Source: a virus
Direction: 5' to 3' (one strand)
IMG/VR virus record: IMGVR_UViG_3300048507_000465
Span: 1-64,000 of that record
DNA length: 64,000 nucleotides
Translations under genes and position numbers: made by a program
Shown: one piece after another, positions 1 to 64,000 of the stretch
Layout: each line of letters starts with the position of its first letter
How positions within the stretch are numbered: position 1 is the stretch's first letter
Notes under the pieces: generated by a model
Databases searched by the model: none
The model's input: the letters and a program-made list of their open reading frames with translations, nothing else
What the model was told of the DNA's origin: nothing

Positions 1-1182
1 GGTATTAAAGGCCAACCAGGTGCAAGTCCTGCTAAAGGTGGTGATGGTGATGGAGGTCCTGCTGGTTCTGATGGTGACAAAGGTGCAAAAGGTTTGCCAG
101 GCTCAAATGGTACGCCAGGTAGTAATGGTAGTGATGGTAGTGATGGTAGTTCAGGCCCTCAAGGTTTACCAGGTAAAGATGGTAAAGATGGTACAGATGG
201 TAGTCCGGGTGGTCCAGGCCCTAAAGGAGAACCTGGAGGTAATGGAACACCAGGAAGTAATGGTAATGATGGTAGGGATGGTGGCCCAGGCCCTAAAGGC
301 CAACCAGGTGAAAGCGGAACACCAGGTATTGATGGTAGGGATGGTAGGGATGGTAGTTCAGGCCCTCTAGGTTTACCAGGTGAAAGTGGTAGAGATGGTA
401 CAAATGGTAGTCCGGGTAGCCCAGGCCCTAAAGGCCAACCAGGTGAAAGCGGAACACCGGGTGCTGATGCTGCCCCTGGTTCAAATGGTGGCCCAGGCCC
501 TAAAGGCCAACCAGGTGAAAGCGGAACACCAGGTATTGATGGCGGTAACGGTAAAGATGGTAGCGCAGGCCCTCAAGGTTTACCAGGTGAAGATGGTAGT
601 GACGGTTCTAATGGTACTCCAGGTAGCGCAGGCCCTCCAGGTAATCCAGGTGAAGATGGTTCAAATGGTACTCCAGGTAGTAATGGTTCAAATGGTACTC
701 CAGGCTCGAAAGGTCAACCTGGTGAAAATGGTTCAAATGGTACACCAGGTAGTAATGGTAGTGATGGTAAAGATGGTAGCGCAGGCCCTCAAGGTAATCC
801 AGGTGAAGATGGTTCAAATGGTTTAAACGGTGGCTCAGGACCTCAAGGTGATCCAGGTGAAACTGGTCCCACAGGACCTCAAGGTTGGACCGGTCCTAAG
901 GGGCAAAAAGGTGATGCAGGAGACATAGGACCTCCAGGATCTGGTGGCGGTGAGCCGAAAGAACAACACCGAATGACTAATTTTGATAGAGGTACTGCAT
1001 ATGGTACATATGAATGTGATGGTGTTTCGTATAGCTGGGCTTTAGGTTCAGGTCAAACTATTGATTTATGTGCTGATCCAGGTAGTGTAAAGTGTAATTA
1101 TGGTGGATGTAGAGGATTAAGAGTCCAGGTAATTAGCCTTTGTGAAACATGTGGACTGGGTGGAGACTTTGGAGAAAGGTAA
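1..1182 (+). CDS. Collagen-like (Gly-X-Y) fibre protein, 5'-truncated by the window edge; Cys-rich C-terminal domain
   Basis: Frame 1 is open from base 1 (GIKGQPGASPAKGGDG...). About 94 near-uninterrupted Gly-X-Y triplets from 91 to ~935, then a non-collagen tail with 6 Cys. The track start at 94 is only the first alternative start codon. Confidence 0.95.
   Translation, partial: GIKGQPGASPAKGGDGDGGPAGSDGDKGAKGLPGSNGTPGSNGSDGSDGSSGPQGLPGKDGKDGTDGSPGGPGPKGEPGGNGTPGSNGNDGRDGGPGPKGQPGESGTPGIDGRDGRDGSSGPLGLPGESGRDGTNGSPGSPGPKGQPGESGTPGADAAPGSNGGPGPKGQPGESGTPGIDGGNGKDGSAGPQGLPGEDGSDGSNGTPGSAGPPGNPGEDGSNGTPGSNGSNGTPGSKGQPGENGSNGTPGSNGSDGKDGSAGPQGNPGEDGSNGLNGGSGPQGDPGETGPTGPQGWTGPKGQKGDAGDIGPPGSGGGEPKEQHRMTNFDRGTAYGTYECDGVSYSWALGSGQTIDLCADPGSVKCNYGGCRGLRVQVISLCETCGLGGDFGER
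280..540 (+). repeat. Internal DNA duplications in the collagen gene
   Basis: ggtggcccaggccctaaaggccaaccaggtgaaagcggaacaccaggtattgat is identical at 280-333 and 487-540, with a partial copy at ~421-460. Confidence 0.85.
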
Positions 1183-1197
1183 ATAAAGTAAAGAATT

Positions 1198-1920
1198 ATG
1201 AATAATGTTGTATCAGATATAAGACTAATGTCTATAGAGTCTCTTGAACAGTCTATAGAAAAAATAAGACAATTACAGTCATACTATTTTCGTACAAATG
1301 AAACTGCTAGATCCTTTGGATGGGATAGTGAATCATTTTGGGAAAATGGTATTGAACCTAAGCATATTGGGTTAATGGCACAGGATCTTCAGGCTATAGA
1401 ACCACTTCTTGTAAATGAAATTGAATTTGCACCCGGATATTATAGAATAGAGTATAATCAGTTAAATGTTCTTTTAATCGAAGCTATAAAAAATTTAAAT
1501 ACTAGAGCAGAATCTATTAAACAAACTTTAGGTATGTCGGCGGCTGATACATTTTCTACAACTACTAAATCTGCAACATGGAGCTACAATCCAATTCAAT
1601 ATGAATTAGACACCTTAGGTGCTAAAGGAGCTAACTTTACTATAAATATTACAGAAACTAATCACAACAAGTTTTGGTGTAATTATACTATAAGTGGAAA
1701 TATATCTATTTCGGATTTTAATAACGAATCTGATTTTTTCCAGTTAGATAATGAAATGCATGGGAATGTTAATATAAAAAATGGAACTGGAAGTATACAT
1801 TTTGACTTTAAAAATTCAGCATGGAATGTTGGTAAAAATCTTACTATAACTCTATGGGAAAAAGATAGTGAAGGTATTTCTACAAGTTCACAGTCTATTA
1901 CTATACAATTACAGGATTAA
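1198..1920 (+). CDS. Stand-alone Peptidase_S74-like (fibre trimerisation chaperone) domain plus C-terminal Calx-beta/Ig-like domain
   Basis: SDIRL...IEKIRQLQSYYF...HIGLMAQDLQAIEPLLV...YRIEYNQLNVLLIEAIKNL is the S74 signature. The C-terminus (YTISG..SDF..GNVNIKNGTGSIHF..LTITL) resembles the Calx-beta-like repeat in the 56203 ORF. Confidence 0.8.
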   Translation: MNNVVSDIRLMSIESLEQSIEKIRQLQSYYFRTNETARSFGWDSESFWENGIEPKHIGLMAQDLQAIEPLLVNEIEFAPGYYRIEYNQLNVLLIEAIKNLNTRAESIKQTLGMSAADTFSTTTKSATWSYNPIQYELDTLGAKGANFTINITETNHNKFWCNYTISGNISISDFNNESDFFQLDNEMHGNVNIKNGTGSIHFDFKNSAWNVGKNLTITLWEKDSEGISTSSQSITIQLQD

Positions 1921-1923
1921 TAT

Positions 1924-1950
1924 AAACATTTTTCAATTTACTCATATAAT
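1924..1950 (+). promoter_or_regulatory. AAAC-N17-TATAA promoter-like motif (putative middle class)
   Basis: aaac-atttttcaatttactca-tataat; the same geometry recurs at 7 other sites. Confidence 0.7.
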
Positions 1951-1973
1951 ATGTAAATAATATATTATATCAT

Positions 1974-2597
1974 ATGAATAATCCTATACCTAAAAATGTT
2001 CTACAATATACTAAAGAAGTAGATCTTCAAAATTATTACTGGTTCCGAAATGCTTTTTCTAAAGAAGATGTAGATAAAGTATTAGACTTGTGCTCTCAAC
2101 TAGAAGAAACAAGAGCTGGTGTAATAGGAACTGAAAATGAAGATTTAGTAAGAACTTCTATAATAAAATGGATTCCTAAAACTGAAAATTTTCAGTGGAT
2201 ATATGAAAAATTAATGGCCCTTTCTGTTACGGCTAATAATGAAATGTGGAATTTTGATTTAGTATCTTCTTTAGAAAGTATACAATACACAGAATACTAT
2301 GCTTCAGAAAACGGACATTATGGTTGGCACCAAGATATAGGTACTGGTGAATTACCATCTAAAAGAAAGGTATCAATTACTATTCAGCTTTCGGAAGATG
2401 ATGAATATGAAGGTGGTGATCTACAAATATGTACTGGCGGTTTAGGAGATGGTAATTTAGATAGAACTAAAACATGTCCAAGAGGAAAGGGTGTCGGTGT
2501 TTTATTTCCAAGTTATATGATGCATAGAGTTACTCCTGTAACTAAAGGTGTTAGAAAAAGTCTAGTACTTTGGGTAGGCGGAAGCTCATATAGATAA
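1974..2597 (+). CDS. 2OG-Fe(II) oxygenase, PKHD/prolyl-4-hydroxylase-like
   Basis: HxD (GWHQD), RKVSITIQLS, YEGGDL, distal His (HRVTPV) and 2OG-binding Arg (RKSLVLW). Confidence 0.9.
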   Translation: MNNPIPKNVLQYTKEVDLQNYYWFRNAFSKEDVDKVLDLCSQLEETRAGVIGTENEDLVRTSIIKWIPKTENFQWIYEKLMALSVTANNEMWNFDLVSSLESIQYTEYYASENGHYGWHQDIGTGELPSKRKVSITIQLSEDDEYEGGDLQICTGGLGDGNLDRTKTCPRGKGVGVLFPSYMMHRVTPVTKGVRKSLVLWVGGSSYR

Positions 2598-2604
2598 TTT
2601 TAAT

Positions 2605-3678
2605 ATGAAAATACTTTTTTGGGTAGGTTACTATAAAAATAACTGGGGGCCAGATTCAACTAACTTAGCAGGTTCAGAAATTGCTACAATAAATATTGTA
2701 GAAAATTTAAAACTTTTTGGCCATGAGATTGTAGTGTCTGGTGATGTTATAGATTCTCATAAAAATGGTGTAACATGGTGTAACCTAGATAAAATACATA
2801 AAAATCATTTTGATTCTTTTGATATTATAGTAGGTCTTAATTATGCAAACGTTGTAAAGGAATTTGAAAAGTATAATTGCAAAAAGATTTTATGGGCTCA
2901 TAACACAGAAATTTACAAATGGTGGAGAGGTAAAGAATTAGAAGATTATGATAGCATATTAGACTATCGTACTAAACAAATAGATAAGATTATATGTTTA
3001 ACTAGCTGGCATGTTAATGCTATTCACAAATGGCACAGTTGGCATAGTGACTCTACTGAAATAATTGCAAATGGGATTAATAAAAAAGATTTTATAGGTA
3101 GGCCTAATAAAAAGATAAATAGTTTTATATGGTCCTCCGCGGTAGATAGGGGTCTAGAAGATTTACTTAAAAATTGGCATAAAATAAAATCAGTTTTACC
3201 AAATGCAACTTTAAAAGTATTCTTTCCTGAATATAGTTATCAAGTATCTCCGGAACTGACTAATAAAATAGTAAACTCTAAAGAAGAATTAATCAATATA
3301 GGTATAGAAATTATAGGTCCTGTAGATCAAAAAACATTACATGACGCAATGTTAAGATCAGAATATTGGTGTTATCTAACTGACTATGAAGAAACATATT
3401 GTATTACTGCTTTAGAAATGCAATATGCTGGAGTATTACCCATAGTTACTAAAGTTGCTGCATTAAAAGAAACAGTAATAAGCGGTATCATGTTAGAAAA
3501 TACGGAAACAAAATGGGACGATTTAGTAAAAACATTATCTAAGCTTTCGCCTTCTCTTAAAAAGTTTTCTCAAAATAAAGCTATAGAATGGGCAAGTAGA
3601 CAAACATGGTATTCTAGATCTATAGAGTGGGATAGCCTACTTAAACATTTAGTAAAAGAAGATAAAAATAAAATATGA
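2605..3678 (+). CDS. GT4-like (GT-B) glycosyltransferase
   Basis: AGSE N-terminal motif, LWAHN, IIANGI, WSSAVDRGL, EETYCITALEMQYAG (E-x7-E). Confidence 0.85.
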   Translation: MKILFWVGYYKNNWGPDSTNLAGSEIATINIVENLKLFGHEIVVSGDVIDSHKNGVTWCNLDKIHKNHFDSFDIIVGLNYANVVKEFEKYNCKKILWAHNTEIYKWWRGKELEDYDSILDYRTKQIDKIICLTSWHVNAIHKWHSWHSDSTEIIANGINKKDFIGRPNKKINSFIWSSAVDRGLEDLLKNWHKIKSVLPNATLKVFFPEYSYQVSPELTNKIVNSKEELINIGIEIIGPVDQKTLHDAMLRSEYWCYLTDYEETYCITALEMQYAGVLPIVTKVAALKETVISGIMLENTETKWDDLVKTLSKLSPSLKKFSQNKAIEWASRQTWYSRSIEWDSLLKHLVKEDKNKI

Positions 3679-4991
3679 AAATAGATAAAATTTATGTAAT
3701 ATCTTTAGATGCTGGAGTTGTTTCAGCACAAGATAGAATAGTTAATAAGTTAAGAGATTTTAAATTTAAAAATCAAACGCCTTATGAAATTATGCAGGCA
3801 TATGATGCTAGGACCGGTGATTTTCCGGATGGAGTTTCAACATATCAAAGCTGGAATTTAGGTAAAGATAATTGGAATGAATGGTGGCAAAGAGATGTAT
3901 TACCAGGTGAAGTTGGATGTGGTATTAGTCACTCTATGATTTGGAAGAAAATGATAGAAGAGGGAGTAGAACGTGCATTAATATTAGAAGATGATTTTAA
4001 AACTAAAAATAGTATTGATGATTTACCAGAACCTCAAAATCCATTTGATCTGATATGGTTAGGCAGGGGCGTAATAAATAAAGATGAATCTAGTATGGGA
4101 GATTGTTGGGTTAAGCCTAAAAATTCATATAGAACACATTCATACTTATTAACATTAGAGGGTGCTAAAAAATTAGCAAATACAAACTACTTTAATAATA
4201 TAATTCCAGTAGATGAGTTTTTATCAGCATGTACATATTCGCATAGAAGACCTGATATTGTTAAATTATTTCCACCTATATTAAATGCATTAGCACATAA
4301 AGACGAACATTTTACATGGCAAGATAGATCAAAAGCTGAATCTACAATAGAATCAATACAAAAACCTGATTATGGTAATTTTGAAGTATTAGACGATTCG
4401 GATTGGGAAGCTTGGAAGGAGAAGTATTTAAATTTAACTACATTAAAGGGTGAATGGGATTTAATGGTTGATGATTTAGGACATAATATATATGAGTTTC
4501 CACTATTTACAGAAAGATTTTGTAGAGAAATAGTGGCTATGGCAGAAGCTAAAGATAAGTGGACTATTGATAGACATGCTAATTATCCTACAAATGATGT
4601 ATTGTTAAATGAGATAGGACTTAATAATATCTATGATAGAGTTTTACATGAAGTGGTTAGACCTCTTTGTATTCATTTATGGAAATTAGAAGGACCTTCA
4701 TGGGATGCTTTTTCTAATGAAAACTTTATGGCAAGATATACTATGTCTAGACAATCACATCTAGCGCTACACCATGATAGAAGCCACTTAACGTTAGTTG
4801 TAAAACTTAATGATGAATTTGATGGTGGAGGAACTTGGTTCCCTAAATATAATCTATTATCAAATCCAGAACGTATTGGTACTGCAACAATCCATCCTGG
4901 AATGATTACACACCAACATGGCGCAAGGCCAATATATGCAGGTAGAAGATATATTGCAGTATCTTTTATTAGAACACATGATGAACCTTAA
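3675..4991 (+). CDS. Fusion: GT25 (COLGALT-like galactosyltransferase) + PLOD-type lysyl hydroxylase domain
   Basis: N-half: IYVISL, GEVGCGISH, LILEDD, DLIWLGR, SYLLTLEGAKKL, IIPVDEFL. C-half: IYEFPLFTERFC, YPTNDVLLNEIG, FMARY..RQSHLALHHDRS, GGGTWFPKYN, IHPGMITHQH, RRYIAVSFI. The C-half matches the PLOD C-terminus as recalled (FPIFTE..C, FVVRY, LMPHHDAS, HPGRLTHYH, RYIAVSFV). Confidence 0.88.
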   Translation: MKIDKIYVISLDAGVVSAQDRIVNKLRDFKFKNQTPYEIMQAYDARTGDFPDGVSTYQSWNLGKDNWNEWWQRDVLPGEVGCGISHSMIWKKMIEEGVERALILEDDFKTKNSIDDLPEPQNPFDLIWLGRGVINKDESSMGDCWVKPKNSYRTHSYLLTLEGAKKLANTNYFNNIIPVDEFLSACTYSHRRPDIVKLFPPILNALAHKDEHFTWQDRSKAESTIESIQKPDYGNFEVLDDSDWEAWKEKYLNLTTLKGEWDLMVDDLGHNIYEFPLFTERFCREIVAMAEAKDKWTIDRHANYPTNDVLLNEIGLNNIYDRVLHEVVRPLCIHLWKLEGPSWDAFSNENFMARYTMSRQSHLALHHDRSHLTLVVKLNDEFDGGGTWFPKYNLLSNPERIGTATIHPGMITHQHGARPIYAGRRYIAVSFIRTHDEP

Positions 4992-5006
4992 ATAATAAAT
5001 AATAAA

Positions 5007-5864
5007 ATGATAAACACTAGCATATTTTTTGCAGATCCACAATCTGATCCAGAAAGAATGGCGATTTCTCCTAGTAAAAATTGGGGAGATGTGATTTCTT
5101 ACATGTTGATTAAATATTTTTCTAAAAGTAATAAAATTGCGCCGGAAGATGTTTTTTGGTTTGATCCGAATGGTGTGCAGTTACTTAAAAATGGAAAAAT
5201 TCTAGCAGTTGGAAGTGCTATGAAATTTACTAAACCAAATGATTTAGTTTGGGGAACTGGAGTTATTTCTCCTGGAACAATAGGCGACATTCCTAAAAAA
5301 GTATATGCTGTACGGGGGCCTTTAAGTAAAAATGAAATGATTAAAAAAGGAATTAAAGTTCCTGAAATATATGGAGATCCCGCACTTCTTTTTCCAAAAA
5401 TATACAATCCATCAAATGTAATTAGAAAGAAACATAAACTTGGTATTATACCTCATTATATAGATTATGTAGATTCTAATGTAATAGATAGGCTAAAAGA
5501 ACTTGAACAACAAGGCATTAAAATTATTAATATAACAGCAGGTGTATTTCATTTTATAGATGAAATATTATCATGTGAAAAAATAGTATCTTCAACATTA
5601 CACGGTCTAATTGCTGCAGATGCTTATGGAATACCAAATGCTAGAATTAAACTTTCTAATAGAATACAAGGCGGTAATTTTAAATATGATGATTACTATG
5701 CATCAATACATAGACCTAGTTTGTTAAACAATATAAATATATTTGAACCAATAAATTTAAATACTTTAATGAATTTACAGTTTAATTGTGAATTTAATCT
5801 AGATTTAGATTTATTATTGAATAACTCTCCATGGATGGATCCAGATAATAAAGACTATTTTTAA
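5007..5864 (+). CDS. Polysaccharide pyruvyl transferase (ExoV-like)
   Basis: NWGD, AVGS, VWGTG, AVRGPLS, YGDPALL, GIIPHY, SSTLHGLIAADAYGIP. Confidence 0.88.
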   Translation: MINTSIFFADPQSDPERMAISPSKNWGDVISYMLIKYFSKSNKIAPEDVFWFDPNGVQLLKNGKILAVGSAMKFTKPNDLVWGTGVISPGTIGDIPKKVYAVRGPLSKNEMIKKGIKVPEIYGDPALLFPKIYNPSNVIRKKHKLGIIPHYIDYVDSNVIDRLKELEQQGIKIINITAGVFHFIDEILSCEKIVSSTLHGLIAADAYGIPNARIKLSNRIQGGNFKYDDYYASIHRPSLLNNINIFEPINLNTLMNLQFNCEFNLDLDLLLNNSPWMDPDNKDYF

Positions 5865-5886
5865 TAATACATGAAACACAAATAAT

Positions 5887-6315
5887 ATGAAAAAAGAATT
5901 AAATTTAAAATCAATAACAGGAGATGATGGACATCTTGTTTCTCCAGTTTTAAATAAAGGATGTAAAAATTACTTAATTGATATTGATGGTACAGTTACA
6001 GATGATGTACCAAACGAAGAACCAGAGAGAATGTCAGTAGTCTTACCGTATCAGGGATCTGTAGAGACTCTTAATAAATGGTATGACGAAGGACATGTAA
6101 TTACTTTCTTTACTTCAAGAACTGAAGAGGTAAGAGATATTACAGAGACTTGGTTAAATAAGCATGGATTCAAATACCATGGTCTACTAATGGGTAAACC
6201 TAGAGGTGGTAACTATCACTGGGTTGATAACCATATTGTCAAAGGTACAAGATATGAAGGTAAATGGGCTGATTTGGTTAGAGAAGAAAGAACTATAGAA
6301 GTATTTCCTTCTTAA
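5887..6315 (+). CDS. HAD-superfamily phosphatase, Flavobacteria-like
   Basis: YLIDIDGT (DxDGT), FFTSR, GKPRGG, WVDN. Confidence 0.8.
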   Translation: MKKELNLKSITGDDGHLVSPVLNKGCKNYLIDIDGTVTDDVPNEEPERMSVVLPYQGSVETLNKWYDEGHVITFFTSRTEEVRDITETWLNKHGFKYHGLLMGKPRGGNYHWVDNHIVKGTRYEGKWADLVREERTIEVFPS

Positions 6316-6324
6316 AGTATCATA

Positions 6325-6334
6325 GATATATAAT
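6325..6334 (+). promoter_or_regulatory. GATATATAAT late-promoter-like motif, 12 nt before ATG
   Basis: gatatataat-ct-ATG(6337). Confidence 0.7.
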
Positions 6335-6336
6335 CT

Positions 6337-7263
6337 ATGATTATTAAAAATCTTAAATCATTTATTGCTGAACGTGAAGGAGGCTTGCATAAAGTTATTA
6401 TGTGTGTATCTACTGAACTTACAGATTTTAAATACGTTACTGATGATAGCTGTTTTGCAAATCGGTATATGGAATTATTTACTAAAGGTAGTAAACCTAA
6501 AGTAGCTAATTTGCCAGTAATTAACTTTTGTAACATTCATACTAAAACGTTATTAGATGCTGGAACTCCAAAGGAATTAATCTATAATCCCGAAGAGAAA
6601 AAGATGGAAATCGCATCTAAAGTAAAGTGGCACAAAACTCACGCAAATTCAAAGCACGTTCCTAATACAGTTTCTGATGAAAAAGATTTAAATCAGTTAA
6701 AGTTCCCTATCATAGCGAAACCTGATAACAGATATTCAGGCCAGGGTATTATTAAAATAGATACTATTAAAGAAGCTAATGATATGGATCTTTCTGACTT
6801 TGAAGTTTTTAGTGAGAAGATAGACATCGCTGAAGAACATAGAATAATGATGTGGAGGGGTGAGCCTGTTATGTGGGTACAAAGAGTACACGGTAACGAG
6901 GAGACCAAAAAGATGACAAAGAAGAAAGAAGATAAGTTATATTTTAAATATGTCTTAAAGGATTTAAAGAATATGCCAGAAGATTGGCAGGTTGTATTTA
7001 ATGAAATGGCAGACGTTCATAAAGAACTAGACATATATTCAATAGACCTAATGGTTGACACTAAAGGAAAACCTTGGGTAGTAGAGATGTCTTCTGAATT
7101 TGCGCCTCTTTATGGTGTAATGGCACAACTTTACAAAAAAGTCTATCATGATTATTATGGTAAAAAATTAAATCCGAGCGAAGAAGCACAGATAGATATG
7201 TACCAAAAGAAAGATATTGAAAGCACAATTAACTTTGATAAAAAAAGATTTAGTATAGAGTAA
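6337..7263 (+). CDS. ATP-grasp (RimK-like) protein with capsid-targeting-like N-terminus
   Basis: FPIIAKPDNRYSGQGI, EEHRIMM, SIDLMVDTKGKPWVVEMSS; N-terminus MIIKNLKSFIAE. Confidence 0.75.
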   Translation: MIIKNLKSFIAEREGGLHKVIMCVSTELTDFKYVTDDSCFANRYMELFTKGSKPKVANLPVINFCNIHTKTLLDAGTPKELIYNPEEKKMEIASKVKWHKTHANSKHVPNTVSDEKDLNQLKFPIIAKPDNRYSGQGIIKIDTIKEANDMDLSDFEVFSEKIDIAEEHRIMMWRGEPVMWVQRVHGNEETKKMTKKKEDKLYFKYVLKDLKNMPEDWQVVFNEMADVHKELDIYSIDLMVDTKGKPWVVEMSSEFAPLYGVMAQLYKKVYHDYYGKKLNPSEEAQIDMYQKKDIESTINFDKKRFSIE

Positions 7264-7265
7264 TT

Positions 7266-7505
7266 ATGGCTAAAACAGATTATAGATGTATGCAAATATG
7301 TATTTGGTTACACCATATGCATGTAGATCCTATGTTTGATTTTTTAAACGGTAGGATTAAAGAAGCACCTGACTATTATCTTAGCCATGATGTTGTACCA
7401 AGTTCTATTACAGGTGGTTATGTTCAAATCGCACTTTCTTTTGAAGCTTATTCTTTACTAACCTCTACTAAGGACTGGGAAGCTTCTAACGGTTGGATGA
7501 CTTAA
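7266..7505 (+). CDS. Hypothetical protein
   Basis: 79-aa ORF packed directly after the ATP-grasp gene. Confidence 0.65.
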   Translation: MAKTDYRCMQICIWLHHMHVDPMFDFLNGRIKEAPDYYLSHDVVPSSITGGYVQIALSFEAYSLLTSTKDWEASNGWMT

Positions 7506-7515
7506 ACGACAAATT

Positions 7516-7620
7516 ATGAAAAAAAATGAAAGAAAGGATTACCTATTAAACCACAAAGGCAAGAAGTATAAAGCCGATAGTTTTATAGGATTAATCTGGA
7601 AGTTTTTAAGAAACAAATAA
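7516..7620 (+). CDS. Small hypothetical protein (34 aa, not in track)
   Basis: MKKNERKDYLLNHKGKKYKADSFIGLIWKFLRNK*; fills the gap before the terminator. Confidence 0.5.
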   Translation: MKKNERKDYLLNHKGKKYKADSFIGLIWKFLRNK

Positions 7621-7637
7621 GACTTCGAACGTATAAA
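7611..7637 (+). promoter_or_regulatory. AAAC-N17-TATAA motif
   Basis: aaac-aaataagacttcgaacg-tataaa upstream of the exonuclease. Confidence 0.7.
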
Positions 7638-7638
7638 G

Positions 7639-7666
7639 AACACTTAGTTAACGCTAAGTGTTTTTT
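7639..7666 (+). terminator. Intrinsic terminator
   Basis: aacacttag-ttaacg-ctaagtgtt followed by a T-run. Confidence 0.75.
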
Positions 7667-7694
7667 AGTATAAAAGGATTAAAGATTTAAAAAG

Positions 7695-8426
7695 ATGTAC
7701 ACAATAGACGAATTAAAACAAATGATATTCATTGACATTGAGACCGCAACTCAGAAAGAGACGTTTCAAGAGATTATCGATGAGAACCCAGAATTAGAAC
7801 AGTATTGGAACCTAAAGACTATGCAGTTGGTTCAGAAGAACCCAGTTGAATTGGCAGAGTTTGAAGATCCACATAAGATGTTTCCAAGAATGGCTGGTTT
7901 AAATCCAGAATGGGGTAGAATTGTTTGTATCTCTATTGGTCAATTACAATTTGATGAAACAGGCTTTCCTAATGGTTTTAAGGCTGTCTCATTCAATGGC
8001 ACTGATGAAGGTAAGATACTAAAGGATTTTCACGATATGTCCTCTAAGATCATGCAAAAGTACCCAGGAATGAAATGGGTAGGTCACTTTATCAAAGGTT
8101 TTGATATGCCTTATATAATTAAAAGATCGTTGATTAATAATGTAAAAGTACCAAGGCACTTCCATCTACATAAAATGAAGCCTTGGGAAAACTGCCTCTT
8201 AGATACAAAAGAGGTTTGGCAATTCGGAGGTTGGGACTCTGCTAAACTAGGACTCATCTCAGAAGTCCTAGGCATCCCCTCTCCAAAAGATGCAATGTCA
8301 GGTTCAGAAGTTTCTGAATATTACTGGAATGACAGACACGATGAGATAAAAACTTATTGTGAGAAAGATATTAAGGCTACCGCAAATGTCATATTAAAAA
8401 TGTCCGGTATGCCAATATGTCACTAA
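7695..8426 (+). CDS. DnaQ/PolB-like 3'-5' exonuclease (Bacteroidota type)
   Basis: FIDIET (ExoI), GHFIKGFDMPY (ExoII), YCEKDI (ExoIII). Confidence 0.88.
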   Translation: MYTIDELKQMIFIDIETATQKETFQEIIDENPELEQYWNLKTMQLVQKNPVELAEFEDPHKMFPRMAGLNPEWGRIVCISIGQLQFDETGFPNGFKAVSFNGTDEGKILKDFHDMSSKIMQKYPGMKWVGHFIKGFDMPYIIKRSLINNVKVPRHFHLHKMKPWENCLLDTKEVWQFGGWDSAKLGLISEVLGIPSPKDAMSGSEVSEYYWNDRHDEIKTYCEKDIKATANVILKMSGMPICH

Positions 8427-8492
8427 AATCTACTTCAATTTAATAAAACAGTGACAAGTCGTCACAAAAACAGCTTTGGCATACTTTTTTCA
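8410..8492 (+). promoter_or_regulatory. Putative sigma54-like heat-shock promoter with upstream TG(A/C)CA-N3-YGTCA boxes
   Basis: TGCCAATATGTCA (8410-8422), TGACAAGTCGTCA (8452-8464) and TTGGCATACTTTTTTCA (8476-8492) upstream of hsp20. Confidence 0.45.
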
Positions 8493-8539
8493 CTATTAGT
8501 ATTGTGCATAAGCACATAAACTAAATAAAAATTTAAAAC

Positions 8540-8914
8540 ATGTATTTAACAAATTTATCAAAACTAAACAACGGATCGTTTCACGACGCATTCGATTCAT
8601 TTTTTAACTTCCCAACATTAAGAAAAGATTGGGACACATTAGGAATTACTGGACCAGACTATAAAGTGGGTGAAGACTCTTTAATGGTTAGTCTACCAGG
8701 TTTTAGCAAGAAGGATATTAATATTGAAGTTGAAGGTCAGATCTTAACTATCTCTGCTGAAGAAAAAGAAGATAGCTTTGCAAAGGCTTTTACTAAGCAG
8801 TTTAGATTTCCAAACGAAACTGATATGGACACGCTTGCAGCTACAATGAAAGATGGTATCTTAACTCTTAACTTTAAGAACTCAAACAACAAGAAGACAA
8901 TCTCTATCAAATAA
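8540..8914 (+). CDS. hsp20: Small heat shock protein Hsp20
   Basis: LPGFSKKDINIEVEGQILTIS...FTKQFRFP...ATMKDGILTL alpha-crystallin domain. Confidence 0.92.
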   Translation: MYLTNLSKLNNGSFHDAFDSFFNFPTLRKDWDTLGITGPDYKVGEDSLMVSLPGFSKKDINIEVEGQILTISAEEKEDSFAKAFTKQFRFPNETDMDTLAATMKDGILTLNFKNSNNKKTISIK

Positions 8915-8928
8915 GGTAGAGATTTCTT

Positions 8929-8994
8929 CAAAATAGTTGCCATAGAATTTTTTTATGTCAATTATTTTTCGTATATTAGTACTGTAACTAAAAA
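8929..8994 (+). promoter_or_regulatory. ~65-bp repeated early-promoter element, copy 1
   Basis: caaaatagttgccatagaatttttttatgtcaattatttttcgtatattagtactgtaactaaaa immediately before ORF 9001. Confidence 0.85.
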
Positions 8995-9000
8995 TTAAAC

Positions 9001-9291
9001 ATGGAAGGATTCAATATCGACGACTATCTTAACGACCCAGAATTTGAAGGCAAACTAGAGAACTATCGTGAAAAGATGATTCTTGAGGCCATTGAGCATA
9101 ATTATCAGAACATTGTAAAGCAAGGTTTATCTGATTGGCATTTACGTGAAATGACTCATACAAATCTAACTGGGCTAAAAGAAACACTAATTTATATGAC
9201 AAAACACTTTATTGATATTGAGCAATATGAAAAGTGTGCCGTGCTACAAAAAGAGCTAAATAAGATAGAAGAGATATTGGAACGAGTTTAA
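9001..9291 (+). CDS. Small protein with C-terminal UVR (UvrB/C-like) motif
   Basis: HFIDIEQYEKCAVLQKELNKIEE. Confidence 0.7.
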   Translation: MEGFNIDDYLNDPEFEGKLENYREKMILEAIEHNYQNIVKQGLSDWHLREMTHTNLTGLKETLIYMTKHFIDIEQYEKCAVLQKELNKIEEILERV

Positions 9292-9294
9292 AAA

Positions 9295-9304
9295 GATATA
9301 TAAT
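9295..9304 (+). promoter_or_regulatory. GATATATAAT late-promoter-like motif
   Basis: Lies 12 nt before the start of a GC-rich hairpin pair, not before an ORF. Confidence 0.65.
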
Positions 9305-9306
9305 AA

Positions 9307-9382
9307 ACGCACATCCACTTAACGGAAGTGCGGGCCCCCGAAATAAACCCGTCGAAGACCTAGTGTTTTCGCGGGTTTTTTT
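9307..9382 (+). ncRNA. Candidate ~76-nt small RNA (two hairpins ending in an intrinsic terminator)
   Basis: Hairpin 1 cgcac-a-tcc-acttaac-gga-a-gtgcg; linker ggcccccgaaat; hairpin 2 aaacccg-t-cgaagac-ctagt-gttttcg-cgggttt plus T-run. GC-rich island with no ORF. Confidence 0.55.
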
Positions 9383-9399
9383 ATTGCAGATATTATGAT

Positions 9400-9409
9400 G
9401 ATATATAAT
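9400..9409 (+). promoter_or_regulatory. GATATATAAT motif, 12 nt before ATG
   Basis: gatatataat-tt-ATG(9412). Confidence 0.7.
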
Positions 9410-9411
9410 TT

Positions 9412-9954
9412 ATGAAGTATATTTTAACATTGGAAAAGTATCAGGCATACTCAGATTTTAAAAGAAGCTGGGGTTCTCCAGTAGAAATGAGAGAGGATGT
9501 AGAGTTTTGTCTTGGTAGACTATTACCTAAAGAAAATATGATAAAATCTATTGACGATCAGTCTAAAGATAAAGGTATTAAATTCTTTGTAGAATTAGAG
9601 TCTGGCGATTACATCCACATGTATAAAACATCTGCATATAGAATGCAACCAGAAGGATGGGAGTACTACTTTAATAAAAAGAAAATAAAATACCAAGAAT
9701 TAAAGAATAAACTAGAAGAAGACTTTATGTCAAAGCTAGAAACATTCTTAAAATACTTTAAGTCTTATGATTTTTACTATCAATATATTGATGATGGTAG
9801 ACAGTGGGAAGCTGCAAAGAGAAACAATAAAGTAATTGTAGATATGTATAATAACTTGTCAAATAACGAAAAGAAACAAGCTAAAAAACAAATAGTAAAA
9901 CACTTTAAATCTAAAGAGCTTAAGCCTCAAGTAGATCAGGTGTTTCCAAATTAA
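9412..9954 (+). CDS. Hypothetical protein, putative virion-internal (MKYILTLE N-terminus)
   Basis: 180-aa ORF behind the late motif; N-terminus of the shared MK(H/Y)I..E family. Confidence 0.75.
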   Translation: MKYILTLEKYQAYSDFKRSWGSPVEMREDVEFCLGRLLPKENMIKSIDDQSKDKGIKFFVELESGDYIHMYKTSAYRMQPEGWEYYFNKKKIKYQELKNKLEEDFMSKLETFLKYFKSYDFYYQYIDDGRQWEAAKRNNKVIVDMYNNLSNNEKKQAKKQIVKHFKSKELKPQVDQVFPN

Positions 9955-9959
9955 TAAAT

Positions 9960-10232
9960 ATGAAGCATATAAAACTTTTTGAAGATTTTGCTAGTGACAA
10001 TCCAGATCTAGAAAGATCTAGGCAATTCCAAGGTAGTATAGAAGACCTACACTCATGGATGAGTCGTAAGGCAAAAGAGACTGGCCATTCAGGTGAAACA
10101 AATCCATATAAAGATACTATAATGGTAAATGGCCCATATAAAGGATCGAAGGATGAGACATTACCTTATCAAGATTTTCAAAATGGAAAGTCAGACTTAA
10201 TTAAGAATAGACATGGACGACAAGATAGCTAA
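9960..10232 (+). CDS. Hypothetical protein, putative virion-internal (MKHIKLFEDF)
   Basis: 90-aa ORF with the shared N-terminal motif. Confidence 0.75.
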   Translation: MKHIKLFEDFASDNPDLERSRQFQGSIEDLHSWMSRKAKETGHSGETNPYKDTIMVNGPYKGSKDETLPYQDFQNGKSDLIKNRHGRQDS

Positions 10233-10377
10233 AGATATAGTAAAGCAACTTAAAAGAATTGCTGACGCAATGGAGGCAAATAATAAACGTGAAACTGTAG
10301 CTGAAAAACGTAAAGCTAAATTAGAGTCTTTACAAGTTAGAGAAATACGTAACACTTCTAAAACTGAAAGAGAGTGA
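10213..10377 (+). CDS. Small coiled-coil protein (54 aa, not in track)
   Basis: MDDKIAKDIVKQLKRIADAMEANNKRE...; its stop overlaps the DnaJ start (GTGA). Confidence 0.65.
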   Translation: MDDKIAKDIVKQLKRIADAMEANNKRETVAEKRKAKLESLQVREIRNTSKTERE

Positions 10378-11165
10378 GCCACTACCAAACTTTAGGTGTA
10401 GATAAAACGGCGACTCAAGCAGAAATTAAAAAAGCTTATAGGAAACTTAGTATGCAACACCACCCTGATAGAGGTGGGAATACTAAAAGATTTCAAGAAA
10501 TAGCAGATGCATATAATATAGTTGGTGATGAAACTAAACGCCAGCAATATGATGCTATGCAATCAAATCCATTTGCTAATTTTGGTAATATGGGTGGAAT
10601 GGATGGAAACTTTGGAGATTTGTTTAATCAAATGTTTGGTCAACAAAGACAACAAAGTAAGGGAAATGATTTACGTGTACAAATGCACATTTCTTTTAGT
10701 GAAGCCTTTTATGGGTGTACTAAAGTATTTAATATAGATGGTAGGCCTATTACACTAGGTATTAGACCTGGTGCTAAATCTAATCAAAAATTAATCTTAA
10801 GGGGCCAAGGCCAAGCACATCCATTTAATAGCCAATTACCTAATGGCGATATAATAGTAGAACTAAGCGTCGAATTAAATTCAGAAAATATAATAGACCC
10901 TCAAAATAATATTTGGAGAGATATAAGTATGCCTTGGTATGATATTATGATAGGGGGTAAAGTTAGTATTAGCACAATAGATGGCGCTGTTTCTATAAAT
11001 ATTCCTAAAAATACAAAACCTGGAAAAGTACTTAGATTAAAAGAACGAGGATGGCCAGACTATAATACCGGAGTAAGGGGTAATTTAATGGTAAAATTAA
11101 TTCCAACATACCCGGATTTAAACGATGAGCAACTTGAATATATAAAAAAAGTACAAATAAAATAA
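10374..11165 (+). CDS. dnaJ: DnaJ/CbpA-type co-chaperone (J-domain + C-terminal domain, no Zn finger)
   Basis: HYQTLGV...IKKAYRKLSMQHHPDRGG (HPD), G/F-rich linker, DnaJ_C (LRLKERG..RGNLMV). Confidence 0.92.
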   Translation: MSHYQTLGVDKTATQAEIKKAYRKLSMQHHPDRGGNTKRFQEIADAYNIVGDETKRQQYDAMQSNPFANFGNMGGMDGNFGDLFNQMFGQQRQQSKGNDLRVQMHISFSEAFYGCTKVFNIDGRPITLGIRPGAKSNQKLILRGQGQAHPFNSQLPNGDIIVELSVELNSENIIDPQNNIWRDISMPWYDIMIGGKVSISTIDGAVSINIPKNTKPGKVLRLKERGWPDYNTGVRGNLMVKLIPTYPDLNDEQLEYIKKVQIK

Positions 11166-11426
11166 ATGGATTATTTTAGTAAAAGAAATAGAAGAAGGTT
11201 TGATAGATTTCAAACTATTATAGAAGGCTTATTAGTTAATGATAAGGGCCAATTCTTTAATTTACTTTACGGGGCAATGATAGAACACCCATCTTATGTT
11301 ATTTTATCTGATATGCCTATTGATAGAAAGTTTAATCTATTAGATGAGATGATGGAATATTATGAGTCGCATGAGGATTATGAGAAATGTGCTAAATTAT
11401 TAAAAATTCAAAAAGAGGTTAAGTAA
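11166..11426 (+). CDS. Small protein with C-terminal UVR-like motif
   Basis: YYESHEDYEKCAKLLKIQKEVK. Confidence 0.7.
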   Translation: MDYFSKRNRRRFDRFQTIIEGLLVNDKGQFFNLLYGAMIEHPSYVILSDMPIDRKFNLLDEMMEYYESHEDYEKCAKLLKIQKEVK

Positions 11427-11427
11427 T

Positions 11428-11628
11428 ATGCTAATAGTAAAATTAGAGAAGAAAACAAATATCGAAAAGGCACTTAAGCAATTAAAATCTAAAGTTATTA
11501 GAACAAAGCAGCTTAAAAATCTTAGGGATAGAAAACATTTTACCAAAAAGTCGGAAAAGCAGCGTTTACAAAAGAGTAAGGCTATTTATATACAGAAGTT
11601 AAAAACCGACGAAGAATTAAATTCTTAA
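11428..11628 (+). CDS. rpsU: Phage-encoded ribosomal protein bS21
   Basis: MLIVKL..NIEKALKQLKSKV..TKQLKNLRDRKHFTKKS..R.QKSKAIYIQ; 66-aa basic protein of Bacteroidota bS21 type. Confidence 0.9.
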   Translation: MLIVKLEKKTNIEKALKQLKSKVIRTKQLKNLRDRKHFTKKSEKQRLQKSKAIYIQKLKTDEELNS

Positions 11629-11754
11629 CCAAATTTCAAATATAATATACTAATAATTTTAAAGTAAACATATCTATATCAGATATGGTACTTAAATATA
11701 TAATAATGTAAAGTAGGTGTGTAAATACCTAAGATTAAAAAGAATAAAAACGTT

Positions 11755-12015
11755 ATGAGTGGGTTTATCTCAAATACAGATAAAGATAGTTTAATGAGAG
11801 CTAGTTATTATCAAATAACTAGAAATTTTACAAAAACTGTAAACCGCTTTGTTGCGTTTAAAGATGAGGATAAGTTAATTGAAATACCTCATGGTATTGG
11901 GCAACGTTCTAAATTTATAGATTTATTAATTAAATATTTTGAATCATTGGAAGAATATGAAAAGTGTAATAAATTAATGAAGTTAAAAGATCTAGTCATA
12001 ATGGCTGGGGACTAA
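11755..12015 (+). CDS. Small protein with C-terminal UVR-like motif
   Basis: YFESLEEYEKCNKLMKLKDLV. Confidence 0.7.
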   Translation: MSGFISNTDKDSLMRASYYQITRNFTKTVNRFVAFKDEDKLIEIPHGIGQRSKFIDLLIKYFESLEEYEKCNKLMKLKDLVIMAGD

Positions 12016-12028
12016 ATATATTTAAACT

Positions 12029-12712
12029 ATGGCAAGAACCTCTAGAGCAGCATCGATCGCTGCAGGCATTAAGCAAATCAGATTAAGAAACGGACAACGT
12101 GACTATGTTGAAACAATAGCTAAAAATGATATAACATTTTGTTATGGACCTGCAGGAACTTCAAAAACATTTACAGCATGTTATAGTGCTTTACAAATGT
12201 TGCAGAATAAAGAGATTAAAGAAATTATATTATGTAAGCCAATCCAAGAAGCTGGTGAAAAGCTTGGACATTTACCAGGTGGTATTGAAGATAAAGTCGA
12301 TCCCTATATGAAATCATATAAATCTAATCTAGTTAAAATTATCGGTCATGAATTAACCGAGACTCTATTTGAAAAAAAGATAATTAGATTTGAACCATTA
12401 GCTTATATGCGAGGAGATACATTTGATGATGCGCTTATGGTTTTAGATGAAGCTCAAAATGCTAACTTTAAACAATTAATGTTATTCGTAACTAGAATGG
12501 GTAGTAAAAGTAAAGTTGTAGTTACTGGGGATGTTAGTCAAGCAGACATTCAAGCATCGCAAGTTAGCCTACCTGATTTTATTGAACTTATACAAGATGT
12601 AAAAGGAGTTGGAACTCACATCTTTACAGAGAAAGATATTGTTAGGGCTAAAATATTACAAGAGGTAGTAGTTCGTTACGACAAATGGAAAATTCAAAAC
12701 AACATCAAGTAA
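12029..12712 (+). CDS. phoH: PhoH-family ATPase
   Basis: GPAGTSKT, EAGEKLGHLPG, PLAYMRGDTF, LDEAQN, TRMG..SKVVVTGD..Q.D. Confidence 0.95.
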   Translation: MARTSRAASIAAGIKQIRLRNGQRDYVETIAKNDITFCYGPAGTSKTFTACYSALQMLQNKEIKEIILCKPIQEAGEKLGHLPGGIEDKVDPYMKSYKSNLVKIIGHELTETLFEKKIIRFEPLAYMRGDTFDDALMVLDEAQNANFKQLMLFVTRMGSKSKVVVTGDVSQADIQASQVSLPDFIELIQDVKGVGTHIFTEKDIVRAKILQEVVVRYDKWKIQNNIK

Positions 12713-13164
12713 AAATACGCAAAGCGACAACAGATGATCTGGAGTCTATTTGTGATATTTACACTTCAGCCTTTAAGGGTACTACCAGTCCTTCAAATAG
12801 ACAGTGGTGGAATATATTAGAAGATAATAATATACATTACTACGTTGCAGAAGTCGATGGCTTTGTAGTAGGAGTTGCATCCTTGATTACAATTAACAAA
12901 TTAATTAGAGGCGGTAATAGAATAGGTTTAATCGAAGATGTGGCCGTATCTAAAACTTCTGGTAGTAGGGGCGTTGGTAGAATGCTAATTGAAAAATTAA
13001 AAGATTTAGCAGTAGAGCGAGGGTGCTATAAGGTAATACTTAACTGCTCGGAAGATAATATAGGCTTCTATAAAAAATGTGGCTTCTATCAGAATGAGGT
13101 ACAAATGAGATGGGATCGACCTGTAGAACTAGGACCAAAAGCTAGAAACAAAGGACTCTTTTAA
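12685..13164 (+). CDS. GNAT acetyltransferase, glucosamine-6-phosphate N-acetyltransferase (GNA1)-like
   Basis: KLIRGGNRIGLIEDVAV..GSRGVG..L..LAVERGCYKVILNCSEDNIGFYKKCGF. Confidence 0.8.
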   Translation: MENSKQHQVKIRKATTDDLESICDIYTSAFKGTTSPSNRQWWNILEDNNIHYYVAEVDGFVVGVASLITINKLIRGGNRIGLIEDVAVSKTSGSRGVGRMLIEKLKDLAVERGCYKVILNCSEDNIGFYKKCGFYQNEVQMRWDRPVELGPKARNKGLF

Positions 13165-13172
13165 GGTATAAC
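13146..13172 (+). promoter_or_regulatory. AAAC-N17-TATAA motif
   Basis: aaac-aaaggactcttttaagg-tataac upstream of RNase HII. Confidence 0.7.
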
Positions 13173-13191
13173 TGCTAAACAAGTTATATCT

Positions 13192-13818
13192 ATGTCTAAA
13201 ATCATATTATTAAAACACAGTCACACTGGCAATCCTCAAACCATTGAGGTAGGTGTAGATGAAGCTGGTAGAGGCGCACTCGCTGGACCAGTAACCGTAG
13301 CGGCATGTATTATGCCTTATGGATTCCAACATGAACTTATTAAAGATTCTAAGATTCTGAAAGAAGACGAGAGGGTAGAGGCTCGCCAACTAGTCTTAGA
13401 TAACTGTTTAGCATACTCCATTCAACACATCGATGTAGAGCAAATAGAAAACACTAACATTTTAAAGGCTACCTTAGAAGGCATGAGAAGAGCTCTTGAG
13501 GCCACTGCAAAAGAACATGATTTTGATTTTATTCTAATAGATGGCGATCAATTCCACGGTTTTGATGGTAAACCTTTTGAAACGGTAGTTGGTGGAGATA
13601 ATATCTACACGAGTATCGCGGCAGCTAGTATCTTAGCCAAAACAGAAAGAGATAATTATATGCGAGGCCTAGAAGGTGGTAATGTATATGGTTGGGGTTC
13701 TAATAAAGGCTATGGTACTAAACAACATATTACTGCAATTAAAGAAGCAGGCGCAACAGAACATCACAGAGATTCATTTATCTCACATTTATTAACCACT
13801 ACAAGTCAATTATTTTGA
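13192..13818 (+). CDS. rnhB: Ribonuclease HII
   Basis: GVDEAGRGALAGPV, DSK, LIDG, GD..Y.SIAAASILAK..RD, NKGYGT..H, HRDSF. Confidence 0.95.
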   Translation: MSKIILLKHSHTGNPQTIEVGVDEAGRGALAGPVTVAACIMPYGFQHELIKDSKILKEDERVEARQLVLDNCLAYSIQHIDVEQIENTNILKATLEGMRRALEATAKEHDFDFILIDGDQFHGFDGKPFETVVGGDNIYTSIAAASILAKTERDNYMRGLEGGNVYGWGSNKGYGTKQHITAIKEAGATEHHRDSFISHLLTTTSQLF

Positions 13819-14165
13819 GAGGTTTAGGATTAGGTATTCTGTTCTATTTAATTGGACAGACGTTAATATGGTTTCAGACCAATGGGCAATTTATTTCTCC
13901 ATGGGCTAAAAAAAATACTTTACTACTTTCTATTATAGGGGGAACTATTATTAGTTGGTTTTTTATTAATGGTACTAGATTAGTTGCTGACCATTACGAT
14001 GGATTACTTTGGCCTGGAAGATTCTTAGGATTTTCAATGGGTATTACGTCATTCGCTTTTTTAACCTGGTATTTTATGGGAGAAGGAATTAATATAAAGA
14101 CTTGGGTTAGTTTAGCATTAGCATTTGCTTTAATCTGTGTACAACTATTCTGGAAAGTATCATGA
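13815..14165 (+). CDS. Small 4-TM membrane protein (SMR/DMT-like fold possible)
   Basis: Four hydrophobic segments in 116 aa; ..FMGEGINIK..VSLAL pattern. Confidence 0.6.
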   Translation: MRGLGLGILFYLIGQTLIWFQTNGQFISPWAKKNTLLLSIIGGTIISWFFINGTRLVADHYDGLLWPGRFLGFSMGITSFAFLTWYFMGEGINIKTWVSLALAFALICVQLFWKVS

Positions 14166-14419
14166 AGTTGCCTTGGTTAGAAAAGGGTAAACCTACAATA
14201 GTAGCTGTTTATAGAAAACAAAAGACAAGTAATAAACATTATATGATTGTAACAGATATTCATGTAGATGTAATTAATAATGGTAGAGCAACTAAACCTA
14301 TCATAGATCATAAATACGATATTGTTGAACTGGGAATAGGTTTTAACTTTATTGAACAATGGTCTAAAAAATATAATATTAAAAAACCACAAGTACTTGA
14401 AAAATATCCTACAAAATAA
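14162..14419 (+). CDS. Hypothetical protein
   Basis: ATGA overlap with the upstream gene. Confidence 0.65.
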   Translation: MKLPWLEKGKPTIVAVYRKQKTSNKHYMIVTDIHVDVINNGRATKPIIDHKYDIVELGIGFNFIEQWSKKYNIKKPQVLEKYPTK

Positions 14420-14477
14420 TTGCCTCTAGATTTTTATATGTCAATTATTTTTCGTATATTAGTACTATAATTAAAAA
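14412..14477 (+). promoter_or_regulatory. Repeated early-promoter element, copy 2
   Basis: caaaataattgcctctagatttttatatgtcaattatttttcgtatattagtactataattaaaaa. Confidence 0.85.
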
Positions 14478-14485
14478 CAAATAAT

Positions 14486-14698
14486 ATGAAAAACCCAATT
14501 TGGAAAGCTTTTTTTATGCTATTGATAATGGTACCGCTTGCAGTTGTTGCAGCTACCGCATTATGGAATGGTGTATTAACTCAAGTAGTTACAATAGTTG
14601 GACCTATTAATGTTTGGCAAATGGCCGGACTAATGCTGCTTTGGTATATCATGTACCCTGGTACTAAACCAAAAATAAATACGAAGAATGAAGAGTAA
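14486..14698 (+). CDS. Small membrane protein
   Basis: Two hydrophobic segments; directly behind the early element. Confidence 0.7.
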   Translation: MKNPIWKAFFMLLIMVPLAVVAATALWNGVLTQVVTIVGPINVWQMAGLMLLWYIMYPGTKPKINTKNEE

Positions 14699-15149
14699 GA
14701 AGATAGTTTATTTCGACATGGATGGTGTGTTAGTAGATCTAGCAGCTAAAATAGCCGAGTACCCCCCAGAAGCAGTTAAGAGAGCAGAAGAATTAGATCT
14801 AGTAGATCAGATGCCTGCACTCTTTTTAGACCCACCTCCAATAAAAGGTGCAATAGATGCATTCAATAAATTTGTCAAATCAGACAAATATGATTGTTAT
14901 ATCTTAAGTACTGCGCCATGGGAAAACCCATCGGCATGGATGCACAAAAGATTGTGGGTTGATAAGTACCTAGGTGAAGGAGCTTACAAGAGACTTATTC
15001 TATCTCATAACAAGAACCTAAACATGGGCGACTACCTCATCGATGATAGAACTAAGAATGGAGCTGGTGAATTCAGTGGTGAGTTGATTCAGTTTGGAAG
15101 TGATGAATTTCTAAATTGGGAAAGTGTAGTAAACTATTTAAAACCTTAA
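14688..15149 (+). CDS. 5'(3')-deoxyribonucleotidase (NT5C-type HAD)
   Basis: YFDMDGVLVD, LSTAPW..P.AW..KRLWV, K..NMGDYLIDDR..NG. Confidence 0.88.
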   Translation: MKSKKIVYFDMDGVLVDLAAKIAEYPPEAVKRAEELDLVDQMPALFLDPPPIKGAIDAFNKFVKSDKYDCYILSTAPWENPSAWMHKRLWVDKYLGEGAYKRLILSHNKNLNMGDYLIDDRTKNGAGEFSGELIQFGSDEFLNWESVVNYLKP

Positions 15150-15150
15150 T

Positions 15151-15387
15151 ATGATTTTTGAAGAAAACGTTGAAGCTATTTTTGCAATGAATAAAAAAGC
15201 ACATGCTGTAATTTTAAGCTGTAATAAACTAGAGCATCTTGAAGGTGCTCATAATTACGTAGCTAATTTAGAAAGGTTCTTTAGAAATATTAAATGTAAT
15301 CAACAAATATCAAAAGGATATTTAGCTAAATCATTAAGCAATATAAAGACTATTCTTAAAATACAAAAAAGAAAATTAAAGTCTTAA
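15151..15387 (+). CDS. Hypothetical protein
   Basis: 78-aa ORF in operon context. Confidence 0.65.
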   Translation: MIFEENVEAIFAMNKKAHAVILSCNKLEHLEGAHNYVANLERFFRNIKCNQQISKGYLAKSLSNIKTILKIQKRKLKS

Positions 15388-15402
15388 TAATCAAACTTTT
15401 TA

Positions 15403-15467
15403 CAAAATAAGTGCCTCTAGATTTTTTTATGTCAATTATTTTTCGTATATTAGTACTGTAATTAAAA
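15403..15467 (+). promoter_or_regulatory. Repeated early-promoter element, copy 3
   Basis: caaaataagtgcctctagatttttttatgtcaattatttttcgtatattagtactgtaattaaaa. Confidence 0.85.
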
Positions 15468-15476
15468 CTATAAAAA

Positions 15477-15944
15477 ATGAAAAAAGTAATATTTGATTTA
15501 GACGGGACTTTAGCCCTCATTGATAAGCGAAGAGCTATCTCTACTAAAGATAATGGTAAAATGGATTGGGATACATTCTTCGATCCTAAAAACATTGATC
15601 TTGATTTACCACATGATGCTGTAATTAAAATGGCTCAAATGCTTAGTGCAGCTGGACATATGATTGTTATCTTTAGTGGTAGATCTAAAGCAACTAAAGA
15701 CGCAACCAACGCTTGGTTAAAAAAGTTTAATGTTCCATGTGATGTATTAAAGATGAGACCGACTAGTAAAGACTTTCAGTTTATGCCAGATGACGATCTT
15801 AAGAAGAAATGGTTTAACGACTTATTTCCAACACAAAAACATATTGATGATATAGTTTGTGTATTTGATGACAGACAGAAAGTAGTTAATATGTGGAGAG
15901 ATATGGGATTAACTTGTATGCAAGTTGCTCCTGGCGATTTCTAA
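15477..15944 (+). CDS. HAD 3'-phosphatase (T4 PseT/PNKP phosphatase-domain-like)
   Basis: IFDLDGTLA, FSGR, LKMRP..D...DDDLK, VFDDRQKVVNMWRDMGL.CMQVAPGDF. Confidence 0.88.
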   Translation: MKKVIFDLDGTLALIDKRRAISTKDNGKMDWDTFFDPKNIDLDLPHDAVIKMAQMLSAAGHMIVIFSGRSKATKDATNAWLKKFNVPCDVLKMRPTSKDFQFMPDDDLKKKWFNDLFPTQKHIDDIVCVFDDRQKVVNMWRDMGLTCMQVAPGDF

Positions 15945-15962
15945 AATTGTTAATAACTTTAA

Positions 15963-16027
15963 CAAAAAAAGTGCCATAGAATTTTTTTATGTCACTTTTT
16001 TTTCGTATATTAGTACTGTAATTAAAA
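15963..16027 (+). promoter_or_regulatory. Repeated early-promoter element, copy 4
   Basis: caaaaaaagtgccatagaatttttttatgtcacttttttttcgtatattagtactgtaattaaaa. Confidence 0.85.
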
Positions 16028-16039
16028 ACAAACAAAACT

Positions 16040-16354
16040 ATGTCAAACATTTTAACATTCGTACTTAGGAACTCCATGGGAGATTCAACAAACAATGGTC
16101 TTACTTCAAGAGAAGACTCAATCGTTCTGCATTACGGTTCAGATACTGATTTAGCAGATTTAACCTTAATTCCAGATGATGAATTAGTCTTAGTAGAAAG
16201 ACACTTGTTCGGAGAAGAAGCTTGGTATGCAGTTCCTGCTGGAATTTACAAAAGCAATAAGCATTCAATGTTCGGTGGTAACTTTATCCACACTTCAGAT
16301 TCAAGGTTTCCTGGCAGAGCGCCGATTCCTGTTCATGATAGAGTAGAATCATAA
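16040..16354 (+). CDS. Hypothetical phage protein
   Basis: 104 aa; MFGGNF..TSDSRF..PIPVHDRVE C-terminus. Confidence 0.75.
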   Translation: MSNILTFVLRNSMGDSTNNGLTSREDSIVLHYGSDTDLADLTLIPDDELVLVERHLFGEEAWYAVPAGIYKSNKHSMFGGNFIHTSDSRFPGRAPIPVHDRVES

Positions 16355-16563
16355 TGAGCATCTACACACATCCAAAAGGTACATCGTGGTACTACAGAGA
16401 AATGGGTTCCAGAAACAAAAAGACTGGTAAGTTATCTTACTACAATGTAAAGGTAACAGACTATAAAATTGTAGACTGTGAATGTAAAGCCAGAGAGTTT
16501 AGCCGTTATACTCCATGTAAACACATGAAAAGATTACATGAAAAAATTGGCCATAGTTTGTAA
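16354..16563 (+). CDS. SWIM-type zinc finger protein
   Basis: CECKAREFSRYTPCKH (CxC-xn-CxH). Confidence 0.75.
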   Translation: MSIYTHPKGTSWYYREMGSRNKKTGKLSYYNVKVTDYKIVDCECKAREFSRYTPCKHMKRLHEKIGHSL

Positions 16564-16593
16564 GTTTTAAAATAAACATGTAATTATATAAAT

Positions 16594-17115
16594 ATGGAAG
16601 CAATAAAACAAATACAATCACTTCTGCAAGAGGCAGAACAGATCGCCAAAGATCAACTAGGACTTGACAATATATTCTATAATGAGAGGTTCATAGAGAT
16701 GTTTATGGCTAATCATTTAGGCCATGAGTATGGTAACAATACTCAGGGTGGCGACGCCTTAGATGCCACTGAAACGCCTACAGAGTATAAGGCAATCAAT
16801 ATGAGAAACAAGGGTAAATCTGGTACTTTCCAGTTCCATTGGCTATCAAAGAACAAAATCGAAAAGTACGCGCAAACGAATAATATGTACTTTGCCGTCA
16901 GAGATGGAGTTACTATCAAGAAAATCTACGAAGTACCGACTGATGTTATCATGCCAGTTCTAGAAGCTAAAGCTACTGGAGGCAAATCCATTAATGGTCA
17001 CGCAGGTTTTAATGAGAAGAAATTAATCGAAACGTTTAACGCAATACTAGTTTATGACAGCGAGAAAGAATACTGTGCATATTCTGGTTTAACATCACCA
17101 GCAGCTTATGAGTAA
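16594..17115 (+). CDS. PvuII-like PD-(D/E)xK endonuclease
   Basis: GLDNIF, GGDALD...EYKAIN, KIEKY, YFAVRDGVTIKKIYEV and KSING align with recalled R.PvuII segments GINDIF, GNDAVD...ELKSIN, IIAKY, IFAIYRGIAIEAIYRL and KDINN. Confidence 0.65.
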   Translation: MEAIKQIQSLLQEAEQIAKDQLGLDNIFYNERFIEMFMANHLGHEYGNNTQGGDALDATETPTEYKAINMRNKGKSGTFQFHWLSKNKIEKYAQTNNMYFAVRDGVTIKKIYEVPTDVIMPVLEAKATGGKSINGHAGFNEKKLIETFNAILVYDSEKEYCAYSGLTSPAAYE

Positions 17116-17356
17116 AAGACAAACACCAGTCGCATTGTTAATAGAGGCAATGCAAGAAGAATTAGAAAGTAGTCCAAAAGAAGTTTGGCAAGGTATGGAA
17201 TATGCAATCGCAATTGCTAAAACATTCTTACCTGAAGAAAAGAAAATCATGTGTGATTTTGCAAATGATTGGGCAGACGCAAGAGAAGAATCAGACAGAA
17301 TACGTAAAATAGAAGAAGATGAATTCAATAGCCACCTAGGCAGGTTCAGACCATAA
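17108..17356 (+). CDS. Hypothetical protein
   Basis: 82-aa ORF overlapping the upstream stop. Confidence 0.7.
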   Translation: MSKRQTPVALLIEAMQEELESSPKEVWQGMEYAIAIAKTFLPEEKKIMCDFANDWADAREESDRIRKIEEDEFNSHLGRFRP

Positions 17357-17381
17357 ACATTAACCAATTTTAAACTATAAA
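17355..17381 (+). promoter_or_regulatory. AAAC-N17-TATAA motif
   Basis: aaac-attaaccaattttaaac-tataaa. Confidence 0.65.
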
Positions 17382-17385
17382 CTAT

Positions 17386-17574
17386 ATGACATTAGCAAAT
17401 CTTAAAAAGTACGCAGAAGGAATTTCAAAACAATACCCACAACTTGACGACGAAGTTAGAGACTTATACTTTCTAGCAGAAATGGAAATAGAAGATGGCG
17501 AATCAGAAACCAATGAATGTGAATTAGCAATAGGTTCTATTAAAGAATTAATTGCAGAACTAGATCGAATATAA
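17386..17574 (+). CDS. Hypothetical acidic protein
   Basis: 62 aa; TAATG coupling to the next gene. Confidence 0.7.
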   Translation: MTLANLKKYAEGISKQYPQLDDEVRDLYFLAEMEIEDGESETNECELAIGSIKELIAELDRI

Positions 17575-18161
17575 TGAGTAGGCAATTTACTTGGTGGCGT
17601 AGATTCTGGGGAGTACGTAAAATCCCTAAGCAATATCTTTACAAAGGAGCAAGTGAACTTTTACAAAGAATTGAGTTTGGTGAATTTGAAGTTAATAACT
17701 TAGGAAGGGAGATACACCTAGAAGATGCCATACACGCTGCTGAAATTAAAAGAATTAAAAAAGATTCACCATGGCTTAAAGATGATACACTAGAAGAAGC
17801 GATTAGAGATTCTAGGAAACAGATGAATAAACGTAAGACTAAAATTATGGAAGCTCATCTTAAAGCAGAAGCTTTATTATTAAGAGATATTATGACTAAA
17901 CTTACAGAAGAGTTTAGTATAGACCCAGAGATAGTAAAGAATGAAATGGAAATATTTGATGGGACAACTAGAGAATTTTATTTCCACATTAAATCAATTG
18001 CCTTAGGTAAAAAGTTTGATCCTAATAAACAACAAAGATTAATACTTGAACAACCAAGGCATATACTTAAACCCAAAGAAAGAAAATATGTGGATCTTTG
18101 GATGGGGTTAATAAAGAAACATAAATGGGAACCTTTCTTAAACTGGAACAATTACCAATAA
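17574..18161 (+). CDS. Hypothetical protein
   Basis: 195-aa ORF. Confidence 0.75.
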   Translation: MSRQFTWWRRFWGVRKIPKQYLYKGASELLQRIEFGEFEVNNLGREIHLEDAIHAAEIKRIKKDSPWLKDDTLEEAIRDSRKQMNKRKTKIMEAHLKAEALLLRDIMTKLTEEFSIDPEIVKNEMEIFDGTTREFYFHIKSIALGKKFDPNKQQRLILEQPRHILKPKERKYVDLWMGLIKKHKWEPFLNWNNYQ

Positions 18162-18172
18162 CCACATATAAT
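18146..18172 (+). promoter_or_regulatory. GAAC-N17-TATAA motif
   Basis: gaac-aattaccaataaccaca-tataat upstream of the uvsE operon. Confidence 0.6.
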
Positions 18173-18192
18173 TAATATCAATTGCGGGAACA

Positions 18193-18417
18193 ATGATAAT
18201 ACTTAAATATATTCTATACTACTTACTTCTAGGAGTTGGCTTTAACTTTATATGGGATTTACTTATTTCTATTTTAAAACACGGGCCCTATGTAAAAGAA
18301 GAACATAGATTAGAAAATAATGAAAGGATTTTCATGTGTTTAGTTTGGCCATACGGCACATTCTTAATACTTTACCACCTGTATATTGCACTAAATAAAA
18401 AAAATAAAGATGACTAA
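18193..18417 (+). CDS. Small membrane protein
   Basis: Two hydrophobic helices. Confidence 0.65.
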   Translation: MIILKYILYYLLLGVGFNFIWDLLISILKHGPYVKEEHRLENNERIFMCLVWPYGTFLILYHLYIALNKKNKDD

Positions 18418-19333
18418 CTATGGATATTGTTGCATTAATATGCAACTTAGAAAGCAGAAACCAAGTATTACTACAAATCGTTCTATGATTAAACGTACGT
18501 TTATGGCTAAAGGCCCAGACTATGCATCAGAACTTATTGTACAAAATGTACGAGACCTACGTGAAATTATTAAATGGAATGAGGCAAATGGTCTTAAACT
18601 TTATCGTATGTCTTCAGATATTATGCCTTGGATGTCTGAGTACAATATTTCAGATCTTAAAGATTTTAAAATTATTAGAACTATTCTAGAAGACTGTGGC
18701 GATCTAGCTAGGGAGTACGGTCAGAGGATTACATTCCACCCTGGACCATTCGATGTCCTCGCATCACTAAATGAAAACGTAGTAACCAAATCTATTGCTG
18801 ACCTCAACAAGCATGGTGAAATATTCGACCTTATGGGTCTACCGCGTACTCCCTATGCTGCGATCAATATTCATGTCAATACTACACAAGGTGGTAAAGA
18901 TGTTGCAATGCAAAGATTCGTAGATAACTTTCACTTACTTGATGCTTCAGTTCGTAAACGTCTAGTTGTTGAGAATGACGACAAGCAAAAACAGTATGCA
19001 ACAGAAGATCTTTATCAAGGTATTCACAACAAGATTGGTATTCCTATTACATTTGACTATCATCACCATTGGTGCCATCCAGGAGAATTGACTCAAGAGG
19101 AGGCTCTTAAGTTGGCTTCTACTACTTGGCCTAAAGATATTAAACAACTTTGCCATTATTCTTCATGTAAGCAAATCCATGAAGATGCGACAGTAATGGC
19201 TAGGGCTCATGCCGACTACATATATGAACATATCAATACTTATGGGTTAGATCTCGATATTGAACTTGAGGCTAAAGCTAAAGAAATGGCAGTTCAAAAA
19301 TATATGAAACAATTTGCAACACAATTAGTATAA
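18410..19333 (+). CDS. uvsE: UV-damage endonuclease (UVDE/UvsE)
   Basis: GYCCIN, LYRMSSD, RITFHPG, NIHV, RLVVENDD, PITFDYHHH, HYSS, AHADY, ELEAKAKE. Confidence 0.95.
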   Translation: MTNYGYCCINMQLRKQKPSITTNRSMIKRTFMAKGPDYASELIVQNVRDLREIIKWNEANGLKLYRMSSDIMPWMSEYNISDLKDFKIIRTILEDCGDLAREYGQRITFHPGPFDVLASLNENVVTKSIADLNKHGEIFDLMGLPRTPYAAINIHVNTTQGGKDVAMQRFVDNFHLLDASVRKRLVVENDDKQKQYATEDLYQGIHNKIGIPITFDYHHHWCHPGELTQEEALKLASTTWPKDIKQLCHYSSCKQIHEDATVMARAHADYIYEHINTYGLDLDIELEAKAKEMAVQKYMKQFATQLV

Positions 19334-19351
19334 ACCTTAAATAATTATTAT

Positions 19352-19546
19352 ATGACAAAGTTTTTAAACACATTAAAATCAAATTTTAAATTCTTAACTA
19401 GCCAATGGTTTTCCTTTATCGGTTTACTTTGGATGGGAGCATCTTTCATTTATATTGGCAAGGCTCAATTTTGGATAGTTTTAGGATTTGCAATTCTTTT
19501 TACTGGTGTACAAAATATTATTAACGAAATTAGACTAAAGAATTAA
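19352..19546 (+). CDS. Small membrane protein
   Basis: Two TM segments; AAAC-N18-TATAA at 19307-19334 upstream. Confidence 0.65.
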   Translation: MTKFLNTLKSNFKFLTSQWFSFIGLLWMGASFIYIGKAQFWIVLGFAILFTGVQNIINEIRLKN

Positions 19547-19548
19547 AT

Positions 19549-19797
19549 ATGGATTTAAAAGTAGATGCTCTAAGAGCAAAATACCAAGCAGAAAAACTTG
19601 AAGCAATCGCAACACTAGAGGTATACGTAAAGAATGCAGCAGGAATCGGAGAACACCCGCAAATCATCGAAGAAATGGCAAAGCTTGTTGAACAAGTAGC
19701 AAACGCCAACGACTGTATTGAAGCATTAGATGAGATTTTTATTAGATCCACAGATGATTCTACTAACGTATCACCAGAAGGCTCCGTAAATAGTTGA
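19549..19797 (+). CDS. Hypothetical protein of a type common in marine T4-like phages
   Basis: ALRAKYQA...LEVYV.NAAGIGEHPQIIEE motif. Confidence 0.75.
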   Translation: MDLKVDALRAKYQAEKLEAIATLEVYVKNAAGIGEHPQIIEEMAKLVEQVANANDCIEALDEIFIRSTDDSTNVSPEGSVNS

Positions 19798-19831
19798 TTT
19801 ATTTAGGCTAGACATAAACGACTTAAGGAGC

Positions 19832-19863
19832 AAAGGGACCTATTAATTTAGGTCCCTTTTTTT
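19832..19863 (+). terminator. Intrinsic terminator
   Basis: aaagggaccta-ttaatt-taggtcccttt plus T-run. Confidence 0.88.
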
Positions 19864-19867
19864 GTTT

Positions 19868-19877
19868 GATATATAAT
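19868..19877 (+). promoter_or_regulatory. GATATATAAT motif, 12 nt before ATG
   Basis: gatatataat-aa-ATG(19880), immediately after a terminator. Confidence 0.72.
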
Positions 19878-19879
19878 AA

Positions 19880-20560
19880 ATGAAGCATATTAAATCAAAA
19901 GCTATATTTGAAAGATATACAAAACTAGATTCTATCTCTAATAAACTATTAGGTGATTGCTTTAGACAGTGGGTATTAGATTTTAAGAACGGTAAAAAAT
20001 CTTCTAGCTACTCATTTGAAGTACAGAATCCAGGGTTAACATTTGACTTAAACTGCTCTATCTATTTTAAAGGTAAAGGATTTGAGGTCCTAAACTCTAC
20101 TGGAGCTGATGGTAGAGATGAAGACGATGATGGTGATTGGCAAGATCCATTTATTAATGTAGACTTTGCTTGTAACCCAGATTGGTTACCTACTTATTGG
20201 GAAGAGATTTACTTTGTATTAGCAGATGTCTTAAGACATGAGATCGAACACATTACTCAAGATGGTATTGATATTGGTAATTATAGAAAGGGTAAACCTA
20301 ATGAACCAGATGATATGATGAGAATGATGATTAATAATGGTATGTTATCTAAGATGTATTATTTACTACTACCTAAAGAAGTGGATGCAAATTTACAAGG
20401 CTTAAGATTTGAGGCTAAGAAGAGAGGTGAGAAGACCATTGATGCTGTAAATAGATACTTAGACTCAAAAGAAGAGATGGGAGAGATAAATAGTAAAGAA
20501 AGAGCAGAAGTCCTAGTTAAATGGGAAGCTCGTGCAAAACAATTAGGATTTAAACTATGA
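19880..20560 (+). CDS. Putative zincin metallopeptidase-like protein (HExxH)
   Basis: LRHEIEHITQ plus downstream EVDA; N-terminus MKHIKSKAIFE. Confidence 0.65.
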   Translation: MKHIKSKAIFERYTKLDSISNKLLGDCFRQWVLDFKNGKKSSSYSFEVQNPGLTFDLNCSIYFKGKGFEVLNSTGADGRDEDDDGDWQDPFINVDFACNPDWLPTYWEEIYFVLADVLRHEIEHITQDGIDIGNYRKGKPNEPDDMMRMMINNGMLSKMYYLLLPKEVDANLQGLRFEAKKRGEKTIDAVNRYLDSKEEMGEINSKERAEVLVKWEARAKQLGFKL

Positions 20561-20847
20561 GACATTTAAAACAATTTAAAAACTTTATTAACGAGGGTGG
20601 AGACCCTGAAAAGAAAAAAGCTATTAGGGATAAAATACGTGACTTAGATAAAAAGGAAGATGACTTAATGAAGAAGAAGGCTGAAAACGCTAAGAAAATG
20701 ATGGCGGAAGAAGATAATCTAAAAGCAGAGATTTTAAACCTTACAACTCAGAAGTTAGCTATGCAGAAAGCTATAGTAAAAATAGATCTTAAAATATCTA
20801 CACTTAAGCTTAAACAAGAAAACGCAAAACCAACACAAACAACATGA
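20557..20847 (+). CDS. Coiled-coil protein, putative virion-internal (MRHLKQFKNFINE)
   Basis: K/E-rich heptads; shared N-terminal motif. Confidence 0.75.
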   Translation: MRHLKQFKNFINEGGDPEKKKAIRDKIRDLDKKEDDLMKKKAENAKKMMAEEDNLKAEILNLTTQKLAMQKAIVKIDLKISTLKLKQENAKPTQTT

Positions 20848-21200
20848 AGCATTTAATTCATTTTAATGACTTTGTTTTAGAGAACAGAAAAAATAAACCC
20901 AATATTAAGAAAAAGGTTAAAAAGATTAATAAGGTTATTAATAAGCAGTATGATAAAATAGAAAAAGAAACTGCTAGGGCTAAAGAGTTAGCATCAAAAC
21001 CTGATGTAACTGATAAAATGTCGGCTACTCTATCTAGAATGAAAGTACAACTAGCTCAAGCAGAAGCTCAGAAACAAGCTGTTAGAAAAAATGTGGAAAT
21101 TAAAAAAGCTCAGATTAGAACTGCTAAAGATCAAGCTAAATCAGGTGATGAATTAGAAAAGAAAGCTAAAGAAACTAAAAAAGAAGAGTCTGATAAATAA
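20844..21200 (+). CDS. Basic coiled-coil protein, putative virion-internal (MKHLIHFNDFVLE)
   Basis: K-rich helical protein; shared N-terminal motif. Confidence 0.75.
   Translation: MKHLIHFNDFVLENRKNKPNIKKKVKKINKVINKQYDKIEKETARAKELASKPDVTDKMSATLSRMKVQLAQAEAQKQAVRKNVEIKKAQIRTAKDQAKSGDELEKKAKETKKEESDK
21192..21200 (+). promoter_or_regulatory. GATAAATAA late motif, 12 nt before ATG
   Basis: gataaataac-ct-ATG(21204). Confidence 0.6.
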
Positions 21201-21203
21201 CCT

Positions 21204-22880
21204 ATGAAGTATATTCAAACTCTTACTGAAAAGGGAAAGCTTAAATGGCAAGACTCTGATGCGCCGGATGCTAATGGTAGATTTAAAGACTTAAGTCCTA
21301 AAGATCTAGCAGCATGGTTAATTAAAACCAGAAAGGGTGATATGAAAAAGATTAGTGGTTCACTAAGTCAACAAGTTGCATTTAATAAAAACGACGATCC
21401 TGAATACGCAAAGAAAATGGATAAGACTAGAACAGAAGTCTACAAGCAAATGGATAGAGAAGATCTATTAGAATCTGTCTTAAACGAAGAGGATTCATAT
21501 AACGATTATCCAGCTGCTGCAAAGAAGAATGCACAGATGGCTATTGATTGGAAAGAGAAGTATGGTAGAGATGAAGTACCTGCTGGGACTCCAGTTGGTT
21601 GGGCAAGAGCTCATCAATTAGCTAAAGGTGAAAAGATCTCAGCAGATACTGTAAAGAGAATGTCTGCATTTAATAGACACAGAAAAAATTCATCAATTGC
21701 ACCAGAACATAAAGACGAACCTTGGAAAGATAATGGCTATGTAGCTTGGTTAATCTGGGGTGGCGACGAAGGTGTTGATTGGGCAATTGAAAAATCAAAA
21801 GAAATAGACGCTATGAAAGAGTCAAAACAAATGAAGTACATTAAACCACTTAACGAAAGAGCTAAACACACATCAACTGATTTTTCTAAACCAGGTAACG
21901 ATGGTGATATTTACTTTTCAAAAAGAGAAGGTGACGCAGTCGGCGTTAGATTAGGAGATAAATTACAAATGATTTATGTTTTTCAAGAAGAACCTAAATT
22001 AGGAAGGATTCAAAAGTCAGATAAACGTTGGGAAAACATGGGTCCAGCTTCTGAAGAACTTTTAATTGATTTAAGAGGTAGAGAAGAAGGTAAAATCTTA
22101 TTTAAGTTTGTTTCTACACTTGAAGAATCAGTTAATGAAGGTAAGATGCCGAAGAAATATATTGGCAACGATGAGATAGTCTATCTTAAAACTAAAGAGG
22201 ATTCAAGAGGTGCTCATTACAACCTTTACTACAAAGGGCACGATATTGATAAAGGTGGTCGTAGGTTTGGTAGTGAAAAAGAGCTAGAAGATTTTGCAGC
22301 TAATTATATTTTATCTAACCAATTGTATAAGAAACTAAGGTATGAAGATTCAATACCTTTACCAGAGTCTGTTAATGAAAGTCTTGGTTCTTATGAATAT
22401 AATAAGTGGATTAAAGAGAATGGTAAAATTAAATACCCTAAATGGGTTACAGTAACTCGTAAAGAAATTATTAAAAAGGGATTAATGGATTCAGTATATG
22501 ATTCTGAATCTCACAACATGTCTATTTGGATTAACTCTTTAGGTAAGAATTTCTTTGTAATTAACGCTGACTCAAAGAAGAGAGAAAAAGAGTTTGGTAA
22601 AAACGGTTCTGCATTTATTAATGCATATTACAATGATATAACTGGATATACCGCTTTTGCATGGGAAGCTGCTACAATTTGCCTAGAACTTATTAAACAC
22701 ATAGAGGACAGAATTGCTAATGGGGAGGAATATGAACCGGCGTACTATTTAGCTAAAGAATATTTTAATAATTTTGGGATGGATACTAAAAGAAGTAGAG
22801 TATTTGATTCTACAGTTAAAAAGCTAAGTAATTATATGGCTGATAATAATCTTGATTCTATGGATTATATGAATAGGTAA
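21204..22880 (+). CDS. Multi-module putative virion-internal polyprotein with repeated ES(V/L)NE linkers
   Basis: MKYIQTLTE...LLESVLNE...MKESKQMKYIKPLNE...LEESVNE...PESVNES separate unrelated segments. Confidence 0.75.
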   Translation: MKYIQTLTEKGKLKWQDSDAPDANGRFKDLSPKDLAAWLIKTRKGDMKKISGSLSQQVAFNKNDDPEYAKKMDKTRTEVYKQMDREDLLESVLNEEDSYNDYPAAAKKNAQMAIDWKEKYGRDEVPAGTPVGWARAHQLAKGEKISADTVKRMSAFNRHRKNSSIAPEHKDEPWKDNGYVAWLIWGGDEGVDWAIEKSKEIDAMKESKQMKYIKPLNERAKHTSTDFSKPGNDGDIYFSKREGDAVGVRLGDKLQMIYVFQEEPKLGRIQKSDKRWENMGPASEELLIDLRGREEGKILFKFVSTLEESVNEGKMPKKYIGNDEIVYLKTKEDSRGAHYNLYYKGHDIDKGGRRFGSEKELEDFAANYILSNQLYKKLRYEDSIPLPESVNESLGSYEYNKWIKENGKIKYPKWVTVTRKEIIKKGLMDSVYDSESHNMSIWINSLGKNFFVINADSKKREKEFGKNGSAFINAYYNDITGYTAFAWEAATICLELIKHIEDRIANGEEYEPAYYLAKEYFNNFGMDTKRSRVFDSTVKKLSNYMADNNLDSMDYMNR

Positions 22881-22930
22881 CATATAATAAAATATTAGCA
22901 AGATATATAAAAAAACAAAGAAATTAAAAT

Positions 22931-24187
22931 ATGGCTGTCGATCATACTAGAACTATAACTGTCACACCTGCTGGATCAAACTATACGGTAGTATCAGATG
23001 CTGCGATGGAATCTGGAGTTCAATGGGTTTCTACTACTAAAACTACTGATAATAATGGTGTTGCAGATGTTTGGACTATTACAATACAACAAAATACATC
23101 TAGTGGTAGAGTTGCTACAATTACAGCGACACATAGCAATAATAATACTGATACTATAACTGTTAACCAGGCTGGAGTTAATCCGGATAATACTGCTCCT
23201 GTTATTACATTACTAGGAGATAGTTCAATAAGTGTTGATGTTGGTGCGTCTGACTGGATCGACGATGGTGCTACCGCCGTTGATGAAACTGATGGAGATA
23301 TTTCTAATAATATACAAGTTGTAGATAATGTAGATCTTAACACAATAGGAGTTTATTCAGTTACATATAATGTAAATGATGCTGCCGGAAATCCTGCAGT
23401 AGAAGTTGTAAGAACTGTAAATGTTGTTGCTCAAACAATTGATGTACAATGGCAATTAATACCATTTAATTTAACTGGTGCATATATTAGCTTAACAGAT
23501 GGCGGAGCGGAGTGGCAAGGTAGTCCTAGTCAAACAACAAGCGTTGCAAGCGGGGGAAGTCATACACAGTTTTTTTATGCAGTTCCAAATAATGGAAAAG
23601 TATTTAATACTACGTCGGATGTTCAATTTCAATCAGGAGGTGCTCAGGTAAGTACTTTAAAAACTGCAAATGGAAGTATTAAAATAGAATTAATATTAAA
23701 CAATGTTACTTCAAATGTTGTATGGAGTGAAAATATTTCAGGTACTGCGTATACAATACCTACAGCGGGTGCTATGGCTTTTAGAGAATTAACAAGTTCA
23801 GGCGGTACAAGTGTCGGAACTTATACTGGAGGTCAAGTTACTAATAGTGTTAGAAATTATCAATGGATTAATAATACAGGTACTGAAAATAATAATCAAG
23901 CTTTATTGATTAATCTAGAAGATGCTGGTGGAATTGATTTAACATGGGATCCTACAGAAACTAATGCACATAATTTAGCAGGATATGTTTATCTATCAAC
24001 AAGCGCAGATGGTAGTACTGTTGATAATTCTACTATTTTAAATACTAATGAATGGATTCATAATGTTAGTTTAAGTAATTCAGATGGAACTAATTCTACT
24101 GGAGACTTTCATGCCTCGTTTATTTTTGACGATGGTGATGATGGAACTATAAATCCAAATAACCAAACATTAAATAATCAAAATTAA
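22931..24187 (+). CDS. Ig-like virion decoration/fibre protein (BACON-like + DUF5011-like domain)
   Basis: RVATITATH...TITVNQAG; DNTAPVITLLGD...DDGATAVDETDGDIS...YSVTYNVNDAAGN..VEVVRTVNV; GATATATAA at 22902. Confidence 0.8.
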   Translation: MAVDHTRTITVTPAGSNYTVVSDAAMESGVQWVSTTKTTDNNGVADVWTITIQQNTSSGRVATITATHSNNNTDTITVNQAGVNPDNTAPVITLLGDSSISVDVGASDWIDDGATAVDETDGDISNNIQVVDNVDLNTIGVYSVTYNVNDAAGNPAVEVVRTVNVVAQTIDVQWQLIPFNLTGAYISLTDGGAEWQGSPSQTTSVASGGSHTQFFYAVPNNGKVFNTTSDVQFQSGGAQVSTLKTANGSIKIELILNNVTSNVVWSENISGTAYTIPTAGAMAFRELTSSGGTSVGTYTGGQVTNSVRNYQWINNTGTENNNQALLINLEDAGGIDLTWDPTETNAHNLAGYVYLSTSADGSTVDNSTILNTNEWIHNVSLSNSDGTNSTGDFHASFIFDDGDDGTINPNNQTLNNQN

Positions 24188-24193
24188 AAGAAA

Positions 24194-24931
24194 ATGGTAC
24201 AGGACGAAATAATAAGTGGACCAGTAACAACCCAATCAACCATTAGCTACTCCCCATCATATACTTTATCATATGATGCTAATGGCGGTACTGGCTCTAT
24301 GGTTACACAAAGTGGTTCTAACCAGTATACCATCCATAATAGTTTTGGTTTTACTAGAAGTGGATACGTTCCTCAAAATATAGCATTTAATACTTCCGGA
24401 GCTGGTACTGGAACAAGTTATGATTTAGGTGATTCTATTACTCTAACAGGAAATACTACACTATATGCACAGTGGACTTTAACTGGAGGATCAAGTTCTT
24501 CAGGTGGAGATACATTTTACATATGCGTAACTCACCCCCTAGATGCTACTAAAAAAACTATTGTAGCATATACGACTCCTGTAATAGCTACAAACTTAAA
24601 CTTTGCTTTTACTACAGCATCTCCTCAGAATGTAAGTAATAGCGCAGGCTCATTAACTCTGCAATTTAGTGCAGATTCTGCTCCTGCTATTGGAGATTTT
24701 AGTTCTACTGGTAGTTGGTTAACTATAGATCCTGCTACATATACGTTCTCTTCAGGAAGTGGATCGTTTAATGTTTCTTATGGCTCAAATTCTAGTTTAT
24801 CAGGTGCGAGTAGTAGGAATAGTACTATATCCTATAATAATGTTTCTAATATCGGTACTTCGTCAGTGTTAGTTACACAAGCGGGGAATGTGGGTACCTA
24901 CAATCCAAATGAAAATGCCGGATTTGGCTAA
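24194..24931 (+). CDS. InlB B-repeat (Listeria-Bacteroides repeat) and BACON-like protein
   Basis: YTLSYDANGGTGSM...FTRSGY...NTSGAGTGTSY..GDSITLTGNTTLYAQW; C-terminal WLTI...SRNSTI...VLVTQAG. Confidence 0.75.
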   Translation: MVQDEIISGPVTTQSTISYSPSYTLSYDANGGTGSMVTQSGSNQYTIHNSFGFTRSGYVPQNIAFNTSGAGTGTSYDLGDSITLTGNTTLYAQWTLTGGSSSSGGDTFYICVTHPLDATKKTIVAYTTPVIATNLNFAFTTASPQNVSNSAGSLTLQFSADSAPAIGDFSSTGSWLTIDPATYTFSSGSGSFNVSYGSNSSLSGASSRNSTISYNNVSNIGTSSVLVTQAGNVGTYNPNENAGFG

Positions 24932-24974
24932 GCCGGGTGGATAATAATTATATTAATAAATAAAAACAAATAAA

Positions 24975-25598
24975 ATGGCAAAAAAAATACTATCATTCGA
25001 AGAATACGCTGCAAAAATAAATGCACCTAACGTTTCTGAAGAAGAAAACGAAGAGTGCCCGTGTGGTACTGATGAAGAAGGTAACTGTTTAGAATGTGAA
25101 GAAGGAACAGAAAAACCAGCTGAAGAAATAGAAGACGAAGAAGTTGAGTCTGAAGAAGACGAAGAAGTTGAGTCTGGAGAAGACGACGATGACGACGATG
25201 ACGATGATGAAGAAGACGATGATGACGATGACGACGACGATGATGATGACGATGATGACGATGATGAGTCTGAAGAAGTTGAAGTAGAAGATGCTGGAGA
25301 AACAGAAGCCCCGGTAACTGTAGAAGAGATGTTATCTGAAGGTTACAAAAAAGTAGTTGAAGCTGCATGTGCTTACGAAAAAGACGAATACCAAGATCAT
25401 ACGTTAGAAATGTACATGAAAGAGAACGCTGCTCTAGTAGCAACTCTTGCTGCAAAAGCGATGGAAGAGGGTTATGGTGAAGCAAAAGAAACTGAACTAA
25501 CTCAAGAAATGTACGAAGCAGTATGTAACGAAATAAAAGATGCGTATTGTAAGAAAATTGAAGAGTTAAAAGAGACTTACGGTGCTGGAAAGGAATAA
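24975..25598 (+). CDS. Highly acidic protein with poly-Asp/Glu tract (core/scaffold or nucleic-acid mimic candidate)
   Basis: MAKKILSFEEY, CPC..CLEC, then a long D/E run. Confidence 0.8.
   Translation: MAKKILSFEEYAAKINAPNVSEEENEECPCGTDEEGNCLECEEGTEKPAEEIEDEEVESEEDEEVESGEDDDDDDDDDEEDDDDDDDDDDDDDDDDDESEEVEVEDAGETEAPVTVEEMLSEGYKKVVEAACAYEKDEYQDHTLEMYMKENAALVATLAAKAMEEGYGEAKETELTQEMYEAVCNEIKDAYCKKIEELKETYGAGKE
25131..25268 (+). repeat. Coding low-complexity (GAY/GAA)n tract and 21-bp near-tandem duplication
   Basis: gaagacgaagaagttgagtct twice, followed by gac/gat triplet runs. Confidence 0.85.
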
Positions 25599-25605
25599 TA
25601 CAACT

Positions 25606-26235
25606 ATGAAATTCATAAAATCAATTAACGAATTAAACGAAGCACGTCAAGCCCCTGCTAAAAAACTATTTAAGATGGTAGTTAAAGGTAGCACTTCTGA
25701 AATTGAAGGTCAAAAGATCTCTAAGGAAATGGCTCAAGCTGCATTAGACTGGTTTGATAGATCTACTTATGCTAGAAAATACGAAAAGCAGGTTAAGACT
25801 GCTGGTATGGGAGCTGTTGCTCCACTAATCTTTGGTGACTATTGGGGTATTAAGAAAACTATTCCTTCTAAACTTAAAGCAGAATTTAAAGAGCTACAAC
25901 AAGTATATAAAAGAGAAATGGCAGCTGAGTCAATTTTAACTGAGTCAGATGCAACTCCTACAATGTTATTAGCTCAAGAGATTGAAGGTGCTGAATACCA
26001 CATGGCTTTCTCAGACGGTGGTATTGGTGTAGATGCTAGATCGACTAAGAAGACTTGGGAAGATGGAGTACCGGTACTTAAGTATATTGCAAGAGCACCT
26101 AAGAAATCAGTAGAAATACCAAAGGGTAAATTTGAAGTAGTTATCGATGATAAATACGGATGGTACTACTGGGAGAACAAGGGTATCTGGTATGGAATGG
26201 AACAAGATGGAGAAGCACCTCCATTTGAGTATTAA
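25606..26235 (+). CDS. Hypothetical protein, putative virion-internal (MKFIKSINELNE), with internal ESILTE linker
   Basis: ATG at 25606 is preferred over the track's GTG at 25582 because it gives the shared N-terminal motif and avoids overlap. Confidence 0.75.
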   Translation: MKFIKSINELNEARQAPAKKLFKMVVKGSTSEIEGQKISKEMAQAALDWFDRSTYARKYEKQVKTAGMGAVAPLIFGDYWGIKKTIPSKLKAEFKELQQVYKREMAAESILTESDATPTMLLAQEIEGAEYHMAFSDGGIGVDARSTKKTWEDGVPVLKYIARAPKKSVEIPKGKFEVVIDDKYGWYYWENKGIWYGMEQDGEAPPFEY

Positions 26236-26252
26236 AAAAAAGAACCACTATT

Positions 26253-26318
26253 ATGAATTGCGAATGTCAAGTATGTAAGTGTGGAACGTCATGTAATTGC
26301 TCTTGTTGCGATTGCTAA
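26253..26318 (+). CDS. Metallothionein-like 21-aa peptide (9 Cys), not in track
   Basis: MNCECQVCKCGTSCNCSCCDC*; A at -3, -6, -12 and -13 upstream; followed by a terminator. Confidence 0.75.
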   Translation: MNCECQVCKCGTSCNCSCCDC

Positions 26319-26336
26319 GCAGGCACACATTTTAAT

Positions 26337-26363
26337 AAACTTTTTAAAGAGTCTGTGTATAAC
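26337..26363 (+). promoter_or_regulatory. AAAC-N17-TATAA motif
   Basis: aaac-tttttaaagagtctgtg-tataac upstream of dCMP deaminase. Confidence 0.7.
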
Positions 26364-26386
26364 AATAGTAACATAGACTCTTTTTT
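26346..26386 (+). terminator. Intrinsic terminator overlapping the promoter
   Basis: aaagagtctgtgt-ataacaatagta-acatagactcttt plus T-run. Confidence 0.7.
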
Positions 26387-26388
26387 AT

Positions 26389-26895
26389 ATGCCTAGAATA
26401 CCAGTAGACTTAATTTATATGCAGATGGCTTATCAGATAGCCAAGCTATCCTATGCTAAACGTAGACGCGTTGGTTGTATTATCGTGAAAGATACACAAG
26501 TAATATCAACTGGATATAACGGTACGCCACATGGCTTTGAAAATGATTGTGAAGAAGTACAGGTAAGAGAGATAGAGAATGTTAATCATAAAAAAGTCTT
26601 AGAAGAAAAGGGCTATGAATGTGAAGACTCATGTTGTTCTAAAGAGGTAACTAAAAGAGAAGTCTTACATGCAGAATCAAATGCATTAGCGAAAGTAAGC
26701 AAATCAACACTATCTTCAGAAGGCGCAGATATGTATGTTACAACTTGCCCATGTTTTGATTGCGCAAAATTAATTATTCAAGCAGGTATTGCAAGAGTAT
26801 TCTATTCAGAAGACTATAGAGATATGGGAGGAGTAGAACTACTAGAACGTGCAGGTATTGAAGTAAAAGCAGTTATATGTTGGAACGCGGAATAG
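26389..26895 (+). CDS. dCMP deaminase (ComEB-like)
   Basis: VGCIIVKD...STGYNGTP, HAESNAL, PCFDC. Confidence 0.93.
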   Translation: MPRIPVDLIYMQMAYQIAKLSYAKRRRVGCIIVKDTQVISTGYNGTPHGFENDCEEVQVREIENVNHKKVLEEKGYECEDSCCSKEVTKREVLHAESNALAKVSKSTLSSEGADMYVTTCPCFDCAKLIIQAGIARVFYSEDYRDMGGVELLERAGIEVKAVICWNAE

Positions 26896-28610
26896 CCGAA
26901 ATCATAAATGAGGCACTAGTCACAAATGTATTTGGCAAAGACTTTAAATTTAGAGAGGGTCAAAGAGAGGCTATTGAAGCTATTTGTAATCACTATCTCC
27001 AAGATCCAGAAGGGACTATTATCTTAGATGCCCCAACTGGAAGTGGTAAATCACTAATTGCTATGTGGTCCGCACACGTCTTAAAAGAACTTGGTAAAAG
27101 AGGTTATTTAGTAACCTCTGATCTAATGCTACAAGATCAGTATGAAGAAGACTTTAAAAGGCTAAAACTTAATTGGCCCAGTATAAGAGGAGTAGACAAC
27201 TATAATTGTAATGTAAACGATCTGCCATTCTCACTTGCTGATTGTAAGATGAAAGGTATTGGGTATGAAGCTGCTGAGAAACTTCCATGCTGGAATAACT
27301 GTGGGTATCTTCAGGGCAGAAAGCGCGCGAAGGAGCTACCTGTAGCTCTCTTCAACTATTCATATTATCTAATACAAAGGAATTATGTAGAGGATAAGAT
27401 GCAAGAACAAGACAGAGAGATACCATTTCCTATAAGAGACTTTGTATTCTTTGATGAAGCACATAAGGTAGACAGTATAGTACAATCACACTTTAGTCCT
27501 AGAATAGACAGAACAACTACAAAGATATTTAAAGAGGTAAACAAGTTTGTACAGAAGCAGGCCATTAGTGCTGCCTGGGTATCTGAGAACAGAATAGAAG
27601 ATATAGTCGACCGCTTAATGCGGGAAGACGATCACCAAGAGTTGATGAGGCACATCAGCGAGTTCAGAGGTATTGCCGTGGTTTACCGCAAGGTCAGATC
27701 GGCGGCCCTAAAACAAAGTAAGTCAAGGTTTAAAGGGGGAGATGTCCCTAAGGATTGGCAGACTTTTTTTGGACGAATGGATAGACTTAAAGATATATGG
27801 TGTAAGTTTGATGACTATTATGATATAATTAAAGAACTTGGTATGGACGCGATTGTTATTGATCGTAAAGAAACTGAAACTAAATTCTTATGTTTGGAAG
27901 AGGCAATGATGATTGATAAATTCTTACAAAAGAAAAGTGGCTTTAAAGTCTTTATGTCAGCGACTCTAGGGGATATTAGATCATTTGCAAAACATACTAG
28001 TATGGGAGCTGCAAAGGTTATTAGGATGAACAATAATTTTGATTACAAAAAATCCCCCGTGGTTTTCGTCAATAGGCACAAATTGTCTTTTAGAGAACGC
28101 GAACAAAATCTCCCCAAGGTCATAAAGGTTCTTGACAAGATCTTGGAGAAGCACAAAGGACAAAGTGGAATTATTCACGCCGGTTCCTATCAGTTCATGA
28201 ATGAAATAAATGCTCAGTCTAAACATAGTTTTAATTTCATAACCTATGATGTAGCCAAGGAGAGGCAAGGTGCAATTAGAAATTTTAACGAACAAGATGG
28301 TAAAATACTTGTAGGTCCTTCTCTGTTAGAAGGTTTAGACCTGAAAGATGACAAGTCCAGATTTCAGATCTTCTTTAAAGTACCATATCCATCATTGGGA
28401 GATCCACTCGTAAAGGCTAAAATGTCTGCATTCCCAGGATGGTATGATTGGAAAACAGGAATTGCAATACAACAAGGTGCAGGAAGATCGATTAGATCTA
28501 AAGACGATTGGGCAATAACATATATTTTAGACGCATGTTTTAGAAGTTTATCTAATAAAAAAGATTTCTTTCCACCGTCGTTTGAAGAAAGAATAAAAAC
28601 AATTTACTAA
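26877..28610 (+). CDS. DinG/YoaA-family SF2 helicase (Fe-S cluster type)
   Basis: FREGQ (Q motif), APTGSGKS, Cys cluster (NYNC..DC..PC..NC), DEAH, MSATL, EGLD, KVPYP, QGAGRSIRS.DDW. Confidence 0.92.
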   Translation: MLERGIAEIINEALVTNVFGKDFKFREGQREAIEAICNHYLQDPEGTIILDAPTGSGKSLIAMWSAHVLKELGKRGYLVTSDLMLQDQYEEDFKRLKLNWPSIRGVDNYNCNVNDLPFSLADCKMKGIGYEAAEKLPCWNNCGYLQGRKRAKELPVALFNYSYYLIQRNYVEDKMQEQDREIPFPIRDFVFFDEAHKVDSIVQSHFSPRIDRTTTKIFKEVNKFVQKQAISAAWVSENRIEDIVDRLMREDDHQELMRHISEFRGIAVVYRKVRSAALKQSKSRFKGGDVPKDWQTFFGRMDRLKDIWCKFDDYYDIIKELGMDAIVIDRKETETKFLCLEEAMMIDKFLQKKSGFKVFMSATLGDIRSFAKHTSMGAAKVIRMNNNFDYKKSPVVFVNRHKLSFREREQNLPKVIKVLDKILEKHKGQSGIIHAGSYQFMNEINAQSKHSFNFITYDVAKERQGAIRNFNEQDGKILVGPSLLEGLDLKDDKSRFQIFFKVPYPSLGDPLVKAKMSAFPGWYDWKTGIAIQQGAGRSIRSKDDWAITYILDACFRSLSNKKDFFPPSFEERIKTIY

Positions 28611-28623
28611 TTTTAAATATAAT
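28597..28623 (+). promoter_or_regulatory. AAAC-N17-TATAA motif
   Basis: aaac-aatttactaattttaaa-tataat. Confidence 0.65.
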
Positions 28624-28627
28624 AAAT

Positions 28628-28855
28628 ATGGGATTTAATAAATTACATATTCCAGATCTGGATTACTTAAAAGAATCTTTAAAATCAAAAGGTAACGATG
28701 AGTTTGTAGATTTTTGGAAAAGAAGATATATTAAGGCTGACGCTATTATAGGTCCGCCGGATTCACATGATTTTATTAAACAAATTCTAGATCGTGAGTA
28801 TAATTATAGAACAACTGGTCAAACTAGTATTGACTTTGATAAAGTTGATGAATAA
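28628..28855 (+). CDS. Hypothetical protein
   Basis: 75 aa, MGFNK.. start. Confidence 0.7.
   Translation: MGFNKLHIPDLDYLKESLKSKGNDEFVDFWKRRYIKADAIIGPPDSHDFIKQILDREYNYRTTGQTSIDFDKVDE
28778..28804 (+). promoter_or_regulatory. AAAC-N17-TATAA motif
   Basis: aaac-aaattctagatcgtgag-tataat; implies the next gene starts downstream of the track's GTG at 28794. Confidence 0.6.
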
Positions 28856-28865
28856 AAATAAAAAT

Positions 28866-29486
28866 ATGGCAACAACAGAAACTAAACCAAAAATTTATGT
28901 TTGGTACAAAACTGAGAGAGCAGGTGATACTGTAACAGTAAAACAAACTGATGGAGACTTTACAATATTTACAGATGGTACAAGATGTAGAACTTCTTTA
29001 ATTAATGAAATGTTGATAGAGGCTAAAAGTGAAGCCAATGCACTGGATTTAGCACAACCCTTTCTTTCTTTTAATAAAGACAGTGGGCCAGGAGGTCCCA
29101 AAGAAACTAAGGCTATTCAAGAAATTGAAGAGGTAAATCCTTCTAAAGATACTCAACCTACTGCAGAAGTAAATGTAATGTTAGAGATGTTAAAGAAGAT
29201 TAGTGCTAAAAATACTATTACTATGCCACTTGAATTAAATATACCATCTAATGAAGTATATGATTTGTTTAAAGATCAGATGGATATTACAAAAGCAGAT
29301 TTAAATGAGCAGATTTTGGCGCTTATATTAAGCCAGATAAATAATTTACAAGAACAATTAAAGCCTCAAGCTGAGGAATTTATTAAAAACTACTATAATG
29401 GCAAAACAAACAGAAAAAACACTAACAGCAGAAGAAACTCAACAAATAGCGGAGGCGACGCAAGCGCCCCAGACATCACCTACTAG
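28866..29486 (+). CDS. Hypothetical protein
   Basis: MATTETKPKIYVW...; ATG at 28866 has an A-rich leader (28848 also possible). Confidence 0.75.
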   Translation: MATTETKPKIYVWYKTERAGDTVTVKQTDGDFTIFTDGTRCRTSLINEMLIEAKSEANALDLAQPFLSFNKDSGPGGPKETKAIQEIEEVNPSKDTQPTAEVNVMLEMLKKISAKNTITMPLELNIPSNEVYDLFKDQMDITKADLNEQILALILSQINNLQEQLKPQAEEFIKNYYNGKTNRKNTNSRRNSTNSGGDASAPDITY

Positions 29487-29853
29487 TATGAATAGACGTC
29501 AAAGACGTTATATGCTAAAACAACAAGGTGTATTAAAGTATTTAAGTAAGTTAAACTTCTTAGGAGAGGTTAGGTCTAATTTTAGAAATAATAATATAGA
29601 AAATGGTAGAAAATTACATCAACAGAATATTGATGCTAACGAAAAAATAAATCATACTATATTAGAAAATAAATTAGAGTCTTTAAAAGCTTCGTGGATA
29701 GAAATAGGCTATAATAAAAGTGAAATAAATAAATTAGAAGAAGCATGGTCTTTATCTGCTATTAAAGATAAATCTTCTAGAAAAGAAGATAAAAAAACTA
29801 TTAAAAAATTACAGAAAGAAGTGAGAGAATCATTTCAATCTAGAAAAAAGTAA
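29398..29853 (+). CDS. Hypothetical basic protein
   Basis: MNRRQRR motif; helical. Confidence 0.75.
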   Translation: MAKQTEKTLTAEETQQIAEATQAPQTSPTSMNRRQRRYMLKQQGVLKYLSKLNFLGEVRSNFRNNNIENGRKLHQQNIDANEKINHTILENKLESLKASWIEIGYNKSEINKLEEAWSLSAIKDKSSRKEDKKTIKKLQKEVRESFQSRKK

Positions 29854-29858
29854 ACTAT

Positions 29859-30182
29859 ATGATTACTATTAGTATAGAACCTGCGGATAACGGTGTGGTT
29901 AAATATTTAATTGACGATAATGTTAATGGAGGTGGGGAAGAATATACATCAAGGGTTGTTTATGACTTTGATGGCTATTTAGGAAGAGCTCAACAGGTTA
30001 AGTTTTTAAAAGACTTAGTGTTGGATTTAGGCTTAAGTACTGGTAGTGATATTGATCGTGAACAATTGCAGATCAAAACAGACTGGGGTTTAAAATTTAT
30101 CCCAGATGAAAACCAAATAAAAACAAGAATCAATCAACTGCAAAAAGAAATAAAAAGGCTTGATTCTTTAATAAAGAAATGA
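29859..30182 (+). CDS. Hypothetical protein
   Basis: 107-aa ORF in operon. Confidence 0.75.
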   Translation: MITISIEPADNGVVKYLIDDNVNGGGEEYTSRVVYDFDGYLGRAQQVKFLKDLVLDLGLSTGSDIDREQLQIKTDWGLKFIPDENQIKTRINQLQKEIKRLDSLIKK

Positions 30183-30586
30183 AACTACACGTAGAAGGTG
30201 TATGGTGTAAAACTAGAACTGAGTTTGAAAAATTAGCAAAGTCTGGTGAATACGATTTAACAGTCTCTTATTTTGACATATTTAATAGATTGATAAAATC
30301 AGATCCTTATAGTAAGGAGCCATCAGATATTATAGTATCTCTTTATATTAGAAAGTTAATTCAGAAATTAATTAATGATTCTATTGAAAAAGAAAAAGAA
30401 GGAGCTAAAATGCTTTATATGTTTAAAAACCTAGATACTACAGCTGTTCTAGGATTTAAAGGGTTTGTTAATGATTTAACTGAAACCCCATGTGATTTAG
30501 ATCTAGTTATTGTTAATAGATGCGATTATCCTAAAAAAGGAGTATTAAGCAAATTTGACAATGTTAGATTTATAGACAATGATTAA
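30179..30586 (+). CDS. Hypothetical protein
   Basis: ATGA overlap. Confidence 0.75.
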   Translation: MKLHVEGVWCKTRTEFEKLAKSGEYDLTVSYFDIFNRLIKSDPYSKEPSDIIVSLYIRKLIQKLINDSIEKEKEGAKMLYMFKNLDTTAVLGFKGFVNDLTETPCDLDLVIVNRCDYPKKGVLSKFDNVRFIDND

Positions 30587-31172
30587 ACATAAAATATTTT
30601 CAAAAGGTGAATATATCCAGGCTCTTATATCTACAACACAAGCGCCTAATATACTAATACCAGTTAGAGGCTTAATATATGATGTTAAGTTTGATGACGT
30701 TAACCCAAGATACCAAATAAGAATTAAAAAGTTTTATGACCAAATAAGTTTTTTAAAAAGAAATCTATTTGGTGGTAGGTTTATTAGAGACTTTGAGGGT
30801 AAAGAAACTAGAGTTAATCTTAAAAGAAAAGAATATAATACGGTTAAAGATCTTGAGGATAGAGTTTTTAATGGAGATAAGTGGAAGCAATATCTTATTT
30901 GTGTAGACTCTGTATTTTGCGTAAAGACTAAAGCTGAACAAGGTGTATTATTTAATAAAATACAGGATTTTCAGGTAGAAATGGGTATTAAAGATCTTTT
31001 TAATCTAACAAATAGGTCTGTGTATAGTGGTCAATATAATTTTCATACTAAAGGAGAATACTTAAAGTCATTACAAAAATTTTTAGGAGATAGATATATT
31101 AACGACGAATGGGCTGATGACGTGTTATATAGACCTAATCATAATGAGTTAGACCGCGGAGAGTGGATTTAA
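30579..31172 (+). CDS. Hypothetical protein
   Basis: 197-aa ORF in operon. Confidence 0.75.
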   Translation: MIKHKIFSKGEYIQALISTTQAPNILIPVRGLIYDVKFDDVNPRYQIRIKKFYDQISFLKRNLFGGRFIRDFEGKETRVNLKRKEYNTVKDLEDRVFNGDKWKQYLICVDSVFCVKTKAEQGVLFNKIQDFQVEMGIKDLFNLTNRSVYSGQYNFHTKGEYLKSLQKFLGDRYINDEWADDVLYRPNHNELDRGEWI

Positions 31173-31226
31173 CATATTAGTGTATTATATTTCACGGATA
31201 TATATAAAAAATAAAAAAGATACTAC

Positions 31227-32978
31227 ATGCCCTTTTTATTACAAAATGAATATGATGTTACAAATCCGATAACAGGTGTTTCAAATCATGTATATGAATA
31301 CTTAGATGTTGATACCAGAGCTGTCGTTAAAACTACAGAAAAAAAGACTGATGTAGTTGAAGAAGATCCTGCTGAAGCAGAGGAACCAACACCCGCAGGT
31401 ACTACAACCTTTATTGAAGATGGAGAGGGTGCCGGTAGCTCAATATATGGGGATGCCGCCACAGGTTCTAGGACATATAAAATTAAAGATCCTAAAAAAG
31501 AAATAAACGCCGGAGATGGTGTTAAATCTTTATATAATAAATGGTCTTTACACTCATATAAGAATACTGCCAAAGGAACTCAAAGAGGTAAGAATGATTA
31601 TCAAAACTATAACAAAACTGTTATGGATGGTAATGACGATAATATATTAAATCCTACTGCTAGAAGAATTGTACAATATGCTTCGGATAATGGTGGTTTA
31701 GGATATAATTATAGCTTTAGTGATTTTATACAAACAGAACACTACGGCCAAATTTCAAACGAATACTTAATTACATTAAGAAGATTTGCATATCCTATAC
31801 AGGATGATATTATGAATGTACAGGGGCTGGATAGTAAAGGCAATCCTATAGATTTAGGTCAGCCCGATTTAGCTAGGTGTGTAACCTGGATGTCGCCTGC
31901 ATTAGGTAATGATATGAAAGAAATCTTAAAGTTTGGTACTGAATTTCCATGGAAAGAAGTAGAGTCGGAAATTCAAAAAGTAGCTGGTAATGCTAAAAAA
32001 AGAGGTAAGCTAGGAGAAATGATGGATGGGTCCTCATTAGGTAGAGCAGTTGAAGCAGGTCTTAATGGGTATAGTGCAGCTCAAGCTGAAACTATTAGAG
32101 ATAAAGGTGCTGGTTTTGACCCAATGGGAGAAACTTACCCAAATAAAGTATTTGGTCCTTTAAATGTTATTAAGAAAGTTTTATCAAGAGAGCAAGGCTT
32201 AAACTTTAATAGTGAATTTAACTTAACGTTTCACTATGATTTAAGAGGTTTCTTTAATACATCACCAAAGGTCGCATTCATGGATACACTGTCGAACGTT
32301 TTAGCATTGACATATAATAATGCTCCTTTCTGGGGAGGTGCTGTTAGATATACTGGAAGTGGCTCTGTAGGTAAACCTTTTGGCGATTTTGACAAATTAA
32401 AAAACGGAGATTATGCAGGGTTTATGGGTAGTTTAGCTACTCAATTAAAATCTTCAATGGGAGCTGCATTTGATGATGTAGGTAAAGCTGCTAAAGGACT
32501 TATGAATGGTAAGGGTATTAATGCATTAGGTGACTCTAAAATTATGGATAATATTATTGGAGGTGGACTAATGAAATTAATGAATGGTCCACAAGGTGGT
32601 GCTGTAATTAATGCATTCTTAACTGGAGATCCAACAGGGCAATGGCATATGACTGTAGGTAATCCTATGAATCCTATTATGGTTTGTGGAAATTTAGCTT
32701 TACAATCTTCTAGTGTAGAATTTGAAGGACCTTTAGGTTATGAAGGATTCCCAAGTAAAATGAAAGTTACGGTTGCTTTAAAACCTGCAAGACCTAGGGA
32801 TAAAGGTGAAATTGAAAGTATGTTTAATGCTGGTAGGGGTAGAGTTTATTTACAACCAGAAGTTGAAGGTTCAGTAGATCTAGACAAAATTATGGATGTA
32901 TCTGCTTATGGAAATGCAGATAGAGGTAAACTAACTAAAGGTTTTGCAACAAAATTATCAGACTTTAACGCAGGCTAA
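31227..32978 (+). CDS. Putative baseplate/tail-tube initiator protein (gp48/gp54-like position)
   Basis: First gene of the structural block (GATATATA at 31197); WHMTVGNPMNPI..GNL...FEGPLG..FPSKMKVTVAL C-terminus; precedes the LysM wedge gene. Confidence 0.55.
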   Translation: MPFLLQNEYDVTNPITGVSNHVYEYLDVDTRAVVKTTEKKTDVVEEDPAEAEEPTPAGTTTFIEDGEGAGSSIYGDAATGSRTYKIKDPKKEINAGDGVKSLYNKWSLHSYKNTAKGTQRGKNDYQNYNKTVMDGNDDNILNPTARRIVQYASDNGGLGYNYSFSDFIQTEHYGQISNEYLITLRRFAYPIQDDIMNVQGLDSKGNPIDLGQPDLARCVTWMSPALGNDMKEILKFGTEFPWKEVESEIQKVAGNAKKRGKLGEMMDGSSLGRAVEAGLNGYSAAQAETIRDKGAGFDPMGETYPNKVFGPLNVIKKVLSREQGLNFNSEFNLTFHYDLRGFFNTSPKVAFMDTLSNVLALTYNNAPFWGGAVRYTGSGSVGKPFGDFDKLKNGDYAGFMGSLATQLKSSMGAAFDDVGKAAKGLMNGKGINALGDSKIMDNIIGGGLMKLMNGPQGGAVINAFLTGDPTGQWHMTVGNPMNPIMVCGNLALQSSSVEFEGPLGYEGFPSKMKVTVALKPARPRDKGEIESMFNAGRGRVYLQPEVEGSVDLDKIMDVSAYGNADRGKLTKGFATKLSDFNAG

Positions 32979-33802
32979 TGGATTTAAGAACTATCATAAA
33001 TAAAACTATAAGCGGTGTCAAGTATATTATGACACAGCCTACTATGATGTTTAGAAATAAACAAAATGTAGAAATAATAGCTACTCATATTGTAAAGGAA
33101 GACGACTTAGGAAGACCTGATTTAATTGCCCTTGAACATTACAATGATGATAGTAAAACCGATGTTATTTTAAAATGGAACGGTATATCGGATCCGTTTT
33201 CTTTACAAGTAGGAGATGTTTTAGAAATACCTAATGACCAAGTACCTTTCTATAAATTAGAAAGACCTATGAGGTTTGAAGATAATATTGTTAAAAACGA
33301 ATTTATACAAAGTAAACGTCTAACTAAAAAAGATCAAGCAAGGTTAGAGGCTCTTAAAAAGAAATATAATAAAGAAACCTTATTGCCACCTAATGTGATT
33401 CCTTTAGGAAAGAAGAATTATAGATTTGACGGTGATGGGACTGTTGTTTTAGGAGCACAAGCTCAAAATGATGCTGTAGTAGATTCTATAGTTAGCGACT
33501 TGTCTAATAAACAAAACAATATTTCTTCTGGTGTTGGCGCTGGTTCTGGTGTTGGTGCTGGTTCTGGTGTTGGTGCTAGTGGCGGAATTAGTAGCGGTGC
33601 TGGTAAGGGTCTTACAGAAACTCAACTAGATAACGCGCTGGGTTCTGGTAATGGAGGTGGTTCTGGAGCTGGTGCAGGATCTGGTTCAGGTGTTGGCGGA
33701 GGTACTGCTGATTCTACTGGAGGTGCTGCTGGAGATGGAAGTGCACCACAATCTACTGGTAATGGTAATAATATTGCTAACGACGGAGCTCCGTGTAATT
33801 AA
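32978..33802 (+). CDS. LysM/gp53-like baseplate wedge protein with Gly/Ser/Ala-rich tail
   Basis: HIVKEDDLGRPDLIALEHYND....VILKWNGISDPFSLQVGDVLEIP. Confidence 0.8.
   Translation: MDLRTIINKTISGVKYIMTQPTMMFRNKQNVEIIATHIVKEDDLGRPDLIALEHYNDDSKTDVILKWNGISDPFSLQVGDVLEIPNDQVPFYKLERPMRFEDNIVKNEFIQSKRLTKKDQARLEALKKKYNKETLLPPNVIPLGKKNYRFDGDGTVVLGAQAQNDAVVDSIVSDLSNKQNNISSGVGAGSGVGAGSGVGASGGISSGAGKGLTETQLDNALGSGNGGGSGAGAGSGSGVGGGTADSTGGAAGDGSAPQSTGNGNNIANDGAPCN
33527..33580 (+). repeat. 18-bp coding tandem repeat x3 (SGVGAG)
   Basis: tctggtgttggYgctRgt x3. Confidence 0.85.
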
Positions 33803-33812
33803 TAATTAAGAA

Positions 33813-35324
33813 ATGGCAGATTTAGATCACCACATATTAGCGGTTGTAGAACCGGCTATATTACCCACAGAGATCAAACTTGATAATTTAGGTGAAGATG
33901 GTGGTGGAGCAAAACAAACTAAAAATATTGGTTCAGTAAAACCCTTTGTTTTAGTTAATTCATATCAGTTTGGACCTGAGGATATTGAATCTTTTGATTT
34001 AGTTTTAAGTGGTATTGTTCCTAAATGTAGTTTAGTTTTAGCTGATAATAAAAACGCATTTGGTGTAGAATCATATCCTAGAGATGGGGATTTCTTTACA
34101 ATATTATTAAATTCAAAACAACAAGAAACTTTTAAGTCAGTTCATATGGATTTTGATATTGCATCAGTAGAAGTCGCTCCGGCAACAGAGGGGACTACTC
34201 CTACTATTACATTAGAAGGTGTATGTAAAGTCCCTAGATTATATGCCGAAGATTGTCAAACTTTAGAATCTGGATCTTCATTAGATCATTTAGAATTAGT
34301 GGCTAGAGATTTAGAATTAGGAGTTGCTACAAATATAGATTCTACTAATGATTCACAATCTAGAATACAAGCGTTTGTAACATATTCTGATTTTATTAAA
34401 TCAATTGTAGAAGATTCATACATTTCCGACGATGCGTTTACAGTTTATCATATAGACCAGTGGTATTATGTTAATTATGTTGATATTAATAAAATATTTA
34501 ATTCTAAAAACCCAAAGCTAGATGAACTAATGACTGTATTAAATTCTTTTGGAGCATCTATGGTCGAGGGCGCTGAAGCTGAAGAGGGTGGTGAAAATAA
34601 GGGTGATAATATTGAAACTCCACTTTTACTAACAAATCATAAAGACATGAAAGGTCTTAATAATTACGTTGAAGGACATGAGATGATTAATAACTCTGCC
34701 TCAGTTAGTTTAGCAGCTGGATACGCTAGAACTGTACAAATATATGATAATAATTCTGAACCTGGAGAAAGATTTCAAGATTTTAAAATAGAAGCACTAA
34801 CAACAGAAGAGCTTTCAGATATTGAAGAACCTTTAAGAGGTAATAGAAAAGATACTAGACATGAAGATCAAGTAAAGTATAAATATATCGGAAGGCAAAA
34901 CGCAGGTGAAGATGGCTTAGGTAATACACATGCTAATGCAGCCTTTTCAAAGCTACATAATAAGCAAAACCAAATGGAAATACAAAAAATGAAAGTTAAA
35001 CTTACTTTAGCTTCATTTAACCCATCGATCTATAAGTATATGAAAATACCTTTATTAATGTATCACTATGATGGTGCTAAAATAGAGGCACAAGCAATAG
35101 GAAATAAAAAGAGAGAAGACGCCGGTTTTTCAGAAAGACCGTTCGGTGCTGGTAGATCTGAGGATACAGATAACCGACCTAGCCAGTCTTTAGATCAATT
35201 TTTAAGTGGACATTATATTATTGAAAATATAGATTATACCTATGCAAAAGGTACTAGTGGTATTAGGCAAGAGGTAACTCTTATTAGAAGAGAATGGCCT
35301 ACAAGAATAAAGAACTTAGAATAA
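33813..35324 (+). CDS. Putative baseplate hub protein (gp27/late-control D-like)
   Basis: Position between the LysM wedge and the spike; C-terminal LSGHYIIENIDYTY....RQEVTLIRR typical of hub proteins. Confidence 0.6.
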   Translation: MADLDHHILAVVEPAILPTEIKLDNLGEDGGGAKQTKNIGSVKPFVLVNSYQFGPEDIESFDLVLSGIVPKCSLVLADNKNAFGVESYPRDGDFFTILLNSKQQETFKSVHMDFDIASVEVAPATEGTTPTITLEGVCKVPRLYAEDCQTLESGSSLDHLELVARDLELGVATNIDSTNDSQSRIQAFVTYSDFIKSIVEDSYISDDAFTVYHIDQWYYVNYVDINKIFNSKNPKLDELMTVLNSFGASMVEGAEAEEGGENKGDNIETPLLLTNHKDMKGLNNYVEGHEMINNSASVSLAAGYARTVQIYDNNSEPGERFQDFKIEALTTEELSDIEEPLRGNRKDTRHEDQVKYKYIGRQNAGEDGLGNTHANAAFSKLHNKQNQMEIQKMKVKLTLASFNPSIYKYMKIPLLMYHYDGAKIEAQAIGNKKREDAGFSERPFGAGRSEDTDNRPSQSLDQFLSGHYIIENIDYTYAKGTSGIRQEVTLIRREWPTRIKNLE

Positions 35325-35328
35325 GAAA

Positions 35329-35338
35329 GATAAATAAT
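35329..35338 (+). promoter_or_regulatory. GATAAATAAT late motif, 12 nt before ATG
   Basis: gataaataat-at-ATG(35341). Confidence 0.65.
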
Positions 35339-35340
35339 AT

Positions 35341-36645
35341 ATGGCTGATTTTACAAAAGGTATTAATGAATTTAGAAAGGGTACACGTCTTCGTAAAATA
35401 AACGAAGATCCTACGTATCTTAGTTTCTTCTTTATGTTCGATGACCAGAGTAGAATGGAGTCTCCTCTTTTATCGGGAGCTGCTAGAGATTATTTAACTA
35501 AAGTGCTTAGATCAGATGAGGGTAATAAATATGCTCAAAATCTAGATAACTTTAAAAAAGTACTTTTTAAAATTAATAAAGAACTGCCTTGGTTTTGGCA
35601 AACAGTTTCCGGGATTGATGCTGCATTGACATACCAAAAAATGATAGAGCCGTGGTGGGGTGCTGCAGATAATAAACTTGAAATTGAATGCTTAGAGGAA
35701 AATATAGAACTAACAGCATTTGGTTTAATGGATTTATATAAGAGAGCTTGTTTTGATTTTACAAGATGGGTTGAAGTAATACCACATAATCTTAGACATT
35801 TTACAATGTACGTTTATATAACTGAAGTTAGAACAATACAACAAGATACTAACGCTCCTAACTTAGGTTTAAGAGATAATCCAGAAAGTGGTAATAATTC
35901 TTCTAGGTCAGCTCCGCCAGAAGGCAAGATTAAGGGAATAAACCCTGAAATGTCTTTAACTGCTAAACCATATATTAAATTAAAATTTGAACATTGTGAG
36001 TTTGATATTGATAGTATCGCATCAATGTTTGCGGATATAAATAAAAACCCTGAGGCTGTAAAACCTAAAATTGCTATTAAGTGGAATAGTGTTAAACAGG
36101 TAGAACAAAAGCTAGGTGATAATTTAATTGTAGAAGAAGATAATAATACAATATCGGATGCAATACCTACTCCTGAAAAATATAATACAACACCACTTGA
36201 CCCTAAAGATTATGTACAAGGTAAATTAGATAGTGCTGTATCTGGTTTTACAGATGCTGCTAAATCTAAATTTGGTAATCTAAAAGATGGTATTGCAGGG
36301 GGTAATAATAGTGAAATAGGTAATGCGTTTGGAGACTCTACCGGCGGATTAACAAGTGCTGCATTAAACGCAGCTGAAGAAAAGCTTTTATCTAAGTTAT
36401 TTATGGGTAATGTCCATGGTGTTAATTTAGGTAATATACAAAACGCTATTAGATCTGGAAGTATAAACGCATTAGGTAGTTTAGTTGGAGATTTAATAGG
36501 AGGCTTTGGAAGTGGATCGTCTAGTGTTGGCGAAAAGGTATATAGCAGTACATTTAATAATGATGAATTAGGAGATGAAAGTGTTTACGAGCCGGGTGTT
36601 GATTCATCTGCTGATGGTAACTTAAACGATAACGTACATGAATAA
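35341..36645 (+). CDS. Putative tail-tube-related/baseplate structural protein
   Basis: Structural block context; WFWQTVSGID, IECLEE, FTMYVYITEVR beta-rich N-half. Confidence 0.5.
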   Translation: MADFTKGINEFRKGTRLRKINEDPTYLSFFFMFDDQSRMESPLLSGAARDYLTKVLRSDEGNKYAQNLDNFKKVLFKINKELPWFWQTVSGIDAALTYQKMIEPWWGAADNKLEIECLEENIELTAFGLMDLYKRACFDFTRWVEVIPHNLRHFTMYVYITEVRTIQQDTNAPNLGLRDNPESGNNSSRSAPPEGKIKGINPEMSLTAKPYIKLKFEHCEFDIDSIASMFADINKNPEAVKPKIAIKWNSVKQVEQKLGDNLIVEEDNNTISDAIPTPEKYNTTPLDPKDYVQGKLDSAVSGFTDAAKSKFGNLKDGIAGGNNSEIGNAFGDSTGGLTSAALNAAEEKLLSKLFMGNVHGVNLGNIQNAIRSGSINALGSLVGDLIGGFGSGSSSVGEKVYSSTFNNDELGDESVYEPGVDSSADGNLNDNVHE

Positions 36646-37354
36646 CGGTGAATTATTTAGAGACAATTTACGTGATGCTCATTGGTTAGGAGAGGTAGTT
36701 GATATTGAAGACCCTCTTCTTCAAGGTAGAGCAAGGGTAAAGGTATATGGTAAATTTGACAAGTTAACAAACGATGCTATTCCATGGGCAACACCACAGA
36801 ATAGAGAGGCTCCTGGTATGCATGTTGTACCTAGAGTTGGTGATATTGTTGCAGTTAGATTTGATAATGGAAATATCTACCACCCAGAATACTGGTTTCA
36901 AGTAGATCAAAACGAAGATTTAAAAGCAGATATTCTAGAAGCTTCAAGTGCTCCACATGATGTTATCTCATTAGTATACGATGCTGAAAGAAATGTAAGA
37001 ATTTACCACTCTCCAGAAGATGGCCTAGTAATTACAAGAGGCGAAGGCGCAAAAGAAAGGCCTATGCTTCAAATCGACGAAGAAGGTTTTATTAAGATCT
37101 CAACGGATGCTAAAATCTTTATGGATTGTGGTGATATATTTGTATCTAATACCGGAGAGGGCGGAGCAGATGAAACTGAACCTGCAGTAAGAGGACAGTC
37201 TTTACAAGATTGGCTACAAGCTTTATTAGATGACTATAATGCACATATACATCCAACAGGTGTCGGACCATCAGGTCCTCCAATGCCTCCTACTCCAGCA
37301 ACAGTAGCAAAACTATCTAGCACTCATATTAACTATCAACAAAAAGGTAAATAA
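36638..37354 (+). CDS. gp5: Baseplate central spike (gp5 N-terminal OB-fold/gpV-like), no lysozyme domain
   Basis: WLGEVVDIEDPLLQGRARVKVYG..IPWATP..VPRVGDIVAVRFDNG..HPEY; C-terminal HIHPTGVGPSGPP (HxH tip motif). Confidence 0.88.
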   Translation: MNNGELFRDNLRDAHWLGEVVDIEDPLLQGRARVKVYGKFDKLTNDAIPWATPQNREAPGMHVVPRVGDIVAVRFDNGNIYHPEYWFQVDQNEDLKADILEASSAPHDVISLVYDAERNVRIYHSPEDGLVITRGEGAKERPMLQIDEEGFIKISTDAKIFMDCGDIFVSNTGEGGADETEPAVRGQSLQDWLQALLDDYNAHIHPTGVGPSGPPMPPTPATVAKLSSTHINYQQKGK

Positions 37355-37356
37355 TT

Positions 37357-39276
37357 ATGCCAGCAAATTGGGGAGCATTTATTCCAGCGTTAGCAAGTAC
37401 ATTACAAAGCCAGAAGTTTACTAAACCAGGTGGAGCTGGTATTTCTTATGAGCTTCCGGTGCAAGATTCTGTAGTTGGAAATCCCGCTAATGCCGTATTA
37501 AAATCTAACCAGGCAGATTATATTAATTCTTTTAATGCTAATCCACTTTCTGGTAGATATGATTTTGGTAAAGAAGTTGCTCAACATTATTTAGACGCTG
37601 TAAAGAATATGGCACAAACTCACGTTGGGGAATTACATATTAATAACGGGGGTGCTGAGACACTTTTAAAAGAAGGGTATGGTATTGCATTCGAAAGACT
37701 TTTAAGAGAGGGAGATATACCTCTACAAGACCAATACGATGAGGATGGTAATCTGATTGAGATGGGTAAAGAGTCTCATCCTGCATATGCTGATTTCTGC
37801 CCAGAGGTTAAAGAACCAGACGCAGAAGCTTTAGCTAAAATTGAAGCTGAAAACACTAAAGCATTTAATGCATTTGCGAATGGTGAAAATATTCAAAACT
37901 ATAATCTACATAAATTTAAGTTTTATCAATTCCCATGCCTGACAGGTGAAGAAACTCAAAGAGAATTAGAAGTTGTCTTTGCTACTAGGATTTTAATGGG
38001 TTATCAGATGATGACTACAGGAGAGCAAAGGTGGGATTACTTTGTTTGGGTTTGTCATTTAGGTAAAGCTAATTATGATACCACTGCTTATTATGGTAAT
38101 TACAGTGGTATACAAGGTAGGCCATACCGTAATATATCTACTAGATGTAGAAACGATATTAATAATGCTGGTTATGAATATACAGAATTAGCTGATAATG
38201 TATCTAAGCTTGCAAAAGATGCCCTTTTAGCAGCACATCCTGTAGCTGAAGATGATGGATATTACATAGGTGTTAGTTCTGCAATAAAAAAGAGAATTAA
38301 AAGAGGCCCAGTAAATGAAATAGAATACCCTACACTAGAGGATGAATCTGGTAAAGATATTACTCCGGATTTTTGTCCTATTAATCCATATAAAATACAA
38401 GTGGCTTATGACTTTGAAGAGGATAGCCAAAGACCTAAGATTCTAACATCGAATGTAGTAGCAACATTTACATATTATCCAGGTACTAGAGAAACTGATG
38501 GTAATTTCGGTTCTAATAACGATGTTCCATTTATTACTAATAACCTAAAATGTGAATTTAGGAAAAATGGGTTGCATTATGAAAAGACTACTAATTGGGT
38601 AAAACAGAAGTATGAGGTTAATGAGTGGAAGAAGAAATGGAGAAGAGTCCCACCTGAAGGTAAATTACTAGCAGCTGCTAGAGCAAGTGATGATCTTAAA
38701 TTTATGGGTAAGTCATCTCCTACTTATGCCTTCTTAGCATTAGGTTGGAATGGTGATAATTTTACTGGAGGAGAAGCCGGAACTCAATATAAGTTTGAGT
38801 ATCATAGAGCATATTGTGCAGTTAAAGCTGCTGAAAATTGTGAAGAACCAATGACTGAAGTCGGACATCCATGGGATCCAAGTGGAACTACTCCTGGTGG
38901 TAAATCATTTAGCGGAGATCCTTATATGATGATGGCAAGAGTTACAATAGCATATTGGTATGCTTGTATTGTTAAACCATTTAAGCCAACCCCATCTGCA
39001 CCACCAGCCCTAATACCAGCACCACTAACAGGAATTTACATTCCAATCTATTATGGAAGTGCAAATCGTCTAGCGAATAATCTGAGAAGAGCTTGGAATA
39101 CAGGTAAATCTTTTGCAACACCTGGAACTCAGGCTCCAGCATCAAATGCAACCGCAACTGCAGTAGCAGGAGCTTATGCGTTACATTTATTAGAGTTTAA
39201 ATTATTATACCTTGGAGGTATACCAACTCCCGCAGGACCAGTTCCGATGGTAGGTTTTGTACCGATTGTATTTTAA
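37357..39276 (+). CDS. Putative spike-associated structural protein
   Basis: 639-aa ORF directly after gp5; Pro-rich C-terminus GGIPTPAGPVP. Confidence 0.55.
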   Translation: MPANWGAFIPALASTLQSQKFTKPGGAGISYELPVQDSVVGNPANAVLKSNQADYINSFNANPLSGRYDFGKEVAQHYLDAVKNMAQTHVGELHINNGGAETLLKEGYGIAFERLLREGDIPLQDQYDEDGNLIEMGKESHPAYADFCPEVKEPDAEALAKIEAENTKAFNAFANGENIQNYNLHKFKFYQFPCLTGEETQRELEVVFATRILMGYQMMTTGEQRWDYFVWVCHLGKANYDTTAYYGNYSGIQGRPYRNISTRCRNDINNAGYEYTELADNVSKLAKDALLAAHPVAEDDGYYIGVSSAIKKRIKRGPVNEIEYPTLEDESGKDITPDFCPINPYKIQVAYDFEEDSQRPKILTSNVVATFTYYPGTRETDGNFGSNNDVPFITNNLKCEFRKNGLHYEKTTNWVKQKYEVNEWKKKWRRVPPEGKLLAAARASDDLKFMGKSSPTYAFLALGWNGDNFTGGEAGTQYKFEYHRAYCAVKAAENCEEPMTEVGHPWDPSGTTPGGKSFSGDPYMMMARVTIAYWYACIVKPFKPTPSAPPALIPAPLTGIYIPIYYGSANRLANNLRRAWNTGKSFATPGTQAPASNATATAVAGAYALHLLEFKLLYLGGIPTPAGPVPMVGFVPIVF

Positions 39277-39686
39277 CCCCAGTCCTTTTCGAAAGTGTAC
39301 CAATGGTCTGCGGACGCACAGTCACGAAGAGCATCAAGAACCATATAAACCTTTTCGTCAATAGTTAGATTGTTTAGAACGGCGCCTACGTGCATCTCAA
39401 TTAGTTCATCAGAGTCAAGGTAAGAAGATACATGTCCAGCAATTCCAGTAACCAATCTATAAGCATTATCTTTTACGCTGTTGTATCTAATACCTGAATG
39501 ATAATCAGTATAAGTATCTACTTCAGATGCTTGTTTAATCATTTTATCCCAGAGTTTATCGCCGAGTAAGTCTCGAACCTCTTGGCAAATAGATTGAATC
39601 TGGTCTTTGTGTTTAAGAACAGCTTGATAGCCTGAACCACCAACCCCGTTACATTTGATTTCTTTATAGTTAAATTGTTTATTCAT
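39273..39686 (-). CDS. Hypothetical protein; only convincing minus-strand gene
   Basis: 137 aa; carries its own inverted copy of the early element. Confidence 0.8.
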   Translation of the reverse strand: MNKQFNYKEIKCNGVGGSGYQAVLKHKDQIQSICQEVRDLLGDKLWDKMIKQASEVDTYTDYHSGIRYNSVKDNAYRLVTGIAGHVSSYLDSDELIEMHVGAVLNNLTIDEKVYMVLDALRDCASADHWYTFEKDWG

Positions 39687-39695
39687 ATTATTTAG

Positions 39696-39760
39696 TTTTA
39701 ATTACAGTACTAATATACGAAAAATAATTGACATAAAAAAATTATTCGGTAATTATTTTG
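39696..39760 (-). promoter_or_regulatory. Repeated early-promoter element, copy 5 (inverted)
   Basis: Reverse complement caaaataattaccgaataatttttttatgtcaattatttttcgtatattagtactgtaattaaaa, 9 nt before the minus-strand ATG. Confidence 0.85.
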
Positions 39761-39835
39761 TAGGAAAAGCCAGCTTTTTTAACGCTGCAGCTAAAATAAA
39801 GGTGATATATATTATGCAGCATTAATTAAAAACAT

Positions 39836-41104
39836 ATGATCGCAAAAAAATTATTTAAGTGGAATCGATTTGACTTACCTATAAAGCATTTATTTTTAAA
39901 GTTTTATAGTAAAGGTATTAAATCTGATTTTGCTGAAAACGCATATAAGGAGCATTTAAAGTTATGGAATAATTTTAAAGAATACGGCAATCCTAATAAA
40001 AACACATACGATGCTTTTAAATCTGATTTTATTAATATTTTTAATGATATAAAAAATAATAATTTTAATTGGGAAAAGTCACCGGTAGTAATAGATAATA
40101 ATGATTTCTTACTAAATGGAGCACATAGAGCTGCATCCGCGAGTTTATTAGAAAAGCATGTTGAGTGTAAAATCGGAAGTGAGTTAAATAGAGATGGTCA
40201 AAAAATATGTGACTATAGAATGTTTAATAACTTAAACCTTTCTCAGCAGTATAAAGACGCTGCTGCATTAGAACTTGCTAGACTTAATTCCGAAGAACAT
40301 CTTATTATTAGTTTATTTCCAGCAGCGACACATAGTAGAACTGTAGTAGAAAATATTATTTCTAAATACTGTGGAATTTCATATAAAAAGGATATATGGC
40401 TTAATAATACAGGTGCGTTTAATTATATGCTTCAACTGTATAAAGGAGAAGCATGGGCAGGAGGTTGGTCAAATAATTTTGCTGGATTTAGAGAGAAGGC
40501 AAGATTATGTTTTACTAATGAAACTACTCCAATGGTAGTTTACTTAGTAAATTTATCTGATTTAAAAATCGCTAGACAACTTAAAGAAGAAATACGAAAA
40601 GTGTATAATATCGGAAACCATTCAGTTCATATTAATGATACTCCTGAAGAAACCTTACGTTTAGCAAGATGTTTATTTAATGAAAATAGTATTCATTTTT
40701 TAAACAATGCAGAATTAAAAAATTATACAAATTTCTTAAATCAATTAGATTATTTTAAAAACAATATAAACGAAAATAATTTAGATATTGAAGATTATTG
40801 TATTACTGCAAGTTCTGTTCTTTCAATATATGGTTTAAGAGAAGGTAACGACATAGATTATATCCACCACGATAACATAAAAATAGAAGGCAACTCTATG
40901 GTTAGTAGCCACAATACTTACGGTGAAAACCTATATCCATATAAATATGATGAAATAATATACAATCCTCAACATCACTTTTATGCGGGTGGTATAAAAT
41001 TCACATCTTTAGATATTGTTAAAAAACTTAAAGAAAAAAGAGGCGAAGAAAAAGACGTAATCGACATAAAATTGATTGATAATTTTTTAAAGAAAATAGG
41101 TTGA
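39836..41104 (+). CDS. Hypothetical enzyme: ParB/Srx-like N-terminus and nucleotidyltransferase-like C-terminus
   Basis: SPVVID...LLNGAHRAAS; SSVLSIYGLREGNDIDY; GATATATA at 39804. Confidence 0.55.
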   Translation: MIAKKLFKWNRFDLPIKHLFLKFYSKGIKSDFAENAYKEHLKLWNNFKEYGNPNKNTYDAFKSDFINIFNDIKNNNFNWEKSPVVIDNNDFLLNGAHRAASASLLEKHVECKIGSELNRDGQKICDYRMFNNLNLSQQYKDAAALELARLNSEEHLIISLFPAATHSRTVVENIISKYCGISYKKDIWLNNTGAFNYMLQLYKGEAWAGGWSNNFAGFREKARLCFTNETTPMVVYLVNLSDLKIARQLKEEIRKVYNIGNHSVHINDTPEETLRLARCLFNENSIHFLNNAELKNYTNFLNQLDYFKNNINENNLDIEDYCITASSVLSIYGLREGNDIDYIHHDNIKIEGNSMVSSHNTYGENLYPYKYDEIIYNPQHHFYAGGIKFTSLDIVKKLKEKRGEEKDVIDIKLIDNFLKKIG

Positions 41105-41149
41105 TATATAATATGTTACTAAGATAGTATAACTTTTAAATAAAAATAA

Positions 41150-42442
41150 ATGTCAGACAAAAAAAGAAGAAGAATTGGCAATGACGCCAATACAGTAGTT
41201 GTAACAGATCCTACTTCAGTTACACAAGAAGAAGCTAACACAAACACTAAAGTTAGCGAAGATCAAGAATCTAAAAACCCACACGCAGAATTTTACGACG
41301 AAAATGGAGAGTTTCTTTGGGAGAAATACGAAGGTACTTGCCCGACTCATTATAGGAAACCAAACCCCCACATTAGGACAAATAACGGAGATAAGGTATT
41401 TTCAAGAGAACCGTATGCACAAGAGCTATACGATAAAATGGAAGCGCACGGCCAGGATATTAAGCCTAATGTTTTTGTAGGTGAAATTCACGCAGGTATA
41501 ATATATGCAATTGATAGTACTTGGATTACTGTTGATATTGGATATAGAGAGTTAGTCTATGTAAAGTTTGGAAAAGAATCTGAAGAAGTTCGACAGTCTT
41601 CTGTTGGTGATGAAACTGCAGTTTTAATTACAGAAACTAAAGGTACATTAACTGGAAGTATTTCAGGTGGTGTTAGACAGAAAACTTTTATGGATCTTAG
41701 AGATGCAATTGAAGAGGGTAGAACTGCATGGATTGGTAAGGTCGATAATATGATTGAGAACGGAGGATATACCGTAAGTGTACAAGGAATTAAATGCTTT
41801 ATGCCAGGTTCTTTAGCAGGTATTAATAAGCTTTCTAATTTTGAATCTATAATTGGAGAAGAATTATATGTAGTTCCGGTTAGTTTTTCACCGGACAGGG
41901 GTACAATAGTAGTATCACATAGGAAATATTTACAGGCGTTAATTCCTACTGAAATAGAAAATTTAAAGCAAACTTTAGAAGAAGAAAAGACTGGTAAAGT
42001 AACAGGTACTGCTAAATACGGAGTATTTGTTGAATTTAGCAAATGCTTAACTGGTATGATTCATAATAATGATTTAGATGAAGAAACTTTAAGTAAGTTT
42101 AAATCAAGAGAAATTAAGCCTGGGGACTCTATTAATTTTAAGGTTAAAGATATTGTTAGTAATACTAAAATAACATTAACTCAAAAGGAAGTTGTAAATG
42201 TTAATCCATGGTTAAATATATCACAAAAATATACAATACCATCTACAGTTGAAGCTATTGTAAAGTCTAAAAAAGATTATGGTTTATTCATAAATATAGA
42301 AGATGGCATTACTGGATTGTTACATGTTAGTGAACTAACACCAGAAACTATGTCGGTATTTAGTTCTGGTGATAAAATTACTGTACAGATTACAAGAATA
42401 GACGAAGATGCTATGAAAGTATTTTTAAAGATGCCTCAATAA
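41150..42442 (+). CDS. rpsA: Phage-encoded ribosomal protein bS1-like protein (4 S1 domains + N-terminal extension)
   Basis: ITVDIGYRE (D1); GGYTVSVQGIKCFMPGS...IVVSHRKYL (D2); GKVTGTAKYGVFVEF..LTGMIH (D3); KDYGLFINIEDGITGLLHVSEL (D4). GATATATAAT at 41103. Confidence 0.85.
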   Translation: MSDKKRRRIGNDANTVVVTDPTSVTQEEANTNTKVSEDQESKNPHAEFYDENGEFLWEKYEGTCPTHYRKPNPHIRTNNGDKVFSREPYAQELYDKMEAHGQDIKPNVFVGEIHAGIIYAIDSTWITVDIGYRELVYVKFGKESEEVRQSSVGDETAVLITETKGTLTGSISGGVRQKTFMDLRDAIEEGRTAWIGKVDNMIENGGYTVSVQGIKCFMPGSLAGINKLSNFESIIGEELYVVPVSFSPDRGTIVVSHRKYLQALIPTEIENLKQTLEEEKTGKVTGTAKYGVFVEFSKCLTGMIHNNDLDEETLSKFKSREIKPGDSINFKVKDIVSNTKITLTQKEVVNVNPWLNISQKYTIPSTVEAIVKSKKDYGLFINIEDGITGLLHVSELTPETMSVFSSGDKITVQITRIDEDAMKVFLKMPQ

Positions 42443-42493
42443 CTATCTAAGAAGAGCTTGATATATATTGAAAGATAATATCATACTCTTAAT

Positions 42494-43807
42494 ATGCAAA
42501 AATTAAACCAAAAGTCAGAAAGAAGCTCGATCCTTAATGGTAGTCAGATAGGGATCGAGTTTGAATTCTATTCTAATTTAGAACTGGATGAGACTAAAGA
42601 GTCTTTATCTAAACTTTTAAATAGAAAAATTAAGCTAGAAGATAAAGCTCATTCTGATTTTCAACCAAGCGCAGAAGTTTTTAAAATGGAGCCGGACATG
42701 TCTGGTGGTATTGGGCTAATTGAATTAGTTACAGGTCCTATGCCGTATAGGAGTGCTAGGGTTGTTATTATGAAAATGTTAGGATGGATTAGAGAGAATG
42801 GTTATACAACTGACCGTGCCTCTATCCACTTAAATATGTCTTTTAACCCAGATTACTTAGAAGACATTGATATGGTTTCTAAAATGAATATTTTAAAGTT
42901 TATTTTAGAATTTGATGAAAAGAGAGTCTATAAATATTTCCCAAATAGAGAGAATTCGACATACGCTAAATCTATTAAATGGGTTATGCCAAAAAACGAA
43001 GCGTTCTATTACAATGAGAACTTAATTAGTTCAGATAACTTTACATTTGCTAATACTAAATATTATGGTATTAACTTTGAAAAGGCACAAAAGAATTATT
43101 TAGAGTTTAGATATATTGGGGGTAAAGATTATGAAAAAAGGTATGATGATATTATGCATCTTGCCGAATCTTTTATTATGGCTGTTTGGAGATCTTGTTA
43201 TAGTCCAGTGTTTACGACTGAGAATAAAATAGAATTAAAAAGGATTTTAGATAAAAATAGACCTCTTATGGAAATGTTAAAAGACTATTCCGCCGTAAAT
43301 AAATATTGGCCTAAGATAAATATATTAGTAGATTTACAAGATGCTGAACAGATTATTAGAGTACAATGGAATAGGTTTAAGAAAAAAGTCTTAGAATTAT
43401 TATCAGAAGGATCTTTAGAATCTGGAACTATTAACTATGACTCCGATTACTCTGTTGTTCAAGTTAAAGATGGTATATTTAAAACTGCTTACTTATTAAA
43501 TGACTTTGAATTTATAGATTGTGAAATCTCAGGTAACATTGAAAACTCGGAAATTTACGGGGGCAAGGTTACAGGAGCACAAATACTTAGATCAAATTTA
43601 TATAAAAGTGTTGAAATTATGGATTCAAAAGTAGAATCATCATACGTACATGGAAGTTGTACTTTAAAAAATTGTTATGTGTTTGGCAAAGACGGTATTT
43701 TTAAAGGTAAAATGGAAGGTGGTATTTTTAGAGAAGGCGGCGTGGGACCTCATGCTAGATTTTCTGATGAGACTGAAGTAATTGTAAGTAAAAAAATTAA
43801 AACATAA
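42494..43807 (+). CDS. Putative amidoligase (COOH-NH2 ligase type 2) with C-terminal beta-helix-like region
   Basis: IGIEFEF, EPDMS, ELVTGP, SIHLNMS, KYYGINF, YLEFRYIGG; GATATATA at 42460. Confidence 0.72.
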   Translation: MQKLNQKSERSSILNGSQIGIEFEFYSNLELDETKESLSKLLNRKIKLEDKAHSDFQPSAEVFKMEPDMSGGIGLIELVTGPMPYRSARVVIMKMLGWIRENGYTTDRASIHLNMSFNPDYLEDIDMVSKMNILKFILEFDEKRVYKYFPNRENSTYAKSIKWVMPKNEAFYYNENLISSDNFTFANTKYYGINFEKAQKNYLEFRYIGGKDYEKRYDDIMHLAESFIMAVWRSCYSPVFTTENKIELKRILDKNRPLMEMLKDYSAVNKYWPKINILVDLQDAEQIIRVQWNRFKKKVLELLSEGSLESGTINYDSDYSVVQVKDGIFKTAYLLNDFEFIDCEISGNIENSEIYGGKVTGAQILRSNLYKSVEIMDSKVESSYVHGSCTLKNCYVFGKDGIFKGKMEGGIFREGGVGPHARFSDETEVIVSKKIKT

Positions 43808-43808
43808 A

Positions 43809-44657
43809 ATGAGTGAAATTAGAAGCGGTACTAGCGGTTTAGATAGTCCAAGAAACTTTGGTGGTAATTGTTTAAACGATTTCTTAGCAGAAATAGGTGA
43901 CGACTTAACAGGTGCTTGTATGGTTCCTGTAAATTTACCGCAAAAAGAAATTATGAATATAGTTAAAAGAGCTAAGAAATGGTTCTATAAACAATATGAA
44001 GATTCTGTTCAAGAAAATTACTACCACGTACCGAAAGAAGTATTTGAATCTGATTACTTTAAAAAGAATAGATGCTTAAATTTACCAGGTCCTAGCGGGG
44101 TTAATGGTGAAGAAGGTGGCGCTGTATATTCTGTGTTTGGGGTTTATGATACTGGTTCTGGTTTTAATGGAACTGGCTCTGGGTTAGATTTAAGATTTCA
44201 AGGCGGACAAGACTTTGCTTTAGAAAAAATGTTATTTAGAGGAATGTACGATGGCTCTGGCCCAGCTGAAGCAGCAGAAGAACTACAATATTACGTTTTA
44301 AACGCTTCTATGGCAGATCTATCTAGACAAATTTTAGAGAACCCTATTAGTTTTCAATATGCCAGATTGAACGGTAAGTTAAAAATAATGGGAGATACTC
44401 CAAAGGGAGACTTAATATTACAGGTATACGAAACTATATCTGATTGCGCACTTTATTCTGATGAAATATTTTTTAGATATGTAAGTGCTAGGGTAAAACA
44501 ATCATTAGGTGCTAAGTTAGGCATCTTTAAATTTGCATTACCTGGTAATGTAGAGTTTGATTATGACGCTATTAAAGACATGGGAGACACCGAGTTAGAG
44601 TCGATAATAGAAGAAATTAAAGGCGACGAGGGCGTGGATTGGATGTTCCACTCATAA
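43809..44657 (+). CDS. gp13: Neck/head-tail adaptor protein, T4 gp13-like
   Basis: C-terminal YVSARVKQSLGAKLGIFKFALPGNVEFDYDAI..G..ELESIIEEI resembles the gp13 LPGGV end. Confidence 0.7.
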   Translation: MSEIRSGTSGLDSPRNFGGNCLNDFLAEIGDDLTGACMVPVNLPQKEIMNIVKRAKKWFYKQYEDSVQENYYHVPKEVFESDYFKKNRCLNLPGPSGVNGEEGGAVYSVFGVYDTGSGFNGTGSGLDLRFQGGQDFALEKMLFRGMYDGSGPAEAAEELQYYVLNASMADLSRQILENPISFQYARLNGKLKIMGDTPKGDLILQVYETISDCALYSDEIFFRYVSARVKQSLGAKLGIFKFALPGNVEFDYDAIKDMGDTELESIIEEIKGDEGVDWMFHS

Positions 44658-44677
44658 TAAGCCGAATACATATATAA

Positions 44678-45034
44678 ATGGATTTTTATATTAAAGACAT
44701 AGGTGACCCAAATTACCAATCGAGTACAGTTCAATCGAATGGTGAGGTAGAACAATTAACACAACAAATTGAAACTATCTTATTTACAAATAGAAGAGAT
44801 ATTTTAGGATCTCCTGGGTTTGGTTGTAATTTAGAAGATATGGTTTACTCTATGGGTATGAATGACTATCAAATTAGATCTACAATTACAGATCAGATAT
44901 TTGCGTATTGTCCATTAGCTACAAAATATAATGTAAATGTAAATGTCAACTTTTTTAAAGGAGAAGTAAGGGATATTGCATTTATTGATATTACTGTGAA
45001 TAATAAGTATTTAATTCAAGTAAATCTAAGATAA
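44678..45034 (+). CDS. gp25: Baseplate wedge subunit gp25-like
   Basis: QIETILFTNRRDILGSPGFGCNLEDMVY...ITDQIFAYCP. Confidence 0.85.
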   Translation: MDFYIKDIGDPNYQSSTVQSNGEVEQLTQQIETILFTNRRDILGSPGFGCNLEDMVYSMGMNDYQIRSTITDQIFAYCPLATKYNVNVNVNFFKGEVRDIAFIDITVNNKYLIQVNLR

Positions 45035-45039
45035 AAACG

Positions 45040-45049
45040 GATAAATAAA
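45040..45049 (+). promoter_or_regulatory. GATAAATAAA late motif, 12 nt before ATG
   Basis: gataaataaa-ta-ATG(45052). Confidence 0.6.
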
Positions 45050-45051
45050 TA

Positions 45052-46881
45052 ATGGCAGAATTAAAATTTTTATCAAGCGTCAGAGCTACCGCGAATCAAA
45101 TTAAAACAGATTCGCGTACATATATCTCAAGGGTATACAAAAGAGCTGATACGCTTTTTACCGAGGCATCACCATTTGCTCAAATAATTTCAGTATTTTC
45201 TGAGTTATATGAGTTAATAATGTTTTATATAGAGGATGCGCTCGTAGAACAAAACATATATACAGCACAACAGGCAGAATCCATATATGGAATGTCTAGG
45301 CTTACTGGACATGATGCAACTAGGGGTTTTGCAGCTACTGGAGAAATTCAATTTAGATGGAAGCCAGGAGCAGACTTAAGTAAAATAGCTGGAACTGGTT
45401 TAAATATAGATTCTAGGGCAGAATTAAAATTTGATGTAAATGGTTTAACATATACATTACTTACGTCTAAAGATAGATTTAGATTAGAAAAATCTAATAT
45501 GACTCAAATTACTACTCCAATTATACAAGGTCAGTTTGAATCTCAAACTTTTACTGGAACTGGTGAAAACTTACAGTCCTTTAATATACAAACAGTATCT
45601 TTAACTGATCATTCTAAAGTTAGCGTATCTGTTAATGGAGAACGATGGGCTAAACACGAGTCGTTATATGATTTATTAAATAATGAAAAGGGCTATTTAT
45701 TAAAAACAGGAATTTCAGGTGGAATAGATTTGTATTTTGGCAACGGTGCGTTCGGCGCAGTTCCAATTGCAGGGTCAGCAATAGAAGTAGAATATGTTAA
45801 ACATGTTGGATTTTCTGGAAATTTAGATGACGGGCAAGATCTTACTGTAAAATGGGATGCGGATGGTACAGATTCATTAGGTAACGAACATGACCTAAAT
45901 GAATATTTAGATGTTACTATTACTTCATCACCAAAGATGGGAGCAGATAGAGAGTCTACTGATTTTACTAAAATTATGACACCTCTCGCTAGTAAATCTT
46001 TTGTTTTAGCAACACCAGATAATTATGAATACTTCTTATCAAGATATGGTTTATTCTCGTATATAGATGCCTATAATACTACATCAGACCAATATTTAGA
46101 TGATGATAATGTTATCTACATATTTGCAGTGCCGGATGTAAAAAGAAAATTAGCAAAGTCACAGGATTATTTTTCTATCCCGGAGAACGAAATGTTTTTT
46201 GACCAAAATGAATATGATAAAATGTCTAAAGTATTACAGGATAGTGGACAACAAATGGTAACTACTGAAGTTGTGTTTGTTCAGCCTAAGGTTAGAAAAT
46301 ATAGTATGGATATTAATGTTAGATATTTTGAAGGGTTTACAAAACAAGAAATATTTACAGATATTAGAGCGAAGGTAAGTGATTATCTTTTAAATATTAC
46401 TAGAAGGGATAAATTACCAAAGTCTGATATTATTTATATTTTAGAAGAGATAGAAGGCGTGGATGCTGTTAACGTTAGATTTATATCTGAGACTGAAGAA
46501 ACTGCTAGAAGGTTGGGTTATTTTGAATCTAAAACTATTTCTGTAGTTCCACAAGAGCCTGTTATTTTAGAAGAGATTGGAAATGGAAAGCAAAAGTATA
46601 TTTTCTTTAAGCAAGTTGAAGAGGTTCAAACCGTAAAGGTCGATGATACGACACAGATACCATATACAGTAGCAGGTTTAGATGAGTGGGGAGATATTAT
46701 TATGGAGAAAGAAGAAGTTGCAGTATTTAGAGGTGGATGGCAAGATAGAGATGGTGACGATATAGTAGATGAAGCATTAATAAATGCTGAAGCTGCACTA
46801 AGTGTTAATTTTGACGAAACACCAGTACCTAGAACTATTTATACTAGAGTTCAGGCTGGAAATAGAAAAGCATTGAAGTAA
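45052..46881 (+). CDS. gp6: Baseplate wedge subunit gp6-like (baseplate J family)
   Basis: EQNIYTAQQAESIYGMSRLTGH, LYFGNG.FG..P, GADRES, LATPDNYE, EEIEGVDAV; follows gp25. Confidence 0.85.
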   Translation: MAELKFLSSVRATANQIKTDSRTYISRVYKRADTLFTEASPFAQIISVFSELYELIMFYIEDALVEQNIYTAQQAESIYGMSRLTGHDATRGFAATGEIQFRWKPGADLSKIAGTGLNIDSRAELKFDVNGLTYTLLTSKDRFRLEKSNMTQITTPIIQGQFESQTFTGTGENLQSFNIQTVSLTDHSKVSVSVNGERWAKHESLYDLLNNEKGYLLKTGISGGIDLYFGNGAFGAVPIAGSAIEVEYVKHVGFSGNLDDGQDLTVKWDADGTDSLGNEHDLNEYLDVTITSSPKMGADRESTDFTKIMTPLASKSFVLATPDNYEYFLSRYGLFSYIDAYNTTSDQYLDDDNVIYIFAVPDVKRKLAKSQDYFSIPENEMFFDQNEYDKMSKVLQDSGQQMVTTEVVFVQPKVRKYSMDINVRYFEGFTKQEIFTDIRAKVSDYLLNITRRDKLPKSDIIYILEEIEGVDAVNVRFISETEETARRLGYFESKTISVVPQEPVILEEIGNGKQKYIFFKQVEEVQTVKVDDTTQIPYTVAGLDEWGDIIMEKEEVAVFRGGWQDRDGDDIVDEALINAEAALSVNFDETPVPRTIYTRVQAGNRKALK

Positions 46882-46882
46882 T

Positions 46883-47155
46883 ATGTCATTATATAAAGAT
46901 TTATTTTCATATAAAAAGAAAAGGCTATACAAGGTTTCTAAGCATAGAAAGGATGCTAGATTAAATATTAGCTATGATTATCAGTCTAATGGTCTATTAC
47001 ACAGGATGTTATCTAAACATATTCAACGTAATAAAATTATACAAAACTTTATTGGATTTTTAGATGATTATCTATTAAACTCATTAAGGGGTGTAAAATA
47101 TTTAAAGGGATATAAAAATTATACAGTAGAAAAAGAAGATAAAAGTATTAGATAA
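46883..47155 (+). CDS. Hypothetical protein (baseplate region)
   Basis: 90 aa; TAATG coupling to the next gene. Confidence 0.7.
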   Translation: MSLYKDLFSYKKKRLYKVSKHRKDARLNISYDYQSNGLLHRMLSKHIQRNKIIQNFIGFLDDYLLNSLRGVKYLKGYKNYTVEKEDKSIR

Positions 47156-49908
47156 TGTGGAGTAATTTAAGATTTTTTAATGGAGTGACTTCCGAATTTC
47201 AATTTACACAATCTATAATAGATGGTGTTTGGGAAGGTAATATCTTTATGCCTGAAGTATCTACTCAGTTATACGAGACTATTAATCTTTTTATATTGGA
47301 AGATTGTACTGTAAATGGAGAGCCTGGTATTAATAAACCGGTTTCCCCTGATAACACTATTACTAAATTTAAGTTTGAATGGGAACCGACTCCTATCGGA
47401 GACTCTGAGGATATTATCATGTATGGTACTACGATTAACGAGGGTAAGGCCATAATTAAAGAAATTAAATCCCAAGAACTAGATTTAGCTCTATTTTCAA
47501 CAATTGATTCTCAGGATTCTAATTATTTAAAAGATCTTAACACTGGTGAGAATGTGGCACTGCAGGTTAATTTTGCTATTAACTCAATAGTGGAAGGTCC
47601 TCATGGTAGAACTCTTTTAATATATGCAGGTGGTGATATTATTGCTCGTATTAGATTTTATGGAGAAGTTGAGGGTGAAGATGAAAGATTGAAAGTTTTG
47701 TTAGCTAACTTTGGTGCAACATTAGATGATTCTGATTTTTTATTATTTAAGTCACATGATATTTCAGAGATGTCGCCTGATTACCAACTATTAAATCAAA
47801 AAAGAAAAGAATTATTACTAGAGCTACATAATATAAAGCCGTTTGTTGGAACATATAAAGCAATATTAAACGCAATAGATTTTTTCGGATATGATAAAGT
47901 AACTCTTAAAGAGTATTGGATAAATGTAGATAAAGGCTCTAAAACTTTTGGTAAGCTCCATGCAGTTCCTGTACCTAATGCTTCAGTTAGGGGAGAGATG
48001 ACTAGAAAACTATTAAAGTTTAAAGTTCCATCTGCTACTCAAAAGAAAACTAGTAGATTTTCATTAGTTTATAGATTAAACGAGCCTAATGGAACGTTTG
48101 ACCAGTGGGATATTCCTAATGTTGAAGAAACTTTTGATTATACCCCAGATGAAGTACTAATTAAATTATATGGGTTAAAGGCAAAGTTACAAAAAGATTA
48201 TTTACCGCTTGAAGCTAAGATAATTGATATTACCGGAGAAGGTGATTATTTTACAAATAGAAATTTAAATATTTGGAAAATTCAAAACCCAATTGGCTTT
48301 TTTACAGAGGGTCATAGGATTAAATTTGATGTGTTTCCAAATGATAGAGACCTTTATATTGAAGATACTTCAAATGTTTTAAAATCCATATTAGACCAAA
48401 ATGATAGTTCTAGTAACTATGATAGTTTTTTAAACCTTAAGCCAGCAGAAGAAGGTACTTTAACAATGTCTCAAAGGACTGAAATGAAAAACATATACGA
48501 GGAGTTTTACAAAACATACCATGACAGAGATTTAAATTCATATAATGAAAATATTCCGATCGGTTGCCCCGTTATTTTAGACGGAGTTCCTTCATTTGAT
48601 GATATATGGGATGAGGCTAATTTTGTCTGGGATGATGCTGTTGATGCAAATCAAAACTTAAGAGTAACATGGGATAATTGGTGGAAAAAATGGGTTTATG
48701 AAATTGAATGGTTAATTGACGGGCCTAATGGCCTACACCAGGAATATAGAGGTCCTGTAGATGATTTTAAAAGATTGCCTGTTAGTTTACCATACCCTGG
48801 ATCTTATACTGTTGAGATGAGAATTTATGACTTGTTTGGTCATATGTCTTTCTATAAAGAAAAGGATTTATTTGAAGTTAAGTTAAAAGACTTAGAGTTA
48901 TATGGTATCTATAAATGGTTAGATACTGATATTAGTAATAAAACTTTTACATGGAATAAAAAAGATTTAGATTGGAATCAATCTGGTGGGTATTGGGATT
49001 TTTCACAAGATAATTATACAAAAATAGAAGATCATATTTCAACGTTTTATTTAACAATGGATAGATCTAATTATGTACATGTAGAAGAAGACCAGGGTGT
49101 AAGGTTTTCAACTGTTAGAAGGTATGTAGATCCATATTCTGATTCTGGTTTTAGTGAAACTGCAGGACCATACCAATGGGATGAGAGTACTTTTAGGTGG
49201 AAAGACACTAATAATCTATGGTGGGAAGCAATGAGGGTCGGCCCTGATTTAGCATCTTCGTTTAAAATAGATTGGATCGAACAAGGGGATACTCTTAGAA
49301 TTATATTTAAAGATCCGACCACGGGTACAACAAATACTGCTAACCATGTTATTACATCTCCAACACCAGCAAATGCACAGGATGTTTCTGCTTGGGAAGC
49401 AATCGCAAACGAATTAAGAAGTAGTAATAACTTTGTATTATCTAAATTTAATTTTAACCACGTTATTAATGATGCTAATAATGATAATATAATAGATACT
49501 TTCTTTTTTATCCTGGTAACAGGTAAAGAATATTCAAAAACTTATGATTTTGAAAGTGTTAGAATCATTAAATCTAACCCTGCTTCAATTTCAGCAGTTA
49601 GTGGTGAAAACCATGTAAAACATTACAATCCTACATGGGATGATACGAGAGTATTTAAAAACCATGCAACCGTAGAAAGGTCTACGCATTTAACTATATC
49701 AACTGATATTTCTAAGTTTCCTGGAGCTAAAAATCCTAAATGGACTATTACTAATCTAAGTAACCCAGAAATCAATGATATATACTATAATAATATGTGG
49801 CTTACGTATATTTTCAAGGAACCGGGTGATTACGAAATCCAACTTGAAGCGGAAGATACATATAATAACAAAAACGCCATAAGGCGTAATATGATAAAAG
49901 TAAAATAA
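47155..49908 (+). CDS. Large baseplate protein (gp7-like position) with PKD-like domains
   Basis: KPFVGTYKAILNAIDFFGY (gp7/tail-I-like); LPYPGSYTVEMRIYD and FKEPGDYEIQLEAED PKD-like strands. Confidence 0.65.
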   Translation: MWSNLRFFNGVTSEFQFTQSIIDGVWEGNIFMPEVSTQLYETINLFILEDCTVNGEPGINKPVSPDNTITKFKFEWEPTPIGDSEDIIMYGTTINEGKAIIKEIKSQELDLALFSTIDSQDSNYLKDLNTGENVALQVNFAINSIVEGPHGRTLLIYAGGDIIARIRFYGEVEGEDERLKVLLANFGATLDDSDFLLFKSHDISEMSPDYQLLNQKRKELLLELHNIKPFVGTYKAILNAIDFFGYDKVTLKEYWINVDKGSKTFGKLHAVPVPNASVRGEMTRKLLKFKVPSATQKKTSRFSLVYRLNEPNGTFDQWDIPNVEETFDYTPDEVLIKLYGLKAKLQKDYLPLEAKIIDITGEGDYFTNRNLNIWKIQNPIGFFTEGHRIKFDVFPNDRDLYIEDTSNVLKSILDQNDSSSNYDSFLNLKPAEEGTLTMSQRTEMKNIYEEFYKTYHDRDLNSYNENIPIGCPVILDGVPSFDDIWDEANFVWDDAVDANQNLRVTWDNWWKKWVYEIEWLIDGPNGLHQEYRGPVDDFKRLPVSLPYPGSYTVEMRIYDLFGHMSFYKEKDLFEVKLKDLELYGIYKWLDTDISNKTFTWNKKDLDWNQSGGYWDFSQDNYTKIEDHISTFYLTMDRSNYVHVEEDQGVRFSTVRRYVDPYSDSGFSETAGPYQWDESTFRWKDTNNLWWEAMRVGPDLASSFKIDWIEQGDTLRIIFKDPTTGTTNTANHVITSPTPANAQDVSAWEAIANELRSSNNFVLSKFNFNHVINDANNDNIIDTFFFILVTGKEYSKTYDFESVRIIKSNPASISAVSGENHVKHYNPTWDDTRVFKNHATVERSTHLTISTDISKFPGAKNPKWTITNLSNPEINDIYYNNMWLTYIFKEPGDYEIQLEAEDTYNNKNAIRRNMIKVK

Positions 49909-49914
49909 ACTAAA

Positions 49915-50481
49915 ATGGCAAACATTACTGAAATCTTAGGTACCGACTCGGTATCGTCTTCAAGACCAACTATTAATAGTAACTTTGAGTTATTAAATGA
50001 TGAATTGGCATCGGTAACTGCATTATTAAATCCTACTACTTCTGTAATAGAGAATTTGACTAGTGCAACTACAAACTCTTTAACCGTAAATGATAATGGT
50101 AACCTTTTTGTTGTAACATCAGGTGGTGCAATATGTACTACTTCTTTACAAGCAAATGGTACATTTACATTAGGTGGTAAATTTGTAAAGTCTGGATCAC
50201 TTGGTACTCCATCTACTCCGACTACAACAAATACACCGTCATCGATTACTAAGAGTAATTACTTTATTGATGCAGATTTTACAATTCCAACAGCAGTTGA
50301 TGGTGTTGAAGTAACCCTTTTAAATGTAGGAAGTTCTGCAACTGCAGTTCTTGCTGGTACAGGAGGCGTTACTTTAGGAGCAACTTCAATATCTTTGGAT
50401 GGACTTAACTCTACTGTAACTTTAAGATGTTTTGAAAACAAATGGTTTGTAATAAGCTCAAACGCTTGTACAATCTCATAA
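49915..50481 (+). CDS. Putative tail fibre/baseplate structural protein
   Basis: MANITEILGTDS.SSSRPTINSNF N-terminus; T/S-rich beta strands. Confidence 0.65.
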   Translation: MANITEILGTDSVSSSRPTINSNFELLNDELASVTALLNPTTSVIENLTSATTNSLTVNDNGNLFVVTSGGAICTTSLQANGTFTLGGKFVKSGSLGTPSTPTTTNTPSSITKSNYFIDADFTIPTAVDGVEVTLLNVGSSATAVLAGTGGVTLGATSISLDGLNSTVTLRCFENKWFVISSNACTIS

Positions 50482-50507
50482 TAATAAATTAAACCGAAAC
50501 CTAATAG

Positions 50508-52448
50508 ATGGCAACTCCTTTAGTTAGAATACCACAGCCACAAGGTGGCACCATGTATGCTTTTGCATCGTCTGCAAGAGATATGACTAGAGCGTTTAAT
50601 AGTGCTGACTTAAATTTCGAATTTAGTAAATTTGCTTTACTAGATTTACCGGACTTTACAGACTCTGTTAATAACTCTAATACTATCGATTTCCAGACTA
50701 ATCTTAAGCAACCTTCTGGACAGGCTTATGTTGCGGGTCAACCTAACGTTGATTTTGCACAGACCTTTCAGAACTATGCGTTAAATATGGAAGAACTTTT
50801 AGCAAAAGATGATGATTATGATCCGATCATACTTCAATCTGATGCAGAAAAGATTTTCTTTAAGTGGTTATCAGCGTTAGGGGCTATCGACTTTAGGGCA
50901 ACAGATTCTAACGAATCTTCAACTGGAGCATATGCTGAAAATGAGACTATTACTCAAGTTGGTAGTAGTTATGATAAGGTAGTAAAATATCTTGGATCAA
51001 TAGACGCTGAAAACGATGTTGCATATAAAGGGAATACGTATCATGAGGTTTATATTAACGTACCTACTTCTGTAGGTTCTACTCCGCTAGTACTTTTTAA
51101 GCCTACGGGGTATAATACAACTGCAAATAAATTATATTTGTCAGATGTTAATGCACAAAACATAGAGGGCAGAGAGGGCCAAGTACACCCTGATCCTAAT
51201 ATTAATTTATTACCAGTAGTAGATGAGTATACACTAAGTTCAGGTGCGTATTACGATATTGCTACTAATTCAACTAATTCAGTACAAATCGATTTTGATA
51301 CTGCTTCGTATGAACCGGTGCAAAATAACCCAGATGTAAAGTCTTTATTAGACTACTCTAAAACAGGACAACAATTTAAATTTAATGCCGTATTAGTTTA
51401 TTATGATTTATATAGTTCGTCTATTCCTGCAAATAGAGCAACAAATTTATATGGTATTTTAATACTAGATGATATACAAGATGCATATGGCCCTGGTACA
51501 AAAATACACGAACAAATTAAGTTTAAGCCAAATGAAGTAACTGGCCTAAATGGTAATGCATATTCTTTAAAATTAAATCTTAAATTTAATTCATCGCTTG
51601 ATAATGTTGGTGTTGAAACTAGTGTAAATGATTTCACTACGTTCTCTATGGATTTATTCATGGATACGACTACAGCACTTGAAAATGCAACAGACTTGCT
51701 TTTACAAGCAAATAATAGATATGCTAAAATTGTAGATAGATTAGATAGTTTAGAAAATTTAATTTTAGGAACTGCTAAAGCTACGGAGTTAGAGAATAGA
51801 ATAAAAGAGGTTGAAGATGATTTAGTGGCAAGCTCTTTACAATTACAAGATTCTAGTGCTTTATTAACTTTAATTAATAATGCGCATGGAAAGATTAATT
51901 CATTAATAGATGGAACAATCCCTGTTGAATTACAATATAATACAGATGTAATATTTGCTGGTAAAGGTACAACCGTAGATAAATCAGTTGCTGGTAAAAT
52001 AAAGGTTAACAACTCGGTTGTCGGATACACTTTAAGTGAATTATTTAAATGGGATATTGCATCTAGTGTGGTTTTAACGCAAATTAATACAAGTAATTTA
52101 TTTTCACCACAAGATGCAAACACAATAGGTATTTGGTCTAAACTAGTTCCATTTACAAATAGATTAAGTTTAAAAAATATTTTAGATTCTGGGTCGCTCA
52201 GCCAAAATTTAAATATATACATTGACGATTCCACTAACGGATGGTCTGCAGGTCAAACTATTAAAATAGCTTTTGATCCGATTGCAGTTAACGGAAATAA
52301 TATTAAAATTTGGACAGGGGCAACTACATCATTCGATAAACCGATTGCAAATATTGACCCTAGTCAATTATTAAGCACATCTCCGTATATCGAGATTGTT
52401 TGTATAGATCCAACTAATTATATTTTTGAAGCAGATATTTTAAGATAA
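50508..52448 (+). CDS. Putative virion structural protein
   Basis: 646 aa in the structural block; central coiled coil. Confidence 0.7.
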   Translation: MATPLVRIPQPQGGTMYAFASSARDMTRAFNSADLNFEFSKFALLDLPDFTDSVNNSNTIDFQTNLKQPSGQAYVAGQPNVDFAQTFQNYALNMEELLAKDDDYDPIILQSDAEKIFFKWLSALGAIDFRATDSNESSTGAYAENETITQVGSSYDKVVKYLGSIDAENDVAYKGNTYHEVYINVPTSVGSTPLVLFKPTGYNTTANKLYLSDVNAQNIEGREGQVHPDPNINLLPVVDEYTLSSGAYYDIATNSTNSVQIDFDTASYEPVQNNPDVKSLLDYSKTGQQFKFNAVLVYYDLYSSSIPANRATNLYGILILDDIQDAYGPGTKIHEQIKFKPNEVTGLNGNAYSLKLNLKFNSSLDNVGVETSVNDFTTFSMDLFMDTTTALENATDLLLQANNRYAKIVDRLDSLENLILGTAKATELENRIKEVEDDLVASSLQLQDSSALLTLINNAHGKINSLIDGTIPVELQYNTDVIFAGKGTTVDKSVAGKIKVNNSVVGYTLSELFKWDIASSVVLTQINTSNLFSPQDANTIGIWSKLVPFTNRLSLKNILDSGSLSQNLNIYIDDSTNGWSAGQTIKIAFDPIAVNGNNIKIWTGATTSFDKPIANIDPSQLLSTSPYIEIVCIDPTNYIFEADILR

Positions 52449-52449
52449 T

Positions 52450-55400
52450 ATGAATACTAATAACTCAATATCCAACTCGCTAAAAAAGCTACTCGAAATT
52501 AATACAAATTCCTTAAAGGCATTTGAAAGAATAAACGAGGCTGTAACTACAGATCAGAAGAATATTCAATTAGAACTTCTTACTGAAGATGGTGGTACTA
52601 AGCTAGTTTCTATACCCGGATTTAATTTTATGAAAAGAGAGCTAGATAGGTTAGATACTAATCTTAAAGCTTTAACTGGATTGGGAAAAGGTAGTACTAA
52701 AATTAAACTACCAGATGGAACTTTTCAAAATATTATTACATCTGAATTAAGTACTCCTGCTAATGATATTAGTATAGTTGCTAGACCTATTACATTTTCT
52801 ACAAAACCTAATTATTTTGCAGAAGATTTTCTTAACCCTATACTTAAAACATCAATAGATGTAAGTGGCCAATTGCCAAACGACACGGAAAGGGTTTTAA
52901 TTAAAAGAATTATATTTGATTCTACGAATCAAGTTGCAGTAGATTTCTTTAATGATAATTATAGAAACCAAGAAGAGATTGATTATTTAACAGCTCTTAG
53001 AGATATTACTAATAGCAATATTAGCTATATAGTTGACGAGGATTTAAGGGATATGCCATATAGAACTGGACAATATACTGGAAAGTTTGATGTTATATCA
53101 ATTTCTAACTCCCAAAGAGAAGTTATTGTAAATGGTGTTACTACTAAAGCTGCTATTAAATTATATACATTAGATAGTTTAACTTATTCTGATAAATCTA
53201 AAGATCTAGATGATACTGAATTACTACGCGTAGGTGATGAATTGATGGTTACTGGTGGATCTAAAAATACAAGATATAAAATCAGTAAGCTTGATGCTTC
53301 GACTCGTCAGGTTGAATTAGAATTAGTCGAGGGATACCAACCTATTAAGATTGGAGGTTCTGTTTTAAGCATCTATAAAACTGAAGATGATAACTTACAA
53401 GTAGATATTCCATGTGGATTTAACGAAAGGGTGCTAATGTTTATGAAGGCAGTAGATCCTGTTTCTAAATTATTAGCAGAAAACTGGTCTCCTGGTATTG
53501 GGTTTTACACAAACGAGCTTACAATAACACAGGAAAACGGGCAAGAAATTACATTAGCAGATTTTTACAAAGATGAAGTTGCTGATTTTGCTAAAATGAT
53601 TGAAGCGATTAAAACTGATTCAATTCCTCCTGCAACAGTAGGTGTCACGCCAGATGCCCCAGTATTAGATACTTCTAATTTTAAAGTTGTACAAATTAAT
53701 AGCCATTTAACAGCAAATGACGCTAAAGATAAAATTAAAAAATTAAATTCAGATAAAGTTTCTGTAGACGAAGCTATTAAAAAACTGGATGAGACTATTA
53801 CTAAGAAAAGATCTGAGATAGCTACTAAAAAATATGAGTCTAAAGTTCAAAGAGATAAAGATAAAAATGAACTTAATTCATTAATTGAAGAGAGGGCTTC
53901 TGAGGCTAAGTTATTTAATTCCATAGTAACACAAATACAAAGTATTTCAAGCGAATCTAATAGCACTAAAATATCTCCTAAGTATAGAGTTAGAGGCTTT
54001 TGGGCAATTCCAAAACCAAAGACTGTAGCTGCTACATTAGACCAGCAAGTTGTACAGTTTATTGTACAGTATAGATACTTATCTACTTCAGGTAAATCTG
54101 GAAATGCAGCTCAACTTAAATTTACAGATGATGGTAGAGAAAAAACAGCGGTATTTTCAAATTGGGTAGAATTTAAAACTAAACCTAGACCTAGGGCTAA
54201 ATCTATAGATAGTGATGGTAATGTTTCTAATAAGTTTACATGGCAAGAGTCTAAAATAGAAGATGGACAAGAGATTAATTTTAATCAATTAGATATTCCT
54301 ATAAACCAGGGTGAATTAGTAGAAATTAGAGTTAAATCTATTTCTGAAGCGGGCTATCCTGCAAACCCAATTATGTCAGATTATTCTGAGTCTATTTCAA
54401 TGAACTTCCCGGAAGCTGAAATTGATACTACAGATACAGATGCCATTGTTCAACAAAATATAGCTGAACTTGCTAGAGTAAGAATGAACGAAGAATTAAC
54501 TTCGCAGGGTGTTTATACACATGTTGAAGATTCGTTTACTGCTAATGAGAGTTATTATGCTCACGTTGCTACAAATATTGCATCGGGATTCTTATCAGAA
54601 GAACAAAAACCAATATCTGTATATGATAAAATTGCAGAATTAGAAGCTCAAATTACAGCATTGAAAGGCGAGGTAGAGGCTGAAGTAGGGGAATTAGTAG
54701 TTAAAATAGTAGATGACGCAGGTGTTGTTACAAATATTAACCCAGATACTACAACTCAATTATTTGCTGGATATTATGTTGATGAGGTTGCTGACCTAAC
54801 AATTAGAAAAGGACATATTGTAACTAAAACATATAAGCTTCTTTTAGAAAATAGTAAATCTACTAAATTAGAATTAGTTTCTAGATTAATAGGTGATAGA
54901 ACTAAATCAGCTTATAGATCTGCTAATGCAAGTTCTTTAGATAGTACAAATGGATTTGGTATTTCTACAAACGATAGTGGCGGTAATACACCAGATGTCA
55001 AAATAGATTCAGATACTTATTACTTAACAGAAGGTAGGTATGAGTTAGCTCCGATACAATACCAGAATGTAGATCCTAGTTCATCTGATAACCTTAATGA
55101 TTCTCCGTATCAATCAGCACAAAGAAGAGGTCAATTTGTATATAGTAGATATATGGATGTTGCAAATCAAAATCCACATTATTTAATTGAACCGACGGAA
55201 ACTCAAGTAGGTAATTATACTATATCAGACTATGAATACCCATTAAGCTATGATAATACTGCTTATGCAGCAGGTGGTAATACTGATTTCATATGGTCAG
55301 GTGATTTTAATGATTATGCTGGTACATGGGACGCATCCAAAGTTCAAGTTACTAGTACAAATACAGTAGGTTTATATGATTACAATAGGGGTCTTTTTAT

Positions 55401-56127
55401 ACATAAAGACCATCCTTTCTTAGAAAATGTATGGGAAGATGCAGTTGCTAATAGTAATACTACGGATTTAAGTGCCGTTAAAAATAGTATGATATTCTCT
55501 ATGCCTAAAACTGCTACAATAGCAACAGGTGCTACTTTATTTAGCTTTTTTGGATATGATAATTCATTAGATGTTGTAAAAGCTAAACAACAGATGGCAT
55601 ACCATAGTGGAACAAATTTAAATGAATCGGGCGGTAACCTTGATAGATCTATTAAAATGTCATTTGACGAGGCCGACCAATACTTACTGGGCGGTAGATC
55701 TTGTGGAGCTTTCTTATTTATGTCTCCAGTAAATATGGATACGTTAAAAGTTGGAGGCGAAACTAGAAAAAGTAAAAAAGAAATAAAACCTAAGAAAAGT
55801 AACGAATCTAACGCAGTATCTGTAGATCTTACATTCCAATATAGAATGACAGATTATTATGGTAATAATGAAGAACTGGATACTGGTAGAGTTGGAGGTT
55901 TTGCTAGATTAGCCTATAATAATTTGACATATACTAAGAAAATGGGATTAGATATTTTTGATAAGTATGGTGAACAATTTTCTTTTGATTTAGAAGTATT
56001 TGCTAAGTATAGCCCTAAGGGTAAAAACTTAAACTCTATAAAAGCTGCTAGATTAACTAGAAATGTTACAAGTACTCCAATCCAACCATGGTATACTCAA
56101 GTCGGAGGTAGGAATATTCTGCAATAA
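52450..56127 (+). CDS. Large putative virion structural protein
   Basis: 1225 aa; coiled-coil and FN3-like (VEIRVKSISEAG) segments. Confidence 0.75.
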   Translation: MNTNNSISNSLKKLLEINTNSLKAFERINEAVTTDQKNIQLELLTEDGGTKLVSIPGFNFMKRELDRLDTNLKALTGLGKGSTKIKLPDGTFQNIITSELSTPANDISIVARPITFSTKPNYFAEDFLNPILKTSIDVSGQLPNDTERVLIKRIIFDSTNQVAVDFFNDNYRNQEEIDYLTALRDITNSNISYIVDEDLRDMPYRTGQYTGKFDVISISNSQREVIVNGVTTKAAIKLYTLDSLTYSDKSKDLDDTELLRVGDELMVTGGSKNTRYKISKLDASTRQVELELVEGYQPIKIGGSVLSIYKTEDDNLQVDIPCGFNERVLMFMKAVDPVSKLLAENWSPGIGFYTNELTITQENGQEITLADFYKDEVADFAKMIEAIKTDSIPPATVGVTPDAPVLDTSNFKVVQINSHLTANDAKDKIKKLNSDKVSVDEAIKKLDETITKKRSEIATKKYESKVQRDKDKNELNSLIEERASEAKLFNSIVTQIQSISSESNSTKISPKYRVRGFWAIPKPKTVAATLDQQVVQFIVQYRYLSTSGKSGNAAQLKFTDDGREKTAVFSNWVEFKTKPRPRAKSIDSDGNVSNKFTWQESKIEDGQEINFNQLDIPINQGELVEIRVKSISEAGYPANPIMSDYSESISMNFPEAEIDTTDTDAIVQQNIAELARVRMNEELTSQGVYTHVEDSFTANESYYAHVATNIASGFLSEEQKPISVYDKIAELEAQITALKGEVEAEVGELVVKIVDDAGVVTNINPDTTTQLFAGYYVDEVADLTIRKGHIVTKTYKLLLENSKSTKLELVSRLIGDRTKSAYRSANASSLDSTNGFGISTNDSGGNTPDVKIDSDTYYLTEGRYELAPIQYQNVDPSSSDNLNDSPYQSAQRRGQFVYSRYMDVANQNPHYLIEPTETQVGNYTISDYEYPLSYDNTAYAAGGNTDFIWSGDFNDYAGTWDASKVQVTSTNTVGLYDYNRGLFIHKDHPFLENVWEDAVANSNTTDLSAVKNSMIFSMPKTATIATGATLFSFFGYDNSLDVVKAKQQMAYHSGTNLNESGGNLDRSIKMSFDEADQYLLGGRSCGAFLFMSPVNMDTLKVGGETRKSKKEIKPKKSNESNAVSVDLTFQYRMTDYYGNNEELDTGRVGGFARLAYNNLTYTKKMGLDIFDKYGEQFSFDLEVFAKYSPKGKNLNSIKAARLTRNVTSTPIQPWYTQVGGRNILQ

Positions 56128-56202
56128 ACCCACATTAGATAGTTAATAATCTTAGATATATAATAGAGAAAGAAATATCTCTATAATAAGATTTTAAACT
56201 AA

Positions 56203-59200
56203 ATGGCACAATTAATATTAAAAGGTACTTTACAGACTAGTGCAGCTGATGCATTTGCTAACGGCCCTAGTAATGTAACCCAACAAACTCTATATTGGGA
56301 TGATAGCAATAACGCAACATTTGGCGCAGGTACTGATTTATTTACGGATGCCGGCATGGATCCCCTTACAGATACATTTACGCCAGGAAGCAATGGTTGG
56401 TGGTATACTATAGATGGAAATAGAGCAATTCAAATTGATGGTACCGCAAACTTAGGTCGAGTTTTAGATATTGAAAACGGCCCTATAATTACTTTAAATG
56501 GGGATTCTACTGAATATTATACAGTCGGGTCAACATGGACCGACGCAGGTGCTACTGCTACTGATGTAGAAGATGGTAATGTAACTGGTATCACTATGGC
56601 AGGCGCGACCAGCGGCGATACTTTAAATTCTACGGGAAATACTTCAATTACATATGATGTATCAGATTCAGATAATTATCCAGCTTTAACAGTAACTAGA
56701 CTACTAACCGTATATTCTTACGATACATTTTCAGCATCAGCATCAACAGTTGACGAGGGTGGTACTATTATATTTACATTAAATGGTACTAATATTCCAG
56801 GTGGTACTACAATACCATACGCTGTAACTGGTATTAGTTCTGCGGATTTATCATCAGGTTCAACTGATGGAATGTCTGGTAGTATTACGGTAGATTTTGG
56901 TACTGGTAGTTTAACTTTTACATTAAATGAAGATTTAACAACAGAGTCAGCAGAGACTTTGACCGTTACATTAGATCCACAAACACTGGGAGATTCTAAT
57001 GGAGCAGATGTAGGTTCTCTTTCTGATTCAGTTACCGTTAATGATACTAGTATTGGAAACGACCCTCCTACTATAATTGTAGATCCATTGTTAGTTAGTG
57101 TTACTAATGATATTAATGATGGAAACTTAGAGTGGGTATCTATTAATTTAGGTAATAATATAAGTGGTAATACCGACAACGACCCATTAACTTATACAAT
57201 ATTAGACCCGGGAAATTTTAACGGAAGTTTAGCAGAATCACAGGGAGGTAGTGTCATTTCACAATGGCCACATGCTATTGCTAATAATGGTAGTACTATA
57301 TGGTATACTCCAGGTAATGTATTTAATCAAGGCTCTGAAAGTTTTGATTACAAGGTAGATGATGGAACTAATGATGCTACGGGAACTGTAACCGTAACAG
57401 TTTCTCCACCAGTAAATACAGCTCCGACTGCGGAAAATTATACAGGAATCTCCCTTGATGGAGAAATATCAAATACCGCAACTAGATCTTATGAGTTTCA
57501 AAGAAAGCACTCAGTTACACCTTCTGCTCAAATAGGAGAAACATATAGCTTTCAATGGGTAGATGATTCAAATGGTACTAATGTATTAACAATTGGCCAG
57601 TTAAATAACTCATTAAGCCACGGTACAGTTGCTATTACAGCAGGTGATGGTACCGGAGAGTGGTTTACGTATACACTTAATAATAATGTAGATTTAAATC
57701 CTAGTAGCTCTCAACTTACAGAGACTTTTTATTATCAAATAACTGAAACTAATACTACGGAGTCTTATTCTGCTAGGGGTCAAATAGATCTAAGCATACA
57801 ACCTCCTGGAAATACACCACCCCAATTTACCACACCTGGTAGTTCTCCACATTCAGTGAGTGTTGATCAGTTTAGTTTTGTAAATATTAATATAGCTGTA
57901 ACAGATGGAGATGGAGATAATATTACATTTAATGCTACACAACCACCAAGTGGGCAGGGTGCTGTAGATATTTCTAATTTAGGTATAAACGGTACTATAA
58001 AATATACACCTGGGTCATATCAGGGTAATACTACATTTACCCTTACGGCAAACGATCCATACGGTGGAAGTGCTTCTATGCTGTTTAATGTTACAGTAAA
58101 TGCTAGTCCATATGTTGCAGTAAGAATTAGCCCATGGGGAAGTTCATCTTCAATTGCTTGTAACGATTCTCGAGGCTCTCAAAATTATTATTTAAACACA
58201 GCACAAGCTGTAACGTTAAATGAATTAACAATAGGAGATTCTATTTACGTAAGTACAGCCCTTAGTGATACGTGGGCGCCTATTGACGCTGCATTTGGTT
58301 GGGTTTCAGTTGCAGAAGCAACCGACTTAGGAAATGTTATATCATATAAGATTGATACTAATGGTATTATTGAGGAAGTGGTTGCATGTCAAGTTACTGG
58401 AGGTCAAGCGTGGCCAATAGAAATAGGTTCTTCGTCATCGGTAAATGCATATTGTAATTTGCAGTCGTTTCAAACAGGTATAGTTTATCAAAATATTAGT
58501 GAATTTAAACCAAATGGTGTTACGCCTTTTACGCTAGGTGATGTTGTTGAGGCTGGCGGTCAGTTATTTAATTCAGAATATTATGCTAATGCGTATGCAG
58601 GTCAGACGGCTCCGGCAAATATTGCACTAGGAGATGGCCTTTACAACTTTGTTAGCTCGTATGGTAAATATTATTCTTATCAAAATGGAGTTTGGCAAAT
58701 AAACACAGATACTAGTTCGCCTTATTACAATACGACTACATTTGGTTGTCCACCTGAAGTTACATGGGAGGTTAAAAGTTTAACTGTAAAATGGTTACCA
58801 GAACAACCTACAGAAATAGGGTATATTTGTAATGCTACTTCAGCTGAGCTTGAGGATATTACAATTTACTATAAAGTTCCACAGGGAATAACATATACTT
58901 TAAAGGATTTAGCTATAAATCAAAAGAGAATTTTTACTAGCGAATCAGCCGCTTTATCAAACGATTATAGTCAACTATTTCAATCAGCGGTTTTACTATA
59001 TTTTGGTAAGTATTTTATTTGGAATAATGATGATGAAACAGGTTATACGGGAGCTGTACAATGGTATGGTTTTAATTCAATTACTAATGAGATTGAACTT
59101 GCTAACATTGGAAGTTCGGGAGGTGTTTGTTTATCTCCAGGTAACCAAGATTACATTAGAGAAGAACATACTGGGCTTTCTTATGAAATAGGTAGTTCAA

Positions 59201-62200
59201 CTGGAACTAGACCTAATGCGTATTATGCTTTTTATGGATGTGAAGTGCAATTAGATGCTGGTATTCCAGGAGGAGATTCATACTGGCCTTTATATGTAAT
59301 AGACGGATTTCATACTGCTGATTTAAATTCTACGTCATTTGTTAAAGATTTTATTAGTACAGTAGGCGATACTGTTACACATATTAAGTCTAGTGAATGT
59401 ATGACTTTAAAGCATAAAGTATGGGGGCTTAATATACAAGACGCAATTAATCAGCTAGAAGATAATATATCAGTATATAGACAGGATAGGATTAGGGCAA
59501 TTGCAATAAACCCACAAGATATAGGTATAGGGAGTCAGTCTATTATTTCATATGGATATAGTGATTGTGGAGGATGTCTTACAAATCCAGAAACTGTAAA
59601 TACATATCAATTTCCTATAGTAGAAGATTTTGAAATATTAAATAGGACAATACCTAATTTTAATTTAGAGACTAATTATGAATTAGATAACGTATCTAAA
59701 CCGTTATTAAGAACAAATCCAAAATTATCAACTAATGCTAAATTAGTAGCCAACCTCAACGATCAAGTTTTTATTGAAAGTATTGACGCTACTAAGGAGT
59801 TGGCTTCAGTTTCATATAAAAGGTGGGAAGTTAATAAAGATGGACAGTATTCATATGACTTAAAAAAGTTTTATGAATTTAGTTATACAACATCTGACAT
59901 TATGTATGCTACTAAAGTAGAATACTCAGATTATGCAGTACAAGAGACCTTTGATAAACAAATTGAAGAACTATATCAATACGGTACTAAATATAATTAC
60001 TCTAAACTACACGATGAAGACTATAGAATTTTCGCACCAATTTGGTTAGATAAAGCTATACCTAGAAAATTTGTAATATTTAGAGTTAGTGATCCTACAT
60101 CTTCTGTTGATTTTGATAATAGGAGTATGTTTAATAATATGCAGGATTTATTAAAAAATTCTGAAATAATAAAAACATTTGATTTAACTAAAGATTCTAC
60201 ATTGGGTTCTTATATAAGGAATCATATGGAGGATGAGGGCTTCCCAAAGACTCCAATTACTTTTAACTTTGACGAAAATGAAAAAAGTACGTTTAACGGT
60301 ATTGATTTAAAAAAGGGTGGTTTTACTAAGAAGGGTGAGTTTTTACATGATGATTTTGTAAAAGCAGATGCGCCTCTTATTTCAAGTAATCAACTAATAA
60401 CTGATGGGTTTGAAAGAAATAATATAGCATGTGCTAATTTATTAAACTTAGAGTTTTTATTCAATGATGATTTAGTATCGGATTATGGTATTAATAGATA
60501 TTTTGGAGTGTACGTTAATGATATAGATTCTGGATATGGGTCTATTTCTACTTCTGAAAACGGTAATATAGTTTTTGATATATTAAATAGTAATATTAAT
60601 AATGATAGCTGGTCTGCTATTCCATCATTTAAACATATATCTCAGACTCCAACTATTGGGTATGTTTCGATAAGTGATGAATACTATAAAATTTCTTCTA
60701 GAAGTAATTATATTCCTAAAAATTTAAACGTTGTAGTTGAAGATTCAGGTAACAAGATACCTAATGAAATTAAAATAGCTCCAAACGGTAATTCTATTGA
60801 TATTACTAGAAACAAAGAAGCTGGGTTTGATTTTATTAAAATGGAACTTATATCAACTCCTAATACTAACGATAAGTTTACTATATTTTCTTCTAAAGAA
60901 TCTTCGTATGCTATTAAATTTGTTAGACTTGCGGAGGGTGAAAACTGGAGTATTTATTTTAATGAGTATGGTGTACAAAAGGTAGTTCCATTCCAGACTG
61001 GTTCTAGTTTATTAACTACATTTATTAACATTAAAAATGAATTTTTAAATTTAGGATTTTCTAATATTAAAATAGATTGGGACTTAGATAAAAGTACATT
61101 ATATGTAACAGAGTTACAGTCTACCCTCGGGGATTTAGAGCTTTATATTAAATCAACAGATCAATCTTATACTAGCTTAGCAAATGCAGTTGCAATACAA
61201 ACCTCTTTTAACTTAGATAACTCAACATATATTGCTTCAGATCAAATTAGTGCTGGTAATTTTAGTAGTACTACATATTCTAGTAATGGTACATTAGGCC
61301 AGATAACTAAAGCATTAGTATCTTGTATTACAAATTCTGCGCAAACTGATTTTAACGTATTACATGAAACAGGGTCAAATATATTTTATATTAAATCTAA
61401 AGTAAAGGGCTACAAGCTTTTACAAAGTGGAGTTTTAGTTCCTAAAGAAAACTCTATAGATTTTTTAAATATAGAAAATTTAGATACTAATTCTTTATTA
61501 AATCTTCACGATGAGAGCCTAAATTCAATAGCAGTAACTAATAATATTTATTACATGAGCGGTGGTAACTCTGCTAATAAGTCAGTTTATGTTTCTTTAG
61601 ATTCTGTTGCGGATGTAAATATAGGTGATTATATAGAGACTAAAAAATTAAACGTATATAATAAAATTATAGATATTGTAGACGACGTCGATAGAATTCC
61701 AACAACATTTAAAAGATTAATACTAGAACGTGAAAACGATTTAGATTCTGGAGAAATTAAAATATATGCGGATAATCTTGCTAGAATAGGTTTATTTTCA
61801 GCGTTTGATATACATGATATGAATTTTGATTTTTATGATACTTCAAACTCAGATCTTAAAGAGTTAAAATATGAAAATTCTGCTACTATTAATTATATAC
61901 CAGAGGAGAGTACTTCAGGAACTGAAGATGAAGTTGCAGTATTTAGTAATGATTATGATTTAACACCTAGTAATTATTTTACAGGTATTAGTGATGTATT
62001 ACCGGAGGAGCTTGCAGATCAATATAATGAAATAAAACTTTATACTGAGTATGATAGATTAAATGAAAATAATCTTAAAGAGTTTGCTTTAAATTCTAGA
62101 GTAGTTCCTAATATTAATAAATGGGTATTAAAAGATACTTTAACTGTAAGAGAACAACCATATTATTTAAATGCCAATGAAGCATTTGGTAGAACTAATT

Positions 62201-64000
62201 TTGCGCCTGACTTTTCTAACCCAGGTAGAGATAGATTAGGAATGACACATGAGTGGTTTTATTTAGATAAAATACCTAAATACTTACAATATAATCAGTT
62301 AAATGATACTTTTAGTTATTTAAACTTTAATGAAGATTTTGATTTACAACCTATTCATTTTAAAAGTACATCTTTTGATTATTTTGATAGATTTATGATA
62401 AGCGACGGGTTTGAAATTAAAGATAACTATGGTATAGTTTCTTTTATTAAAACAAACCTTAAAAAGAAATATACTGTTGTAGATGGCGGTAATGATACAT
62501 CATTTGCAAGTACTATATTTAAAGGTTTAAGAGTTAATTTTAAAAGTAGAAAAGAATTTGAAAATATAACATCCTCCGATTTTATTAAAAATTCAGAATT
62601 TAATGGGTATAAGTTTAGTACTATTGTTAAAGTTAAGACGGGTCAAGCGTCTAATGATATTTCATACGAGATTATTCAAAATAAAGCTTTTAATTTTGTA
62701 GTATTTTTTATTACAGTATCCTTAGACGATTTATGGTCTAATAATTCTATTAATAGAAAACTATTGTATGAAATGAATCATAGCCTTGTTTGGACCGGAA
62801 ATCCTGGGTTTGAAGTTTTTCAATATTCTGATGTTAAAATCTCCGGAGCTATGAATTTAAATAGTTTAAATACAACAGATCCGACTGCAATAGATTATTT
62901 AGTATTAACAGGTTTAACACATGATGATGGGTCAATACCTCAATTTATAGAACAAATAAATACTGATGATGATAATCAATATGGAGTATTAAAAGTAACT
63001 ATTAATGCAGATTCAGGTCCAAATAATATATACTTACCCATAGCTTCAGTAAACGATCAAGATGAGCTAGTTCTTTCTGGAGTTCCGATGGATAGCGAAA
63101 CAGGTGGGAATCCAGTACCTTTGTATAATTTACCGGACTACTTACAATTAGAAGCTGAGTATAACTATTTAAAGGGTGGTAAAAATGCTTTTAAAAATAT
63201 TCTAGATAGTTTATCAATATCTAATGTATATCAGTTGTTAAAACAAAATGATGGTCAGATAGTTTATACTACAATAGAAGAGGACGGAACTTCTTTAAAT
63301 AATAGATTTCAAATAGAATTCGAAGATGGTAATGAGGTAATAAAAGAATCGTTCTTGCTTACAACCACAGATACCGATAAACCAAAATCATTTAAATTAT
63401 CTAAGGGTAATATAGGTTTTGAATTAATAGCCGGTGATATTTACTATCCGTTTTTAGTTAGACATAACGGTGATTACACTGTGGATACTAAGCCTGTAAT
63501 TACGTTTACTGATACATATTCACACTTTAAAACTAACGATTTACAATCTACTATTAATTCATCTGAGTTAGCGTTTGAAGAGCAGATGTATAAACATTCT
63601 TTAACCGATGTTGAAGAAATTAATTTGGCTAGAGATTATTATAGAAGATATAATAGGTGTGGTACTGCTTTTAATCTAGGGTTTGTACAAGATGATGGAA
63701 CTCATGATAATAATTGGGGTATAATTAAAAACCATTTTTATAGAAAGGTAAATGAAATAAATACATCAGGTGTTACAAAACTATCAACTTCTACTGAGAA
63801 ACTACCTTTGTATCCTCTAATTGGTGAAATAGCTATAGATAAAAAAGACGTTAATGTATTTAGATCTTCATGGGATAAAAATTATTATACCAGAGCTCTA
63901 TCTGGCGGCGGCTCAGAATTAGTTCCAGGTACATTTGAAACTAAAGAAGAAAAATCATATTTAGGCTCTACTGTAATGAAACCTAAAGATTCATATAGCT
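56203..64000 (+). CDS. Giant virion protein (>2,599 aa, 3'-truncated) with DUF5011-like, Calx-beta and cadherin/Big-like domains; missed by the track
   Basis: ATG at 56203 after GATATATAAT (56155). Frame 1 reads MAQLILKGTLQTSAAD...PIITLNGDS..WTDAGATATDVEDG...STVDEGGTIIFTL...ESFDYKVDDG...LLRTNPKLS... to the window end. Spot-checked codons show no stop, and the track would have listed it had it terminated. Confidence 0.9.
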   Translation, partial: MAQLILKGTLQTSAADAFANGPSNVTQQTLYWDDSNNATFGAGTDLFTDAGMDPLTDTFTPGSNGWWYTIDGNRAIQIDGTANLGRVLDIENGPIITLNGDSTEYYTVGSTWTDAGATATDVEDGNVTGITMAGATSGDTLNSTGNTSITYDVSDSDNYPALTVTRLLTVYSYDTFSASASTVDEGGTIIFTLNGTNIPGGTTIPYAVTGISSADLSSGSTDGMSGSITVDFGTGSLTFTLNEDLTTESAETLTVTLDPQTLGDSNGADVGSLSDSVTVNDTSIGNDPPTIIVDPLLVSVTNDINDGNLEWVSINLGNNISGNTDNDPLTYTILDPGNFNGSLAESQGGSVISQWPHAIANNGSTIWYTPGNVFNQGSESFDYKVDDGTNDATGTVTVTVSPPVNTAPTAENYTGISLDGEISNTATRSYEFQRKHSVTPSAQIGETYSFQWVDDSNGTNVLTIGQLNNSLSHGTVAITAGDGTGEWFTYTLNNNVDLNPSSSQLTETFYYQITETNTTESYSARGQIDLSIQPPGNTPPQFTTPGSSPHSVSVDQFSFVNINIAVTDGDGDNITFNATQPPSGQGAVDISNLGINGTIKYTPGSYQGNTTFTLTANDPYGGSASMLFNVTVNASPYVAVRISPWGSSSSIACNDSRGSQNYYLNTAQAVTLNELTIGDSIYVSTALSDTWAPIDAAFGWVSVAEATDLGNVISYKIDTNGIIEEVVACQVTGGQAWPIEIGSSSSVNAYCNLQSFQTGIVYQNISEFKPNGVTPFTLGDVVEAGGQLFNSEYYANAYAGQTAPANIALGDGLYNFVSSYGKYYSYQNGVWQINTDTSSPYYNTTTFGCPPEVTWEVKSLTVKWLPEQPTEIGYICNATSAELEDITIYYKVPQGITYTLKDLAINQKRIFTSESAALSNDYSQLFQSAVLLYFGKYFIWNNDDETGYTGAVQWYGFNSITNEIELANIGSSGGVCLSPGNQDYIREEHTGLSYEIGSSTGTRPNAYYAFYGCEVQLDAGIPGGDSYWPLYVIDGFHTADLNSTSFVKDFISTVGDTVTHIKSSECMTLKHKVWGLNIQDAINQLEDNISVYRQDRIRAIAINPQDIGIGSQSIISYGYSDCGGCLTNPETVNTYQFPIVEDFEILNRTIPNFNLETNYELDNVSKPLLRTNPKLSTNAKLVANLNDQVFIESIDATKELASVSYKRWEVNKDGQYSYDLKKFYEFSYTTSDIMYATKVEYSDYAVQETFDKQIEELYQYGTKYNYSKLHDEDYRIFAPIWLDKAIPRKFVIFRVSDPTSSVDFDNRSMFNNMQDLLKNSEIIKTFDLTKDSTLGSYIRNHMEDEGFPKTPITFNFDENEKSTFNGIDLKKGGFTKKGEFLHDDFVKADAPLISSNQLITDGFERNNIACANLLNLEFLFNDDLVSDYGINRYFGVYVNDIDSGYGSISTSENGNIVFDILNSNINNDSWSAIPSFKHISQTPTIGYVSISDEYYKISSRSNYIPKNLNVVVEDSGNKIPNEIKIAPNGNSIDITRNKEAGFDFIKMELISTPNTNDKFTIFSSKESSYAIKFVRLAEGENWSIYFNEYGVQKVVPFQTGSSLLTTFINIKNEFLNLGFSNIKIDWDLDKSTLYVTELQSTLGDLELYIKSTDQSYTSLANAVAIQTSFNLDNSTYIASDQISAGNFSSTTYSSNGTLGQITKALVSCITNSAQTDFNVLHETGSNIFYIKSKVKGYKLLQSGVLVPKENSIDFLNIENLDTNSLLNLHDESLNSIAVTNNIYYMSGGNSANKSVYVSLDSVADVNIGDYIETKKLNVYNKIIDIVDDVDRIPTTFKRLILERENDLDSGEIKIYADNLARIGLFSAFDIHDMNFDFYDTSNSDLKELKYENSATINYIPEESTSGTEDEVAVFSNDYDLTPSNYFTGISDVLPEELADQYNEIKLYTEYDRLNENNLKEFALNSRVVPNINKWVLKDTLTVREQPYYLNANEAFGRTNFAPDFSNPGRDRLGMTHEWFYLDKIPKYLQYNQLNDTFSYLNFNEDFDLQPIHFKSTSFDYFDRFMISDGFEIKDNYGIVSFIKTNLKKKYTVVDGGNDTSFASTIFKGLRVNFKSRKEFENITSSDFIKNSEFNGYKFSTIVKVKTGQASNDISYEIIQNKAFNFVVFFITVSLDDLWSNNSINRKLLYEMNHSLVWTGNPGFEVFQYSDVKISGAMNLNSLNTTDPTAIDYLVLTGLTHDDGSIPQFIEQINTDDDNQYGVLKVTINADSGPNNIYLPIASVNDQDELVLSGVPMDSETGGNPVPLYNLPDYLQLEAEYNYLKGGKNAFKNILDSLSISNVYQLLKQNDGQIVYTTIEEDGTSLNNRFQIEFEDGNEVIKESFLLTTTDTDKPKSFKLSKGNIGFELIAGDIYYPFLVRHNGDYTVDTKPVITFTDTYSHFKTNDLQSTINSSELAFEEQMYKHSLTDVEEINLARDYYRRYNRCGTAFNLGFVQDDGTHDNNWGIIKNHFYRKVNEINTSGVTKLSTSTEKLPLYPLIGEIAIDKKDVNVFRSSWDKNYYTRALSGGGSELVPGTFETKEEKSYLGSTVMKPKDSYS

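Follow-up and report, generated by a model that had tools for sequence, protein, structure and literature searches.

Six genes at the start of a phage genome fragment, in which a collagen-like virion fibre and an S74 chaperone are followed by a set of putative modifying enzymes, are likely to form, as judged from their sequences, a fibre-modification module that would act inside the infected cell. What the sequences show is homology, fused genes, synteny, conservation of the catalytic residues and covariation of the module with Lys-bearing collagens; we infer the substrate, the sequence of steps, which sugars are used and any role of the standalone oxygenase and of the pyruvyl transferase on the fibre. 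In the proposed mechanism, the C-terminal 2OG/Fe(II) lysyl hydroxylase (LH) of a fused enzyme would convert the Y-position Lys of Gly-X-Lys to hydroxylysine, after which its N-terminal GT25 domain, a homolog of the COLGALT1 catalytic domain, would move a hexose from a host UDP-sugar to the hydroxylysine hydroxyl. A GT4 glycosyltransferase would then add a further sugar, possibly being the first sugar transferase in lineages without GT25, while a standalone oxygenase (2OG_a) may hydroxylate fibre prolines and a polysaccharide pyruvyl transferase (PyrT) may cap a phage-made glycan. Our literature search found no paper on such a cluster or on collagen-lysine chemistry in phages, in agreement with the first-pass annotation of this DNA, which knew of no such cluster in a bacteriophage.

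Gene Layout and the Fibre Proteins

The window, the whole 64,000-nucleotide stretch analyzed here, begins with the first base of a fragment of 82 kb from IMG/VR (record IMGVR_UViG_3300048507_000465). Checking of the ORFs in positions 1-5864 returned all six genes, contiguous and on the + strand, with the same coordinates as in the first-pass annotation and with intergenic spacings of -4 to 53 nt. Because CheckV estimates a completeness of ~30% for the 82-kb fragment, the contigs of relatives extend up to 245-297 kb and the nearest cultured relatives are jumbo phages of Bacteroidota, the label of jumbo phage fits; the virus is probably a marine jumbo myovirus with a Flavobacteriia host. RNA-library contigs from three studies contain mismatch-free matches to parts of all module genes, for which carried-over DNA is a possible source.

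The gene for the collagen-like fibre protein (1..1182, + strand; PF01391, E=5.6e-43) is 5'-open because the window begins at the very end of the contig, and it thus encodes the C-terminal 393 aa of the protein. These contain 101 Gly-X-Y triplets in two unbroken runs, followed by a Cys-rich C-terminal domain of 75 aa. Position Y is occupied by Pro (29), Asp (22), Asn (16) and Lys (9), position X by Ser (26), Pro (15) and Lys (4); the stretch G-P-K-G-Q-P-G-E-S-G-T-P is recurrent. We regard this collagen as the probable substrate of the module enzymes, even if the small number of Lys residues at Y in the fragment (9%) counts against our main reading.

The second gene (1198..1920, + strand) encodes a standalone S74-type chaperone scoring 29.6 bits with PF13884 (Peptidase_S74; cut-off 22 bits), the chaperone part of which spans residues 6-111 and is followed by a C-terminal domain of ~130 aa with unassigned fold. 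Its PHROG matches are the C-termini of tail fibres. The two ORFs share one frame and are parted by two TAA stops; they are thus separate genes rather than a readthrough fusion. The protein carries the motif S-D-I-R-L-M, versus S-D-R-R-L-K in the fused S74 domains of cyanophage fibres. The earlier placement of this chaperone in a maturation pathway holds for the folding of the fibre, not for a modification step.

A promoter-like site, TAAACA-N16-TATAAT (1923..1950, + strand; 10/12 match), sits before the enzyme genes, in the 53-nt gap that is the only sizeable one of the cluster, and is the best + strand match in positions 1-9000; the scan for this motif gave no overall enrichment versus shuffled sequences, and the site is a lead only.

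The Predicted Glycosyltransferase-Lysyl Hydroxylase Fusion

The core enzyme of the module, with predicted activity, is a fusion protein of 438 aa (3675..4991, + strand) combining a COLGALT-like GT25 domain (residues 1-~218; PF01755, E=9.6e-18), a linker (219-233) and a PLOD/L230-like LH domain (~245-438). Phmmer searches against PDB retrieved the LH of mimivirus L230 (8e-28), human LH3 (7e-23) and COLGALT1 (3e-12), with the next class of oxygenases (P4H) at only 1e-3 and bacterial GT25 at 4e-3. The AF2 model of the fusion (pLDDT 85.6) superimposes on L230 LH with a TM of 0.83 and rmsd of 2.8 A at 33% identity, and matches human LH3 with E=2e-20; for the other half, COLGALT1 (E=2e-14) again precedes bacterial GT25 (beta-1,4-GalT, 5e-8). 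Sequence, profile and predicted structure therefore all uphold the kinship to COLGALT1 and PLOD/L230 proposed in the first-pass annotation. Across 49 homologs there is no variation in the Fe ligands H366, D368 and H415, in R425, the Arg that binds 2OG, or in E105 and D107 of the EDD motif (E105-D107). Among cellular genomes the fusion is essentially absent, being found on only three MAG contigs, one of which is the same phage.

GT25 proteins, and glycosyltransferases (GTs) that marine myophages encode in their tail-fibre regions, are usually read as enzymes of LPS or capsule. According to such an explanation, the GTs and the fused oxygenase would alter the host surface against superinfection, and their adjacency to fibres would reflect a shared hypervariable region of host interaction. 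The source annotation of the phage homologs is indeed 'GR25 family glycosyltransferase involved in LPS biosynthesis', the GTs of pelagimyophage tail-fibre regions have been interpreted as O-chain modifiers (PMC7029224), relatives have an island of sugar-nucleotide and GT genes beside HAD and one gene architecture, described below, has no adjacent collagen. However, mimivirus L230 and R655 were also mis-annotated as 'LPS biosynthesis' enzymes before the activity of L230 on collagen was shown (PMC9546862), and by sequence and model the GT25 half is nearer to COLGALT1 than to bacterial LPS-type GT25. Modification of the host surface would moreover leave unexplained both the fused peptidyl-lysine hydroxylase, with its match to L230, and the way in which Lys in the collagens tracks LH; we consider it quite improbable.

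Association with Collagen Genes and Their Lysine Content

A co-oriented collagen ORF lies just upstream in 47/57 LH-anchored viral loci versus 1/57 LH-less control loci, a difference whose significance (Fisher) is overstated because the loci share phylogeny and are not independent counts. The link with collagen is present in 7/8 distinct gene architectures, including those of the cultured cyanophages S-CAM9 and S-PRM1, and the co-occurrence of collagen and fusion, by which the first-pass annotation had proposed to judge its reading, thus extends to many phage lineages. In one lineage the module is placed between a series of six collagen genes and the tail sheath, while in cultured cyanomyoviruses it follows a tail fibre of 1,830 aa that has 59 triplets, 22-23 of which are G-x-K, and a C-terminal S74 domain. 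In the clade of the window, some loci only seem to be exceptions, their collagen lying 10-17 kb upstream. For the architecture of GT25::LH with downstream GT4 (L135, L139, L141, L146 and others), there is no collagen at a distance of up to 10 kb; of five such contigs, only one has collagen elsewhere, these contigs being 22-44% complete.

Fusions take the forms GT25::LH, GT4::LH, GT4::GT25::LH and GT25::PLOD-GT::LH, the cyanophage version carrying the PLOD GT domain (PF25342, E=7.5e-47). Among the LH loci examined, none had LH without a neighbouring or fused GT.

The 71 unique collagens adjacent to LH have Lys in 18.2% of Y positions (2,460/13,529 triplets) and in 0.7% of X positions, whereas LH-less relatives (G004, which is 88% complete, G008, G012, G014, G015, L056 and L029) have 3 Lys in about 1,340 triplets. 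In G005 (99% complete), LH and GT25 are split genes and the collagens have ~40% Lys at Y. Collagen helices in general also favour Lys at position Y.

Three contigs (G001, G002 and G003) possess the fusion, yet the only collagens recovered from them are Ser/Thr-rich with 0-3% Lys. This counts against our main reading and would suit an explanation in which the enzymes act on a non-collagen protein of virion or host, or in which LH hydroxylates Lys with no ensuing glycosylation, serving stability or cross-linking, while the GTs work elsewhere. The nearest structural kin of 2OG_a act on EF-Tu or HIF rather than collagen, and the known glycosylation of phage virions reportedly concerns proteins of capsid and tail tube (Freeman 2023, cited in PMC12619734). 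On the other side, the recurrent fusion of LH with GTs favours coupled hydroxylation and glycosylation, collagen is adjacent in most loci and Lys occurs specifically at the position that LH enzymes use, so that we find this explanation improbable and retain collagen fibres as the likely substrate.

GT4, the Standalone Oxygenase and the Pyruvyl Transferase

The GT4-family (GT-B) gene (2605..3678, + strand; PF00534 Glycos_transf_1, E=5.4e-7) overlaps the fusion gene by 4 nt, and homologs of its product are fused to GT25::LH or LH in relatives (L112:1126-3456, L140:8954-11320, L183:2799-4493, L189:4325-6136 and L123). These fusions tie GT4 to the module, where the first-pass annotation had put it, and the protein is probably a second or alternative sugar transferase.

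The 2OG_a gene (1974..2597, + strand; PF13640 2OG-FeII_Oxy_3, E=1.6e-13) encodes a protein with conserved H119-x-D121, H184 and R194, whose AF2 model (pLDDT 92) has PPHD, PHD2, PiuC and algal P4H as best Foldseek matches (TM 0.65-0.69). Profile comparison with PDB gives PKHD (4e-16) before B. anthracis P4H (6e-7), and the family is generic in phages (6,313 clusters), its nearest enzymes being of PHD and PKHD/PiuC type. By sequence and fold the protein is a candidate fibre prolyl hydroxylase; of the earlier proposal of a P4H converting Y-Pro to Hyp, the prolyl-hydroxylase fold survives while the P4H identity becomes doubtful. Indeed, a conserved role as Y-Pro 4-hydroxylase misfits the 2OG_a-bearing relatives, because their collagens have ~1% Pro at Y.

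The PyrT gene (5007..5864, + strand; PF04230 PS_pyruv_trans, E=2.9e-12) reaches 47.5 bits (cut-off 25.3) with partial coverage of the profile. PyrT is found after the fusion only in the window phage, being absent between fusion and HAD in nine close loci (L008-L016); in relatives its homologs form the C-terminal part of GT2::GT4::PyrT and GT2::GT2::PyrT proteins, and LH-less phages have PyrT too. We treat PyrT as an accessory gene of the module and consider the suggested pyruvylation of the collagen glycan doubtful.

These data bear on a broader version of the pathway, in which all six genes would serve one collagen: P4H forming Hyp, LH forming Hyl, GT25 adding Gal, GT4 a second sugar and PyrT a pyruvyl group. 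The tight packing of genes in the same orientation would agree with it, as would the 29% Pro at Y in the window collagen, unlike the collagens of relatives, the co-occurrence of 2OG_a with Pro-containing collagens in most lineages and the presence of PyrT domains always fused to or beside phage GTs. A known case of glycoprotein pyruvylation is that of Pvg1p in S. pombe, which acts on beta-Gal. Nevertheless, the distribution of PyrT, the generic family of 2OG_a, nearer to PKHD/PHD than to collagen P4H, and the scarcity of Y-Pro in its other carriers render the complete pathway doubtful, and we prefer a module centred on the fusion.

Relationships with Known Systems

The closest parallel is Acanthamoeba polyphaga mimivirus, in which L230 is a bifunctional collagen lysyl hydroxylase and hydroxylysine glucosyltransferase of proven activity (PMC9546862), while the activity of the phage fusion is predicted. 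In both cases one virus encodes collagen-like fibres together with enzymes, putative ones in the phage, for Lys hydroxylation and glycosylation, and hydroxylase and transferase reside in one polypeptide with homologous LH domains and the same Fe/2OG ligands. Other mimivirus enzymes are L593 (P4H), R655 (GT25-like) and R699 (Gal-Hyl glucosyltransferase). The differences are that a tailed phage of a bacterium replaces a giant virus of amoebae, that the GT fused to LH is of GT25 (COLGALT) type in the phage but of PLOD type in L230, and that the phage has an extra GT4.

The human complex of LH3 (PLOD3) and COLGALT1 (GLT25D1) contains the same two modules for the conversion of Lys to Hyl and O-hexose (PDB 8zgc, 6fxr, 9evj), and the PLOD GT domain is shared between LH3 and the cyanophage version. 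The human association is non-covalent and located in the ER, whereas the phage modules are covalently joined and would work in the cytoplasm. Moreover, of COLGALT1 only the catalytic C-terminal domain (chain residues ~372-503), not the N-terminal one, has a counterpart in the phage GT25 half; the window fusion also lacks the GT and accessory domains of LH3, and the transfer of a second sugar would fall to a non-homologous GT4.

Among phages, Freeman et al. reportedly found in 2023 that GTs which mycobacteriophages encode beside structural genes glycosylate proteins of the virion itself, the acceptors being C-termini of capsid and tail-tube subunits. The location of the GTs and the type of proposed target are alike here; the mycobacteriophage system, as far as we are aware, differs in having no hydroxylase step, no collagen and unrelated GT families. 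In prokaryotes, Iyer, Abhiman, de Souza and Aravind (2010; PMC2938197) predicted that 2OG dioxygenases act as hydroxylases of collagen-like or phage-tail-collar-like proteins encoded together with them, the new hydroxyl then being modified further, and read the dioxygenase arrays of cyanophages as secondary-metabolite enzymes; unlike in the present phage, no PLOD or COLGALT homologs were described in those systems. Stability, a glycan shield or polysaccharide mimicry, the advantages proposed in the first-pass annotation, are hypothetical benefits of the modification. Since its collagen-like fibre gene is followed by kin of the collagen-lysine enzymes of animals and mimivirus, the phage probably sugar-coats its own fibres.

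Gene Content of the Cluster

The window covers the initial 64 kb of a linear 82-kb viral fragment of IMG/VR, ~30% complete (CheckV), and opens with six genes on the same strand (+), all of which were found with the positions and domains that the first-pass annotation had assigned to them. They encode a protein of collagen triple-helix repeats (ORF1, 1-1182, open at its 5' side where the contig end cuts the gene), a Peptidase_S74 chaperone (ORF2, 1198-1920, PF13884), an oxygenase of the 2OG-FeII_Oxy_3 family (1974-2597, PF13640; hereafter 2OG_a), a glycosyltransferase with a Glycos_transf_1 domain match (GT4, 2605-3678), a fusion of Glyco_transf_25 (GT25, PF01755) with an oxygenase domain (3675-4991) and a pyruvyl transferase of the PS_pyruv_trans family (PyrT, 5007-5864, PF04230). 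The remaining genes of the window encode baseplate, sheath-like, PhoH, helicase and hsp20 proteins, and the nearest cultured relatives are Bacteroidota jumbo phages, namely Tenacibaculum phages PTm1, PTm5 and pT24 together with Flavobacterium and Chryseobacterium phages. At the DNA level, close phage relatives amount to only three short matches, to huge uncultured phages; the stretch reappears almost whole in metagenomes (seawater, marine and viral) of many studies. An open frame of >2,599 aa at 56203-63999 continues past the window end, and a 277-aa ORF just beyond it has a weak collagen-repeat match under the cut-off (G000:64601-64708, 25.5 bits).

Although ORF1 and ORF2 lie in the same frame, they are separate genes because two TAA codons stand between them. 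Stop-codon readthrough or recoding linking the collagen to S74 is thus ruled out, and translation with table 11 leaves the remainder of the window open. The S74 domain is present in ORF2 (29.6 bits) but forms an ORF of its own behind these stop codons; in relatives (locus L020 and cyanophages) it is the fibre's own C-terminus. Autoproteolysis of S74 domains uses a Ser/Lys catalytic dyad. ORF2 has the motif S-D-I-R-L-M, as against S-D-R-R-L-K in the cultured cyanomyovirus S-CAM9, and its Met stands at the position of the dyad Lys. Being a separate gene with Met at this position, ORF2 does not correspond to a fibre-terminal S74 domain released by Ser/Lys autoproteolysis. It has an extra C-terminal domain of ~130 aa and a full-length homolog in L014 (6794-7597). 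Judged from its sequence, ORF2 is an S74-type chaperone turned into a separate gene.

A Predicted Lysyl Hydroxylase Joined to a COLGALT1-Like Glycosyltransferase

The fusion protein has 438 residues, the C-terminal part of which resembles lysyl hydroxylase (LH) domains. Residues 245-432, compared with all PDB sequences, align with mimivirus L230 over its LH domain (E = 8e-28) and with human LH3 (7e-23), and LH is the nearest oxygenase class, the best other one being P4H with only 1e-3. In the AlphaFold2 model (49 homologs, pLDDT 85.6, disordered linker at 219-233), the double-stranded beta-helix superposes on the solved LH domain; Foldseek aligns the model with L230 LH (6ax6_B) over 205 columns, with 33% identity, an rmsd of 2.8 A and a target-normalised TM of 0.83, and with LH3 at E = 2e-20. 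The Fe(II) triad H366-x-D368 and H415 and the 2OG-binding R425 are invariant in the 49 homologs and likewise in the split and triple-fused forms, and align with the residues of L230 and LH3. The C-terminal domain is therefore, from sequence and model together, a homolog of the collagen lysyl hydroxylases of PLOD/L230 type, with putative hydroxylation of X-Lys-Gly.

The GT25 half scores 65.2 bits with PF01755, against a cut-off of 24, and conserves the acidic DxD-type motif for metal and UDP-sugar (E105-D106-D107), in which E105 and D107 are invariant. Its residues 71-190 match human COLGALT1 at 3e-12 and bacterial GT25 at only 4e-3 in PDB sequences, while Foldseek gives 2e-14 for COLGALT1 (rmsd 3.7-4.4 A) versus 5e-8 for bacterial beta-1,4-galactosyltransferases (rmsd about 10 A); mimivirus R655 is also among the Foldseek matches of the fusion model. 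The alignment with COLGALT1 is limited to chain residues ~372-503, the GT25 half having ~218 aa, and comparison of sequence and structure found no counterpart in the fusion of the N-terminal, non-catalytic GT-like domain in the two-domain architecture of COLGALT1. The GT25 half thus represents the catalytic domain of COLGALT1 only. The initial description of the protein as a COLGALT::PLOD fusion is correct at the level of homology, given the PDB and Foldseek matches and the invariant catalytic residues: the LH half is L230/LH3-like and the GT25 half is nearer to COLGALT1 than to bacterial GT25.

Linkage of Lysyl Hydroxylase Genes to Phage Collagens

The association of the fusion with collagen genes in relatives, which had been named beforehand as the point on which the proposal could fail, was borne out. 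A profile-based scan retrieved 161 LH-encoding viral stretches; among the loci kept from these, 57 have 5 kb or more of sequence upstream, and a co-oriented collagen ORF lies just upstream in 47 of these 57 loci and in one of 57 LH-less control loci, with a nominal p of ~1e-20 that overstates independence because the loci are related. Anchoring on the neighbouring HAD phosphatase gene in place of the fusion yielded 80 relatives (~16 with and ~60 without the fusion), in which Gly-X-Y genes stand upstream of most fusion-bearing loci and almost none of the others. The loci L022, L025 and L051 are only apparent exceptions, their co-oriented collagen lying 10-17 kb upstream, just beyond the flank. 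Nine close viral loci share one gene order (2OG oxygenase, GT4, fusion, HAD, ATP-grasp, exo and hsp20), and collagen and S74 genes precede it in every case where the sequence extends that far.

The linkage holds in seven of the eight distinct LH architectures. Besides that of the window (collagen, S74, 2OG, GT4 and GT25::LH), these comprise six collagens followed by GT4::GT25::LH, 2OG and, further on, tail sheath and baseplate (contig G010); collagen, 2OG, GT2 and GT4::GT25::LH; collagen, 2OG and GT4::LH; collagen, 2OG, GT2 and GT4::LH; collagen(S74), DUF6445, GT2, LH and ATP-grasp; and, in the cultured cyanomyoviruses S-CAM9 and S-PRM1, a 1,830-aa tail fibre, two 2OG oxygenases and a 613-aa GT25::PLOD-GT::LH protein (PF25342 for the PLOD-GT domain, 7.5e-47). 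The tail fibre of the latter phages ends in an S74 domain and contains a collagen segment of 59 triplets, of which 30-31 have Pro at X and 22-23 have Lys at Y. In the eighth architecture, GT25::LH followed by GT4, no collagen was found within 10 kb; one of its five contigs has large collagens ~35 kb away and the other four have none, but these are 22-44% complete. In the lineage with standalone LH, a DUF6445 protein (L168:7165-8097) occupies the slot taken elsewhere by 2OG_a. Three architectures have, directly behind the LH-containing gene, a conserved 387-aa ORF without Pfam match (L183:4539-5702, L189:6172-7335 and L140:11368-12531), which may be an additional component of the module.

The composition of the collagens varies along with the presence of LH. 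Two classes exist in these phages, one of G-[P/A]-[K/Q/T] type beside LH and one that is Ser/Thr-rich, of G-[S/T]-S type. Collagens beside LH have Lys in 18.2% of Y positions and 0.7% of X positions (71 unique ORFs, 13,529 triplets), and genome G005 (99% complete), which carries LH and GT25 as separate genes, has three collagens with ~40% Lys at Y. Relatives without detected LH (G004, 88% complete, and G008, G012, G014, G015 and L056) have Ser/Thr-rich collagens only; the collagen of L029, likewise without detected LH, is not Ser/Thr-rich, and this LH-less set together holds 3 Lys in ~1,340 triplets. Two observations go against this pattern: the sole collagens recovered from the fusion-bearing G001-G003 have 0-3% Lys, and the fragment of ORF1 has only 9% Lys at Y (of its 101 Gly-X-Y triplets, 29 have Pro at Y, 9 have Lys at Y and 4 have Lys at X). 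Very large, almost purely G-[S/T]-S collagens are encoded in LH-less L116 (G004:1-10000), L104, L124-L126 and L056; one of them, of 1,402 aa, has Ser at Y in 313 of its 314 triplets. By analogy with BclA of Bacillus, such collagens could be targets of Ser/Thr O-glycosylation by other phage glycosyltransferases.

Taken together, we consider it probable that LH and its associated glycosyltransferase(s) act on the phage's own collagen fibre, as predicted.

Further Enzymes of the Cluster

GT4 is assigned to the predicted module because its gene overlaps that of the fusion by 4 nt and because it is physically fused to GT25::LH or LH in several lineages. Cyanophages have a non-homologous second glycosyltransferase, the PLOD-GT domain, in the place where others have GT4, which suggests that more than one sugar may be added, as in animals. 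Searches of PDB sequences with GT4, PyrT and ORF2 returned nothing significant.

The standalone oxygenase 2OG_a, initially described as P4H-like, has a P4Hc-type 2OG domain in which H119, D121 and R194 do not vary and H184 hardly does, and its model (pLDDT 92) shows a prolyl-hydroxylase fold. The nearest folds retrieved by Foldseek are Pseudomonas PPHD, PHD2, Dictyostelium PHD, algal P4H and PiuC/PKHD (TM 0.65-0.69), and in profile searches PKHD/PiuC scores best (4e-16), followed by the P4Hs of B. anthracis (6e-7) and of algae (1e-4); NCBIfam returns weak PKHD-type matches only. By both profile search and Foldseek, the closest relatives are not collagen-type P4Hs, and PPHD, a top match, acts on EF-Tu. 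The earlier description thus applies only broadly, and the family is generic and nearest to PKHD/PHD types: it numbers 6,313 representative clusters and is a generic marine-phage oxygenase. It accompanies the module in most architectures. Pro at Y amounts to 29% in ORF1 and 0-3% in relatives carrying 2OG_a, which have 14-55% Pro at X. We give even chances to a putative action of 2OG_a on the fibre, where a role on prolines is plausible.

PyrT matches PF04230 with 47.5 bits against a curated cut-off of 25.3, but only over profile positions 126-274 of 280. In none of the nine close loci (L008-L016) does it stand between fusion and HAD; it is present in LH-less L049, L084 and L093, as well as in LH-bearing G005 (L090). 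In relatives, next to sugar-nucleotide enzymes, it is found as the C-terminal domain of larger proteins, GT2::GT4::PyrT or GT2::GT2::PyrT, and such a fusion also occurs on a contig without recovered LH or collagen. PyrT is consequently no conserved member of the collagen module. PyrT would act on some phage-made glycan, with nothing linking it specifically to collagen, and its putative action on a fibre glycan seems doubtful. In L090 (10378-16046) and L084 (10378-15860) a glycan island directly follows HAD, with the giant GT2::GT4::PyrT or GT2::GT2::PyrT fusions first and then a methyltransferase, DegT aminotransferase, hexapeptide acyltransferase, GT-D-like protein, GDP-mannose dehydratase and epimerase.

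The HAD phosphatase and ATP-grasp genes (5887-7263) are excluded from the module, since they are conserved whether or not the fusion is present, being kept in ~60 relatives without it. HAD is weakly similar to capsule-biosynthesis phosphatases and ATP-grasp to TTL/R2K/YheCD proteins, and the pair is kept beside a variable fibre/glycan island in ~80 relatives. An ATP-grasp gene also comes immediately after LH in a different lineage (L168:10611-11564).

Transcription and Occurrence

A promoter-like site lies in the 53-nt gap ahead of the oxygenase gene, a lead for which position alone is suggestive; the scan for promoters and terminators gave no enrichment over shuffles. RNA libraries of three studies contain contigs that align, free of mismatches, with parts of the collagen, S74, fusion and PyrT genes and of the oxygenase/GT4 and PyrT/HAD junctions. 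The contigs are short, so that operon structure and expression level are not readable from them and uncovered regions are uninformative. These contigs fit transcription in the sea, with DNA carry-over being possible.

Cellular genomes are essentially devoid of the fusion family, which occurs there in only three MAG contigs. One of these comes from the phage of the window and sits in the bin of a Flavobacteriaceae MAG, which weakly hints at the host. LH homologs, which may be of phage or of cellular origin, also lie on short contigs binned with MAGs outside the Bacteroidota: L123 (Rhodobacteraceae), with an 878-aa open frame of GT4::LH, and L122 (Thiotrichales), with a standalone 265-aa LH and no collagen within 20 kb. 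The longest contig listed for P0018, a 90%-identity cluster of the fusion family, has 104,430,999 bases and is presumably of eukaryote scale; contamination or insertion is possible.

Relation to Known Collagen-Modifying Systems

To our knowledge, prokaryotic and phage collagens are commonly regarded as unmodified, and hydroxylysine-linked glycosylation is considered animal chemistry, with mimivirus in addition. Our literature search, in which subscription journals were thinly covered, found no publication that describes a lysyl hydroxylase or the glycosylation of collagens in phages. Among proven systems, that of mimivirus comes closest, with L230 (LH and hydroxylysine glucosyltransferase), L593 (P4H), R699 and R655 (PMC9546862, PMC5802723); the glycosyltransferase of L230 uses UDP-Glc (PMC9546862). 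In mechanism the phage protein comes nearest to the LH3/COLGALT1 complex of humans (PDB 8zgc), whose two catalytic modules it joins covalently. Modification by dioxygenases was predicted for bacterial collagen-like and tail-collar proteins by Iyer et al. 2010, but with enzymes of families other than LH/GT25, and the dioxygenase arrays of cyanophages were taken there as secondary-metabolite genes (PMC2938197). Papers on marine myophages and on aquatic Flavobacteriia jumbo phages regard such glycosyltransferases as modifiers of LPS or DNA, or mention virion glycosylation for mycobacteriophages only (PMC7029224, PMC12619734).

The proposed maturation of collagen is hence supported in part: it is probable as regards LH and glycosyltransferase action on the fibre, and not supported as regards the membership of PyrT or the identity of 2OG_a as a collagen-type P4H. 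Sequential action of the whole set, namely prolyl and lysyl hydroxylation, hexosylation of hydroxylysine by GT25, extension by GT4 and capping with 4,6-pyruvate ketal by PyrT, appears improbable; if true, it would give the phage fibre an anionic coat of glycans, which as a modification of collagen is known from no organism. On this reading the family would also show that a "hydroxylate then glycosylate" unit of LH and glycosyltransferase, partnered with collagen, is widespread and diversified in marine phages, and phages would become a candidate reservoir or vehicle in the evolution of the animal and giant-virus enzymes.

If the action of LH and glycosyltransferases is as predicted, which is directly testable in cultured cyanophages, the compact enzymes, possibly expressible in bacteria, could serve to make hydroxylated and glycosylated recombinant collagen, a named unmet need (PMC9546862). 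Many genes of marine viromes labelled as "LPS biosynthesis" or "auxiliary metabolic" would instead be genes of virion maturation. The enzymes would also offer further evidence on how the LH3/COLGALT1 partnership of animals arose. Many marine phages, cultured cyanophages included, would then put hydroxylysine-linked sugars on their host-recognition fibres, with a bearing on fibre stability, receptor binding and protease resistance.

Follow-up and report, generated by a model that had tools for sequence, protein, structure and literature searches.

GATAWATA boxes 12 nt before start codons as candidate leaderless late promoters in a clade of marine T4-like phages

The GATAWATA box and its loci

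The analysed window comprises 64,000 nt of an 82-kb contig, itself a ca. 30% complete fragment, which stems from an uncultured marine T4-like phage, probably with a host in Flavobacteria. Megablast of 18 kb against GenBank phages returned no match, and neither did tRNA and Rfam scans of the window. The contig was compared with five relatives (G001–G005), giving six genomes in all. Relatives encode homologues of gp43, gp44, gp46, gp47, gp20, gp21, gp23, and uvsW, and homologues of gp2, gp4, and gp17 are present too. The carriers of the box described here are T4-like jumbo phages that are marine and uncultured and form one clade, with full-length genomes of about 250 kb; their hosts are probably Flavobacteriia.

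The octamer GATAWATA is found exclusively on the coding strand, with 24 copies versus none on the other strand in the contig and 19 versus none in the window. The raw count of 19 in the window is not above chance (shuffle mean 18.2). The commonest form is GATATATA, mostly followed by A, and it is the 8-mer with the strongest intergenic enrichment in the contig: 11 of its 15 copies are wholly intergenic in a contig of which 3.9% is intergenic (p ~4e-13), and for all 15 a gene start follows within 138 nt. In the relatives, the box is unchanged before orthologous genes despite diverged flanks. Chance was considered as the origin of the pattern and rejected, as the distribution over strands and positions is far from random.

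Six copies in the window stand exactly 12 nt, counted from the G of the box, before an ATG, which in each case is the first ATG of a long plus-strand ORF. The pairs named in an earlier sequence-only reading (6325/6337, 9400/9412, 19868/19880, 21192/21204, 35329/35341, and 45040/45052) are thus all exact, and a seventh lies just beyond the window (68758/68770).

6325..6339, plus strand: GATATATA, 4 nt, and ATG of gene 6337-7263 (308 aa, weak ATP-grasp similarity); predicted leaderless
9400..9414, plus strand: GATATATA, 4 nt, and ATG of gene 9412-9954; 17 nt past the T-run of a terminator
19868..19882, plus strand: GATATATA, 4 nt, and ATG of gene 19880-20560; the box lies 4 nt behind a terminator hairpin
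21192..21206, plus strand: GATAAATA, 4 nt, and ATG of gene 21204-22880; the box overlaps the stop codon of the upstream gene
35329..35343, plus strand: GATAAATA, 4 nt, and ATG of gene 35341-36645
45040..45054, plus strand: GATAAATA, 4 nt, and ATG of the baseplate wedge gene 45052-46881 (T4 gp6 / Baseplate_J-like)

Several of these arrangements recur in the relatives. The orthologue of gene 6337-7263 in G005 likewise has the 12-nt spacing, the 19868 box is conserved in G003, and the 45040 box with its spacing is conserved in about 60 relatives, which differ in the flanks and in the 4-nt spacer.

The copies at 22902, 31197, 39804, 41103, 42460, and 56155, for which the same reading had proposed leaders, lie 29, 30, 32, 47, 34, and 48 nt before their starts, respectively.

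22902..22933, plus strand: GATATATA before the ATG of 22931-24187 (Ig-like domain protein); predicted 17-nt A-rich leader
31197..31229, plus strand: GATATATA before the ATG of 31227-32978; predicted 18-nt leader
39804..39838, plus strand: GATATATA before the ATG of 39836-41104; predicted 20-nt leader
41103..41152, plus strand: GATATATA before the ATG of the S1-domain gene; predicted 35-nt leader
42460..42496, plus strand: GATATATA before the ATG of 42494-43807
56155..56205, plus strand: GATATATA before the ATG of a gene for 2764 aa; predicted 36-nt leader

The 31197 box is conserved in G002–G004. The 42460 box is invariant in all fetched relatives that carry the upstream region, with leader lengths of 28-37 nt. 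Two further features contain GATATATA.

9295..9387, plus strand: GATATATA and a candidate small RNA of about 80 nt from 9307 (+12), with two hairpins
49777..49784, plus strand: GATATATA inside gene 47155-49908 at its 3' end, with the next gene 138 nt downstream

The second hairpin of the candidate small RNA is an intrinsic terminator with a T-run, and the folding is stable (MFE -30.9, z -4.2). The segment 9307-9387 belongs to no Rfam family and has no similar sequence in G001–G005. That the box precedes this RNA by 12 nt (9295/9307) had been counted as another instance of the spacing; the argument is circular, as the RNA start had been defined from the box. The 49777 copy is possibly an internal promoter, which is uncertain. 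The in-gene copies of GATAAATA at 3114, 20485, 26149, 29336, and 43315 in the window, and at 77611 outside it, are probably random.

Distances between box and start codon

We then inspected the distance from the G of the box to the start codon across the six genomes. The distribution is not flat, in line with the leaderless proposal, and is sharply bimodal, the distance being either exactly 12 nt or at least 24 nt. Specifically, 27 copies have a distance of 12, one falls between 13 and 23, and 77 fall between 24 and 70. The corresponding numbers for one-mismatch control words are 9, 35, and 84. In Fisher tests of box versus control words, the gap has p=7e-8 and the spike at 12 has p=9e-11. Among 157 unique box contexts, an ATG is found at offset 12 in 27, and at every other offset in no more than 11. 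The start codon is ATG in 26 of the 27 starts at distance 12; the single GTG start is probably miscalled, its orthologues having distances of 38-39.

The 12-nt spacing occurs in at least 14 ortholog groups, and it persists through a changed 4-nt spacer, a 3-residue change of the N-terminus, and a changed box, as in the orthologues of gene 35341-36645, which keep it with the variant boxes AATATATA and GATAGATA. Exceptions are few. One orthologue shifts from 12 to 24, one copy in G002 has a distance of 14, and loci of other relatives have distances of 13 and 16. The presence or absence of the box varies between orthologues.

Five of the seven genes with 12-nt spacing in the contig start 3-21 nt behind the previous gene, so that transcripts reading through from upstream could serve for their translation as well. 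Five copies with this spacing follow the end of a terminator hairpin at 4-17 nt, which leaves no room for another promoter.

The late-promoter reading and its alternatives

The sequence-only reading had likened the box to a T4-type late promoter. The box does appear to behave as one, judged from a gp55-family sigma factor in the relatives, the lack of a -35 element, and the virion genes downstream. The late sigma factor gp55 (phrog_234) is matched in G001, G002, and G003 with E values of 5e-12 to 6e-10, the protein of one relative having about 127 aa; it has no match on the 82-kb fragment, which is ca. 30% complete, nor on G004. The gp33 family is phrog_254, identified via T4. The gp45 clamp (phrog_223) has no match in the five contigs, all of which are fragments, and none in the control either, so that this result is uninformative. 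In 27 plus 77 aligned copies, the 40 nt upstream of the box are without information, and there is neither a -35 nor another conserved upstream element. The box precedes the genes of portal gp20, prohead protease gp21, and the baseplate. In G002, the gene of the major capsid protein gp23 follows the box too; at this gene, G003 and G001 have variants of the box with one mismatch or weaker ones. The box is not found before the replication genes of gp43, gp44, gp46, gp47, and uvsW. Some non-virion genes, namely those of the S1, amidoligase-like, and ATP-grasp-like proteins, are preceded by it as well.

The copies with leaders provide a hint at the start site. A purine occupies +12 in 68 of 73 of them (93%, versus a 61% baseline; p=3.5e-10), as expected of a transcription start. 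In the copies with 12-nt spacing, position -1 is mostly T. The T4 late box TATAAATA, located at -13 to -6 (PMC1524935), is matched by GATAAATA at 7 of 8 bases and by GATATATA at 6 of 8. With the T4 register, the RNA would start on the U of the AUG, and therefore the clade would have to start one base closer. Such a register equals that of the flavobacterial sigma-A box TAnnTTTG at -12 to -5 (PMC9723704).

Taken together, GATAWATA may be a -10-only late promoter without a -35 element, read by the host RNA polymerase with a phage gp55-family sigma factor. Transcription would start 12 nt downstream of the G, with the box spanning -12 to -5. Where an ATG lies at +12, the late mRNA would begin with AUG and be leaderless; this predicted class numbers six genes for the window and seven for the whole contig, and it occurs 27 times in the six genomes together. 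The remaining leaders would be at least 12 nt long, A-rich, and suited to the Shine-Dalgarno-free initiation of Bacteroidota, and leaders of 1-11 nt would be avoided. We assign this explanation as a whole, a gp55-type late promoter starting at +12 with either no leader or one of at least 12 nt, a probability of about 0.65. Probably, around one quarter of the late messages of the phage begin directly on the start codon. As for the earlier proposal that transcripts start on the AUG, the bimodal distances and the purine peak fit it, and we infer the start site itself from these patterns. The public RNA runs with this phage are limited to four marine RNA-library runs, which contain small shares of the stretch; over 31001-51000 they yield short low-depth contigs, which are uninformative on start sites or expression.

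An alternative keeps the late promoter and places the start elsewhere, at +13/+14 as in T4 or heterogeneously. The genes with 12-nt spacing would then be expressed mainly by read-through, for which the closeness of five of the seven to the previous gene speaks, and the spacing would be a packing constraint of very short intergenic spacers. The T4 register and the rare copies at 13, 14, and 16 are in its favor, but a start at +13/+14 would wreck the start codon at 27 promoters with no benefit, and both the empty zone from 13 to 23 and the exact purine peak would be left unexplained. Moreover, read-through is unavailable to the copies directly behind terminators. We consider this alternative unlikely.

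The box could also act in RNA, either as a translation enhancer at -12 to -5 or as a site at which a phage or host endoribonuclease trims polycistronic RNA. A role in translation had already been raised in the sequence-only reading. The box is A/U-rich and adjoins start codons, and the organism does not use Shine-Dalgarno pairing, yet three quarters of the gene-proximal copies are 24-70 nt away from the ATG. A G is found at -12 in just 10% of genes without the box, and a general ribosome or translation signal is rejected on this ground. The resemblance to TATAAATA in a clade that has a gp55 sigma factor, the copies located just after terminators, and the copy leading a non-coding hairpin unit all make an RNA-level role quite improbable. 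The box could also have a function in the DNA that has nothing to do with expression, for instance at junctions formed by recombination or between gene cassettes, or as a target of a nuclease or of packaging. This would account for the position at gene boundaries and the variable presence among orthologues, but is highly improbable given that the box runs strictly in gene direction on a single strand, keeps a fixed distance to the ATG, resembles T4 late promoters, and is confined to late genes.

Phage ribosomal proteins and known systems

The window encodes two proteins related to components of the ribosome.

11428..11628, plus strand: bS21 gene, 66 aa, at the end of the operon behind the 9400 box
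41150..42442, plus strand: four-domain ribosomal-protein-S1-like gene, 430 aa, aligning to domains 1-4 of rpsA models

The presence of a phage bS21, asserted from the sequence alone, holds (PF01165, 43.4 bits versus a cut-off of 27); the score against TIGR00030 is 27.1 bits, just under the cut-off of 28.95. The operon 9412-11628 is tight and ends with a DnaJ-like gene and the bS21 gene, a layout that is identical in G001. The second protein, which had been called bS1, is an S1 relative and not a full-length rpsA product, for which six S1 domains in Gram-negative bacteria are the criterion. Its best model, NF004952, gives an E value of 6e-47 and 160 bits versus a cut-off of 524, and residues 85-429 align to positions 24-374 of 580, i.e. 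to domains 1-4 only. The protein is therefore truncated to four domains and far below the rpsA cut-offs.

It had been proposed that the late promoter class is coupled to the phage bS21 and bS1, which is speculation. In such a takeover system, a gp55-type sigma factor would generate, late in infection, leaderless mRNAs as a large class and mRNAs with very short A-rich leaders, while the bS21, expressed from the same promoters, and four-domain S1, by replacing or joining the host proteins on the ribosome, would shift ribosomes to phage messages. We regard this system as distinctly unlikely. As bS1 is dispensable for leaderless mRNAs only (PMC10931766), the phage S1 would more plausibly serve the A/U-rich leadered messages.

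Neither T4-type late promoters nor leaderless mRNAs of phages are new by themselves. Late transcription of T4, which depends on the gp55 sigma factor, gp33, and the gp45 clamp (PMC1524935), shares with the present system the 8-bp A/T-rich -10-only box, the lack of a -35 element, and the virion genes; the clade likewise has a gp55-family sigma factor in the relatives and T4-like replication and virion genes. In contrast to T4, the box here begins with G, its inferred register (-12 to -5) is one base nearer to the start, and roughly one promoter in four directly adjoins the ATG, the late mRNAs of T4 having leaders with Shine-Dalgarno sequences. The Thermus phages phiYS40 and P23-45 have leaderless middle and late mRNAs and altered IF2/IF3 levels (reviewed in PMC3594737). 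With phiYS40, the present phage would share a phage-specific late promoter class giving rise to leaderless mRNAs and the idea of translation retuning. The phiYS40 system differs in that the host belongs to another phylum in which leaderless mRNAs are common, the promoter type and polymerase factors are different, and retuning works via initiation factors rather than phage ribosomal proteins; it was also mapped experimentally, while ours is predicted from sequence. In Deinococcus-Thermus, genes with a '-10 region adjacent to ORFs' (PMC12340547) have a -10 box at a critical fixed short distance and leaderless expression, but the genes there are cellular and depend on the housekeeping sigma factor, rather than forming a phage late class.

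Bacteroidota phages with bS21 (PMC9723584, PMC6375957, PMC9976891) are similar in the predicted late expression, the large phage, and the probable Bacteroidota host. The bS21 gene here shares an operon with a DnaJ-like gene under a predicted leaderless promoter, whereas in the lake phages it is near capsid genes on the reverse strand. A link between bS21 and leaderless mRNAs is absent from these three papers. The flavobacterial sigma-A -7 box TAnnTTTG (PMC9723704) also has 8 nt and an equal inferred register, but the late box differs and is without TTTG. Here, the host-type box is part of a different promoter, which is repeated and of early type (TTTTCGTATATTAGTACT). Among cultured or curated relatives, GATAWATA is not in excess in Tenacibaculum phage pT24, Sphingomonas phage PAU, or the 462-kb phage LR756500, and all three are devoid of a GATAWATA-N4-ATG class. 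The top upstream 8-mer of pT24 is the host-type box TATATTTG, ca. 30 nt from the starts, and one strand of LR756500 has 24 matches to the looser ATAWATA-N4-ATG versus 11 in the control, which is a weak hint.

A T4-like clade with at least one quarter of its late promoters fused to the start codon is undescribed in the literature searched, and so is the rule of either no leader or one of at least 12 nt. Translation initiation in Bacteroidota is free of Shine-Dalgarno pairing. The leaderless share of mRNAs in the host group is only about 4-6% (PMC9723704, PMC7366714). Because such a host has few leaderless mRNAs of its own, the phage is useful as a natural matched set of leaderless and leadered messages for studies of start-site choice in Bacteroidota. 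It also gives a concrete mRNA feature for testing the long-standing idea that phage bS21 redirects ribosomes, and the rule improves start-codon and operon annotation in a very abundant marine phage family.

Placement and spacing of the GATAWATA box

The sequence-only reading proposed leaderless late mRNAs in a phage carrying bS21 and bS1, and every coordinate that it gave was exact on re-checking. Beyond the window, the contig has a seventh pair spaced at exactly 12 nt (68758/68770). The placement of GATAWATA is non-random, although its 19 copies in the window equal the shuffle expectation. Over the whole contig, 24 copies are on the coding strand and 0 on the other; nearly all contig genes are on the plus strand. 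In an unbiased 8-mer screen of the contig, GATATATA ranked first for intergenic enrichment, with 11 of 15 copies wholly intergenic (intergenic sequence makes up 3.9% of the contig; p ~4e-13) and all 15 at most 138 nt upstream of some gene start. Six GATAAATA copies deep within genes look like chance occurrences.

A search with the baseplate protein gathered 80 related loci in IMG/VR, and five whole contigs (60-149 kb; baseplate protein 59-85% identical to that of the window) were compared. Their motif copies are split between coding and other strand as 44/2, 29/2, 27/2, 19/0, and 15/0. We then considered d, the distance from the motif G to the next gene start, in the six genomes comprising these five and the contig. 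There are 27 cases with d=12, a single one with 13-23, and 77 with 24-70, versus 9, 35, and 84 for control words one mismatch away from the motif. Both the spike at 12 (Fisher p=9e-11) and the empty 13-23 zone (Fisher p=7e-8) are thus motif-specific. Of 157 unique motif contexts, 27 have ATG at offset 12 irrespective of gene calls, and every other offset has 11 or fewer. The motif-to-ATG histogram suggested by the sequence-only reading is not flat, but has a spike at 12 and a nearly empty stretch at 13-23. Genes with d=12, predicted to be leaderless, account for 27 of the 105 motif-linked gene starts across the six genomes and 7 of the 17 in the contig.

The 12-nt arrangement occurs in at least 14 ortholog groups, within which box and spacing are kept despite variation in the flanks and in the 4-nt spacer. 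Orthologues with the variant boxes AATATATA and GATAGATA retain the 12-nt spacing, one with three added N-terminal residues still starts at +12 (12 nt downstream of the motif G), and one has shifted from d=12 to 24, skipping the empty zone. The motif/ATG sequence rule is well supported.

The phage clade and its predicted promoters

The contig is linear, 82,016 bp long, classified as viral in IMG/VR, and estimated to be ~30% complete; the window is its first 64 kb. The clade is T4-like, having homologues of gp43 (in two pieces), gp44, gp46, gp47, gp2, gp4, gp17, gp20, gp21, gp23, gp25, and uvsW. In each of the four relatives covering the gene for the gp43-type DNA polymerase (G001-G004), it is divided between two ORFs that lie ~4-5 kb from each other. 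Judged by the baseplate protein, the nearest annotated phages are those of Tenacibaculum, Chryseobacterium, Flavobacterium, and Prevotella, along with uncultured huge phages; Sphingomonas phage PAU is the one exception. As these are mostly phages of Bacteroidota, the host is likely, but not proven, to be of this phylum, probably a marine flavobacterium. In the six genomes, the regions upstream of start codons are A-rich and Shine-Dalgarno-like words are almost absent (8 of 321 genes).

Similar to the T4 late promoter TATAAATA, the box heads the genes for portal, prohead protease, and baseplate proteins, and lies ~110 nt upstream of the major capsid gene in relative G002; in G003 and G001, the latter gene has one-mismatch or weaker box variants upstream. 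No box was found in front of the clade's replication genes. Intrinsic terminators often precede the box, and in five d=12 cases the terminator T-run ends 4-17 nt before it, leaving no room for another promoter. No conserved partner element upstream of the box was found in the aligned motif copies of the six genomes. A gp55-family late sigma factor was detected in three relatives (E 5e-12 to 6e-10) and had no match on the 82-kb contig, itself a fragment; gp45 had no match in any contig searched, all fragments, and the control was likewise without a match. From its sequence context, we assign the box with high confidence as the clade's late promoter. Downstream of the late box, the ~110-nt leader of the gp23-like major capsid gene includes conserved sequence (cgacgata..gggtg..caccc) and may be a structured leader with a regulatory role.

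Another promoter-like repeat, TTTTCGTATATTAGTACT, has five identical copies in the window, against a chance expectation of 0.01, and a small gene follows each copy at a distance of 20-35 nt. The repeat includes a host-type box TATATTAG, comparable to TAnnTTTG, and is common to many RNA-library contigs with differing flanks. Its promoter-like minus-strand copy would drive the only clear minus-strand gene (39273-39686). The dCMP deaminase gene starts 3 nt after a hairpin, so its promoter must be upstream of or within this hairpin.

Features of the window and of relatives
Window 8966-8983, 14449-14466, 15440-15457, 16000-16017, plus strand: TTTTCGTATATTAGTACT copies
Window 39706-39723, minus strand: TTTTCGTATATTAGTACT copy
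Window 26340-26391: terminator-like hairpin and T-run, then dCMP deaminase gene (26389)
Window 1-5864: tail-fibre/collagen-like gene, then 2OG-Fe(II) oxygenase and glycosyltransferase genes (PHROG matches)
Window 9412, 9960, 19880, 20844, 21204: genes with similar N-termini (MKYI.. or MKHI..), three behind d=12 promoters
Window 39814 and 41113: ATG at motif offset 10, GATATATAWTATG, in two leadered promoters; ORFs of 3-4 codons
G002 67868-69274 and 73383-74591: example of the split gp43-type polymerase
G002 about 90925-91041, also G003 and G001: capsid-gene leader with conserved stretch

Start site of box-headed transcripts

The position +12 is occupied by a purine in 93% of 73 unique leadered copies, compared with a baseline of 61% (p=3.5e-10), and by A in 74% of the tabulated leadered copies; neighbouring positions of the leadered copies have no comparable purine peak. 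In d=12 copies, T prevails just ahead of ATG, so that the start would have the usual pyrimidine-purine pair. In flavobacteria, the host-type box TAnnTTTG spans -12 to -5 (PMC9723704), the same register as that proposed for the phage box. A point against a start at +12 is that the T4 late box is located at -13 to -6 (PMC1524935), a register that would make the U of AUG the first RNA base, so the phage system would have to start one base closer.

The purine peak, the start pair, and the shared register point indirectly to transcription beginning at +12, and where ATG stands there, the mRNA would be leaderless. A start on the A of ATG is the sole explanation we have for both the exact spacing of 12 and the missing leaders of 1-11 nt. 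Leaders of that length would exceed what 5'-AUG recognition allows and would not reach far enough for the A-rich upstream contacts, which in other genes lie at -11 to -18. Judging from these sequence features, we give a probability of about 0.65 that d=12 genes yield leaderless late mRNAs starting at +12. This start, if true, excludes the offset-10 ATGs at 39814 and 41113 from the mRNA. A further point against is that several d=12 genes follow the preceding gene at a spacing of just 3-21 nt, and longer transcripts may serve such closely packed genes as well. The phage is present in public RNA libraries as short, low-depth contigs.

Related systems and ribosomal proteins

The closest known systems include T4 late transcription, Thermus phage phiYS40 with leaderless middle and late mRNAs and an IF2/IF3 shift (PMC3594737), and the Deinococcus-Thermus genes with a -10 element next to the ORF (PMC12340547). 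Only ~4-6% of cellular mRNAs in Flavobacterium and Bacteroides are leaderless. The exact motif does not extend to Tenacibaculum phage pT24, phage PAU, or the 462-kb phage LR756500. The last of these, uncultured (LR756500.1), has ATAWATA-N4-ATG 24 times on one strand versus 11 for a reversed-pattern control, a weak hint that a version of this design lacking the G exists in a distantly related huge phage.

The proposed bS1 (430 aa, 41150-42442) aligns to rpsA domains 1-4, but falls far below the rpsA cut-offs. Across more than 120 sequence clusters, from contigs as long as 250 kb, this S1-like protein keeps a length of ~430 aa, and its gene has a promoter of the leadered kind. As leaderless mRNAs are the only ones that can do without bS1 (PMC10931766), the phage S1, if it has any role, would more plausibly serve A/U-rich leadered messages. 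Leaderless mRNAs are not mentioned in the bS21 literature examined, and a tie between phage bS21/S1 and leaderless initiation is speculative.

Family models bear out that the phage carries bS21, encoded by a 66-aa gene (11428-11628). The gene is the last in a gap-free operon (9412-11628) headed by the d=12 promoter at 9400; a DnaJ-like co-chaperone gene (10374-11165; J domain and DnaJ C-terminal domain) belongs to the same operon. This operon layout, including the order of the DnaJ-like gene, recurs in G001, with 68% identity between its baseplate protein and that of the window. Phage bS21 has been reported to be late-expressed (PMC9723584), with which the position of the bS21 operon behind a predicted late promoter agrees.
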